Origin: Moniliella sp. 'wahieum'
Taxonomy: Eukaryota
Direction: 5' to 3'
NCBI GenBank assembly: GCA_003971905.1
Contig: RSEE01000090.1
Coordinates: 186,001-250,000 of the forward strand
Length of the DNA stretch: 64,000 nt
Notes under the pieces: model-generated
Told to the model about the DNA's origin: nothing
Seen by the model: only the letters and a program-made list of their open reading frames with translations
Database searches by the model: none
Position numbers and translations under genes: made by a program
Shown here: positions 1 through 64,000 of the stretch, one piece after another
Layout: each line of letters begins with the position of its first letter
How positions within the stretch are numbered: the first letter of the stretch is position 1

Positions 1-750
1 CCCATGCAGCGCAGCCGATGCGCACGGCCGTTTTTATGCTTGCGTGCAATCTGAGCACCTGGGGATCTGTGGGGATCTGGGGAACTAATAGGGATCTGGG
101 GATCTGGGGAACGAGGGATTTGAGGAACTAGGCAACTAGGGAACGGGGGATCTTGGCATCGAGGCCTCGGAGATCTGAGATCCGGGGTCCTGTATCCTGT
201 ACGTGATCCTGTGTTCGATGATCCTGTAGCATGTGATCCTACCATCATGCATCATGCCAGCACAGGAAGCGCGTCCTATGTAAGACGTGGGGAGCATCGA
301 TTCGCTGAGGGTCAGATGGCCGCAACACTGCGGGGGATAGGGGAGTGGTCTTATGATCTCAACGAGCTCAACGTTTGGATTGAACGGTGAACGTCGAACG
401 TTGACTGGTTGACCCTTCCACAGCTCCAACATCAACGCTAAACATATAAACTCCCTTCAAGTGCGCCACATAGCAGGCCACCCAGCCTGCTCCTGCTGGG
501 GGGAGGTTAACGCGTTAAGGACGGAAGGGACCGTTACTTGGATGGCCACACGCACATGTGACATGTCGCAAATGCATGGCTATATCGTATAGGATACGCG
601 ATGGCATGCTTAATTTCAAGCTGAGATCCCCTCCCCCCAGCTCCCCCCCCAGCTCTATACCGGCGCCAACACTCTCGCTTGCGCCACTCTCTCATCCGCC
701 ATCAGCCATCGTGCATCGTCTTTCTTCGCTTGCAACGATCATTCCATCAT

Positions 751-784
751 ATTCACATTCACATTCACATTCACATTCACATTC
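751..784. repeat. (ATTCAC)n hexamer microsatellite
   Basis: Five units read directly. Confidence 0.9.
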
Positions 785-1728
785 GATCTTCAAGCTTCAT
801 TAATCGTTTATCGATTATCATAGCTTCATCATGCATGGGAACGACAAAAGACAATGGAACGCGAAGAGTAGCGCGGGTGGAGAAGTGGAGGTACCGCGTA
901 CGTGTTTCATCATTGTAGGTATAGGACCCCCAGAGGGCCAAGCCTTTGCTCTCCCCTCCCCCCCACCGCGGGCGCAAGGCAACACCAGTGGCGCTGGACT
1001 GCGAGATGGGCCAGGGTCCCATCCCCTTTTTTGCCACTCGCTTTACTTCACGTACGGTGTGGAGACGAGAGGTGTGCAGTCGTATTCATCAATCATCAAT
1101 ACTCAATACTCAATACTCAGTACTCAGGAGCCATCCCATGTATCCCAGGCATCACGAGCCCGGTCAACGTTCAACGGAGGGGAGGGCCTAAGGAAGCCCA
1201 ACCACCCCCGTCCGTGGAAGACCACCGCAGGCCAGGCCAACGCCACAGCCATCATCGATCTCGTAACGTGAGCGCGTGAGCGTCCAAGGAGGACATAATT
1301 GTATTGCTCTAACATACGCGTCAGTGACGGCGGGTGGCGAGGGCGTCAACACGAACAGCTGATGGATGGGCCAAGACGATGGGGTACGAGTTGCGAGTGC
1401 GAGGGGGCGTGGGCGACGGGAGAGGGGAAGCTGGAGGTAATGCGGTTCATAGTCATCGCCTTGGTTGCTCAGGGATAAAGGGAACTGTAGTAACTCTTCA
1501 TCAAATGCGAGGAGCCGAGGGGAACGGTACGGAGAGAGAGACGAGGAGAGGGGGCGATGCAGCGCGGGGGGGAATCAAGGGACTGGAGCTGGCGCTTGTT
1601 TTGTTTGGGCGCGTCCGGTAAAAAAAAGGAGAAGGAAGATCGAAGCCATCGGCTCGAGCTCGATCGACACGACACCACACGGCACAGCGTATCGACACAG
1701 CGTATCGACACAGTGTATCGACAGAGCA

Positions 1729-4700
1729 TCACGTCGAAGACGGCGGTGAAGGCAGCCAGAGCCCATTGGGAGCGGGGGCCCAAGCACCATGATTGGCAGT
1801 ACCGAGGATGGTGATGTTCTTGAACCACAAGGCGGCTGCGCCAAAGCCCAAATCGTAATGCCCTTGTCGCGTTTCGCCCTCGATCAAATTGGGTTTCCAG
1901 TGGAGCGTCTTGATGGCCCCGGCGAACGATTCCCCCGCATGCTCGGGACCGATGCTAATGATAAAGTAACTGATTGCCGTCGCGGTCGTCAAGGCGGCCG
2001 AGGTGAGGTAGTTGAAACTGCAAGTAAGAGAGTAGTAAGGAGAGAAAGAGGGGGGGGGACAGAAATCGTGCGTTAGTACCACAATAAAAATCAAGGGGAG
2101 GTCAATCAGCTTTGTGTAGGTCAAAGATACCCCACGGAAGTGGAGAGAAAGAGAAGGAGAGAGAGAGAAAACGTACCTCATCCACCAGTTCTGGTACTTC
2201 GCGCCGCAAGGAAAACTGAAAGATGGCGCCAGTGAGGAACCAGCTGGTAAAGTTGATTGGCAGCCAACCGGGTAAATTCTGGGCAGCATTGAAGAGCAAG
2301 GGCCAATTGACCAAGTCCCATCGGAATCCCGCCACGGAAAGGCGGCGAAGGGGGAGGAGACGGTGAGCGAGATAGCCCGGGATGGGCACCAGAAATCCAA
2401 TTAGAAAGAACCAGTTGATCCAGCCATACTCGGCGTCCTTGGCCAGGCCAAAGACGCGGTGCGAGCCTACCAGCCCCCACACCACGGCTTTTTGGAACGT
2501 GGCTTGCCAATTGTACCCGAGCTGGGTGCCAAACAGCGGTGGCATGGCCGCCTGCACAAACGACGTGGTGATTTCCACCAGGACCACGGCAGTAAAAACG
2601 AGCGTGGGCGGTAACTTGAAGTACAGTCCCAGCTTGAACTGGGAGAGCATGACCAACGCTTGGTCCAAGGCGGTGATGGTGAACAGGCGGAACAAGAGCC
2701 AAGGAAGCGCTTTGCCCGGCAACACGTACCCGGCCAGCAGTTGGAAAAAATCAATTGGCTCACACGTCAGAGCCGACAGGGCCACCAACGTGCCCATCGG
2801 CAACACATATACTGCCGGCAACAGTATGGCCAGTAGCAACGCCCAAACGGGGAAACCAGTATCGTATCCTCGTACCGCTCCCAAACCCAAGCCCAGCGAC
2901 ACGAGAAACGTGGCTATCCACCAATAGTAGGGGATTTGGGGATAGCGCATGCTGCTCTGGGCATGCACATCCGCTTCTTGTTCTTTTGGCGTGCGCAAGT
3001 CGTGCAGGATCTGCCACGCGTCAAATAAGACAAAGTGCACCACCGCCGCCACAGCCAAGCCATCCCACACCCGTAACTGACCGCCAAAGATGGGGTAAAG
3101 TAGGGCTTGCTGTAATTCTCGTATACGGTTTCGTTCAACTTGATCGGTTCTCCCGGCTGCAGCACGGGGGCAATCAACATCTCGTTGTAGTACTGGGCAA
3201 ACCGGTCCATGGGGGAACCCACGACCCATGGCATGTACCATCCGTTTTGGGCTCCCGTGGTGTACAGGATGCCGCCAAGAAGGCAAATGAACAGCAGGTA
3301 GCCTGCAATCGTGTTCACTTGTGCCCAAAACGGCACGACGAGGGGGCTGGGAAGGAGAGCATGCATCAGTATTCCAAGCCAGACATGCATAGGGGATGTG
3401 GGACCGACGAAAGGGGGACAGGAAACGGAGAACATGACTGTGTTGGGATAGATACATACGCACCTCGACATGGCGGCCGTAATGGTAGACCAGTCAAACG
3501 AGAGAAAATGGAGGGCCATGCCTCCCGAGCCGCCAAAGAGAATTGACGGCAAAGTTGTCTTTGGCGCACCAGGCGATCCAGCTAAACTGAGCCAAGCAGG
3601 TCATAAAGTACCCCGGCACCCACGCCCACACCAAGGCAAACCCGAACACACCCCAAAATACCGCGCGGCGACTCCAGTGGGTCTCATTGGTACGATGCAA
3701 AGCGCCGAGCAGCGCCGTGGTCTCAAGGATCCGAGGCCAGATCATTCGGCCTGGAAGGACCAAGGCTCGGTACCCGAGACCTACCATGCTCAGTCCCATC
3801 AGGGTGGAAGAGAGGATGAGGAGCAAGCGGTACCCGTAGGGCGCCGGGACGCCCACCACCCCCTTTTGATGGATCCACATGAGCTCCACGGGCCAAGCCG
3901 GTCCAGGGCCGAGGAGGGCCATGATACAAATCAGAGCGTGTTCCTTGATATTAAACGGGCCTGGATTGACAAACCAAGCGAGGGCCAATGAGCTGGGTAG
4001 GGCACGGCGGCCATAAGTAACCCAATGGGCCAGCATAGGATTTGCGCAATGACCGCCGAGGTGACCAAGCGTGTGTTCCACCCCCAGTTGAAAAAGGAGC
4101 AAAACAGAATCGCAAATCCATTGGCCGAGACCAGGCCAAGCACCCAAACACGCGTATTGACCGGCATGGTAATGTCGTCCCCGGACGGCACACTGGCTCG
4201 CACCGAGGCAGGGACGCGAAACACAGCGGGTGGTTCCTCGGCCTCTTCGGAACCTTCCTCCTCGCCGCTTGCGTCCAGGCCGTACGGGGTGTTGGTAGGG
4301 GACTGGGGGCGATGGTCCACAAAGGAGATCGCGTCGTCTTGGTCGTGTCTTGGGCCGTCGAGGGAGCGAAGGTGGGATGGGAAGGCGAGGGATGGCTGTC
4401 CAAGCCTTTGACCGTCATCAGCTCGTACTTTTCAGGCAGGCCAAGAGGGGGGGGCTGCCAAGCAGAAAGCCAGTGTTCTCATCGTCGGCCTCCTCGGAGC
4501 TGGCAGAGGGCGCATAGAGGGTGGGGAGGTTGGCTTGAAAGGAGGGGATGCGATAGGCGGAAGGGGTGGGCTGGTGCTGGTTCCGGTGCTGATGGTTTTT
4601 GTGGTTGAGAGGGAGGCGGCGGGGGTGGAGGTGCTGCTGCTAGCGAAGGAGTGTGCATCCGGTGCTCGTTGGCTGGGATCTGGTGGATGGCGGGGACGGC

Positions 4701-4995
4701 AGGCGGAGGGAGGGGGTCGGTGGCGTTGGTGTCGGGCGGGGCAGCGGCAATGAGCTGGTCCAAGGCGGACTGGGGGTGGTGGAGGTCGAGGAGCGGGGGC
4801 AGCACAGCAGGGGCGAGGGGGTGGGGGGGGGTGCATGGTGGTGGGCGCGGGCGGGGCGGAGCGGGAGGCGCAGGGGGCGCACGCGGGTGCTGGCGACGCG
4901 GCAGGAGGGATGGGCGGCGATGCAGATGGTGTGGGCGGAGCGGATGCGGGAGGCATTGAGGCGTGCTGGGCGGCGTCGCGGGTGGGCATGCTCAT
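1729..4995 (-). CDS. OPT-family oligopeptide/glutathione transporter (frameshifted in assembly, at least one intron near 2175-2019)
   Basis: Pieced from overlapping ORFs: VRASVPSGDDITMPVNTRVW (variant of the OPT SPYxEVRxxVxxxDDP motif), NPGPFNIKEHALI, MxRYPQIPYYWW, KLGLYFKLPP, INFTSWFLTGAIFQF and FNYLTSAALT. Many hydrophobic helices. The start is approximate because the N-terminus is Pro-rich. Confidence 0.9.
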
Positions 4996-5332
4996 AACAA
5001 GCGCGTGCGCACTGAGTCTGAGTACTGACTGGCGGGTGCGTCGCTGCCCCGCCGACGGCTGGTGTGGTGGCTGCGTGTACGAGTGCGCCCCCTGCCTCGC
5101 CTGCGCCGCCTGCAAGCTGCACCCCACATCGCCCGCAGCTATCACACACTGCAGTGCGCTCGGAGTTCCGACCCACACTGCGCTGGCGCCGCGCCCCTGA
5201 CACCCGAACGCCTCCCTAGCCTCACTGCGAACGCGTGAACGCGCGAACCACCCCCGCGGCTTGCTGTCCCCACGTGACCTACCTGCTGCGGCAGCTGCCC
5301 ACCACGATGTGCTCGCTTGCGTACTATGGCGC

Positions 5333-6932
5333 CTACAGCGGATACTGCCTCCGATCCGCCTCCTTGTCCACCACCACGCCCGCGGCGCGCTGCTGGCCAG
5401 CGACACGCTCCAGATACAGCGCCAGCTGGTCCCGGAACTTGCTCCCGCCCTTGTACCTGCCATCCACACATCCACACCCCATACCGCGTCAGCATCCTCT
5501 CTCCCTGCACACACCTTCCTCTCCTCCTCACACTTCTCCTCCTCCTCTGCCATCCGACGCACTTGAACGTATCTTCCGGCCATGAGCGCAAGGCCGACGC
5601 CAGCCGTGCCGGCACCCCCGCCTCCTGCGCCATCGTCACCACCGGCACCACATACGTCCGCACCGTAAACACAATCGCCCCCGAGCGCGGCAGACGACGC
5701 AGCGTCTGTCGCTCGGTTCGCATCTGCACGTGCTCGACAAACTGCTGCTGCTCCGCCTCCGAGGCACGACAGAACGCGCTCAGATCAGTCAGCGCGATCG
5801 GATCAAAGTGTGCGTCGTTAGCCGAGGCATTCGTGTCGGTTGATGCGTCCTTCTCCTTCTCCGCCGCCGCCGTTTCCCCCCGCGTCTCATGCTCCCACTC
5901 GTGTTCCGGTCCAAACCCCGTCGTTGCCCACGCTGTCTCGGCCACATCCACTTCGTCAGGGTGGTAGGGCAGGTGGGCCAGCCCATGAGGCTCGACATTA
6001 GGCTGGTTGCGTACCACCTGAAACCCATAGTTGGACCGGGCCACCAAGCTGTCCGGAGGCATGCGGGCAACAACTTGTCCATCCCCGTCTTGAGCTTGGT
6101 CTCGTACTGCGGCACATGGCCCGAAGTATGGATCTGCCGCAAGGTCATTCCAATCTTATCCTTCAACCGCCACGTGCCTGCTGTACAGGTCACCCCGCCC
6201 ACTAACACATATTCCCCCCCGCGCTCCTCATCCGCACGCAGTACCAGCACATCGTCCGGCACCACGCTGCCGACCATGTCGAGGCACTCTTCCGCCGTGC
6301 CAAGCGGGTAGGACGCCTTGATTTGCCCTGCTCGGACCGCGCTCGCATCGGCCTGCACCGCGGCCACATACGCCTCTTGCAGGACCAAGCGCGCAGGGGT
6401 CCTGCCCTGCGCCGGTTGCAAGGCAAATAGGTGCGGGTACTTGTGCACCAGGTAGGCCGCCACTTCCTCGGCCAGTTCCTGGGCGGCCAGCTCGTTGTCA
6501 CCGTCCTTGGAGCGCAGCAGCCGGACCGAGTCGGCGCCCGAACGGGCCATGCGCCACCGCCGAAGGGTAAAGTACCGGACAAAATCTGTATCGAGCACGA
6601 TCCAGTCTTGGAACCCGATCTGGTTCAGCGCCATGGTCACATGGTACGTGCCCCATTTGCTTTTGCGGGGGTTTTGGACATGCGTCAGCCTTACGTGGCG
6701 GGTGCTGTCGAGGCAGGGCAGGAGGAGGAGGGGGGGGGACGTACAAGGGCCGGTACTTGATGGGAGCAGGAAGCGAGCCTTGGATCGGTTGCACCTGGCC
6801 TGACCACACGTACTTTCCTGATGACCCGCTTTTCCCCCGTCGAGCAACGGAAGCGAGCAACAAGACAAACAGAACCAAGGCGGCCCCGGCCACAGCGCAA
6901 ACGTCGAGGGAGTAGGGAAGAAATGGCTGCAT
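5333..6932 (-). CDS. DUF3445 / heme-dependent oxidative N-demethylase alpha-subunit-like protein with N-terminal membrane anchor
   Basis: Spliced KYRPF|KWGTYHVTMAL, WIVLDTDF, GTWRLKDKIGMTLRQIHTSGHVPQY, RSNYGFQV and MRTERQTLRRLPRSGAIVFTVRTY. Introns at about 6661-6743 and 5457-5562; the last exon reads KYKGGSKFRDQLALYL...QYPL*. Confidence 0.88.
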
Positions 6933-9900
6933 GGGGCTGTGGTGGTGGCGGGAGGAGCGTGTGGGCCGGCGTGTTTGGCAAGGCAAGCACAGAAGCGGAA
7001 ATGGCAAGAGTGCTGGAATCGGCTTGAAGGATCCAGGCTGAAATAATAAGGCTTGGCTTATCTTACCGTCGTATTTGCGTATGGGCGTGGAATACGAGGG
7101 GTGGGTTGTGCTCTGTTGCGCTGTGCCCGAGAGGCCTGAGGCCCAGGCGTGAAGATGAGTAACTGAGTGTGCTCAACTGAGTACTCACTGAGTACAGAGT
7201 GGGCCGTGTACGATTTTTAAATGCAACTGGCGCTTCAGCGCTCCGCGCTACAGGCGGGTGGGTTGCACGGCCGATAATAAACCCGCAGAATCACTTATCA
7301 ATGGTAAGCTGGCCAGCTAGTCACTAGCTCACTAGTTACAAGTTACTAGTTACTAGTCACTGGTCACCGCTAGTCACCGGTCACCAAGCCGCAAAGGGTT
7401 ACGTACGTTACGTTGAACGTTAAACATTAAACGTCAAGCTAAGCGCCAAGCGCCAAGCGCCAAGCTGCTCCTTCTCCCAACTTACACGCTCTGTCTGTCG
7501 CTCGTCCACGTACCAAAGCCGTGCGCCGCGCCCCCATCTATCCCTCCCTCCCTCCCGCCATCATCGACGTCCTGCCTCCTCCTGCGAGCCCTTGCATCCG
7601 CCATGGTGCGTGGACAGCCCCCGCCTTAGATAGGATAGGTCCACGTACACCCCCGCTCCCCCCCACTGTCCCACTGCACGTTCCCTGCAATGAGATCTGA
7701 GAGTCGCGATCAGGCAACCTTCTCTCGGTGGTAATTGGAGGGCAAGTACGCATGTCACGGGGAGGGGAGGGGACTGGGGTCTGACGTGCAATGCGGGCGA
7801 GAAGGTGGCTTTCCATTGGGGCGTCTGTGTGGAGGAGAGAGGGGGTTGGGAATGGGAATCCAACTGATGGGAGCTACTGACGCCTTCGATCCCCTCATCC
7901 CCTCGACGACGCGTGAGAGATCGTCTGGTATCTGCCCGCACCCCAAGGGGAGAGAAGTGGGACGCCGTGGTGCCGTGGTGCTTGGGTGCCAGAGTCAAAG
8001 CGACAGATAGCCTTGATGCATAATAGTTGGACCTCCTGTACAAGTCCTCCGATTCTCCGATTCGACCTCTAGGCGCTTGCGCTGCCCACTGCACCCTATG
8101 GCACAATGTGGAGTTGGGAGTAAAGCACGAGTAAGTTGATGCACGTAAGATTCGATGCCAACCTAAGCCCGGCGCGGCCCCCTGTCCTTCCAAGAGGCGG
8201 GAAAGCTGTGAAAGGAGAGAGCATGGCGCATACGGAGAGAACAGATACCGATGCCGATGCCGATGCAGCTGCAGCTGCAGTGTGTATTAGGGTCCAAGGA
8301 TGCAGTCCTTGCTCGATTCAAAATCCAAGGTAGGATGGTGAGGGATGGATCCCACCTCATCGTTCCCCGCCACCGCATCAGGATCGTGCTTGGCCCCCCA
8401 TCATAGTGTGTTGTTGCGAAGCAAGACAAAAGAAAAAGGGACGCTGGAAGCCCAAACACACACATATACATTTTGAGGGTAGCTATACTACCTATTGCCT
8501 CCCTGATGTTGCTGGCGAGAAAGAGAATCAGGAATGTATGGGCCGGGTACACCGCATGCCCACTGCATTGGAAGATATCGCTGCTGCTGTGGTGTGGGTT
8601 ACTAATTGCAGATGCACCCTCTCATCCGGCCGAGCTGTAGAAGCATAATAGAGACTCAAGAGGGCAGGACAATTGTCGTGTTGTAGCCCTGGTTAAGCTG
8701 ATTTGTACGGTGACAGCAGGCAGGCACACTATGAGGCAGCGGGCGCAGGTCACCAGTCAGGGGAGGACAGTAGTTGGAATGGGGAGGTGTACTGTGGGGA
8801 GGTGTGCTGTGGTGGGGAGGAAGCATGCCCCATGTCCCATGTCCCATGTCCCATGTCATCCGAAGACAAGAGACATCTTCTCACATAAACACTTTCTGGA
8901 TTACTCTAATTGCGTACTACAAAATACAAGCAGGTCTCAAATTCTGCACTGTATTCAATTGACCCCACAACGTTGGGAAGACAAGACATGGTCCAATCCA
9001 TACTTATGTCCCGGCCATCCGAACATGTTACACTCTGGTTGTTGGGGCGTACAACCGGTACCCGGTACCCGTCGCGATCGTTGTCCCTCCTCTGGCGGGT
9101 GTCCTAAAGAAGACTGGGATCTGAGATCTGAGAGCGGGCAAATAGGTATTAGTAGTATTGGCATCCCAACCCGCCGGGAGTGAGCGGCGCTAAGCGCTCC
9201 CTCCAGCCTCAGAGTGCGGTGCCTCAGCCTGAGGCCCAGGGCTGAGCTATGGAGCAAGACATATGCATACCAGTGTGGCAGAGTTGATCGAAAAGATGAT
9301 GACGCGGAGATATGACGATGCACAATAGCGTTCCTTTTAATTATGCCTCTACTGTATTCATTTGGCGGCCCCGGACGGGATTACAGTTACGGTCTGGCCC
9401 TACTATAGTGAGGCCTGAGGCACTATACTGAGCCTCAGTGCTGAGCCTCAGCGTCGTAGACCCAGAAGACTTGCGGCGCTCGCGCCGGCGTTTTTCTTCC
9501 CACTGTCTTCGTCGCGCTCGGTCCCCAGGCAAAACAGTGGATTGGACCTGGGCGCCACCACCCCACCACCCCCCCACCTCCGTGGTGTGTGGGTGAGTGT
9601 GTTGGGGAGGGTGGGGGTGGGGATGAGAAGGAAAAAAAAACCCGTCGTGCAATGTTCCCATCGTCGCAAAAACTCACCCGGACAGTGGCAGGCTCGGATG
9701 TGGGAAGGACCAGGCTCTCTCGTCGCGGTGGGGGGGCGGAGTGGGGAGTGGGGGGTTGGTCAAGGTAACAGATGAGACCTCTGTTTACATTTTGTGTACG
9801 TCCGTATGGGCCGGCGGGCGGAGGCGGGAATTTTAATGATGGGGCGAGCGTGGGCGTGGGTGGGGGGGGTTGATTTGCTGGGGATGGGGATGGGCACGAG

Positions 9901-10966
9901 AGAAATGGTCCCTGAGAAGAAAGGGCGAAGGGAAAGAAAAGAAGGCTGGTGGAGCTATGTTGAGCAGGCCAGCACACCGCAGAGAGGCAGAAGCATGAAC
10001 GACAATTGGTCAGCGTATCTTTTTTTGGGTGTGACATGTGACATGCGGCATGTGAGATCTCAGATAATCGATAGGACATGGTGGGAGGGGCAACGTATAA
10101 GGCATCTGACCAGTGTCCCATGCAACCTGTCAGACATCAGAAGCGTGAAGCTTGAACGAGGATGGGGTATGTATACGATCGATGATTAATGATGATGGGG
10201 AACTGGGAAGTACATGGACCGACTCCGGCTGGCCCGCCGCCACGGCCGCGGACATAGGGCTGGGTTGGCCGGTCAGGCGAGCTGGGCGTTCGGGGCACAA
10301 GTGACGCGAGGAATGAATTGAGGCGTGGCGAGGCCGGAGGCGCTGGGGGCCTACGGCCGGTGCGTCCGCCCAGTCCGCCGTGTTGGTGCGAGGCGAGAGG
10401 GGCGAAAGGAGGCGAGGGTGCCGCGGTGCAGTGCGCGGCAAAATGCATCCCCCACCAGGCCTGGCCAGTCGGCCAGTCTGCACGGACCACCGTGCATTTG
10501 ATTTGGCCTGCCACCGCCTCAGCCACCGCACACCATCGCGCTGGCCGGCCGGGGCGAATTGGATCCCGGGCGGCGTGCTACTTGCTACTTACTTACTACA
10601 CGGATCCACACTACGCGCTCTCTCTCTCTCTGCTGGGTCTCCCATGTGCAATCCAGCACGCATGTCTCGCACTCTTTTTTGCACTCGCCCCCTCCCTCCT
10701 CGCCTCGCCTCGCCTCGCCCCCACGCCCCACTTTAAAACCCCACCATTTGCGCCGACTTGCCTTGGGCCCAGTCTCCTCCCACGCTGCCCCTCTCCTCCC
10801 CAAGTCCTACGCTTAGGCCTACCCGCCTACCCCCCAACCGGCCGCGCTCTACGCTCTCTTTTTCGCCTGCGCCCACCACCGCCACCCCGACCTCTGTCTC
10901 TGTCCTCGACTCCCTCTTCTATACCGCCTGGCCCACCTGCCCCGCCCCGCTCCCGCCGCCCACACC

Positions 10967-12105
10967 ATGTCCTCCGCACCTGCCTCGGGCACCAAGAGTC
11001 TCCCCGCCGGGCCCGCCGTATCCCTTTTGGCTAGGCGGCATCGCAGCGACCTGTGCCGTCGTCTTTACCCACCCGCTCGATGCGATCAAGAACCGGATGC
11101 AAACGCAGACGGGCGTGCGCAAGTCCATGGCCTCGGTCTTGGTCACGACAGCGCGGCAAGATGGCCTGGCTGGGATTTACCAAGGCTTGTCGGCGTCCGT
11201 GTTGAGGCAAATGACTTACTCGCTTGCCCGCTTTGCCGCCTACGATCATTTCAAGAACTCGCTCGCCCGCCAGTCGCCCGACGGATCCATCTCCAATACC
11301 GCCCTCGCCGTCTCGGCCATGGGCGCCGGTGTGATTGGGGGCATTGCAGGCAACCCAGCTGGTACGTATTATACTTTGGTTGGTTCCAATTGGATTCGGT
11401 TGAATTGGGTCGGGTGGCGTTGCGGGCAAGGGCGGTATGGTACTTTGGTACTTTGCTGCTTTGCTACGTTGGTGCACCTGGTGGACTTGTGCACTGTTTT
11501 GTTGTATTCGGAATGGACGAGCTGACTGACGCTGATGCGGTGTGTGTGCGGGGGGGGGCAGACATTATGCTGGTGCGCATGACGTCGGATTTGAACAAAC
11601 CGCTGGACAAGCGGTACAACTACCATGATTCCGTTACGGGGGTGGTGCGCATGGCGCGGGAAGAAGGGGTGGGCTCGCTGTTCCGTGGCTTGGCGCCCAA
11701 CCTAGTTCGAGCAGTCCTGATGAATGCGACGCAGCTCGCCACGTACGATATGTTCAAAGCGAGCCTGGTCAGCACGGGCTACTTTACCGAAGGCACCGTC
11801 CTCCACTTTACCGCCTCCTTTATGGCCGGTACCGTGGCCACGACGGTGACCAGTCCCGCCGACGTGGTCAAGGCCACACTGATGAACGCGCCCTCGGCGG
11901 CTGTGGGCTTGCAAACGCTCAAATCGCATTTCCGCAACGACGGACTCAAGTTCCTCTTCCGTGGCTACGTGCCTTCCTGGATCCGTCTCACGCCAACACC
12001 ATCCTCATCTGGATGTTCTTTGAACAATTCAAGCTCCTCGTCGACTGGACCCGCACCAAGCGCATCCAAGCGGCTACCAAGCCATCCGCCGTCGTCGTAC
12101 CCTAG
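10967..12105 (+). CDS. DIC1: Mitochondrial dicarboxylate carrier
   Basis: PYPFWLGGIAATCAVVFTHPLDAIKNRMQ, LRQMTYSLARF, GNPA|DIMLVRM (intron 11362-11561), RAVLMNATQLATYD and SPADVVKATLMN give three carrier repeats. Frameshifts near 11005 and 11995. Confidence 0.93.
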
Positions 12106-12570
12106 GCGTTTCAACTCTAGTATGTTAAAACGTTAAACCACCTCTGTGTCGTGAAAAAAACCCTAAGGGAGATGTATGTATCTCTTTTCTTTCTTCTCTT
12201 TTCATGTCTTTTCTTCTCTCTCCACACCGTTCTTCCTCCTCTATGCCCCATGATTGGTTCCTTCCTTCCTTCTCCCTGTTGCTTTCATCCCGTATGATTG
12301 CGACCTGCCCGAGGGCGCTACCACGTCCAGGCAGCCGTGTTAATTGTCGGCAGTTTCTGTTTCTGTGTCTGGACGTGGTCTGCGTCCCGTGCTGTGGATA
12401 CTCGCCCTGGCCATTTTCAGCACTCTTGCACCCGTAGCCCGTCGTAATGTCGGTTGAAGTATGCGGTAGGGATGGGCTCGGACCTGGCCAAACGTACACG
12501 GCCCTGTGACATGCGAGGCCGGATGGGAGTGTAGATGTGACATGTGAGGTGGATACGAGTGCAAGTGCAA

Positions 12571-12609
12571 GTGTGAGTGTGAGTGTGAGTGTGAGTGTGA
12601 GTGTGAGTG
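12571..12609. repeat. (GTGTGA)n hexamer microsatellite
   Basis: About six units read directly. Confidence 0.9.
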
Positions 12610-12897
12610 CGGGTCGCGCGGTCGCGTCCGACCGCGCTCGATGGGAGAAGTGGGACAGGATCAGTACAAGTCCATAAGATTAGGCCAGGGTGCGAGCAAA
12701 AAAGGGAAGCATGAGTGCTACTACGGTCTAAGGCGGCCAAGAGGTCCGGGGTGGGAAGGGGACCGGGTGCGCATCGAGACGGTCCCAGGCTTCGGTCCGA
12801 CTGGGCACAGGCCGGGGTGCAAGGTGAGGCATAAGGCACGGGGGGGGTGCGGATGGGGTACGTAAGGACACTTGGTACTTGGTACTTGGTACTTATC

Positions 12898-14227
12898 CTA
12901 GGCGTCTGGGATGGCCGTGAGACCCAAATAGTCGGCGACCAAGACGCGGGTGAGCAAGCTCCAAGCGCGCACGGTGGGGTAATGCAGTGCGGAGGCGTCG
13001 TCGGCTTTGCGGTGCCAGACGGACGGGAAGGGGGAAGGAATCAAATGCAGCACGGGCACGCCCTGGTGGAGAAACGGGAGATGGTCATCTTCTATGCCGC
13101 CCCAAGCTGGGGCAGAGGAGAGGAACGGTCGGATTCGAGCTGGGCGGGACGGGAGCGGAGGCACGCCGTTGGCCAGTGCGGAGTTGGGATTCGGTTTCGG
13201 GTTCGGGTTGGGGGTCGGACTGAGATCGAGCAGGCCCAAATCGCGTAATCGTGTTTCGAGACCGAGGAGACGCGTGTGCAGCCACTTGGTAGAGTGAAAG
13301 TACGAAGGCACCGAAGGGTTGGGTGCGCCCAGCAGGTCGAGCAGAATCAGATGCTCCATCTGATCGATCCGCCGCGCAGACTTGTCCCACTGGCGAGGGA
13401 CGAGGTGGCGCTGGATCCAGGCGTAGCTGCGTGCCAGCCAGCGTGGCAGGGGTTGGGTCGGGGATACGAGCACCATAGGAGCCGAGGAAGGGGAGGAGGG
13501 GAAGGACCAGTGGCTAGCGAGTTGGCGAGCACCGTAGATCGAGTCGGTATGGGTCCATTGGTGGTAGGCTTCTTCGCCATCGAAAAAGATGATTTGCAGT
13601 GCGGGAGGCTGGACCGAGGGCGTAACAGGCTGCGACGCCAGCAACGTGTCCAACGCCCGCGCTACATCCACTAGCATCGCACACGGCGCAGCACTATCGG
13701 TTGCGCCGATAAAGGGGTACTCGGGCGAGGTGGGGGGGAAGTACTTGCTGTGTCGTAGTGGGCGGCGAGGGTGAGCGTGGGACCCGCTCCGGGGGAGGCA
13801 AGCGCACGCGGGGGGCCAAGGGGCTTGGTGTAGACGAGGTTGACCATGTCGCGCGGGCCGAGCGGGTGTCGGCGGTGAAGCGCTGGTGCTCGGCGGTCCA
13901 GCCGGTGAGCTGGCGGGTAAAGACATGGTCCAGGGCGGCGCGGACGGCGAGGTTGCCTGGGCTGGCGGGCTCGCGGGGGACGAGGAGGCGGGCGAGGAGG
14001 GACTGGGGGTCGGTGAAGTTGAGGGTGGGGGCTGGGTCGAGGCGGTGGACGAGGGCGCGGAGCTGGTGGTCGGAGAGCGGGGGGCTGCGGCGAGGCGGCG
14101 GTGGATGGCGGGGCGGGTGGGGGGCGGGTGGGTGGCGGCGGGACGGTGCGGAGGCTTGCGAAGGCGGCTGCGACGCAGAGCGCGAGGAGGGCGAGGAGGA
14201 GGGGCGGAGGCGGGGGCGGGGGCGCAT
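12898..14227 (-). CDS. Glutaminyl-peptide cyclotransferase (glutaminyl cyclase, M28 fold), secreted/type II membrane
   Basis: LAAHYD-SKYFP, FIGATDSAAPCAML, IIFFDGEEA, DSIYGARQLA, LLDLLGAPNP and IEDDHLPFLHQGVPVLHLIPSPFPSVWH. N-terminal hydrophobic segment LLLALLALCVAAAF. Confidence 0.93.
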
Positions 14228-14284
14228 GATGGGGGGGAGGGGGGAGGGGGGGAGGGGTGTGGGGTGGAGCGGGCGGAGGGAAAC

Positions 14285-14371
14285 GGGGCGGAAGGGCGGG
14301 GCGGAAGGCGGAAGGCGGGCGGAAGGCAGGCGGAAGGCGGGCGGAAGGGCGGGCGGAAGGGCGGGCGGAAG
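14285..14371. repeat. Array of eight GCGGAAG motifs immediately upstream of the glutaminyl cyclase start
   Basis: GCGGAAG at 14288, 14301, 14308, 14319, 14330, 14341, 14353 and 14365. Confidence 0.85.
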
Positions 14372-14519
14372 AAGCGGCGAGACGCGCGTGGCAGCAGGGT
14401 GACCGGTGGCACGTGGGGTGCGCGTCGGAGCGCCAGGGGGGGCTGAGCGTTTCTTCGCAGTGGGCGACGCGTGAGGGGTGCGGGTGGGATGGTTCGAAGG
14501 GGAGGTGGGATGGATAGAA

Positions 14520-17288
14520 TGGGATGCGATGAGCGCAGACACGCACCGCGCGTTGAACATTGCCGCCCAGCGGCCTCTGCGTCTGCGTCGGGGCGTGAGC
14601 GTGCGGTGGACCGGGCCGCTCCCTTCCGCCTCGGGCGGACCTGCGCGCCAACCCACCCACACGCCGGCGCGCCCACCCGCCCAGGTGCCTCCCTGCGCGC
14701 CACCCGCCACCACCCCCCCCCCCCCCCCCCCCCGCCTCCTCCTTGCTCTGCCGCCGCCCCGCCCCCAGCCCCCCCAACACCAGCCTCTCCTTCCCCACCC
14801 TCACCGACGCCCCCACCGACGCCGACACCAGCGCCAGCTTTGCCGCCCCGCCCCTCGTCTTTGCCCCCGCCCCGCCCAAGCCCATGCCCGCCGCCAGCAA
14901 GCTCGCCCTCGCCGCATGGGCTATCTCGCCGAGACTGCGCGGGTCGAGCGCATGCCCCTGCCCACGTCCATGCCCATGTCCATGCCCATGCCCATGCCCA
15001 TGCCCCTCTCTGCCTCTCCTCCGCCATCGCCCCGCGCTTCATCCCTCGCCTCCCACCGCCGCCTGCCTGCCCCTCCCCCCCCCATGCCCCGCGCACGCAC
15101 CCGAGCTGCCCCAACCGAGGCACAAGGCCTATGCCCTTCTCCAACGTCGACGCCCTGCTTGCCGCAGAGAAGAACCGCCCCCGTTTCTCCACCCCGACCA
15201 AGCCGAGCTGCTGAAGCACATGCGCTCTCGCCCCACACCGCTTTCCTACCCGCCCTCGTCCTCCTCCCCGTCACTGTCCGCGTCCCCCCCCCCTTCTCCT
15301 CCTCTCATCCACGGCCGCGGCATGGACGCGTGCGCTGCCCTACGTGTCGTCGTGCTCAATGGCAAACATGCACCTCCTCGTCCGGCCCGAACCCCGCGGC
15401 AAGGAAGACAAGCCAAGCTGCCCGCTGGGTCGCACCCGCACTCGCCCCCGCCTTGGGCCCTCTCCCCACCGCCCTCGGCGCCGGCCGCGCACACTTTAGT
15501 TTCCCTCCCTCGACCTGTCCCTCCGCCCGGCCACGGTCCATGCCCAGCATCCCTCGCTCCGCGCACCGAGCCCAACCCTACCGCCGTTCCTGCCCCTGCT
15601 GCCGTTGGCTGCGCTGCGCCCCCCCCGCCGCCCGCGACGGCCGCCGTGGCCGGAACGCTAGACCGTGCCATGGCACGTCAAACGTTTTCGTCTCGACGAA
15701 TTTTACTCGGCGTCTTCCGCTCGCGCCATCGGTCCACGGAGGAGGAGAAACGACATGGAACTAACCCCCTCTACCCGTGGCGACGGCAACCCTTGCAAAC
15801 CTTGCAACCCTTCTTCCCCGCACCCCTTCCATCGTACCTTGCAAACGCCGTGCGCGTGCCCATCCATCTTCCGTCCTCGCTCACGCCTCGGCCCGTGCCA
15901 AACGAGCACCGAGGAAACTGCCCCCGTCCAAACCGGACCGCGACGCTGCCTCTGCTCCCAGCTCCGAGGGCGACTCGGACGTGCCTCTGGCCAAGTTACA
16001 AGCGACCAACGATACTCTGCTCCTGGCCCCGTCTTACCGTACCTCGCGCTCCGATTGGTCGCCCGGGATCGGGCACGGGAACGGGCAAGTGCAAGTGCAA
16101 GCACAAGCGCTCGAACTGGACGAGCTCGACTCGGCGGACGAAGCGGACCGGTTGGCGTTCGACTCGGATTCCGATTCCGATTCCGATTCCGATTCCAATT
16201 CGGATTGCGACGCGGTCGCGCGCTCTTCCGCTTCGGCCTGACGCAGCACGGTACCCCCATCCCGGGCCAGACGACGGTCCGGGCACCGAGCACGGTGCGG
16301 ACCACAGTGCAGACTACGCGGGCTACGGCATGGGGGACGGAGCGGACTGTGCTGGGGTCCAAGGGGGGGGGCAAGACCAACGCAGCGCGCTGGGATCGAG
16401 ACCGTTGGCTTGTCACAAGAAACGGGCGTGGCGGGCGTGATGCGACGTAGGGCCGCACCGAATTCCAATTTACGTCAAGCACCTTCGTCCCCGCCTTCGT
16501 CCCCGGGCGCAGGGTGGGGTGCACTGCGCACGCCTGCGTCCCACCTCCCTTTGCTTCACGTCACTGCGACCGGGACCAAGCCGATCGACAGGACGGATGG
16601 GACGGATGGGACCGCTACGACCAACGCGATCGCTACGACCGGTGGGACAGATGGGACCGACGCGACCGGCCAGCCTCGGTACCCCACCTCGCACCCTTAG
16701 CCCCGGACGTAAATTCACACGGTGCGTTACCGCTCCTTCAGCCGCACTTGCTTATGCCCGCCCGGACCGCCCGTACCGCCCCCACCTCGTGCGCTGTGGA
16801 ACGCTTCCCTCCCTCCTACGTGGCGCGCCGGCGCGCGACGCTCACAACGTCCCCCCGTGCCCATGCCCACTTCACGTGGGGCTACCCCGCTGGGTCCCCC
16901 ACTGGGCACGCCACGGGTTGGAACCAGCCTTACCGCCCGCTCGGCGCATGACAACCTGCGCGCCTCCACCGTACCTTCCTACCACCGCGCGCGAGGCAGA
17001 TACGGTCCCGCACACGCAACCGCAAACCCAACCGCAACCGCAAACGCACACGCACACGGACGCGGACGGGGACGCGGACGCGACCCCCACCTCCACGGGG
17101 TAACTGCGTCGACGCTGAACGCGGAGCAGTCCAGCGGTTCGCTCGATGTCCCTGGTGCCCCGCGCACCGACACCGACACCGACACCAACACCGACACCGT
17201 CGCTAGCACGGCACGCGACCATGCCGAGCGACAAGAGCGCGATGCAGCGGCTACGCTTTTGGGGTTGTTTTCGGTAGGTAGGGCGTGA
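14520..17288 (+). CDS. Low-complexity hypothetical protein, possibly regulatory; heavily frameshifted
   Basis: Coding-like segments switch frames: MPFSNVDALLAAEKNRPRF, PDQAELLK, acidic ELDELDSADEADRLAFDSDSDSD, a WDR/YDR tripeptide repeat, and C-terminal RDAAATLLGLFSVGRA*. No domain confidently recognised; boundaries uncertain. Confidence 0.45.
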
Positions 17289-18815
17289 AGCGGGAGGATG
17301 CAAGTTGCTCGCTTTGGCACGTTTGTCTGCTGGGCAGTCGTTGTGGCGTCCAGGGTGGATGGAGGATGGAGGAGAGTTCGGGGGGGGGGGGGGGTGGCTG
17401 GGTACGGTATAATACGCCTTGCCAGCGCCTCGATGTGGCCCGTTCGGTTCTGTTCCTTCGTGTCGCATTTGGATCCCTTGGCTGCCCAGGGGAGGGCGCT
17501 TGCGTTGGTCCTGTAGCAAAGCGGACGTGTCAGCCATGGGGCTACTTCTCCACCTTTACTGGGCCTTGTCTTGGCCTTGGCCTTGGTCTTGGCCTTGCCG
17601 CCACGCGAGCAGGGATCGAGGCGCCTGCGGAGTGCAAGGTGCCCATCGTGCCGTGCCATACCATGCATCCAGGCTGGACGAACTTGTCTCGTCTCGTGTC
17701 GTCCCGTTCCCCAAGCGCGCGCCCTATCTCGTTCTACGCACACTGCATCTCGTACTATAGTCTCGGCCTTGTTTCTGTCTGGGCGATGCGCAAGGGAGAG
17801 AGAGGAGGGGGGGCTGCCTTGTTCAGCTGAGCCGCGTCGTTTACTTTGTGGGTCCATAGCATGCAGCATGGCGTGCATGCGAGTCGCCAGCAGGTCCGCT
17901 GTTGGCCTGTTAGCTGGTTTGCCTGCTGAGGAGTGCGAGGCGCGGGGGGAGCGGATCCGAACGAGCCTCTCCTGCAGTGGTGGCATAGCATGCAGGGGGA
18001 GCAATGCGATGGGCGCGATGAACCAAGGTACTCCTACTGGAGCGCTGTTGTCCCAGCGCGATGCATGGGGGGCCTGGGTGGAACGCACGCACCAAGCGTA
18101 CGCATGAGCATCAGCTGCCGCGTGCACGGCCCCCCCCTCCGCCTACTCTCCCACCGCACTATGGCAAATGAGAATGGCCCGCCGGAGTCTATACCCTGTG
18201 CTGCGTGTACAGGGTGTACAGGGGGAGGTCTGGTGTGGGTGCTGTCAGGTCACGGGGATGGCATGGGCCATGATGGCCATGCTGAGGGCCATGCTGACGC
18301 CGGCTGATGCACCGATGCCGATGATATCGCCGCTGCTGCGCTGATGGGGCGGGCGCAGATGCAGCAGCAAGGAGAAGCGCTAGCTTAGCACAAAGCATGT
18401 GGTGCCTGGGCGCCCACCCAGCACCCACCCAGCCACAGCGCCAGTGTGTGACCACGGCTGCGATGCATGATGCAGGGTGGGCGCAGGCGCGCAGCCACCG
18501 CTGAGATCACCGCTGAATGCTCCCCCCTGCCACCCCATGCATCAGCCCCCACCCCGCAGCGCGCCGGTGTCCTCCACGCGGGTGGGCCCAGGCGCCAGGG
18601 TGCTCCGCTGGCGCCCTCCTGGCAGAGGGGCAGTGTCTTGCCGTCGCCGATCAGTCGTCACGCATGGCCCATCATACATCATGCATCCCCCTCCTCCAGG
18701 GCGGGTCGCGCGGCGGCCACCGGCGACGCTCGTTCGCTTCCCACTGTCCTCCTCGCTCGTCCTCTCGTCCTCCGCCCTCGCCCCCTCCCCCCCCCCCTCC
18801 CCCCTCCCCACCGCC

Positions 18816-21241
18816 ATGCTGCGCAGCCGCCGCGCAAGGGCCGCAGCCCAGCCCAGCTCCTCCCAGGGCGCAGCACCCACCGCTCCTTCCCCCTCGCCCG
18901 CCCGCCTGCCCGATCCCCAGCTGGCCGAGGCGTCCGCCGCGCTCCTCCGTCGCTTTGTCGCCCTCGTCCAGCCCGGCCTGGACCTCGGCCTGGCCGTCGC
19001 CGCCGACGCGGCCACCGACGCCGGCCAGGTGCCGCCTGTCGACGACTGGCCCGCCATCTACTCCTCGCCCAACCTGCCCTCGGCCGGCGCCAGCTTTGCC
19101 CCCCATGCCGAGCACATTGCCGTCCGCTCGCTTCGCGCCACCCCCAATGCCGCTGCGGCCAACCATCCCCACCTGTTTGCCATCGACTCCATCTTGCTCG
19201 GCCCCACGGCTGCCCAGGCCTGGACCCTGCTGGCCGCAGCGGAGAATCGGCCGGTGTGGGACAGCGGATGCGAGCGGGCGTACGTGGCGCGCTGGCTGCC
19301 TGATGCTCCTCACAGTCAGGTGCATGCCCGTGTCGAAGTGTTTGATTTTGCGGGGATCTTTATGGTGGCCAAGCCGCGCGACATGACCCTTCTCACCGTC
19401 GATGCCCGCCTGCCCCCCGTTGGCACAACAGGAACCCGTCTGTTTTCCGTCAGCACCTCCATTGACGATCCCTCCCTCCCGCCCAAACCCAAGTACGGCC
19501 GCTTCACCTTTGGACTTGGTGGTTTCCTGGTGGAGCCCCTGTCTCCCATTGAGATCCAAGGCCAAAGTGTCCCTCGCACCCGTGTTCGTCAGATCAATGA
19601 CTTGACTGCCTCTGCATCCTGGTGCCCCTCCCCGGTGGTCAAGATTGTGTCGGCGACGATCGTCCCGCGCTCGCTTGCCCGCATCGCCACTGTCAGTTCC
19701 CACATCGCCGTGCCGCCCGCCTTGGGCGGCGAAGTGGATGCCAAGGTGGACGTCACCGCCCCGACTGATCCGGGCCAAGACGCCGAGGCGCATGCGCAGG
19801 CAACCAAGCTCCTACTTTCCCTCTCTTCGCCCATCCAGCCTTTGACGTGTCCCGCGCCCGGCGTTACGGCCAAGGCTTCCTGGATTGCACATCGCTTCTG
19901 GCCTGCGCGTCTTCCTCTCTTGTCAGTTTCGAACGAATCAGAGGTACTTTCGCCTCTCACCGCCGACGTTGGAGCGAGCACGATGGAGGAGGAGGAGAAG
20001 CAACCATCTTCCCTTCTTCCCGCACTCGACGCCCAGCCTTCCGCTCTTCCGCTTCGTTCTGTCAGCACCAAGGCCGACCCACCGGCGCCACTCCATCTCG
20101 ATAGGGATGGCCCTACGATCGACGGACAGGGAGATAAGACCGTCGGGCCGCTCGGCATGGACGCCACCGTGGCAGAGTGCACCTCGATCGACGCTGTTGC
20201 TGCCCCTGCACTGACCGAAGACACCTCGGCCGATACGTCTGGTCTGGCGAGTTTCCGTCGCCTACGGCGAGTGCAGGGGAGTAGGGAGCTACGTTCCCAC
20301 TGTTCTCGTCCCAGCGAGGTGAGCAGTACGTTGCCCAGCACGTTGTCCGAGAGTGGGCCTACGCCCCCCCGGCCGAGGGCTCGGGTGGCTTACGTCCGTT
20401 CCCAGTCGTCTCCTCTTGTGACCAAGCGACGGTACAGGTACAGCCTCCGCACGCACTTGGGCTACCCAACTCGCACCCGCGTGGAGCTGGCCACAAACGC
20501 GGTCTGTCCGCTCTGTCTCTCACGCCGTCCGAGACGCCGTCGGTGCAATGGGCCCGAACCAAGGCCAAGCCCACGGCAGCCAAGATGAGCGAAGCGGCTG
20601 CTAGGGGCACCATGATTCCTCCCCCGGCCAGTCGGACCACCCATCGGACCAACCAGCAACACCACCACCCTTGTTGGCCAGTGAACTGTACCCTGCCACG
20701 TCAATGCCGATGCCCGTGCCGCTGGGCATCCCATCCAGTCCGGCCCTGGCTCCCGCGCTGGTGCACACCGCCTCGGATTTCTCTGACCTCCCCACCGGGC
20801 ACGTGGGGGAAGGACCGGTGGCCGTGCGTGCCCCGGCCACACTGGCCGCCTACCGCGGCCGATGGAAACCGCGTTGGCCACTGCACCGACCGCGATTACG
20901 TTTCCGGCTGCGCGGTCGGCGTCCCCGTGCAGGCGCAGCGGCTGTCGCTGCGCTCCGCCGCGCCCAACAGGCCGCTAAAGTCGCCGTGCGCGCACCGGGG
21001 TACGCGCATACATTTTACGCGCTTGTTTGTCCTGGGCCCATCCGCCTATTCCCGCTGGCTTGCTGGTGCGGGTGTGTGGGTGGGTGTCGGTGTCGGTGTG
21101 GGTGCCGGGGCGGGCGGGGGGGGGACGCTTGCCCTCTGTCCCTCCTCGGCCTTTGCTCCTCCCTCGCACGTCGTCTGCCATCCCGGGATCGTGGCCTTCC
21201 TTCTCCCCCCCGATATGGGCCAGCCCATGCCCGTGGTCTAG
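18816..21241 (+). CDS. START/SRPBCC (lipid-binding) domain protein with long disordered C-terminus
   Basis: AWTLLAAAENRPVWDSGCERAY...IFMVAKPRDMTLL...SVSTSIDDPSLPPKPKYGR...GGFLVEPL...TRVRQINDL..ASWCPSPVV follows the START pattern (RxxWD, PRD, vddp.lPp..gyvR, GfliEP, gW.P). The 3' end is approximate. Confidence 0.75.
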
Positions 21242-22448
21242 GTCCACGCGCCGAAACGCCCCGAGGAACCTTCCCGTCATCCTCGGTGCGGTGCGCGGTG
21301 CACAGCGAGTGTCACCGCTCAACCCTTGTGTTTTTTGCCCAGGGCCGAGGGGTGCGGTGGGGTCGGGTCGGTAAAGAGTTTCAAGGGTTGCATGGTGCAT
21401 GGTGCATGGTGCATGGTGTACCCTTTGCTGTTGCTACAGAGGACCCGCTTCGCTTCTTCGTCCCCCCTTCCACACACCGCCACCTCCCCTCCTACTTCCT
21501 ACCTCCTACCTCCTACCTCCATGTACCTCCCCCTCCATTTCCCCCATTAGTCTGCGTGCTCTTCCACGCCCCATCCTAGGACGCCTCTGTTTGCTCATGC
21601 ATCTCTCCATGCGCCCCGGAACGGGATCAACCCCGTTGCCCGTTGCCCGTTGTCTGTTGCCCGTTGCATGTTATACGTTACAGTTACACGTTACCTGTGC
21701 ACGTTGCCAGCCTCGGTTTTCGCTGGGTCTTTCCTTACCCGCATTGCGCATTGGCTACTCAACTTAACTATGTGCCACTACCCCCCCCCCCCCCTCCACG
21801 CTTTGCTTTGCTTTGACCTCCGATCTCATTCCGTTCTTCCCATGCATGTCGTTGCCCCCATCTCGGTAGGTCGCGAGATAGATGCGAGCGAGGTAGCGTG
21901 CCAACGGGGGCGGAGTAAAGGACGAGTGGGAGTTACGTACGGTATGGAACGGAAGGGAACGTAGTAGGGAACGAAACGGTAAGAAACGTGCAACGCGTGC
22001 CAAAGGGTGCATCTGGTGCGTCGTGCCCCGACGAAAGCACGGGGCGCAAGGCAAGGATGAATCGCAGCGCCAACCTCCGCAGGGGCAGGGCAGGCAAGCC
22101 AACGTGTGAACCAGCGTACTTCTACGAACGATGTAGACCCACCAGTGCAGACTACGTCTTGGGTCGGGAGTCTGCTACGGGGCAGGAGGACTAGGGAAGG
22201 ATCGAATCAGGACTCAGGAATCATTAATCAGGACTCAGGCAGGACTCAGGACTCCGGATTCAGGACTAAGGACCCAGGACTCGGAAGGCATGAATCAGGC
22301 AGGACCAGCCGGAACAGTGTCGTTCTTGGCCCCGAGGCATGCGCGGAGCGCCTCGAACACCGCCGTCGCCACGCCTTTCACCCACCGAACCAGCGCACAC
22401 GCGTCCCCCATACCCCACAAGGCGTGTCCCGCCGTGCCTTGGGCCATG

Positions 22449-25340
22449 CTAGGCCCGATGGGCGCAGGACTGATCCACCGCACCGCACGCCATCTTGCCC
22501 GCCGCGCGACGGGTGATGGTCAAGCGGGCCCGGACCAGGACAGGGTCGGGCGGTAGGACGCGCAAGTTACCCAGCTGAGCCGCGGAGGAGGAGGGGGAGG
22601 GAAAGATAGGGTCGGTAGGCGCAATGGTCCAGTGCAACAGTTGGTTCTTGCTGTCCACCTCCACCTTGCCCGTCGAAACGACCACCTCGACCCCCCAGAT
22701 CCAATCCCGGTCTTCAACGTGTCCCTCGACGCCCCGAACCAGGCCCAAGCGCGCCTCGCTCCCTCCCTCGTCGCCCGCCGTGTCGTCCCGCCCCCCTCGT
22801 CCTGGGAAGGGCGCGCGCCAGGCGCGCACGGGCACGAAGACACCGATCGGTGCGGCACGGGAGTACGAATGACCCAGTCGGGATGCGCCGCGACTTCGTC
22901 CGGCTCGGCCCACCGCGCATAGTGCAGCATGGGAAGGTAAATTTCCGTTGTTTTCCCCCTCTCGTAGGCGCAGCGAGCCTGCGCTTGACTCAGTTCCACC
23001 TCGAGAGTGAACTTGCCCGAGTCACAATCAAATGTCATTGCCCGAGGGGTGCCGACGGTGGCGCGCGCATACGCTCGACAAAACGCACGGCTCGCCCCCC
23101 CCGCGGTACAGGTCGCCCATCGGCACAGGAAACGTTATGTCGGCCACAGGGTGGTTGTGGTTGAACTTTCCCGAGTGCGGGGTGGCCTGGTTCTTCATCA
23201 GCAGCGCCTCGTACAGCGCAAGTGAGAGTGAAGAGTGTTGCTTCTTCTCCTTTCTCCCTCCTCATGGACGATCAGGTCTGCGCCGCTGGAGAAAAGGTAG
23301 TCGGACGGGGCTGCCATTGCCTCGTATGAGGTGGTGAGCGAGGCGGGGTACGGTGGCCGCCGCGTCGTGGTAAGATCAATGTCGTCGTGGGACCAAAACG
23401 AAAAATCTTCCCCGTTCCACTGGTCGCCTTGGAGATGGGAGTTGAACGGGTCGTAAGTCCAAGCCGTGTAGGAGAGCAGGTTGGTACCCTCGCACGCACG
23501 TAAGGTTGCATCGAGCGCAGTGACTTGGTTGGAGTAATCGCCCTTGCCCTTGCCCTTGGCATCACCAAAGTACGCCTTGCGCTTGTCCAAGTCATAGGGC
23601 GTGCCCAACTCGCCCATCAAGGTAGGGTAGTCACCCATGCAGTCCAACGTGTCTTGACGCAAGTAGCCCAGCTGGTCGTGCATTGCCTGTCGGATTGCCT
23701 TGAGCCCCACTTTGACCCCAAACATCACCCCGGGGTACTTGCCCCGCAAAATGCCCAGCGCATCCACATTGAACCAATTCCAGTGCTTGGTGATGAGGGT
23801 CAAGCCATCGTAAAAGTGTTGTGTCGAACACGCTCGGCCCTTCAACTCCCTCCCCCATTTGGGGCGGGGGCTCAAATATCGGGGGCTGCACCATGGCAAT
23901 CGCGTCCTTGTGTACGTCTTGGATCGAGGCACGGCACTTGCGCCAAAAGGGGTACCAATACTCTTGAATAAACTCAATCGTCTGCTCGGGTGCAGCATCA
24001 GGATGACGAGAACGAGAAAAGTAGTCCTTGTCCAGTACCTCCCCCGTTTCCATGTCCCACGCACCATGCGCCGCCCAGGGACACACACCCAACTGCCATT
24101 CCGAGCTACGCTGCCACCCCCACTTGGCACCACCTTGGATGCGATCCTGCTCGGGCGTAAGCCACAGCACCGCACCCTTGGGATCCACCTCGACATCTTT
24201 GAGTTTTTTGGGGCCCAACGCGCCAAACGTCCAATTCTCCACCGTTTGCCTGCCCCATGCCCAGTCGCATGCTCTGCAACGGACACGGCATCGGGCCCAT
24301 CTTGAGCGGCCACGACGCCGGAATCCGGTCCCACACCGTAAGCCCGACATAGGTGGGGTTGGGCTCGTTGAGGCTGTCCCAGCCCATCACACAACTGTCC
24401 TCCAAGTCGCCTGCGTTGTGGATGCGCTGCGCGAGCTGGGTGCAAGCGGCCACAAAGTGGTCTTGGAGCCAGTCTTGGATGTTCTTGCCGTCGAGGATGC
24501 AGTGGGGCAATAAGTCGCGCCCGGCAAAAAACATGGAGGATAACGTGGCGGCACCCAGGCGCGAGTAGTTGGTCGCCCACAACATGGGCGGGAACGTGTG
24601 GGGATCAGGGTGCTGGGCGGTAGGCCACTCGAATTGCAGAAAGGCAGACTGGGTCGGGGTGAGGAACCGACGATCTATCCCACACGCGGGAAGAACCCAG
24701 AATGGAGCTCCGCACCCCCTGTAAAGCGCGAGAAGAGATCTTGGTGTGGGTCCATAAATACGCGGAAGCCGTACTGCTTGAGCTTGCGCAGAACCTCCAC
24801 CACATAATCCATGTACTCGTAGTCGTACTGGCCTCTGCAAGCAATCACATCACATCGTATAGCAACCGTCAGAATCTGCCCCGACCCCAACGCAGATGGA
24901 GCAGGCACACGCCAACACCCTACGCCCAACAGACTGGCGAGCCCCCAAGGGCACAACCCAAAACCTAGCAGAGAGCAACATCAACGTACGGACCAGCATG
25001 TTCCAGCGCCTCCCACGTGAACGGGTAGCGGATCACAGTGAACCCAGGCACGGAGACGGGCAAGGTGTTCGTCCGCCGAGCCATCGTCGAGGCGGAAGGG
25101 GTGTGGAGCGAAAGGATCGCCCCCGTTTCGGCAATGTCCAGATCAGTCGGGGGCGTCGAAGGTGCTACGCCCGCGGGGCTGCTTCCCACCACATAGGTTG
25201 ACGCATGGAGCAGGATGGCGCGGTCGGCCTCGTCGCGGAAATGCCTCCCCGAGGCGTGGAGGTAGGGGCGGGAACCGGATCGGTGGCAGCTGGCGTTTGA
25301 GTCGCTGATGCAGGCCGACAGGTGTGTGCACGTCACCCCA
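22449..25340 (-). CDS. Glycoside hydrolase family 5, EGCrP/Egh1-type (glucosylceramide / steryl-beta-glucoside hydrolase)
   Basis: [63 protein letters not shown], acid/base [25 protein letters not shown], nucleophile [25 protein letters not shown] and C-terminal [11 protein letters not shown]. The start codon was not resolved. Confidence 0.92.
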
Positions 25341-25837
25341 CGAGAGGAAGAGAGAAGAGGACGGGAGCAAGAAGATGAGAGGAAGGAGTGCAAGGTGAAG
25401 AGGCGGGTGGTGAGCGTGGCGAGCGTGATGAGCAGTGAGTGCGGGAAGGACGATGCGGACGAATGGTACTCAACCTCAACTGAGCACTGTTATGGTGGCG
25501 GTGGCAGGATAAGTTCGATCGTCGATGACCGATGATCGGTGATTGGGGATGCGTGACATGTGCTGGGTCATATACATCACACAAGGAGGGCCACCACCGG
25601 GCCTACGGCCCGGTCAGCCGGGGCGTCGCCCCAGCTGCCGTTCCCCCTTCGCCGCCTTAGCCACCGTTCCACCGTCGCCACCGTCGCCACCGTTCCCCCG
25701 GCCCACCATCGCCACCGTAGCCACCGTTCCACGCTGGAGAGGGAACATAATATCACCGATGCATGCGGGTGGGCAGGAACGTGGCACCGGTCGCTGATGT
25801 AAAAGCGTGCAGATCGGGGGATTTCGCAATATTATCT

Positions 25838-26094
25838 GTTGGCTACTAAGTCTCAGTGGAAATGGTTCCTCGCTCGGATGTCAACCACGTTCCTCCGTGT
25901 TCACACGCGCTTCCTATGGTACGGGACCGGATGGCGAGAACCGGAGGGTCCTGATATCCTGGCGATCCCGCTGGTTCCTTAATCTTGGTGGCGCTTCCAA
26001 GTAACCCCCGCAAGATGAACGGTTAGGTTTATAGACGTAGCGTTCCCCCTGTCCCAGCCTTAAGCTCTGTCAATGAAATGGACGTGATCTAGAG
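25838..26094 (+). mobile_element. Dispersed repeat copy 1 (probable LTR-retroelement internal end plus start of LTR, TGTCA at 26068)
   Basis: Near-identical to 29450-29721 and to the reverse complement of 53046-53196. Confidence 0.75.
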
Positions 26095-26665
26095 GCGCGC
26101 AACAACGAAAATCAGGAGAAACCAACGCATCTCCCAATCCAAATGGGCCTGAGGAGGAACGGAAGCGACATTGGCCCTAATATTGGCCGAAGCACGAGCC
26201 ACCCGGCTCAACAACTTCCCTCCTCTGCCGTCTGTGCCAGCCAGTCAGCCAGGCAAGCCGAGCCGAGTCGAGCGGCCGAACAGGCCAGCGAGCAACTAAG
26301 GTGGAGCAGTGTCTGGCAGTGCCTCCTTCACATTGCCGTTGGTGCCACCAGGCGGCGCCGCGGCATCGTCTTTGGGTTATTTATATTGATTACTTGATTG
26401 GTGGCCGGTGATAAATGATTCCGATTGGCGTGGACGGCCGTATCTCCGACGTCAACTCCTGAAGAATCGCCGCGGGCTCCGTCTCCGCGGCACCAGCGCG
26501 GGGAGGTGGGAGCGCGGCGCCACTGCCATCCATCGTTGCTAGCACCATGGCAGGCGTGCGTGCTGGCAAGCGCTGGGTGACCACTCCCCCCCATCTCAGA
26601 ATCCACTAATAAGCATTCAGTACTCAGTTCCGCGCTCCAGCAACTCCACAACGCTCCCACCCATC

Positions 26666-27618
26666 ATGGCGCCCGACGGAACGAAGAAGAAAGCGCATCT
26701 TTATGACAGGCGCGAGCGGCTACATTGGCTCGGTCATCATCCAGTTCGCCGTCGCGCAAGGCTACTCCGTGGTGGGCCTGTCGCGGTCGGAGACGAAGGA
26801 CGAAACGCTGCGCCAGCTGGGCGCGACGCCGGTGCGGGGCGATGTGTACGCGTACGACGTGCTGGAGCGCGAGAGTGCCGAGGCGGACCTTGTCATCCAC
26901 CTCGCCGACACGCTGGGCGAAAAGATGGATCGGCCCTACGCGGAAGTGGTCAGCGACAGCAATGCAGCCATTGACGCTATGGCCAAGGGTTTGCAAGGGT
27001 CGGGGAAACCCCTGCTGATCACCTCGGGCACGCTCGTCACCGCTCCTGATCCCAACGGCCAGGAAACCAACGAGGACTCGCCCCTGATGCCCAACCCCTT
27101 GAACCGCCGCATTGATTCGGAGCAGCATGGCCTGGCCCAGTGTGCCAAGGGCATCCGAGCCGTTGCCATCCGCCTCCCCGCGTTCGTATACGGCCGCGCA
27201 GGCAGCGGCGTAGGTTTTTTATGCGCATGGCCGTCCAGACCGGGCACGTCACCTACGTCGACCCAGGCTCGGCTCGCATCACCACCGTGCATGTCGACGA
27301 TGCAGCCAGGCTGTACCTCTTGGCTGCGGAAACGGCCCGGCGGGCCAAGTGTACAATGCCGCATACGAGACGAACGTCACCTTCCTCGATCTCGCCCAGG
27401 CCATGGCAACCACCCTCCACCTCCCGCTCACGTCCCTGCCGTACCAAGAAGCGGTCGCTACCTTGGGCGAGTTCTTCGCCCGCTTCCTCTCTTTGGAAAA
27501 TCGCGCGTCCAACGCCAAGGCCATCCAAGAACTCGGCTGGCACCCAACGCAAATCGGGATCCTCGAAGACATTACTTCGGGGTCCTATGTGGAACTCGCC
27601 AAGAGTCTGCGGCAGTAA
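26666..27618 (+). CDS. NAD(P)-dependent epimerase/dehydratase-type atypical SDR oxidoreductase
   Basis: MTGASGYIGS Rossmann motif, VRGDV, ADLVIHLA, KPLLITSGT, AIRLPAFVYG, TTVHVDDAARLYLLA, YNAA and ENRASNAKAIQELGWHP. No intron seen; three apparent frameshifts. Confidence 0.9.
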
Positions 27619-29449
27619 GAAACTAATGCTCTTCTTGTTGCTCCCACAGTAGCTCATCCACATCACGAAAAGGCACCCGTCGTGGGCAACGCTAGTACGG
27701 CACACAGTGGGTGATGAGCCCTGCCGAGGACAGGGAACAGTGCTATGGAATGGACTACGTGCTCAGATCACACGATTGACATATCTTGGCTTCTTTAGAT
27801 CTGCATTCGGTTCATAGAGCGGTTCATGGGCCAAATAGCTTGACAGTTAATACATCTTGAAGGAGGTTCCTCTGCGGCACCTTGGCAAGCACGCACGACG
27901 AACCCAGGCAGGCAGGCAAGCAGGCAGGTAGTTACGATGACACAGCAATTTGAATGCACAGGCGGTTCGGGAGATGTACCAGAAATTAAAGAACCAATAG
28001 GAACTAGCTGCTCAAGAAAAGTGAAGCTCGACGGACCAGATGCAGACGCAGACGCAGACCACAGACGCAGATGCAGATGCCGACACCATCACCGCGGGCC
28101 GCAAATGTCGTTCTTCAGCACAGCAATCCTGCGCTCCACCACACTATTACTACACCTCAGTTGCTTTCCTCCATACCATCCCTCACCTCCGCCGCGTGCC
28201 TTCGCCGTGTGCCTTCGCCGTGTGCCTTCGCCGTGTGCCTCTCTGGGGGAAGCCTCCGCCGTAAGCCTCCTCCGCCTCACCGACAAGCACTCAGTTGAGG
28301 TTCAGCTTGCTCTCCCGCTCCGCGCTCTGGTACTAACCGCTCCCGACTCCACGCAGCATGGTCATGGGCATGGGCATGGGCAAGTGTGGTGTCCTGTCCT
28401 CGCTTCAATGGCTTGAGCACATCATGTCAGACTTGCACCCGCACCCGCACCCAGTCCAAGGTTACTTAGTGCATCATATTGCACGTATACGGATGAATTA
28501 ATTTAGCGGTGCAGCAGCGCCGCTCATTACATTCTCCTCCATCTCTCTCCTCTTTTGCGTGCGCTCCACGCCCGACACCCCGGCCATGACCACAACCCCA
28601 ACCACAACCACAACGAGCCGACCCGATTGATTGGGGAGGAAGAGGAGGGGACAAGACGTGGGCGCAAGGCGATGCGTACTGGCTAAGGACTGTCGATCGA
28701 AGAAGTGAGATGGGATCTGGCGCGTTCAGTTTAGAGGATCCGGAATGGAGCTGGTGGATCTCCACAACGTTAGTTGCGCGGGGACGTGAGAACGCAAGAA
28801 CGCGAGAGATAATGTGGCTGTGTACCGGATTGAAGGTGGGGTGCACGACGCAGAGAGAGCATGGCAACCAACACCTTACTTTGGAACGCCGCGCCGTACG
28901 GGCGAAGGAGCTGCTTCGTATCGCGGACTGCATGATGCATATGACGGCTGGAACAAAAAATGCAGAATGCGATGCCAAAGAACGCCATCAAGTACCACGG
29001 AGGACCCCTACCCCAAAGAACCATTAGTTCTTCTTCCCTTGGGTGATGACGACGCGAGGATCCAGTTTCCAGTTGGCTACCAAGATGGCGAACCAAACAA
29101 GTGTTTGGCTGGGCATGGGAGGAAAGGAAGTAACGAGAATGAAGGAAGAGTCGCCGTCAGTGGAGATGGCTGGTCGCTCGGATCTACTTTATAGCCTGTC
29201 CTTCTTACGCCCGCCGCTTGCGTCAGAACATTGGCAACGCGCACGCCGCTTTATTCAACAGGGATGAGAGCACCGCAACCCCCTTGGAACGCCTGGAGAA
29301 GGAGCTGCTTCGGCTGCTTGAACAAGCAGAATGCGACAAGAACGCCAAGTACCAGGACGCACTCAAGAGCCGTTTTTCCCCCTGGTTTTGACGACGCGAG
29401 GATACTACGGCACCAAGACGGCGGGCAAGTTGTTTGCGCATTGGAAGGA

Positions 29450-29721
29450 GTTGGCTACTAAGTCTCAGTGGAAATGGTTCCTCGCTCGGATGTCACATGT
29501 CAACCACGTTCCTCCGTGTTCACACGCGCTTCCTATGGTACGGGACCGGATGGCGAGAACCGGGGGGTCCTGATATCCTGGCGATCCCGCTGGTTCCTTA
29601 ATCTTGGTGGCGCTTCCAAGTAACCCCCGCAAGATGAACGGTTAGGTTTATAGACGTAGCGTTCCCCCTGTCCCAGCCTTCAAGAGTCAAGCTCTGTCAA
29701 TGAAATGGACGTGATCTAGAG
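29450..29721 (+). mobile_element. Dispersed repeat copy 2 (direct repeat of 25838-26094)
   Basis: Same sequence as copy 1 with two short insertions (tcacatgtcaacc vs tcaacc; ccttcaagagtcaagctc vs ccttaagctc). Confidence 0.75.
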
Positions 29722-30326
29722 ATGAGGCATGACCGATCCCGGTGATCATCGATCATCATGGATAGGAGCCCGTGCGCGGGATCAGGTCGATCAGGCAGGC
29801 TACTTCGTCCCTATGTTGGCACTTGCCCCTGTGCTGTCGAGGGCTATCGTTTCTAGGGTGCTTCAATCTTCGCCCCCACTTCAGTACCTTCAGTTGCGCC
29901 AAAAGCATAAACACACACTCCCGTCAGTCTCTCTCCGAGCTCAGTTTGTCTCTCAAGCCCTGAAGTGCCGCTTGCGGAATCTCCTGCCATTGTCATGATA
30001 GGTCACCATGAGCATGATCTTCTTTCTCATCCCCCTGTGTCGGATCCTTTGCCCCGTTCCCCCGACCCGACTTGCCCAGTGGGCTGTTGCACTGCTAGTA
30101 TGCTTGCCAATTGTTTCCATCCGCTTACGAACCAATTACGGGAGGAGAGCAAGGGGTCATGAATTTTTTGGCATGGGGTCCGAGACAAGGTGGTAGGTGG
30201 TAACAGGGTGATGGGGCAACAGATCGGGACATTTGAGCAGGACGAGCAGGACAAGAAGGTAAGGTACGGACAGAGACAGAGACAGACTGATCATACGAGC
30301 AGCACAGCAAACCAGGTCTCGGTGCC

Positions 30327-31407
30327 TCAACGGGACGGAGGGGTGCTGAGCATGGTGTCAATCGTGTTGGTGCGGCAATCCTTGAGGAACTGAACCAGTG
30401 GCGTGCCGCCTGTCCCGACCAAGGTCGAGTCTTTGCTGGCCGCCTCTAGGTCAAACGCATTGCTCAAGGAGCTTGGGGCAGGTGTGGGGGCAGGCGCGGC
30501 AGACGCGGCGGACGTGGAGGGAGGGAAGAGGAAGTGAAGTGGAAGTGGAAGAAGAAGCAGGGACAGTCATCTTGTTTGCAGCTGCCATGCCCACAGCGAG
30601 GTGAGCGGGCGGGGGGCGACGCGCTTGCTGGATCACATAGAGCGCGACAATCTTGACATGCTCATCGCGTAGCTTCTTGAGGGAAAGCAGAGCCGTATCG
30701 TACGCTTGACCGACACGCGGGTGGGACAGGCGCTGGTGCAACACAAATGCACGAAGAGGGTGCATGGGTTTGCTCGGTTCTTCCCCTTCCTCCATCACAC
30801 CCTCGCGGGCGGGCACAATGCCTCGCTGGGCGTCTCGCTCGACTTTGAGCTGCACCTCCAGCCGCTCGGCCAAGTCCGATCGAGGATGGAAGCCTCCCAT
30901 GCCATCCCCATCCTCATCATCATCCTCGTCCTCCCCTTCGTCCTCTTCCTCAGGTTCCCACTTAAGCGTGCGGAGATGAGTAAGAAAGTCGCGATGGTGA
31001 GACGGCATGTAAAGCATCATGCGCTCCATAAACGTTTCCTTCCCCTGTTTCTCGGACGCTTGGCGCGACCGCACGCGGCCGTGCGCATGGTCCACATCCA
31101 AAAACGCATCCAGCGAATGGATCAACGAACTTTGCCCGGCACTGGGGCCTGCTACTTGACGACGCGGTGCATCGACCGAGCCGGGGTGAGAAGGGTCGGG
31201 CTGAGGCGTACCGACACCTTCAAACACCCAGCCGCGACCGGACACCGAAGCGTCCGAACCCCGGAACCAAGGACGGATGGTCCAGTAAAACTCTTCGGGT
31301 ACACATCCGTCCCGCATCCGGCCCAGTGCATCGGTCATCCGATCAATCTCCTGGGCCAAGAGAAGCAGGTACTCTGTCACGCGCGCCGCTGCCACCTCGT
31401 CCGACAT
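30327..31407 (-). CDS. BNA2: Indoleamine 2,3-dioxygenase, C-terminal part (5' part unreadable, possibly extending to about 32250)
   Basis: FYWTIRPWFRGS, GPSAGQSSLIH, YMPSHHRDFL, proximal heme His in LRDEHVKIVALYVI and, after a frameshift near 30450, GTGGTPLVQFLKDCRTNT...PSR*. Confidence 0.88.
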
Positions 31408-33320
31408 GTGTAGCTCTGTTGGCCTAGGGAGCCGGACGGGCAGAAGGATGAGGAGAAGGTGATGGATTGGAGCCAGAGGGGTCTGGGTACAGAGGCATCT
31501 ATATAGGAGGCTGGACTAGGCACAGGGACAGTGAGTCACACAGGAGAGAGTGCAGGGCACAGGGACAGTGACACGCAGGGACGTCAGCGTGGAAGCCGAT
31601 GGAACCGAGGCGAACCTGGTCTACCGACTGGGAGCCAGAGGATCACAGTCAACACGGCGGTGTGCAGGAGCAGTGCGAAGCTGCAGAGGAGGTGGGGGAG
31701 GGGTGGTGGGACGGAAGGACGAAGAAAGTGGTGCTGAGCACAGCGTCCCCCCCCACCACCATGGCGCAAGCCATAGCCGCCATCCTACACGCTAAGCTCG
31801 CTTTTCCAAATCAGGAACACAGGCAGGCGGCGACCGGCGATTGGATGAAATTAACCCACGAAGAGCCCAGGCAAGAGAAATACGGGGACAAATTGGCCCG
31901 ACGCACGGCGCCAGTGTTGGCGTGTGGGGCTGAAATGTCTTCAGGCGTGCCGATCAGATTTTAGACCGATGGCGCAATGAGCTTTTTACTTGAAGCTTGA
32001 AGCTTCATTCATCGCGCCCACCGCGGATCCGAGAAAGATTGTGGGCGGGCGATGCATTGGTTTGGGTAAAGCCGATTTAGACGGGGAGGCTGAGCTCAGC
32101 CGCTCAAGTTGAAGTTCAACAGAACCGCTCCTAGAACTGAGCCCATTCTGCCTTGCCACGGGACGCACCCGCGGCGTGCCCACCCCGAAACAGAGGATGG
32201 AGAAGCAGCTGGGAGTGGGGCTGGGTGGGGTTTGACATGGTGACATGGCGAGGCTGCTGCGCCAGACGAGGCGCGGGCTGAGCCTATCATATATCAGCGC
32301 TAGCTCAGCAGAGCGAGCACCTACCTCCGGGCCTTACTCGATACTCACACACTATGCTTGGCGCGCGGCTTATTGCCCCTTGTCTCCGTCCGCTCAGCCT
32401 CAGCGCGTTCAGCCGCTCAGCGATCATCGACCAGCCACGAGGCTCATCGAGCATCTCCGACCTGCCGACGGGCAAGTAGATCACGTGCCCCCGCTCCACT
32501 CTACCGCTCGTCCAACGGCGGAATGGGCGGAAGAGGCGCAGTGACTAGTGACTAGTGACTAGTGACGAGTGACTAGTGAGCGTAGCGCAGCCCACCCACA
32601 CCTCGTAACTCAGTCTGAGTAGTCAGCCGCACTCTACAGTTATACTCTGCCCGTCCAGTCAACCTCCCTATCCCAGTGGCCCACCCTCGCCCACTCAGTA
32701 CTCAGTTGCTCAGCCTCGCTCGGCCTTGCTCAGCCGCCCAGCATTCTCGAAGCTCCCAGGCCGCACCTCAGCTTCCTAACGTCGACTCTCTTGATTCCCT
32801 TTTCCCTCCAGCCTGCTCCGCCGCATCGGGGCCCAAGACACTCGGCAGGGAGCACGCCTTCATCTCTCTATCCCGCACCAAAGCTACGCTGAACCGAGCA
32901 AGATTGGGGGAAACGCTCGGCATTGATCGAGAACAGTGTACAGCGTAGTAAAAGGGGATCGGACACAGAGTAGGTCAAAGAAAAGAGACATCTTTGGTGT
33001 CATACGGCATATGTGCGGTTCGGAGACGAGAAAACAGAATGCGGTGTGGGTCCCTCGTAGTTGCTGTTACGTCGGGTGAAAAAAGAGGACGGGAGGGGGC
33101 GGACGAGGGTAAATTGGTAAAAGGTGTTGTTTGGGAAGGCATGGTGGATACGTGAAAAATGGCAGCTACTCGCTGGATACAATCTAGGTAGGCTTAGCGC
33201 CCCGTTATGCACCAACGTCAACCGTGTAATGCAGGGGAAGGAGGGTGCAGCACCCCTTCCCTCCTCTCGCCCACACCTGGATGGAAATTGCTTGCTGGAG
33301 TTGGTGCGTATTGCGTGTAC

Positions 33321-34374
33321 TCATTTTAGCGGGCTAAACGGAAGAGGTTTGAGGATCTGGCTGTGCATCGAGTCAATGAGCTTGACAGTCTGGATAGCAA
33401 AGAGAAAAAAAGGTTAGCCTGGGTATTGCGTTCAGGTTGTCATACTGCAAGTAGGATCCAAAAAAAACTCACTGATTTGACAGTGCTGTTCCACGTATCT
33501 TCCTGCCACGCCGCGTCGCGCGTGATCTTGCGCTCCTCGAGCGAGGGGTAGGCCCAAATATGAAAGACCGTGTGCAGCCCGCCCACTTGGGTAAACCAAG
33601 CCCCAATCGGCTCCACATACTTGGTCCGTGCCTCCAGCCCCCGACGCCAGTAGGACGACCATTCCAACAGCGACCCCGGCTTGAGGTGGTACGTGCGCAG
33701 CTCAAAGATCCAATCTTGGTGAATCAGGTGCGGGGCGGGGACAAGGCCATGCATCTTTTCAAAATGCAATGCCTTGGGCACTTGGGTCACCGTGGGCCAA
33801 AAGGCAAACTCTTGTGCGAGCCAATTGGACCGGCTGCGCAGCGTGGGCGCCAAGTGGGGCTCGATGGCCATGTGCAACGAGGCAGCGGGACTGTCGGGCT
33901 CGTGTGCAGCATCGTACGCCGCGTAGGAATCGTGTCGCCAAATGTGGAAAAAGGTGTCTTGGTCTCCAATATGGACATGCCACGAGCCCAGCAACGCCGG
34001 CACATTGGCCCCGTGAGCGTGCTCAAATTGCGGGTACACCGAGCCCACCGCCTTTTGGTACGCTTCCACCGCAGCGGGCTGCACCGTGTGACGTACAATC
34101 TCGTGAATGTGCTTCCCACGACCCACCGCCACACTGTGCGCCAGCTCGCCTTCCTTTTGCGATTGGAAATTGCCATTGAGCAGCTTGCTGAGTAGACCTT
34201 GCCGCTTGGGTGCCACATCGTCCTCCACGTCCTGGGTGCCCGAGGAAGTAGAAAGGGGCCGAGCGCAGGGGGGAAGCGCGGGAGAGGAACGGCAAGGGTC
34301 GAACCCATCATGATAGTGGCGCGCGAGCCAGCTACCGACAGGGGGGGCAATGGAGGTGGGGAAGGAAGCAGCAT
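33321..34374 (-). CDS. NIPSNAP-family mitochondrial protein
   Basis: HSVAVGRGKHIHEIVRH, LLGSWHVHIGDQDTFFHIW, QEFAFWP, IFELRTYHLKPGSLLEW and GAWFTQVGGLHTVFHIWAYPSLEERK. An intron starts gtgagt at about 33472, and the last exon reads TVKLIDSMHSQILKPLPFSPLK*. Confidence 0.93.
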
Positions 34375-35799
34375 TGATGGTGGTGGTGTGCTGGAGAGTT
34401 GCGTGGGGCAAAAGGGTCAATCAAGGTGGGGGAGGTGGTGCGAGGAAATGGGGATGATGGTGGGGCACAGAAGAGCAAGAGGAAGGCTAAATAGGTGTCG
34501 GCTATCGGTGGGGCGAGCGGCTTAAGCGGGCGAATGCGCCAAAGCCAGACCCTCAATGAGGGGGCTGGTGGTGGGCTGAGCGAGGTTAACCCCGCAGTAG
34601 GTATGTGGGGCCCATGACGTCACAGGACAGCGCATCAGGTCAGTGTTCTGTACAGATCGAAGCTAGCCAGAGGGGAGGGGGGCGGAATTAACGGCGACGG
34701 GACGAGAGGGGAGGTAGCCCAGTAGCATGTAACGTTCAACGCGACGCTCAACGTTCAACGTTCAACATGTCAACGCTTAATCCCGCAGCTCTAGCTCTCC
34801 GGTTTATCGCCGATACCAATGCGTTCCAAAGCTTGGTTATCGACTGGTCGGGGAGGCAAATCATCGCGTGTGCTCGCTGTTGCGCCTACCCCTGCCCCAC
34901 CCTCGCACTGGACGACGGGACTGCACAGACCTTGCCCGCATTCAACGTTCCATGCTACATGCAATACACGCAACATTCAAGTTTTGATGGAGCTTGTACT
35001 TCGATCGAACAAAACAGAGCCAGAACCCACCAAACTTCCAAAGACACTGGCTAGGGTATCCTCTACGGAAATGGGCGGGGTACCCGGTCCCCAGGCGGAC
35101 GTTCTTGGGCCGACCCAGCCACCATCCATCCATCCACCGCTTCCTCGCTGCAACCTCCCCCGGCACGTACTCATCGCTCCCGTATACTTGCGGTCACGTA
35201 TCACCATATCACTAGTCCACGCCCCGAACCCATTCGCTCCCGAGCGTTTCCTTCCCCTTTCTACCTAGACTTGGTTGCCCCGTACCTAGTGGTCTTGTTA
35301 ACTTCGGCATGACACCAATGGCCCTTTCCATGATTTTCGCCCCTACGACACGACAGCACAATCGAAACCGATTCGATTACTTGCGGGAGCGTTCCGCCAA
35401 CAACCGTAACTCATACGCAAGCGACCAGCGGAAGCACAGACGGGGGATGTACATCTTGGACAAAAGGGGAGAGGAAAGCGGATGTGATCCGGCGAGGAGA
35501 GGGCGAGGGGTGGGCCGTGCTGGCATTCTCTGACAAGGAAACAGGAAACAGGAAACAGGAGACAGGAAACGGGAGACAGATTTTACTCTTGTGCATAAAA
35601 GTACATCATGACAGCCAACGACACAACGTAGCAGTCCGACGAGGGACAGCAGGACGAGAGGGACAAGCATACAAGGGCAGCGAGGGACAGGGAGGAACAG
35701 GCCGACGTCATGTAAGGCCCGCGGGACATAGGGCACATGACACGCACAATACAGAACAGGCGAAAGCAAAGGAGGTGCAAACAGGCTGTTCTTAGCGTC

Positions 35800-36820
35800 A
35801 ACGTCGTGCTCGTTTCGCTCGCCAGGAAGGCGACGATCCTTCGCCTGCCACTACGGCTGCGCGCAGCCCGACGGGGGAGGACAAGGTAGGGGAAGACGCT
35901 ATGGTGCGTGGGGACGGGAGGGGACTGCAGTGAGACGCGCCCTGGGGTGGAGAAGGTACCAGGAACGGGTCCGGTGGCCAGAGAGGTACCGGCGCTCGTT
36001 GCCCACCAACCAATCGTGCAGCTGGTGAGCAATCACACCCGCTGCCACGCCAGACGCGTACGCTTGTCCGGCCAGGGCAAGCAGGCCGTGGGCTTGCGAC
36101 CGAACACTCTCCTCCTCGGCTCCACTGGCCAAAAGCGGAGAGGCAAGGAGTAGGTGTATGTGCCGCACCACCGCTTCTAGGAACATTGTCTCCGATCCCG
36201 GTCCCGACCCCGACCCCGACCCCGACCGCGATCTTGAGCTCCCGTGCCCCCGCGCGGCGAAAGTAGCTGCCGAACCCGAAGCAGCATCCGGCTCCCCCAC
36301 GCGTTTGCGGGTCCGCCGAGGCGTGCCTGGCGCCACTTGCTCCGGTCCGTCGCTGTGAGCGGGGTAGGCTGCGCTCGGTGCACGAGGGCGCGGGCAAGCG
36401 GGGCAAGGTAGTGCTATGAGGGGTGCAGTAGAAAGCAAAGAACCCCGATTCGTCACAAGGGTCGACGGCGGGGAGGAAAGATTGGCGTTGAACGATGGCC
36501 TTGAATGCGCATGTGGTGGCAGTGGCACGCTGTGTGCCGGGGTAGGGGGAGTGGGCGCGACGCAGCGTACGATGCTCAGGCTCGCATCCCACACCAGACA
36601 CGTTTCGCCTGCTGGACACCCGGCAAGGCTAGATTGCCATCTTCGAATGGCGAGGTGCGCCTGGTCGGGGCTGGGGAACTCCTGCCGTGCCAAAAGGGAG
36701 AGTGGCGGGGAGGACGGCGAGTTCCACTGGTCATAGCTGCGTCCCAATGTGTACCACCAATGCCACAGACAAGACCGTAAACGAAAGACACTCGGGTCGG
36801 AGCGCGGAAAAAGGGACAAG
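35800..36820 (-). CDS. Hypothetical protein, weak resemblance to FAR1/WRKY-like (MULE-derived) DNA-binding domain
   Basis: QEFPSPDQAHLAIRRW...IVRC... then, in another frame, TCAFKAIVQR; helical segment FLEAVVRHIHLLLASPLL. The frames are broken. Confidence 0.3.
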
Positions 36821-38026
36821 GCGTGCGAAAAAAAAACAAGCCAATAAAAAGTTGGCTAAATGCGCGGGGCGCCCAACGTGATTGACGAGGGGACAAAATG
36901 GGATGAGTGACGCGTCGCGTCCACCCACTCTATCGGCGGTGGTGGGGAGAAGGCAGGAACAAAAGGATGGGAGGTATAGCTGGGGGTAGATGGGCACAGA
37001 CAGACGGCGGTGGATGGCGCGGACGAGGCGATGGGAGTAAGCACGGCAATGTTGCTGGCCTGCTTCCCAACTATTGGCGGTCAAAGCGCTTAGCGCTGCT
37101 TAGCCCCCAGAGTGGCGTGGAGCTTGAAGCTGAGAAGGCGAGGGATGGCAGGACCGGCAATAACGGACACGCGTTAATCGCAGGCTGAGAGTTGATTAGG
37201 CCACTTGTGAGGGCGGGAGGGGAAAGTGATGGGAACGTTGCACGTTGAACGGGCTGAGCGGGCCGAGATGTGAGGTGCGGAGACGTGCAATCGAAAGGGT
37301 CAGCCAGGCCGGATGCAGGATGCAGCTCGCAGCGGGGCGTTGGTATAGGATTTGAGAGTTATGCATTAGGGACTAGACCACCAGCCATGCCGTCCACTCC
37401 AATTTCAACTTTCAACTCCCAGTTTCAGAAGTCGACATTCAGCGCAGCTGCTCAGTTGTCAGACTGACATGTGACATGGACAGCTGGCCCAAGCTCAGGC
37501 GCTCAGATCTGATCGAGGGTCGATGGCTCTTCTGTTTCCATCAGTGACGTCATTTCTCGGGGGTCCTGGTCTGATATGCTTTGCTGGTCCCGGCCAACGC
37601 GGCCAACGTGAGGCTGAGGGCTTGAATCCCCCCACTTGCACCCCCAGGCCGCCTTCCCCCTGCCCATCGCACCCATTACTCCCTCCCCGCTCCAACCCAC
37701 TCAAGACCCCATCCATCCCACCGCGGGCCCATGCCCCATATGCGTCTCCGAGCATCAAGCATTACATCAATTGGGAATGAGAGTCGAACCAGGAGGGCTC
37801 GGAACCGGCAAGAGCGGTAGCAACAGCCAGCCACACAGGGCCACGAAGCACGCGCAGAGGGAAGGTGGGTGCGGAATATGCTTACGGTGACCGGGCATGC
37901 CAAGGTGCGAGAGGGTAGCAGAGAACAGAATGAGGCGGAAGCGAGTGTTACACGACACACAAGGAGGATATAATGTGGATGAAACGAAAACAGGGTCGGG
38001 TAGAGAGGGACGCCGTTAGAACACGC

Positions 38027-38927
38027 CTACCTCGCCCAGCCTTCCAACGGGCTCCACCTCCGGTCCAAAGGAGCTGTCCCACGAGTCGACGTGGATGCAT
38101 CTGGATCTGGCCCACAGCCACAGTCGTAGGTCTGGTCCAAGTTGGCACAGTCAAACTCGGGCTTGTGAAGGCGCGCATTGACCTTGTTGTGCAGCGAACA
38201 GAGCCAGGGAAGCCGACTTGCGCGAGCCGACCTGGGCCGGATAGCGCTCGAGCATGCCTTGGAAGTGGTTGGCGCAGTCGCCACAGGGATAGAGGCGGGA
38301 AAAGAGAGAGAAAAAGTCTTTGAGCATCTTCTTGTCCTGCTCTGTAGGCTGGTCGGGATAGCGCAGAGTCATGGTATGCAGAAAGTGCCAGGTGCGCGCC
38401 CGAGCTGGCCTTGGCCGTAGCATTGCCCATTTGGGGCATGATGGCCAGTCCATTGGGGTCGACCGTGTCCTTTGCGCCGGTGGCAGGCGCAGTGGACGCA
38501 GCAGCAGCAGCAGCGCCACCGACAACAGGGGCGGGGGGGGTAGCGGCGGCTGTGCTGGAGAGAGGGGAGGGGGCAGCAGGCGGCGGCGGGTTGTCGTGGA
38601 GATGGGTGCGGGCGCGGTCGCAGGCGGCAAGGTCTACCCAGCGGACATTGGGGTTCATGAGGCAGGCCTCAAAGAAGGTAGGGATCTTGTCGAGGCGGGT
38701 GGGGTAGCCTATGGGGTGTCCCTGGCCGACCTGGCCGGCGGGGTGGAAGAGGGCGGGGCGGGCGGCGGGCTGGTTGGCGGGGGCGGGCGCCCATTCGAGG
38801 GCCGAGGGGTCGTAGACGGCCGTGTGCTCGACGTAGAGGAAGGTGGGCACGAGGAGCACGGTGGCGGCGACGAGGAGGAGCAGGCCGAATCGGCGCACGG
38901 TGGGGGGGAGGCGGGGGGGGCGCGCAT
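38027..38927 (-). CDS. ERV2: FAD-linked sulfhydryl oxidase Erv2 (ER type)
   Basis: N-terminal TM (FGLLLLVAATVLLVPTFLYV), IMPQMGNATAKA, TWHFLHTMTLRYP, LYPCGDCANHF (CxxC), WLCSLHNKVNARLHKPEFDC and C-terminal YDCGCG shuttle motif. Confidence 0.95.
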
Positions 38928-39415
38928 GAGGAGGGGCGGCTGGGCTGGTAGATGGGGGTGGGTGGGACCCGGTGCGACTGGCGACGGGCAGACGCTGCTG
39001 TGCTCCACCGCCAGGTACGCGGGGGGGGCGGACTGGACTGGGCGGTGGATAGGGCGGGACGCTGGATTGGAGATGCTGATGCTTACGCTTGCGCCGTGCG
39101 CCTGCACGCTGCACGGGGGCGCGTGTGCTGGGCGGGCGCAGGGGGCCCGCGCGGCACGGGGCGGTGAGGGGGGCGGCGTGCCACATGCCGCAGACGCGCG
39201 GCGGCAGACTAGGCGTGCAGCCGCAGCGCGTGCACGCGGACGCTGGCAGCCGCCAGTTCGCAGCGCAGCTCGCGGGCGCAGGCGCGGGGCAGGGGGGCAG
39301 TGTGGCAACGCGTCATGGGGCGGCGTGCCCAGCGGCTGGCCTAGCTATCCAACACACATGCGAGCCCATGTGCGCATCCACCCATCCCATCCGCCCCATC
39401 CGCCTGCCTGCCCCC

Positions 39416-42400
39416 ATGGCCGGCCCCCGCCCCCGTCGCCGCCACGCTCCCACTCCCCCGGCGCAGCTCGCCCCGCCCCCCACCACCCGCGCCCTCCGTA
39501 CGTCGCCCCCTCTGCCCCCGTGCCCCTCTCCTGCCGCGGCGCAGCCCGCCCTTGCGCCCACCCGCCTCGCGCCCTGCTCACTCCCCCCCCCCCCCCAGAC
39601 ACGCCCGCCCGCCCCTCCCTCCCCCACCGCCTCCCACAACGCCCGCAGCGTCTCCACCGACCCGCCCCCCCCCCCGCCTCCCCGCCCGCCATGCCCGCCC
39701 CCCCGCCCCCGACGACGACCGCCTGCACCCCCCCCGCTCACCCCCGCCCCCGCCGGCGCAACCCGCCGCAACCCGCTCCGCTCCGGCGTCCCTGTCCCCG
39801 CCCCTACCCCTGCCTCCGCCTCTGCCTCCGCCTCTGCCTCCGCCTCCCGCTCCCAGCGCGGCACCTCCCGCAGCGCCCGTCCTCCCTCCCACCGCGCCTC
39901 CGCCCGTCCCGACCCCAGCAACGACAACGATGACCAATACGGCCCGCTCGACCCCGAAGACGACGAAGTCAAACCTTCGACCGCGGCGAGGAGCTTGTCA
40001 AGCGCCGCTACCGTGAGCGTCAACGCGAGCGCCGCCGCCTCGAGAAGCAGCAGCAGCAGCTTCAACTCCGCCACCAACAGCGTCCGCCGGGCCTCACGAT
40101 GGGCTCCCTTCTCGTGCTAGTATGCCCTCCAAGATGCCGGGTGTCCAGCGCACCAGTGCCTTGAGCGCCGGACTCCCCGCCGATCCACAGCGCCGTCGCA
40201 GCGCTGCCTCCCGCCCGGCAGCATCCTGAGCGATGATCAAACCACCGCCGATCTCCGTGCGCCGAGTGAGTTTGGTACCGACGCCTCCGAGTCCGAGCTG
40301 GGCGCCCCCGACGATTCAGCCGAGTTGTGGAGCAACCGCGGGCGCCATGCTTGGCGTATCGCTCCGAGCATTGGCCAGTCACGCTCCCGTACCCAGTCGA
40401 TGGCGACTGAGGATATCGAGGCCCAAGGCGGCGCGTCTGGCGACTTGTCTTCTTCGCTCGTCGACGAGACGGCGTCCCTCCTGCCAGTGCTGTACCAGAC
40501 GTTAGCGTCAGCCAAGATGAGATTCTGATGACGGTGAGGAAGGCGCCGAGGCAGGGTTCGGATGAGGAGAATCCGGATGAGGGAGACGAGGACGAGGACG
40601 AAGACGAAGACGAGGACGCGGACGATGGCAACGACGTCGAATACACTCTCAAGGACCGCAAGATGCCATTAACATTGAGCACCCCTTTGGTCTGCCCATT
40701 TGGAAGCCGGCGCTGTACAAGAAAAACCGTTCGATCACGCGCAACGCCGAGACAGCGCTGCACAACATGCCGTCTGTGGCGGCGGAGCGTCATTTGCTGC
40801 CGGGCAATCTGCTGTGGACAGTGTTTGTTGGAAGCTGGCTCAGCGCGCTGTGCTTTGTCCTTGGTTGGGGGCTCGAATTGGTGCCCGTGGGTGGACAAAA
40901 GTATGCACGCGTCGTTCGCGAGCTGGGTACGTACATTTTCTGGCCGTTTGGCAAATACGTGGAAGTGGAGCTCGTTCCCCATGCTCGTCAGCATGGGAAC
41001 GCGATCGACTTTGCCCCTGCCTCCAGCCAAGTTGAAGAGAACCTGCCCTCGGACGACCAAACGTACGAGAATGAGTTCACTCCCGTCGTTGCCCGCTTCC
41101 CTCATGACCACACCCACCAGATCGCATTTAATTCGCGTGTCGTCCGCACCCTCCATCCCAGCTAGAGTCGTCCCGTGCTGCTTCGCAGCGGTCGTCTCGA
41201 TCCGGTTCGCCTTCCGCATCTCGTTTGACTGACGCCACCATGCTCCCGCCCCATCGTCGTGGGGAGCCCTCGGAGCACACTCCTCTCACGCAAGGCATGA
41301 CGTCCGACACCCAGCAGGGATATGGTACAGAAATCGGTCGCACTCTCACCGCCGAGCTCAAGGATTATGGTTACGTGTACGATTCGGAAGGTCATGATGT
41401 GGGCCTCGCCCACCGATGGGCTGGCAAGTTGGCTTACGGGATTGTGTTTTACTTTTTGCTGGGCCCACTGATGGGGATTGTCTGTCTCCTCTGTTGGGGT
41501 GGCGTCTTCTCGATCCCAATGGCCAAGCTCACTGGATCCTGCTCAAGAACTTGGCCACCCAACCGCTGGCCCTGCACATGCACTCGGCCGAGTACGCAGT
41601 TCATATGTTTGGCCCCGGCGGCCAGTTGGCCAATGCGGCGGCTGGCCGTGGAGGGACGTTTGTCGGGGCACGGAGACCGCGCGGCGCATGCGTCACCCCA
41701 TGGTTTTGTGCGAAAGATTGTCTCCTCCTCGCCCGAGCGGAACAGCACGATTCTCCTTTGCACGTACCGCGCCGTAGGGTGGCAGTACTACAAGTACACT
41801 GTGGGTGGGGTCAACATCTTGTTTGTCAATACGCTTCCCTTGGTCTTTTTCACCATCTTTGACTTCTTCTTCCTAAGCCCTTGGCTCACCAAGCACGGCT
41901 TTACCACTGGGTTTTGGGGTACCATCTCGAGCCACGGAGTCATCTTTGTTTTGGCCTTGGGCAGTGTGATCCCCTCTCGTACTTTATTGGTATGGCTGTC
42001 GCTTCCATTTCCGCCCAGTCGTCGATCGGTATGGGTGCGGTTATCAACGCAACGTTTGGTTCCATCATTGAGATCATCCTCTACGGCATCGCCTTGACCC
42101 AGGATAAGGCCCGTTTGGTCGAGGGCTCAATCATTGGCTCGATCTTGGCTGGTGTACTGCTGATGCCTGGACTGTCTATGGTGTCGGGGGCATCTCGGCG
42201 CAAAGAGCAGCGTTTCAATGCCCGCTCGGCCGGCGTGACGAGTACGATGCTGATCATGGCCATCATTGGTATCTTGACACCCACGTTATTCTACACAGAT
42301 CTATGGCACGTTCCAACTCACCTGCAAGGACTGCCCCGATGGGCCTAACCGGTTCGGGCTGGAATGGCAGCGAAGGGCCAGGGGATCCTGACGAATGGCA

Positions 42401-44084
42401 TTGCCGCCGCTGCTTTTACGAGCACATCCCTCCCGACCGTGATGTGTTCTTCCAAACCTCTGTCAAAGGCCTGATTTACACATGCACCGTCTTCCTCGTT
42501 TTGTCGTACGCGGTGGGACTTTGGTTCTCGCTTCGGACTCATGCGTCTCAAATTTGGCAGAACCCGACTTCCAACATTGCCCGAGAGAGCCAGGTGCCCA
42601 CCACGGGTGGGGCCGGGTCTCAGCACCCCGCAGGATTGACGCATGGTTCTCAGCTACCGTCCAGCGCATCGGGAGCGCCGCAGACCATCACGATCCAACT
42701 CGACCCCCAACGCCGAGGGAGCATCTACAAACGCCTCGCTGGGCTCGTACCGCCCCAGTTGGCCAAGTCAGGTTCGCGTCCTCGGTCAGGAGGGGTGGAT
42801 GATATGCCTCCGTTGCAGCTCCCGGCTCGTCTTACTGAGGCTGAGTATGCCCGCGCCATGGGTCTTGCCGCTCCCCCCACACCATCTTCGTCTACTGCTC
42901 CCGCTTCTTCCTCCGCCACCCGACAGCCGGCACGACGGCACGGCCGGCTCCGAGGGACCCGTCCCAACATGGCTCCCAACGTACTTCCCGCTCGGGCCCA
43001 CCGCCCCGGCGTTTCTCCCTCGTCGAGTGCCTCCCTCGGGAGCACCGACCTCGGGCGCACCGTGCCGCGGGCAGAGGCAGGTGGTCATGCGGAAGGTGGG
43101 GTGGTGGTGGGCACGATGGGCCCTCTTGGTCGCGTACGGTGAGTATGTCGGTTCTGCTTGGGTGCACGGTGCTGTATGCGATTATTGCGGAGGTGTTGGT
43201 GGATGTGGTGGATGTGGTGTTGGAAGGAAGTGGGTTGGACGAGAAGTTTTTGGGGATTACCTTATTTGCGCTGGTGCCCAACACGACCGAGTTTATGAAC
43301 GCCATGTCGTTTGCCATCAATGGCAACATTGCCCTGTCGATGGAGATTGGCTCGGCGTATGCGCTACAAGTGTGTTTGATTCAGATCCCTGCCATGGTCG
43401 CCTTTTCAGCATGGTACAATGCTCACTTGGGCGGCGTACCGAGCATGTCGCATGCCTTTACCCTCATCTTCCCCCGCTGGGACGTGATTGCGATCGTCTT
43501 CTCCATCTTCCTGATCACCTACACTTACATTGAATCCAGGAGCAACTACCATCGTGGCTCGTACGTCTTATTTTGCTTGCCTTCCCCTTCGTTTTTTCGT
43601 TTCTTTGGTTGCTTGTTTCTTTTGGGCCTGGGACATCCCCCTCACTAACTTTCCGCGTCTCCTCTCTCCTCTCTCCTCTTTCATCTCTCGTATCTCATTG
43701 CTTCTACCTCCCAGCATCCTCTTCTTCTCCTACTGCGTCTTGGTCGCCGGCTTCTTTTTTGCGCCCGACCCGAGCCAGTGGGACGGAGACGACTTGATCG
43801 GCATCCCATCCGCGGGCTACGGCACAGGCACATCCATCCCAGCCAGCTCGTTGGCTACCCCGCTCACCCTCGGCCTCGGCGACTCAGTGCACCACTACGC
43901 CTTAGCCAGCGCCGGGCGATTTGGCGCAGCGCCACTGCCCCTGGCCCACACCGCCGTCGCCGCCGCCTTCCAACGCCTCCATCGCAGCTCTCAGCGGCCT
44001 CACGCACTACGCCTCCCCGCCCGCGTGGGGCGTGACCCGCTGGGCGCAGGCGGTCTGGGGCAGTCTGTGGACACGGTAGGGTAG
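39416..44084 (+). CDS. VNX1: Vnx1-type vacuolar monovalent cation(Ca2+)/H+ antiporter (CaCA family, YccF/DUF307 domain)
   Basis: EYTLKDR-DAINIEHPFGLPIWKPALYKKNRS, LPGNLLW, YIFWPFGKYV, YYKYTVGGVNILF, alpha-1 GAVINATFGSIIEIILY, FSLRTHASQIW and alpha-2 LFALVPNTTEFMNAMSFAINGNIALSMEIG. Intron near 43561-43714. Confidence 0.93.
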
Positions 44085-45090
44085 GCTACTGTACTTACCT
44101 TGTCCTGCCCTTGCCCTTGTCCTCGTCCCGCTCGCGCATGGCGGATCCCATGTCGTTGAGGCCCGAGAGAAGGCACCTACCTTCTCTCTTGTCCATGTGC
44201 CCGAGAGATATGTCTCAAAGGGTGCTAAGCTTATGTGGCCTGCTATGGATCGACCGTCCCCTTCCCCTTCCCCTCTCCCTCCTCTCCTCCCCATGTTTCC
44301 CTCCTCATTTTTTCCCTCTCCATTTTTCCCCTTCCATTTTTCCCTCCCCTTTCCCATTATTGTCTTCTGTTGGGTTTCTTTCGTCTTCCCCCCTATCTCT
44401 ACCTCTACCTCGTTTTGTCTCCCCTTCTTCGCCCCCGCTTGTGGGTGGGCGGGGGGGAGCTCATCTGCACCTCTCCCATAGGAACGCATTCTTACCTATT
44501 CACCCTTTATTCACCCTTTTTTGTCTGTGTGGGGACTCAGTACTCACGACTCACGTGTACAATAGTGAGGCCACCAGTGAGGGCTGCGCCGACAGTGGGT
44601 ACCGAGGGGGAATCTTATCTTCGCTCAGGAGAATGGACCATTCACCCATTCACCTTTCGCCATGCAACAGCACCGCTTCACGCTATGTTTTACTGATCCA
44701 GGGAATGGTAGGGCAGCTTGCCGCCCACGGGGCGGGCAGGACATGGTTCAGTCTCGTCATCCACGGGGGGACGTTGTCTAGTCTGCATTTCTACGTTGTG
44801 TAATCTCTCGGGGCACGCGCTCAGCGGCCTGAACCAGTCTGGTCGGGCCAGCGATCAAGCTTCGATCAAGCCGGATCGCCCCCTCCCCCGCCCCGCCTAC
44901 GTGCAGTCGGCTGTTTGCTGGAAATGTGCAAAACCGGAAATGTGCACACCACATGCTAGGAATGAAGATGATCCATGAGCCTCCGGTGGCTGGAGCAATC
45001 CCAAACGGCCGAGGCCGGACAAACAGGGAGGATAGGAAGGATAGCCGATGACCTCATCGTTCCGCTGGCACGCGCCCTTACTTCGTTGCG

Positions 45091-46643
45091 CTACGTCTGG
45101 TGCGTAGCGTATGTAGCTTGGTTCGTACTGGAACCCGAGGCGAGCAGGGCAGTTTGAGCGGGCGTCAGAGCATAGGGCTGTTTGGCGCGTGCCTCCATCA
45201 AGCCCAATCGGGTAGTCTGGACCGAATACAGCGTCCAGGGGTAGTACCTCCACCGGGTCCAAGGCCACCCCGAGGGGAGGTACTTGGGCACGGTGGCGCG
45301 CGTGTCGCGCAGCAAGTCGGTTCGCACTTGCTGGAACAGAGCCGGTTTGTCCGTCAAGACCGCGTCCAAGCCCCACAGCGCCGACTGCACCATCTCATCC
45401 GCCAAATTCACTGTCCAGACCGTACCATCTTCCCGGCCGCCTTGGCCTCGCGGAAGAACAGGGTGCCCTCGGCGGTGAGGAGCGAATCAAAGTGCATGCT
45501 AAACCCAGCCACATATGGCCAAAAGTACTGCCGTGCCAAGGCGGGACTGCCACCAATGTGAACGCGGGTGAGTTCGGGGACATACTGCATTGCATACGGC
45601 AAAAATTTGGGGTGCCACAAGCCCAGCAGGATGCGCGGCGCCAAGTCGGTTTGCCATGCCGGGTACTGGCGCACCAAGCGCGCCATCAGACGAAACAGTC
45701 GTTCCGGATCGTTTTCAGGCTTGATGTCAATGTTGGCCTTGACGTGACGGTAGGCCGGGCGCATCATCAGTTCGCACAGTTGCTCAAACCGAGGGATTTG
45801 CTGCGCGGGCACTTCCAGCGTTCGCACATGTTCCACCCCGCCGTACCAATTTTGGTCCTGGATCATGCCCTTGCCATCGGTCGTGCGCTCCAGCGCAGGG
45901 TCATGGAAGATGAGAATCACATCGTCTTGCGTGATGTGCACATCTGCCAAAAGAACACAGGAAGCGAAGGGGGAGAATAGGGGAGAAGGGGGGGTTAGCG
46001 TGTTGTTCATTCATTGGTAGGGACAAGAGAGGAAAGAACCACAATCACAACCAAACCCAACCCAAAACCCAAAAACAGAAGAGAGGCAGAGAGAGGAAAA
46101 CAACGTACCAGTCTCAATCCCCTCCGAACCATCTTGGATTGCGCGCTCAAAAGACGGAAGTGTGTTCTCTGGGAAAACACCCGATGCGCCACGATGCCCC
46201 CAACACTCGGGCAGGGGGAAAGGCAAGCCAGGATGCCCATGCGACAGCGCGTTCTTGTTCGGTGGAGCCTCGACAGTCCCCTTCTTCTCCGTAGGGGCTG
46301 ATGTAACCTGAGCGGGGGGAGGGCGCGTGGTGGGCTGTTTGCCCGGCAGCCCCGACGTTGCATCGACGACCGTGTCCAAAATGCGGGGCAGCAGGGCCAG
46401 GAGCCAAGTTGGACCCAGCCATCTGGCCTCCTCGGCAGACAGGGCGGGGAACGAAGCGCTTGCAAAAGAGGGCGAGGTGGTGGAGGGAAGTGGCGAGGGG
46501 CAAAAGGAAGATGTTGAAAAAGACGGGCAGATGGAGCGCGAACCAGCACAGGACCAACGACACCAGTACCTGCACCCTTCGACTGGCGGGCGCACTGGGT
46601 AGGCCCGCGGTGGGGCGGCACTGATGCTGCTGTGGAGAGTCAT
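45091..46643 (-). CDS. PGC1: Glycerophosphodiester phosphodiesterase, Pgc1-like phosphatidylglycerol phospholipase C
   Basis: LPECWGHRGASGVFPENTLPSFERAIQDGSEGIET|DVHITQDDVILIFHDPALERTTDGKG, NIDIKPENDP, RILLGLWHPKF and WTVN...GLDAVLTDKP. Intron at about 45944-46108. Confidence 0.85.
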
Positions 46644-47489
46644 CGCAGCGGCACAGTGGGGTCAGCAGAGGCGAGCGTGGAAGGTATCAGGGACGTGTGC
46701 TGGTGATGGTGGTGGTGGGGGCGGTGGTGGGGGCGGCGGTGGGGACTTGGCCAGCGAGAAGACAACCGAGCCGCGAACGTCGAACAACGCGGCAGGGACT
46801 CGCTTTTGTTGTCGATCATATCCAGACACGGTCTGGCCTATCTGGCCTACATAAGGCCACAGGGGGAGTCACTTGGTCACGAGTCACTGGTGAGTCGCGT
46901 CACGCGTCACCAGGTCACCGGGCGTCGAGTGATAGTCTTGATAATCGATAAAAACCGGGACAACCGGCCTAACCGGTCGATGGTACCAGCAGCAACTAAT
47001 CGAGTACTAATCGACTAACCGTTGCTAGCGATGTGTCGAAGGCCAACGGCTGATCCGTCCTTTCCCCGCCCCACTGTGACGAGATTTGCGATGAACAAGA
47101 TGGCGACCCATCGGCCCACCCGCCTTTGGCATTGTTTCTTCTCCACATGGGCAAATCCTTGTTTGACAATTAAGGGCTAGCGGGTATATATAGTTGTTCA
47201 ATTTTGAACTTGCAGCCTGTCGGTCTCAGTAGTAGTCACTCCCAGCACAAATGTCTGGTGTCTATTGTGTTCGCGAGGAGGGTGCCCAGAAGCCCTGCAA
47301 TCAGGTCTACCAACCTCACTCAATGAATCCTTGGTATTGCGGGCCTAACAGCATTGAGATTTGAGAGCCAATCTCCATCGCTAGTCACTTGTTTTGCGAG
47401 TTATTATTTGTTTGCCCTTGCGAGATCGGTGCTCAGTGCGGCCTTACGATGTAACATGCGGGGCCAACTCCTCTGGCACGTGGCATCCT

Positions 47490-50467
47490 TTATTCGGCGT
47501 CAAACGCAACCCGTGCGCCTGCAAACACATAAGGGTAGGGCGTCTGGTACCAGTTCACCACCGACTCGCGCGAAGCAATTCCCTGTCGTGGCCCAAGACG
47601 CGCCGAGGACGACCGAGTGTTGGCCATCGAAAAAGTCCGACGAGTAGCCTGGGTAGAGCTTACTCGCCACAAACCCTTTCGGCGCAGCCAGCGGAGTCGA
47701 CGTCCATTCCCACACCCCTCATTGTGCCCCGGGATCATCTGGCCGTCCGTGTCGAGCAGGGCAACGGTGGCGGGAACGGGATGCCAGTTGCGCAGCCCTA
47801 CGTTCGTCCCTGGCCGATCGGTACGGTAGTTGGGATGAGAGAGAAAGATACGGAGCTCGGCTTGGGTCGGTAAACGTCCCCCTTGCGCCTTGGCATACGC
47901 CGCCAAGTCTTGTCCCGAAGCTTGGACCGGCCACAACTCAGCCACCGACATTGCAACAGGTCCATACACCGTTTTCACCCCATACCGTTCGGCCATTGAC
48001 CCCATCCCTTGCTTCTCCCCCATCTCGACCCACGAAGCGGGCACCGCCACCGTTTCCCCTGCCTTCTTGAGCTGGTCCAGGTAGGATGCATATTCACCGT
48101 TTGTAATGGGACCCGCGCGCACCGCAAATGGCTTGACCAGCACCACGTTGGCAGGCGACTCAATGTCCCATCCAAATTCAGGATGGTCCAGCATCTCGTT
48201 CCATCTCTCGACTTCCTCGCCGCGCGGGCCCGGGGGAAGCGCATGGTCGAAATCCTCGGCTTCCAAGTCGTTGTGGCCTAGCACCTTGCCCGCCCGGGAA
48301 ATGGATCAAGCCATGACGAGCCTTCTGCCCCCCCTGGGCTTGGTCTGAGCGAGTCCACTTCCTCTGCAAGCTGGCCCAGTCTGGAACGGTGAAGGAGGGA
48401 GGCGGGAGCGTGAGGGGGGATTGGGCCAACATGTACAAGAGCGTCTCCATGTGAAGCGCAATGTGTTCAAACACTTGCCACAATCCACGTGCTTGTCGAC
48501 GATTCAGCGAGCGCGTGCCAGCCGCCACCTCGGCGTAGAGCGCCCGCACACGCTCTTGCACTTGCCGCTCGTACGCTGCCACGTCCTGGACCAATGGCCA
48601 CTCGTCTGTGCTCAGTGGCACATCACTGTGGCTGTGCGTCACCTCGCCCGTCTCCATCGAAGGGTCGATGCCACGCTCAAAGAGGTTGCCGTACTCCGGG
48701 TTCAGTTGCCGCTCGCCATACATGCGAGCAATAAAGATGTCGACAAAGGCAGGGATGTGCCGGCGTAGAAGAGAGGAATGTGGCGCAAATCGATCGGTTT
48801 GATGTGCATCAGGGTGGGAGAGACCATGGCGAAAGCGACCGTATCCCATGCCTTCCACATCCCATCCCACTCTGCTAGCGATGGGATTCCGCGATTGACC
48901 GGACCCCAACGTGACACCCCGTACCCGCACCGTTCTGGGCCATCGTCATCGTGGGCGCCACCCGCTGCGAGCCGGTAGAGCCAAACCAAAAGGAGGTTTT
49001 TCCACCAACCATAGATCGTACCGATCCCCTCGTCCGCCCACGCTTGCACCACGCGCAGGCCAGCACCATCAACATCTCATGCGCCTCGCGGGACAGTACT
49101 TGATACTCTGTTCCACAAACACACCAGTTCGCCTTGTCAAAGTGGACCGTCGTGCTGCCTCCTGTGGTGGCAGGCAGCGTCACGTCCTGATCCAGGAGGA
49201 GCGGTAGTAGGCCTCGTGACGCCCAAGCGGCACATTGTACCGTCCTATGTACTCAAATGTACTGGGGTCGAGGTGCGAGGTGCCGTGCGAGGCAGTGTGC
49301 AAGAGGTGCTGCGCATGCACTAGCCCATTCCTGAGAAACTTGGCCGTCACGCCCGCCCGATCATTGTAGGCGCGAGTCACCAAGCTTGCTTCGTTCCGTC
49401 GGTCCATCCCGATCAACAACACATCCTGCTCGCATCGACTCTTGCTGCATCCGGCGCAGCATTGCCGTCGCCTCGGCCCGGTCCAGATTGCCAATCGAGC
49501 TACCGAGCCAGAGAATCGCGCCGGCCTTCGGACGAGGCAGAGAAAGGTCCTTGAGCCCTCCAGAACGAATGAACTCTAAGCCTGTGGGTGGGGAAAAAGA
49601 CAGACATTGCAAAAAGGTTAGTAGGTAGGTAGTCAGAACACGCGCCCGTTTGTAATGGGACCGAGAGGACGGGGAAGAAGAACATACCTTGGTCATATGT
49701 TGCCCATAGTCCACCGAGACCAACCGTTTGGCCGCCCACCGTCGCGGGTCCATCCACCTCCGCAACTGACTGAGCCTTATGCAACGCCGACAAGGTTCGC
49801 ACCAACTCGGCTCGGTCCAGGTCCAGAGCATGATACGTGATGGAAGGTGGCGTGCCTTGGTACGCGATGCGGTCCTCAACTTGGGAGCAACCGCACTCAG
49901 TGCTTGGATCAAATGCCCCGTCTTGCGCAGCGACCCTGCCCCCAGTTCCAACATGGACCGGCGCGACGGGCACGCTGGTGTGCGGGCGGAAGAGCCGAGG
50001 GACAGACTGGCTTCGGTAGGGGGCCCACGAGCTGATGAGCAATTTCCTTGCTGTGCTTGGCCAAGATGCTAAGCTCGGGGGAACAGGTACTGCACCAACG
50101 GGATGGAACGTCAGCTTGGCGTGCGCATGCATCGCGCGACACAAAAGCCAACGGGACAGATCGCAACGCAGCAACAACAACAACAACGTACATAGTCATC
50201 TTCCTTGATCAGCTCATCGTAGATGGTAAGGCCGCGTTGGTCGTAGAGGAGAACAGTGGGAAGGGTCTTGGTGTAGGCGTAGGCGGCGTCGGCGGGCGTG
50301 GTGCCTGGAACGATGCGATGGGTGCTGGTGAGGCCGGCGACAATGGCACGGACTAGGTGGGCGTCCATGTCATGGTGCTGGTTGTACAGAGCGGTGATGG
50401 GCACCGTGGACGCGGCAGGAGCGGGCGTGAAGGCGGTCGGGACGGCGGGCGTGGCGATGGGAGGCAT
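47490..50467 (-). CDS. egt1: Ergothioneine biosynthesis protein Egt1 (histidine N-trimethyltransferase fused to sulfoxide synthase)
   Basis: Methyltransferase: KTLPTVLLYDQRGL, LELGAGSLRKT, YHALDLD, LWLGSSIGN, RAYNDRAGVTAKF and GRHEAYY. Sulfoxide synthase: KPIDLRH..FY.GHIP, FERGIDP, iron motif EHIALHMETLLYM, ITNGEY, GRLPT, LYPGYSSDFFDGQH and NWYQ..YPY..AGAR. Confidence 0.95.
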
Positions 50468-52753
50468 GGTGGGGGGGGTGTAGGTGGTGGCGGTGGGCAA
50501 ACACGGAAGAAGGACGTTGGATATAAGAGGGAGGCGGGGGGGGGCCGACGGGGCACAGCACAGACAGAGCGCCCAAGGCAGATCAGGGCAGACGAAGCAG
50601 GAGGCAGACGCTGGGGCAGACAGGGCAGGGTGGCTGGGGGGCAGCTTGAAGCGAATAAAGCTCAAGGATCTGAAGCTTCAAGTCCGAAGTCTGACGTCTC
50701 TGAAGCTCTTGAAGCTTGAAGGTACAAACTGGAAACGATTAGTGATCTAGTGATGCTTGATGCTTGATGCTTGATGCTGAGGCACTCAAGCACAGCCGTC
50801 ACGCGTCACGAAGGAGCTTTGGTCAGCGGCGCTTGAGCCCCCGCCACCAGAAGCAGCACAAGTTTCCTCAAGTAGAAGCTTTCAGCGCCGCAAGTGCAAG
50901 CGACTTGGGGCATGCTTGACGGAGGCGGCACGGAGGCAGTCGGCACGCTCCGGGCAGGGGTGGTGGGCCTCAAATCGCAGGGAGCCAAGGTGAACTTCAG
51001 CTGAAGCTTCAAGAGACGCGGGCCTGCTGGACAGACCACCACCCTATCGTCTGCCCGTCGCAGCAGTCGCAGCCAGGTGGCGACGGGGGTGACCGGTGAC
51101 GCGTGACAATGACGTAGTTGGACAGCTTGTCTCACGGCTGGCGCTGTGCGCCCTGCACGACGCTGAAGGCACGCGGCACGTGCACTCGGCCTCCGCGTCC
51201 TCGCGTCCGTGCGTCCATCGCCTTCCCTAGCCGCCACCCCATCGCTACCCTATCGAGAGCCAGCGCCCGTGCCTGCCGCCAGGCACAACCCCCGCGGTGC
51301 GCAGGACCGGCATAATCGACATACTTCAACCATCTTGCTGCAGCCAGCCGCCCGCGGCTGCACGATCGCGGCCAAACAGCGTGTCCCCGCGGCCAAAATA
51401 CGCAAGCCACACCCCCAGCACTGCCCCCGTGGCCTTCCCCTCCGGAGCTTAACGTTTCTTACCTCCTGCTAGTGTACCTTTTGTCGGGCCAGCCCCATCG
51501 CGCTTTTTCGCGGCATCCGAGTCGAACCCAGCGTCAGCCTCCTTGGGGGGCGATCTGACCGAGCAGGGCCGAGCAGAGGCCGAGCACTGACCTCGCTTGT
51601 TCGCTCGCAAGGCCTTGGACCTTGAATTTGAGCGCATCCGGGCGGTCTCTACCCTTCTAGCACAAGTATTCTGCGGTTGTGTGGGTGTGTGGGGTGGTGG
51701 GTAGCAGATAAGCCTTCGGAGAACAGGTCGCATGTCAATATGTCAATGCCATTCCTCTGACCTCCTGTTATAGGCGGTGCATTTTTGTCCTAATAAATCC
51801 GCGCCCACAGGCCACATGTCCATGCATGCGTATCATGCAGCGACGTGTGTCCTATTCCCCGCCCGCCTATGGAGGCTGCAATGGAAGCGACTGAAGCGTA
51901 TACGACCCCGGGTGTCGGGCAGTGTAGGCCATCGTATGCGGCGGAGCCATGTGGGCGTTGTTGGTGGCAAAAGACGCAGGGGGCAGAGCTATACAGGAGA
52001 TGGCGAGTGAGTTTATAGTCGCTGTTGGCGTATGTACGTATGGCAACCGCACACGCGACATCAATTAACGTTCAACACGTGCAAGTGACGTTCAACCCTT
52101 AATTGATGGCGTATATACGTATACGTGTTGCAAAAGGTGGATGGTGGATGGAGGATGTGGTTCTGTTGAGGAGATAGAGGTACTGCCCTGGAGACTATGA
52201 GAAGAGTACAAAACCGTACATACTACACGTCCACCGCGATGTGAGAGTGCATCACAGGGGGACAGGAGCACTGATATACTCTCACGTAGGATGGCATGGG
52301 GTGCGGCGATCACTCTCATCGCAACAATAACTATAAACCCCGCAACTCTTTGATCTTCGCCAACTGAGCCAACTCCGGTGCACGGTGCATGGCACGTGCG
52401 CCACTTGTTGTTTCTCGCTGATGCGATGGAGATCATGAGGGGGTGGGTAGGTTACAGCATTTCTTGGTCCCCGTTCATCACCTGTCCAAAGCGGTTTCCA
52501 TTCGCTTTTCTCTCCCGGCTTCAAAATGTGGTACAAAACCTCGTGGTACCTGAGTAATAACCCCCTGTTACCTGGTAACCCGGCTGTGTATATCCCGCTG
52601 CTATTGCTGCTGCCCTCGGTCTGGCATTGAGTATGGGTCGCTTCCCGATGCTTGACGGTGTGAATTGTCCGCCTCTCGCTCCCTACCACGGTACCCATAG
52701 TATGCAGGTCTACCCTCCAAAGCTATAATTTCCATAGCCTTTTTTGTGCGTGG

Positions 52754-53196
52754 TGTCACAGTCGGGGCTAAGGCGAGGGAGACCAAAATCGGGACTAGGC
52801 CAAGGGACGTAGCAATCGTCCGTGGGGAAGAAGCAAGAGCAAAGGACATGCTGCGAAGTGGAAGAAGCAGGAAAAGAACGAGATGCTCCTGACGAAGAAA
52901 TTGGAAATGAGAGCGGGAGAGCAGCCAAACTATGGCACGTGGTGTCTTCGTTCTCCTCTTTCACTTCCACTCACACACGCCTATCGTCTTCTGTGTCCGT
53001 TTTACGGTTCTTCGTTTTCGTTAATCACTACCTCTTGAATTCATATCATTGACAGAGCTTAAGGCTGGGACAGGGGGAACGCTACGTCTAAACCGAACCG
53101 TTCATCTTGCGGGGGTTACTTGGAAGCGCCACTAAGGTCAAGGAACCAGGGGGATCGCCAGGATATCAGGACCCTCCGGCTCTCGCCATCCGGTCC
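52754..53196. mobile_element. Candidate LTR (52754-53054, TGTCA...TGACA termini) plus adjacent internal sequence = repeat copy 3, inverted relative to copies 1 and 2
   Basis: 5-bp inverted termini TGTCA/TGACA bound a 301-bp segment of lower GC. 53046-53196 is the reverse complement of the 25.9-26.07 kb repeat with a few substitutions. Confidence 0.6.
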
Positions 53197-53390
53197 TCTA
53201 TATACGCCAGTCTCTTTGCAGCCTACGACTCATACGCCCCTTCCCTAACACTTCCCCCACTCTTTTTTCTGACCATTCAGTAGTATACGGCGGACGAGAC
53301 GTCCATCATGAGCACTAACTGATGCACTATACGGCCTTAAAGGCTGCCACGTGACAGCAAGCCACCACGAACCCGAAGAGATGGAGATGT

Positions 53391-53461
53391 GCGGTCGACT
53401 CTGGAGACGGTGTTGAGCCAGCGGTCGACTCTGGAGACTGTGTTGAGCCAACGGGTGACTC
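53391..53461. repeat. 30-bp tandem repeat, two full units plus a partial
   Basis: gcggtcgactctggagac(g/t)gtgttgagcca x2, then acgggtgactc. Confidence 0.9.
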
Positions 53462-54968
53462 GTGTGTTTGGCCAAAAGGTCCCTTTGTTCGGTCCCTCCA
53501 CAGGCCTACTACTAGGGGAGTAGTTCCATGATTGTTTCCCCGCTTCTGTGTTTTCCTTGCCCCGCAGCCTATATCCGCAGCTATCCCCTGTTGATGACTG
53601 GCTGCTTGACGTGCCGCTGGAGGTGTTACATGTTACTGATGGGGGTTTGCTTGGACCCCACCACCACTGGTGCGATTGCATTATGCATTACCCTGGAAGA
53701 CCATCAGGCCCAGGCCTCAGGACTGCAGGTGCCACATGGCGATGCATGAGACTGTGCGGGATTGTCCGCGTAGCTATGCTGGCAATGGGGTCCCCCCACA
53801 TTCGCACAAAACGCACATCTCGAGGGGCCGGTACGGTGTGGGAACTAAGCAAGTGCTATTGTTGAAGAAGAGCTCCGAAAGCAGCAAGTGGGACTAGCGG
53901 TCGATATTTGATGGAGACCGAGATGAAATTACGCTGGCAGTGGCGAGCCCAAGTGATCTTGATGGAGCGGGAGACCCGTAAAAAAAACATTACGTGCGGA
54001 TGCATCACATGCATCACGTAGATGGAGGTGACTGCGGTGACTGATGGTCTTGGCGCTTCTGGTATGCTACTAGGCGGAGTCGGGTACTGACGATGGGTCG
54101 CTGGTCACAGTCACGTGTCACAGGCCACAGGTCAAGACAACGCCCAACAAGCGGCGCGCTTCTTGTGGATACGGGCCGACAACCGGATAGGTACCGCGCT
54201 GCTGGGACATGGTACAGAGCGGGCACTGGCACGAGCACACCGCGGTGAGAAACACTTTCCCCGTGCGGGGCGGCGCAGCACTGGCGTCGTGCCCGGGCTT
54301 GGCTGTCGGAGGGCCGCGCACGCGGGTCGCCTGGGCGGGGGCGCTGTTATTAATCGCTGGAATCAACCGCTCGAGTGCCGACTATGGATGATTGGGTCGA
54401 TGATTGCGGCAGGCTGCGCTGGTGCGGCCGGGTGAGCGGCGGCGGCTGGGCACTCTGTTGGCAGTGTGCGCTACTGGCGGCGGCCGGCTGCTCCCAGCTC
54501 AATGGGTGATCGGCCTGGTGCGCAGCCCAGGCTCAGTCTCGCTCAGCCTCGCTCGGCAAACACGCTCACCGGTCACCGTGGGTGTGATATATGACGTACG
54601 GCGCGAACGCGTGACGCGGGATCGGGGGGGAGAGGAGCGATCGCGCTGATTGCGTTTTTTGCGTGCTGACGTCGGCACGTTCAGCGCACCCATCGGCATC
54701 CCCGCCGCCACCATCTTCCCGCCGTGCTCTCCCCCCACGCCCTCCTGCTTTGGGTGATCGCATTGGTGGAGATGAACCCACGTCTGTCCGCATTCCCTCT
54801 GTCTTCGCCCCGCCGACGCCTTCGCTTCCTGCCCCCTCGTCTTGTCTCTTGCCCGTCCGCTGCTCCCAACCGCGGTGAATGAGGCTGTCTGCGTTTGCAC
54901 ACCGCCTTGCTGGGCTCCTCGCCTTCCTCGCCTGCGCAGCAGCCATCGCCTCCGCATTTGCCGCCCCG

Positions 54969-57900
54969 ATGGCGTGCCCTCTTCCCTCCTTCCGCCCGCT
55001 CTTTCCTCTCCTCTCTCTTCCTCTTCCTCTTCCTCCGCCCTCCCACTCCTTTCGCCCTCGGCAGTGGTGCTCGCGGCCGAGCCATCCGGCACGCCTGAGA
55101 CGCCGGTGACCGAGCACCACTTCAAACCCTTTGAGGTTTCACCCGCCCACATCATTTACACTGGATTCGGTACCTTTGTTGTGCTGTTTGCCTGCTTTTC
55201 CTTGTTCATCAAGGAGAAACTCTACTTTGGAGAAGCACCTCTCGCCGCATCTTTGGCATCATCGTCGGCCCCTACTGCCTCAACCTATTCGACCCTTCCC
55301 ATTGGGGAAAGCAGAGGCATGAGCGCCCCCCGGGCACTGTCTTGACTAACGAAATTGCAATGGAGGTTCTTCGCGTTACAATTGCCCTCTCTGTCTTTGC
55401 CGCGGGCGTGGAACTGCCCAAAAAGTATCTTTTGCGACACTGGCAATCCATCATGGTTTTGCTAGGTCCTGTCATGTTATGGGGGTGGCTAGTCACCGGC
55501 CTTTTCCTGGGGGGCTGGTTCCAGGCCTGGATTATCTCACTTCCCTCGTTGTTGCCGCCGCTGTGACCCTACCGACCCCATTTGTCTGCCTCGGTTGTGG
55601 AGGCCCTTGGGCCGAAAAGCACGTGCCGGCTCACATTCGTCACTTGCTCACCTGTGAATCTGGCTGCAACGACGGTGCTGCTTTCCCCCTTTCTCTATTT
55701 GGCCTTGTACCTCACCATGAACCGGCACGCCGTCGGGTGGGCGATTGGTCGCTGGGTACGTATCGTGTCTTGTGTCTTGTGCAGCGCACGGACCATAAAC
55801 TGACTTGTGGACGCAGGTGTATCAGATCATTTTGTATGAGATTGCTCTGGGTACCGTGATTGGTGCTCTAATCGGATGGGTGGCACGCAAAGTTATTCGT
55901 TTGTCGGAACATTGGCGTTTGGTGGACCGTGAATCGTTCGTGGTGCACTATGTGGCCTTGGCGCTGATGTCAATGGGGGCCAACGTTCTGTTGGGATCCG
56001 ACGATTTGCTGGCAGCGTTTGCTGCGGGCACAGCGTTTGCCTGGGACGGGTGGTTCTCTGCGCAAACCGAGTCGTCCAATTTCTCGGCCATTGTGGATCT
56101 TCTGTTCAACACGGCGACCTTTATCTTCCTTGGGGCCATGATGCCCTTTGGCTCATGGGTGGCCCCAGAAACGACGCTTAACATTTGGCGCCTGTTTGTA
56201 ATTGCCATCCTCACTCTTCTCCTCAAGCGCATCCCGATCATCGTGGCTCTCTGGAAATACGTTCCCGACATCAAGACCTTCCGTGACGCCCTCTTTGTCG
56301 GTCACTTTGGCCCTATGGGCTGTGGTGCTATATTCATCTCCACCTTTGGCAGGACGCTCCTGCCGGATGACACACCGGATCCACCTACGCATCCCAACCA
56401 CTACCTGGCCAACAGCATGATTCCTATCACCTATTTCTTCGTTTTATGTTCCATTGCCGTGCACGGCCTTACTGTCCCCTTCTTCTCGGCCGCCCGGAAC
56501 TCGACCAAACGACTGCATCGCTCCCTCTCTCACGGTGGATTGAGTGGTGGTGGGCTAGGGCTCCATCAAACGGCCACCTGGGAATCCTGGGCCAATCGCG
56601 CGTTTCAGCGCTTCAAGACAGTGGGGTCAGAGAAACCGGTCAAAGGCCACCTGGCGAGCGAAGACGAAGGGGAAGATGGGGGCATGGCGGAGATCCGTGT
56701 GTGTTGGCATCCCAGCTCCAATCGCAAAAGGCGCAAGAACCTCCGTCGAACCATCCCCCGATGCCAGCCACTCCCTCTCTGGCACTGCGACCGAAGAGGA
56801 TGGGGGTGTGAACTGGGCTCGGGCTCGGCCGAAGCGACAGGAACCAGCCCGAACACCAAGTTTGTCTCCACGCCCACGGGCGAGAACCAGGAGCCCTTAC
56901 CAGAAAACCCGGTTTCTCGCCCTACGGGCCTGCATCCGATGCATCAACGCACCATCTCCTTTGCTCGGAACAATACCTTTGACGATATTGAGGACACGGC
57001 TGCCGATGCCGATATGGATCCGGGCGATGGCGATTGGGATGTGGGGGAGAACGATGCGGAGACGCGGCGGATTCGACAACACGAATACTTGATGAATGGT
57101 GGACATTTCGCTTCGGGCCGATCGGCTCGCGAGCATGTTGGCTCGTCAGCAGGCGCGAGAACAAGACGATCGTACCGCTCTCAGCCGGCGCTCTTCCCGA
57201 GGCTCAGGCCATGCTAGCACACTCAAGACGGTAGGAGGTCGCTTGGCGGACAGTGCAGGGGCGGCAGTACACCGTCTCGGTTCCATCGTACGTCCCGGCC
57301 ATGACCGAGGCTCGTCGGTCTATGCTCCCCGTCTCTCTTCCGCTCCAGGTCCTTCGCCCCTCAGCGGCATCCGGCGCATGGCGAAGCCGAGCAAGAGAGG
57401 CCGCAAGCAGAGGAGAGGGACTACACCCAGCTCGAGTCGGACCGACAGCCCGAATTGGCTGAGGCCGAAGTGGAACGGCCCTCGCAGGAGGCTGAAGAGG
57501 AGAGAGGTGGAAGGGAACCAGATCCAGTACCCCAATGTGCGTGAGTGGGTGGAAGGATCGAGTTTGGTGCTGGAGTACCTCGAGAGCCGGCTGGCCGAGC
57601 CCCAAGTGTCGGTGATCCCAATGACCAAGGAAGACGAGGCGAGTTGGCAGGAGGAGAAGACGGCGCACGATTTGGACCAGCCTGAGCCGAGTCCGGCGTG
57701 GCGGTGGGTATGCGACCACCGATCCGAGTTGGAGACGGTGCTCCGGACCTCGATCCGGACGCCTGGACGCCTCACAATGCTCGGTTTGAATTGGTCAAGC
57801 ATCAGGTTCCGACCAAACTTGCCGAGCGCAAGAAACAACTGGGGCTCCCAACTGATCGCCCTCCTTCCTCTACAGCCGCCTGGCTTTCCCGTCATATTAG

Positions 57901-58222
57901 TTCGCATCATGATGTGGACCACGCTGACAGTGAGGAGGGCGAGGCAAGAAGCAGGGACGAGGAGCAGGGGGAAGACGAAGAAGCGGAAGCGGTGCAACGG
58001 GCCCAGATGTTGCTCGCTGCGCAGCAAGGCGTTGGTGACGATGAAGATGAGGATAACCAAGCCTCCCTCCACCAGGACCGCCCTCGTGTTTCATCGCGCA
58101 CCGGAACCTTGCGATCGTCTTCCTTGCCTGCTCGGAGCTCAAGGGAGCAGGATTCGGTCGAGGGGGATGTAGGGCTTGCCCAGCACACAGCGGCGACGCA
58201 CCCCCCGCCCCACCAAGGCTAA
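54969..58222 (+). CDS. NHA1: Plasma-membrane Na+(K+)/H+ antiporter, CPA1 family, long acidic/disordered C-tail
   Basis: FSLFIKEKLYFGEA, FAAGVELPKKYL, LLGPVMLWGW, CESGCNDG, LVDRESF, LGSDDLLAAFAAGTAFAWDGWF, LFVGHFGPMGCGAIF and SIAVHG. Intron at about 55756-55817. Confidence 0.95.
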
Positions 58223-58581
58223 GTACCACGCTGGTTGCCACATTGGGGAAGATATCGTGGCCTTCGGTCACGCCCAGTAACCTGGTCTGCAGAGGGAAGC
58301 ATGCGATGGGATCTTTCCTTTTCTGGTCTGGCCTCTTGGGCTTTCTTGGCTTCGCCCCATCACCTTGCTCCGCTTGCAACGAGCCAAAACGCCTAGGAAG
58401 ACTTACTGGGTTTTCCTTTCTCGCTCCGACACACGCGGCACCACACCGCTTTTTTTTATTCTGCCTAGGACTCCCCACTATGCCCCCCCCCTCTTCTTTG
58501 CCCCCGGACGCCTCTCAGGCTCTCCGCTTCCCCCCGCTATGCTCGTTCCTTCTCTTCGGGGTCTCGGGCTCGGGCTTGCTC

Positions 58582-58631
58582 CTTGCTTCTGCTTGCTTCT
58601 GCTTGCTTCTGCCTGCTTTTGCTTGCTTCTG
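58582..58631. repeat. (CTTGCTTCTG)n 10-bp minisatellite
   Basis: Five units, one degenerate. Confidence 0.85.
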
Positions 58632-59230
58632 CTCCTGCACTCGGAGTCTTTGTCGCTTCGAAAGCCCCCCCTTTCATCTATGGCCTTCACATTTTCCTTT
58701 CTAGTTGTTTCGCCTTTTTCATCCATCGTCCCCAAGCTCAATTCTATGGTGATCCATGCATGTTGAACTTGCTTCTTGGTGTTTGTATGTTGTGCTGCTT
58801 GCCGGCTTGCTTGCACGCATACCCCCTCACCGTTTCCTTAATCTTACACTCTCATTAGCGCGGCTGGACGCGCCAAGGTGCTCAGCGCTCATTCTATAGG
58901 CGAAAACCAAAGGCCGAAGGGGGCCCAACCCTAGCTGCCACAATGCAGCGTGTACATCTGCGCTAGAAAGGGAATACATGGACTTGTGCCTGCCTCCTTT
59001 TCAATAGTACCCGCCGCGACAGTGGGTTGCCAAGTAAGCCTGATCAAGACCCGTCGGTATTGGTATTGGCATTGTCACTGACAACGGTGGGGAGGCGGGT
59101 ATCTCTCCACCCTGATGAAGGATGGACCTCCACTGCTGACGTTCGCGACAGGGTGGGTCCCTTTGGGCTGGGGTTGCTGGTCTCTACACCCCCAAGAGCT
59201 TATCATTCCCATTTGAACTTTGTGGTATAA

Positions 59231-59336
59231 GACACTTTAGGCAGTGGTTACCCCGTTCGCCTGCTATCTGTAGCACCTTGCTTCAAGGGCCAGCGAATCC
59301 TCTCTGAGGGCGTGAGTTCGAATCTCACAGGTGTCG
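59231..59336 (+). tRNA. tRNA-Ser(GCT) with 25-nt intron (59267-59291)
   Basis: Acceptor GACACTT/AGGTGTC plus discriminator G; anticodon stem TTCGC/GCGAA with loop CT-GCT-A^A; variable arm CCTC-TCT-GAGG; T arm GTGAG-TTCGAAT-CTCAC; T-run terminator from 59342. Confidence 0.92.
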
Positions 59337-59341
59337 GATCG

Positions 59342-59359
59342 TTTTTCTTTTTTCCTTTT
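59342..59359 (+). terminator. RNA polymerase III oligo-T terminator of tRNA-Ser
   Basis: TTTTTCTTTTTTCCTTTT begins 6 nt after the tRNA 3' end. Confidence 0.8.
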
Positions 59360-61801
59360 CTCGTCGAATGGGATCATCGATCATCGATCCCAACAGAAGG
59401 ATTGGTTCCGCTCACTTCCACTTGCGCTTTGTCTATCCACATCCAAGCAGGGAACGGTGCTGGGGGGGGGGGGGGGGGGGCAGCGGTGGGGGGGAGAGGT
59501 AGGACGCACAACCAAAAGCGGTGGGGCTTGGGTCCTCGGTCGCCGGTTACCTCGCCAGTCATATGCTTCCTTCACTCACTAGTACTCTGCTGCGCTGCGA
59601 TTAAAATCGCTGGAGCTATTATATAGTGTTCCGTACTGGCCATCAGACCCTCAGACAGGTCGTCGCCCATACAGCACCAACAATGCGGCAAAAGAATCCA
59701 AGTGCTACAACTGTGATTAGTGATTGAACTAGCCATGGGGCAGTGACGGCAACAAAGTGTTGGTAGTACTACTACCTTCTCCGCTTCGCCGACCCAGAGG
59801 CTTAGGGCGCTCAGGGCGCAAGTCCGGTTTACCCAAATACCTCAGCGCCGTTCAGGCGCTATAATGGAGCGCAAAGAACGTCAGCTATTAGCGCGTAGCA
59901 CAAGTATGCCAACTCCAAGCAGGGGGCAGGAACGACTTTTTCGGAGAGTATCGAACATCCGGGACGCGAGGGGTATCGGCAAGTATCAGAAGAGACACGT
60001 TTCAAAGGCGCATGTGCAAGTATAACCTCCACACGTCAAGTGGTTATCTGCCCATACATGCCAAAGAACCACTGCCCTATAGACTAGTGTGCATGGTGCT
60101 GGTGGATGCTACAACAGCGAGGCAAAAATATGAAGAAGGGCCAAAAGCACAGTCCTTGTTGAGCACTAACGATTGAGGGTATACAAGGTGGCGGTAACAT
60201 CCTCTAGAAATGCAGCCTCGCGCCACCTGGCATGGGTCCTGGGTGGAGCGAACTTGGGCCCGAGCCACAATTAGGGTGCTTTCCTATAGAGGACAAGCTA
60301 CAACGGTTGATCAAGCTTGGACACTAATGGCAGATCGAAACGGAGCTAGAGATCACGAGAGATAAAGAGGCCTCTTAGTCGGGGCGTCGACTAGCACGGC
60401 ACCGTTGCGTATGCGCCGGAACGAGCAAGACCAACATGCCTGTAATCCGTGGTCCTGAAGAAGGGTTGGCCAGAGGGCTGGTGCTGGCAGACAAAGACAA
60501 AGGTAGGACAGGTCCTGTCTGACAGAACAATTCAAGAACTCTTGTTGAATCGCCGCGAGAGCCGCACAGAGCACAGACTGAGTACTGAAAAGATCGACAG
60601 CAACTGTATGCCCGCTCGAAGGGATGTAATACCGGAAGACCAAGAGGTGGTCGCTGGAAGGCAGGTCGGTGGGAATGCTGGTGATTTGTACAGGATAACG
60701 CGGGAGTTGCCTGGCGGTCAAGGATAGATTTCCGAGTCTTCCTGTTACAAAGACAAAAGTCGAAGAAAGGAAGGAAGAAGAAGACCAAGAAGACCAAGAA
60801 GACCAAGAAGACAAGAAGACAAGAAGACGAAATGGCCTGTTCGTGGGAAATTTTAGAACATGGATCAAGTTGAACGTTGAACTCGTTGAGCGTTACGTTG
60901 ATCGGTCATACAGGCAGCACGATCTACAAGAAATAGACAACACAAAACGATGAAGCAAGGGGAAGGGAATCGAGATCACTACTCCGTGGCCCCCACAGAA
61001 AGGACAGACCAAGTAGGGAAACGTCCCCACACTCAGTGTCAGGAGACGGAGATGGGGGAAAGGGTGCAGATGGATTGCATACATCTATGGACGCACAGGA
61101 GGTATATGTACCTCCTCAGGAAGGGGGCACAGTCGAGAGGTGGACACAGGATCTCCCAACTGATAAGAATCACGCCATAGTGCCCATACGGGCCTAGTGG
61201 GCCAAGGGCCCCCTAGCACGGCGTGAGTCTGACACTCAGCCGGGAACGGGAACGCTGGCCACAATGCGAAACGCCCCAAAGCAAGGGCAACAGGCTACCC
61301 ACAGGCAAGGAAGACAAAGGGAGAGGGTGCGCTCGGCCGGGCTCGGCCACCCCCCCCCCCCCGGCCATTGCCCGTCACATGGTCACCTCACCGCTAGATA
61401 TTCTTCAAGCATAAACTGGGAGTTCGCGCTGTGGACCCACTGGGTGCCCTGAGCCTCAGCGCAACACACAGACGTCGCCTATGGGACCACAGGGAACACA
61501 ACTAGCTGCTGGGCACCCCAACTGTTCTACGCACCCCAAACACCCACTATCCAAAACCCACAATCGTAACCGCACAAGGAAGGAAGGCGGTGCTCTCTGG
61601 GCGAACATAGCATTGCAAGTTTCACGTGCACGCTTGCGTGTTGGGGCTGCATGGGGGCAGTGTGGAGTGGGTCTCGTGCCTCTGCCGACGGCCACATCGC
61701 TCAGAAACCCGTTTGGAAACGAGTCTGGCTCAGCAAAGCCGCTTAGCAACCGCGCTGCCTATCTCGCGACCCGTGCTCAGCCCACCGCCATCGCCATCGC
61801 C

Positions 61802-62750
61802 ATGTCTGCAACGTCGCTGCCCGCGTCGCCCTCCAACCGCCCTGCCCACGCCGCTCTTTTGGCTGCCGGCCTGGCTGCCTCTGTCTATGGCATCCTCAAC
61901 CTCGAGCTCACCGACATGCTCGTCCCGCCAGGCGGCACGCCCCGGGCGAGCAGAAGGGAGGCCACGCTCAGTTCTGACGGTTTGCTCCCTCTACGCTACC
62001 ACTGCCACTCAGGCCTTGGGACTCTTGGCGGTCCTCATTGGCTCTTTCCCTGGAGTGTGCTGGAGCGCCTCCACATCACAGGCTTGGCCTTGACCCTTCC
62101 CTGGAAATTGTCGTCTCGGCTCTCTTTTGGCCGCTGTTCCTCTATGACGAGGGCCTGGTACGTCCCTTCCCTCCCTGCAGCCATGTGCTGCTCAGGGTTA
62201 CTTTGAACAGTCACCAACTAACACGTTTTCCTGTCAGCTTACCCCTAGCGCGGATATTCCCGACCCGGCAAACCCATTGAAGACCATCACAGTTACACCT
62301 CATCTGCCTCTGCTGCCCAACTTGTGCTGGCACCTCTTCCCGGCCGTCGCGCTGCTAGCCGACTATCTTCTCTTCTCGCCTCCTTTCCCCAAGCGGATCA
62401 GGGCGCCGTTGGTTGCCGTGCTGGTGTCAGTATCTTATGTGTACGTGTCGTCCCACTCTGAAATCGGGAACCTGGTGCCGCGGCCGCGTCGACTGACACG
62501 CATCTCCCTTCTCTCCCCCTTTCCCTATACTAGGACATGGATTGAACATCTGCACACCTTCAATGGCCACTACCCTTACCCCCTTCTCGACATTTTGAAC
62601 CCTATCCAGCGCCAGACGGTGTACGGTGTGGCCGCGTTCCTGTTCTGCATCGGGCTTGAAGGGTCCAATGCGCTACACCGGTCCTTGAACCCGAGCATGT
62701 GGGCCGTGGCGGCGCAAGACCAGCAGGCCAAACTGGCCAAGAGCGAGTAA
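61802..62750 (+). CDS. FAR-17a/AIG1-like multi-pass membrane protein
   Basis: LEIVVSALFWPLFLYD, NLCWHLFPAVALLADYLLFSPPF and WIEHLHTFNGHYPYPLLDIL. Introns with gtacgt donors near 62158 and 62441. The 5' part is garbled. Confidence 0.75.
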
Positions 62751-62934
62751 GCCTTGATCGTTGTCTTCTCATATGTCCTATGTTTCCTCTCCTTCTTCGC
62801 TGGCCTCTATAGCCAGCCACAGTCCTTGGTTGTGTTTCGCCCGTATGGGTGGGAGAATCAATGAGGCGATATTGTACACGTTGGGTGAGTTTAGGAGGAG
62901 CGGGTGAGTGCAGTACACCAAAGCGCGCAACAAT

Positions 62935-63561
62935 TTAGATGGGCTTGATCTTAAAGTGCAAGCTAATCAAGCTGAAGATCAAGCACTGGCGTAGACATGC
63001 AACGTTAGTCGACAAACAGGGTGTGGGTACGCAAGGTGGAAGGGGCGCGGACGCCAACGTACCTTCAGATCCTGGACCAGGTAGTAAAACACGCGCAACC
63101 CTTCCGGGTCCTCCGAGTCCTGCACATCCACCAACGACCCAATCTTGCACGTTTCAAACGAGATGTGATCGTCGCCCAAGCGCACCTCGAGTTCTTGCCG
63201 TCCAAACGAGTTGCGCGGCGGCCACTTGGTATCGTCTTCCTTGATGATCTCCGAGTCCTCCACGATCCGCTTCAGTTCCTCCACCAACAGAGGACTGACC
63301 CACACTTCCTTCTTGATCAGGTCGTCGTGACGGTAATTGGAGTTGTTGGCGTAGCGGATACGGCCGCGCGAGTACTCAAATTCGAGAAACTCATGACCGT
63401 ACTTGCCAAAGTGGCCCGTGTAGTAGCGCACATAAAAGTCCTTCGCTGGCTCTTGCGCGTGCGCTGGCGCTGGCGCTGGCACTTGCACTTCCTTGCGCTT
63501 GCTTGCTCTGCACCGCCCCATTCCCATCTTCTGGCACCACGGCCATCTGCTCGTCTGCCAT
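62935..63561 (-). CDS. mago: Mago nashi (exon junction complex core)
   Basis: [22 protein letters not shown]...RYANNSNY...[11 protein letters not shown]...GRQELE...[35 protein letters not shown], then an intron, then [16 protein letters not shown]. Confidence 0.97.
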
Positions 63562-64000
63562 GGTCGTAAGAGAGGCACAACAGGTGGTGGTGGAAGAAGG
63601 CCAGCAGCTCAAAGCTTCGGCCGTGCCTGCTCTCCTCGACGGCCAGGCGGGGCGGGAGGGTGAGTTTTTATTTCTTTTTTTTTTTATTTAAGTTTTTCTG
63701 GCTCCGGCCCAGCCCAGCAACGCACACGAAACGCATTGGACTTGCCCTTTTCCACTTCACTATCTTGGCGGGAAGGCAACGCGGGCCAAGTGTGTACATC
63801 GCTGGAATGCCTAACACACATATAGGGTCGGAAGAGGGTGGGGGAGGGGGAGGGGGGGGTCGAATAAATGGAGAACCAGAAGGTGAAGGGGAAGAAGTGA
63901 ACTTTTAGATGAAGCACAGCCTAGTATAGATCAATGGAAACTACAGGTCCTGAAACGAATGTTGGCGGGTTGGGCGACGGAAGCACAAGGGGGAGGCGGG

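Follow-up and report, generated by a model that had tools for sequence, protein, structure and literature searches.

Short repeats scattered between the genes of Moniliella sp. 'wahieum', a relative of the smut fungi, obey a single sequence rule, under which a site of the form xy-TNA-ab grows by exactly 7 bases, 5 of them copied and 2 inverted from the flank. Each unit is probably the footprint left when a cut-and-paste DNA transposon with a 7-bp target duplication excised from xy-TNA-ab. The observation comes from a window of 64,000 nucleotides (contig RSEE01000090.1, positions 186,001 to 250,000); the second haplotype, which is contained within the same assembly, was used as the comparison sequence. 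The literature was searched for such a pattern and no description was found.

Palindromic-spacer units in the window

The first-pass annotation had reported TCA-N4-TCA and TGA-N4-TGA units with mostly palindromic spacers in excess of expectation, and all of its coordinates and spacers are present in the sequence. The whole window contains 81 such units, with 26.0 predicted by 30 dinucleotide shuffles in 500-bp blocks; the spacer is palindromic in 39 of the 81 (1.33 by shuffling). Comparison of 32 trimer classes at spacer length 4 places TCA/TGA first in palindromic excess and TAA/TTA second (6/11 units, 0.27 expected). The trimer had been described as fixed; TCA/TGA is indeed the strongest form, but the rule concerns T-N-A and not T-S-A alone, as TTA/TAA follow it too. 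Likewise, the palindromic tetramers listed earlier (13 of 16) are all confirmed, but TATA was overlooked (32287, 54585) and the count becomes 14 of 16. No palindromic excess is found at spacer lengths 2 (5/17) and 6 (1/30), and there is no enrichment at spacers 2, 6 or 8. The inverted arrangements show no overall enrichment (TCA-N4-TGA, 8 with 12.1 expected; TGA-N4-TCA, 12 with 11.8 expected); nevertheless, 5 of the 12 TGA-N4-TCA units possess a palindromic spacer.

The units avoid coding DNA, as had been claimed: 0 of 45 TNA-palindrome-TNA units lie inside Pfam-matched coding stretches (8,811 bases, with three stretches widened to take in a second match; chance 0.0013). Many are located upstream of genes; some occupy an intron-like stretch or the space between convergent genes. 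They are clustered: of 186 gaps, 45 measure at most 100 bp where 11.7 are expected. The sites are listed below, with the strand where one is assigned.

245..254: TCA-TGCA-TCA unit; core kept on the second haplotype
790..817: two primary scars, TCA-AGCT-TCA (790, left-flank spacer) and TTA-TCGA-TTA (808, right-flank spacer)
1086..1126: TCA lattice, chiefly non-palindromic ATAC spacers (slippage-like), with TCA-GTAC-TCA at the end
1164..1173: TCA-ACGT-TCA; on the second haplotype the middle base of the second trimer is replaced by its complement, giving a perfect 10-bp palindrome
5019..5028: TGA-GTAC-TGA unit
7343..7383: cluster of TTA/TCA units, spacers CTAG and CCGG
7691..7700: primary scar TGA-GATC-TGA (5 copied and 2 inverted, right flank)
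9122..9131: TGA-GATC-TGA unit
9409..9418: polymorphic scar TGA-GGCC-TGA; 7 bases absent from the second haplotype; no tandem duplication
10032..10192: three-unit cluster (CATG, AGCT, TTAA) upstream of a mitochondrial carrier gene
11521..11527, plus strand: empty target heptamer, probably intronic; +7 scar on the second haplotype
12538..12547: TGA-CATG-TGA unit between two convergent genes
22207..22237: TCA lattice with TCA-TTAA-TCA at 22221
26617..26626: primary scar TCA-GTAC-TCA
29493..29502: TCA-CATG-TCA within a multi-copy repeat
29746..29755: polymorphic TCA-TCGA-TCA; 7 bases absent from the second haplotype; reading as a tandem duplication possible
29780..29795, minus strand: minor product of +9 type, TNA-centred heptamer doubled around 2 inverted bases
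29879..29894, plus strand: the same +9 type of minor product, TNA-centred heptamer doubled around 2 inverted bases; on the second haplotype too
30289..30295, plus strand: empty target heptamer; +7 scar on the second haplotype
31991..32004: TGA-AGCT-TGA array
32287..32296: primary scar TCA-TATA-TCA (spacer overlooked earlier)
32542..32579: longest array, six in-phase TGA with four CTAG and one CGAG spacers; second haplotype 25 bases shorter
32695..32704: TCA-GTAC-TCA unit
34748..34764: TCA-ACGT array; second haplotype shorter by one unit
37359..37474: TTA-TGCA-TTA (37359) and TGA-CATG-TGA (37465)
44537..44553: TCA-GTAC-TCA and an adjoining non-palindromic unit
46877..46951: cluster with TCA-CGCG-TCA (46900) and TAA-TCGA-TAA (46942)
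50710..50808: cluster of TGA-AGCT-TGA, a TGA-TGCT lattice and TCA-CGCG-TCA
51090..51106: chain of two spacers, in the order CCGG, CGCG; left spacer equals left flank, right flank one base off
53626..53690: two TTA units, spacers CATG and TGCA
54566..54594: TCA-CCGG-TCA and TGA-TATA-TGA upstream of a Na+/H+ exchanger gene
58882..58891: polymorphic scar TCA-GCGC-TCA, left-flank spacer; second haplotype lacks 7 bases; no tandem duplication
59374..59383: TCA-TCGA-TCA unit
60579..60588: primary scar TGA-GTAC-TGA
60871..60880: TGA-ACGT-TGA unit

The +7 rule and differences between haplotypes

A larger count gave 517 units in 547,158 non-redundant bases (about 0.9 units/kb), from which roughly 30,000 units per haplotype are extrapolated; one 17-base array has 641 matches genome-wide, against 2 for the reversed letter order. 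AATT spacers are nearly missing (1/517 units), a feature for which the proposed model gives no account. Comparison of the haplotypes revealed 116 seven-base indels, of which 40 obey the +7 rule, while the same test with 2 inverted bases is passed by 3/83, 1/85, 3/54 and 2/48 indels of 5, 6, 8 and 9 bases, respectively. Among the 40, 22 can also be read as plain tandem duplications and 18 cannot. Isolated palindromic doublets extend the repeat by (0,2) in 50 and by (2,0) in 47 of 278 cases (controls, 4 and 5 of 118), where a tandem duplication would require an extension sum of 4. These two extension modes and the 18 non-tandem indels rule out plain slippage, in accordance with the earlier statement that slippage of one unit cannot explain the pattern.

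The geometry of the scars is narrow. The form with 2 flank bases and 2 inverted bases is the sole outlier among 16 neighbouring geometries (288/431), and the class with 2 bases added and 2 lost comprises 308 of 37,020 TNA heptamers vs 27 of 199,838 control heptamers; the centres GNC, ANT and CNG give no signal. The spacer is predictable from the adjoining flank, not from a consensus, and the inverted bases derive from either flank: of the 18 polymorphic cases, read in the presumed direction of gain, 12 are right and 6 left relative to the plus strand. In 11 of 18 two-spacer chains, each spacer tracks the flank on its own side. One orientation relative to the middle base is shared by 15 of the 18 polymorphic scars but not by the standing scars, and this is unexplained. 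About one new non-tandem scar arises per 500 substitutions (18 vs 9,303), a rate that would be low for a mobile element.

Minor products point to the length of the duplication. The heptamer is duplicated whole around 2 inverted bases at 34 of 37,020 TNA heptamers vs 11 of 199,838 controls, and around 1 inverted base at 45 vs 37 of the same totals; six +8/+9 indels of this type are polymorphic between the haplotypes. Duplication lengths of 5, 6, 7, 8 and 9 with 2 inverted bases occur 127, 13, 20, 1 and 1 times, so that whole heptamers in the minor classes and the cut-off at 7 indicate a target duplication of fixed length. Perfect in-register duplication of the heptamer without inverted bases is weakly supported (11/326 in one set, 1/196 in the other). 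A 3-bp TNA duplication (Harbinger, Tc4/Tc5 and IS1031 type) and a 5-bp integrase-type duplication are both rejected because right-flank bases occur on the left copy and heptamers are doubled whole. Transib and ProtoRAG have target duplications of 5 bp, not of 7.

A fold-back or template-switch process had been proposed earlier, and its mutational character and fold-back step are retained here. As a replication error, the nascent strand would fold back or switch template at TNA, reverse-copy 2-3 bases and realign, with slippage extending the product. Such errors yield inverted bases beside a duplication, are compatible with the 22 indels readable as tandem duplications, and would operate in a genome that holds many other short tandem repeats. 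However, they offer no reason for the exclusive TNA centre or for the absent enrichment at spacers 2, 6 and 8, and are strained by the whole-heptamer duplications and the cut-off at 7; we consider this explanation improbable. Taken together, the constant geometry, the complete 7-bp copies that carry 1-2 inverted bases and the upper limit of 7 argue for target duplication and hairpin opening instead of polymerase template switching.

The units had alternatively been read as sites of a general regulatory factor that recognizes TGA half-sites 7 bp apart, under selection. Their non-coding location, often upstream of genes, and their clustering accord with this reading, but the cores diverge at least as fast as the flanks, in substitutions (5.4% vs 4.4%) as well as in indels (38% vs 23%), and the regulatory reading therefore fails. 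Isolated cores are common to both haplotypes in 140/277 cases, similar to the non-palindromic units (206/423). Moreover, the spacers are templated by the flank, TTA/TAA follow the same rule, and units occur in the intron-like stretch and between convergent genes. Selection on binding sites is thus very improbable as the origin of the units; some arrays may have acquired a secondary, co-opted use.

A long-read sequencing or assembly artefact may be suspected in view of 2,545 one-base differences between the haplotypes and of frameshifted reading frames in the assembly. Its probability is negligible, since half of the cores are common to two independently assembled haplotypes (25 of 44 alignable cores in the window), and the cores decay through point change and shun coding stretches.

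A candidate excision mechanism

The candidate transposon would insert at xy-TNA-ab and duplicate these 7 bases. At excision both flanks would be closed as flush hairpins, as in RAG/Transib chemistry, which a host nuclease would open mostly 2 nt 3' of the tip, leaving two 4-nt 3' overhangs: abb'a' on one strand and y'x'xy on the other. If these are joined edge to edge by end joining and either strand is fixed, the products would be xy-TNA-abb'a'-TNA-ab or xy-TNA-y'x'xy-TNA-ab, with a constant gain of 7, a palindromic spacer and an identical middle base. The product classes fit a flush hairpin opened mainly at +2, the opening being deduced from the products, with the class of 2 added and 2 lost bases in the lead. 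Since each scar would be a fresh target, repeated hits, helped by slippage, could grow scars into arrays.

If this is true, a sizeable share of the intergenic short repeats would be a fossil record of visits by a rare transposon, and tandem repeats would have a route of birth distinct from slippage and from the retroelement tail. The scars would then be a natural record of how hairpin opening and end joining turned out in thousands of events in a fungus, and would point to a DDE lineage, so far undescribed, whose 7-bp target is centred on TNA. Motif finders would miscall such arrays as regulatory sites.

Search for the element and comparison with known systems

No element with a 7-bp TNA-centred duplication was found in about 0.9 Mb scanned of the 69.5 Mb genome, where the scan for a 7-bp duplication with inverted ends returned lattice self-matches alone; a candidate terminus pattern gave 15 matches, none pairing as element ends. 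With about 0.9 scars per kb but less than one candidate element in 0.9 Mb, the ratio is very lopsided, and this counts against the transposon reading. Two CACTA-like elements with readable ends have target duplications of 3 bp and 2 bp, and a third has no ends. In the PF02992 profile search 2 of 4 candidates match, with Tnp2 matches at two loci; both proteins, used as queries, hit only their allelic copy or themselves. Longer homologues number 0 among 1,519 candidates, and 437 distant relatives are present among the representatives. Searches for hAT, Harbinger, KDZ and Plavaka (PF05699, PF13359, PF18758, PF18759) yielded 0 matches, but their controls matched little or nothing either, so that these searches show nothing. 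Other contigs match the window at 73-78% only, in coding DNA. For metagenome loci with one array (at least 128; 433,746 bases), the matches listed include 33 other palindromic vs 1,013 non-palindromic units; none of the listed loci shows the rule, which has little bearing on unsampled fungi.

A host or domesticated DDE-type nuclease could generate the same products by cutting nnTNAnn with a 7-nt stagger and hairpinning the filled ends, with no passage of a transposon. The result of the element scan, the very high scar density and the clustering of the scars favour such an enzyme. It would need to make a staggered target cut and flush hairpins without an inserted element; to our knowledge, no enzyme does both, and we regard this alternative as unlikely. 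A speculative form, held to be rather unlikely as well, is a domesticated RAG/Transib-like enzyme, specific to this fungal lineage, that cuts and hairpins nnTNAnn in open chromatin; V(D)J-like coding joints would then have formed by tens of thousands in germ-line non-coding DNA, and the enzyme would supply promoter variation and new repeats in a sequence-programmed way.

The transposon excision model has its closest parallel in RAG1/2 coding joints with P nucleotides and in Transib excision, for which the cited passages describe flank hairpins opened 1-4 nt 3' of the tip, with palindromic additions that have an even centre (PMC2175297, PMC5499845, PMC13041557); Artemis opens RAG hairpins chiefly at +2, giving 4-nt overhangs (PMC2175297). 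The likeness lies in the even-centred palindromes and in the flank hairpins and +2 opening, the latter two deduced for the present scars from the products. In contrast, the joint here is flanked by the two copies of a TNA-centred duplication of 7 bp, and is highly stereotyped (+7), germ-line and genome-wide. The CMCT clade (EnSpm/CACTA, Plavaka, ESTA, CNEST, CNIRT6), kin of Transib/RAG1, is present and recently mobile in this genome through its CACTA-like elements, but the members described in the cited passages duplicate 2-5 bp (PMC12730594, PMC12810828) and the two readable ones here 2 and 3 bp, not 7. Mutator-like Muta1 shares the flank hairpin, its 43+43 nt product being consistent with a flush hairpin, and a long duplication with the model (PMC5499845), whereas more than 90% of its yeast excisions are precise and not +7 scars.

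The hAT footprints of plants and yeasts, in the source's account, likewise combine the target duplication with short palindromic additions and have predominant types, with short P stretches in Candida albicans; Ac/Ds is more varied than the present scars, with 28 footprint types among 128 Ds excisions, and the hairpin-opening enzyme in fungi is described as not settled (PMC5873905). In basidiomycetes, hAT7 of rusts and Kyakuja of Laccaria have a 7-bp target duplication as seen here (PMC12730594), though the passages describing them mention neither a TNA preference nor a footprint rule. In Ac/Ds and Hermes the duplication is 8 bp, whereas here it stops at 7, and the hAT palindrome has an odd centre, formed by the complement of the base that adjoins the element. 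An odd hAT-type hairpin is rejected as the main class: the dominant junction is even-centred, the one-base-shifted odd junction is at chance level (31/442), and the odd junction with 3 inverted bases is mildly in excess (13/215, about 3 expected). Slippage-driven micro- and minisatellites resemble the longer arrays in the gain and loss of unit lengths seen between the haplotypes; they differ in that unit birth here is not a tandem duplication and the units are predicted by the flank.

Extent of the palindromic TNA doublets

The pattern consists of two TCA or TGA trimers placed 4 nt apart around a palindromic spacer. All coordinates of such units listed in the first-pass annotation were correct on re-check, and the excess of palindromic spacers described there was confirmed: 39 of 81 TCA/TGA-N4-TCA/TGA units in the window are palindromic, while 30 shuffles of the window give 1.33 of 26.0. 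The annotation regarded the trimer as fixed. TCA and TGA are indeed enriched, but TTA/TAA pairs obey the same palindromic-spacer rule (6/11 palindromic, 0.27 expected), and the trimer is therefore T-N-A. In three sequence sets, chance or near-chance frequencies were found for centres of the GNC, ANT and CNG types and for spacers 2, 6 or 8 bases long. The one-mismatch centres CNA (34 palindromic vs 154 other fillers) and GNA (24 vs 157) are minor targets.

The units avoid recognisable coding DNA, as had been proposed, with 0 of 45 falling within the 8,811 Pfam-matched bases of the window. Genome-wide, a 17-base array gives 641 matches vs 2 for its reversal, and seven contigs hold 517 units across 547,158 non-redundant bases. 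The sites are clustered (gaps of at most 100 bp in 45/186, 11.7 expected). Among the 128 metagenome loci in the matches listed, the rule was seen in no other organism.

The scar rule and its mutational origin

Contig C64 carries a second copy of the window at ~93% identity, which was treated as the second haplotype. When a palindromic doublet stands alone, its direct repeat reaches exactly two bases further at one end and gains nothing at the opposite end in 50 and 47 of 278 cases (controls, 4 and 5 of 118; 35 and 34 of 221 in the second haplotype). For a tandem duplication, the two extensions together would have to make 4 bases. It follows that the primary products are xy-TNA-abb'a'-TNA-ab and, as its mirror, xy-TNA-y'x'xy-TNA-ab, where xy-TNA-ab is the 7-bp target, primes denote complementary, inverted bases and the seven-base gain is termed a scar. 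This geometry is the sole outlier among the 16 compared (288/431).

Haplotype indels of 5, 6, 7 and 8 bases number 95, 106, 116 and 57, with the maximum at 7. Of the seven-base indels, 40 follow the rule at TNA and 8 at a different trimer; the other 68 break it. Eighteen of the 40 are not tandem copies, and 17 of these have clean flanks. Examples of polymorphic scars placed in the window by the haplotype alignment are:

9409: polymorphic scar, present in the window haplotype
58882: polymorphic scar, present in the window haplotype
11521: polymorphic site, scar carried by the second haplotype
30289: polymorphic site, scar carried by the second haplotype

Scars arise at a modest rate: the 9,303 substitutions between haplotypes are accompanied by 18 non-tandem scars.

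The units had been interpreted either as regulatory sites or as products of fold-back or template-switch mutation. Over 268,474 alignment columns, and with shared sites counted from both sides, the substitution rate is 5.4% in cores and 4.4% in flanks 30-50 bases away, and indels affect 38% vs 23%. Isolated cores are common to both haplotypes in 140/277 cases, a proportion matched by non-palindromic TNA pairs (206/423); other palindromic controls are shared more often (101/162). This lack of conservation argues against selected binding sites. The feature is judged to be real, and mutational rather than regulatory.

Hairpin excision as the proposed source

Hairpin ends made by RAG are flush. 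A putative DNA transposon located between two xy-TNA-ab copies would leave with both flanks sealed in this manner, as PMC5499845 and PMC13041557 describe for RAG and Transib. Artemis nicks hairpins 1-4 nt 3' of the tip, chiefly at +2, giving 4-nt overhangs (PMC2175297). Two +2 openings joined edge to edge would yield the right-hand product from one strand and the left-hand product from the other. Equal opening of both hairpins at any depth would add 7 bases, unequal openings 8 or 9, and deeper openings would complement the middle base. The last class is minor (22 vs 12 in a five-fold larger control set); the haplotypes differ in this way at window 1164. Every scar would be a new target site, so chains should start with the left-flank spacer and end with the right-flank spacer. 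Among 18 two-spacer chains, all with just two spacer types, this order is found at both ends in 11 and at each single end in 14. Longer arrays no doubt also gain units by slippage.

If a 7-bp target were duplicated, a minority of joints should retain the entire heptamer on both sides. Two heptamers around two inverted bases occur at 34 of 37,020 non-palindromic TNA heptamers vs 11 of 199,838 controls. In the same sets, duplication around one inverted base gives 45 vs 37, and two added with one lost base 47 vs 24; these classes partly overlap. Plain duplication without an inverted base shows no clear enrichment (112 vs 454). Maximal duplications of 5, 6, 7, 8 and 9 bases with two inverted bases number 127, 13, 20, 1 and 1 (second haplotype: 81, 7, 10, 2 and 1). 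Polymorphic indels of these kinds comprise three of +8 and three of +9. Two +9 cases are located in the window:

29780: +9 case, heptamer-joint analysis
29879: +9 case, heptamer-joint analysis

The earlier suggestion of a mutational process held as to origin, with hairpin excision footprints as the model adopted here. For hAT chemistry, odd-centred palindromes are predicted (PMC5873905). One such form is at chance (31/442) and the other mildly raised (13/215), and a strict-sense hAT footprint was rejected. The scars probably work like RAG/Transib-type excision footprints of a 7-bp TNA-centred duplication, the transposon itself being putative. Against this footprint model stand the extreme scar-to-element ratio and single events unpolarised by an outgroup; known footprints are also more varied than these scars. 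Further points counted against it or unexplained are the orientation relative to the middle base, which is the same in 15/18 polymorphic scars with no such skew in standing scars, and the near-absence of the AATT spacer (1/517 units in the sequence examined). Right flank AA occurs in 1/308 products (14.7 expected) and TC, over-represented, in 47/308; the AATT scarcity and TC excess represent an unexplained sequence bias of targeting or hairpin opening. No such genome-wide pattern is described in the literature covered, which consists of main-text passages with few subscription journals and includes PMC8290104, where nothing bears on it.

Candidate elements and genomic context

The assembly comprises 69.5 Mb in 223 contigs, and a scan of ~0.9 Mb of it found no inverted-end element flanked by a TNA-centred duplication of 7 bp. 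Seven-base duplications are known for the fungal elements hAT7 and Kyakuja, and 2-5 bp for CMCT elements (PMC12730594 and PMC12810828). Domain searches revealed two Tnp2-type remnants. The elements identified are:

C17:556930-557982 and C62:282023-283090: old Tnp2-type transposase remnant, common to both haplotypes, without readable ends
C34:511854-516747: EnSpm-like element, 4.9 kb, CACGC ends, 3-bp duplication, decayed Tnp2-type transposase
C64:94953-100341: CACTA-like DNA transposon, 5,389 bp, second haplotype only, orthologous to window 52776
C90:8455-13500 and C90:111238-116297: two young copia-type LTR insertions, 5 kb, 5-bp duplications, missing from the second haplotype

The EnSpm-like element has one match in the assembly. 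The 5,389-bp element possesses 37-bp inverted ends beginning CATAG, a 2-bp duplication and disrupted reading frames whose CxxC and HxxxH motifs resemble those of CACTA/ESTA-type transposases; a Pfam search gave no match. The two LTR insertions contain zero scars.

Other repeats were also observed. A dispersed 460-bp repeat (window 29264-29724) exists in 40 or more copies that are 89-93% identical, and an 80-bp part of it recurs near 26000 and at 53036-53120. In the second haplotype, a copy with flanking DNA is located elsewhere, as rolling-circle capture would give. A 256-bp haplotype-specific insertion (25582-25837) has a GC hairpin adjoining its end, likewise present at two further C90/C64 breakpoints, and resembles a non-autonomous Helitron end. 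Two TG...CA elements (31409-31655 and 61031-61232, the latter with a 5-bp duplication), each 200-250 bp long and specific to one haplotype, are probably solo LTRs.

A Pfam match was obtained for 22 of 47 window frames, and the gene content is housekeeping (OPT transporter, mitochondrial carrier, peptidase M28, IDO, NIPSNAP, Erv1, Ca2+ and Na+/H+ exchangers, and others). The mago nashi protein shares 83-84% identity with its counterparts in Tilletiaria, Testicularia and Ustilago, which most likely places the fungus in the Ustilaginomycotina. Numerous genes are broken across several frames (2100-4430, 23200-25500, 40580-43650, and others) and 2,545 one-base indels separate the haplotypes; both observations suggest that some long-read errors remain, in addition to introns. 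Collinear matches of C3 with C36 and C21 at only 73-78% identity, together with three extra pairs at 68-74% for the GDPD gene (window 45160-45950) on six other contigs, point to either older duplications or an additional subgenome besides these haplotypes.
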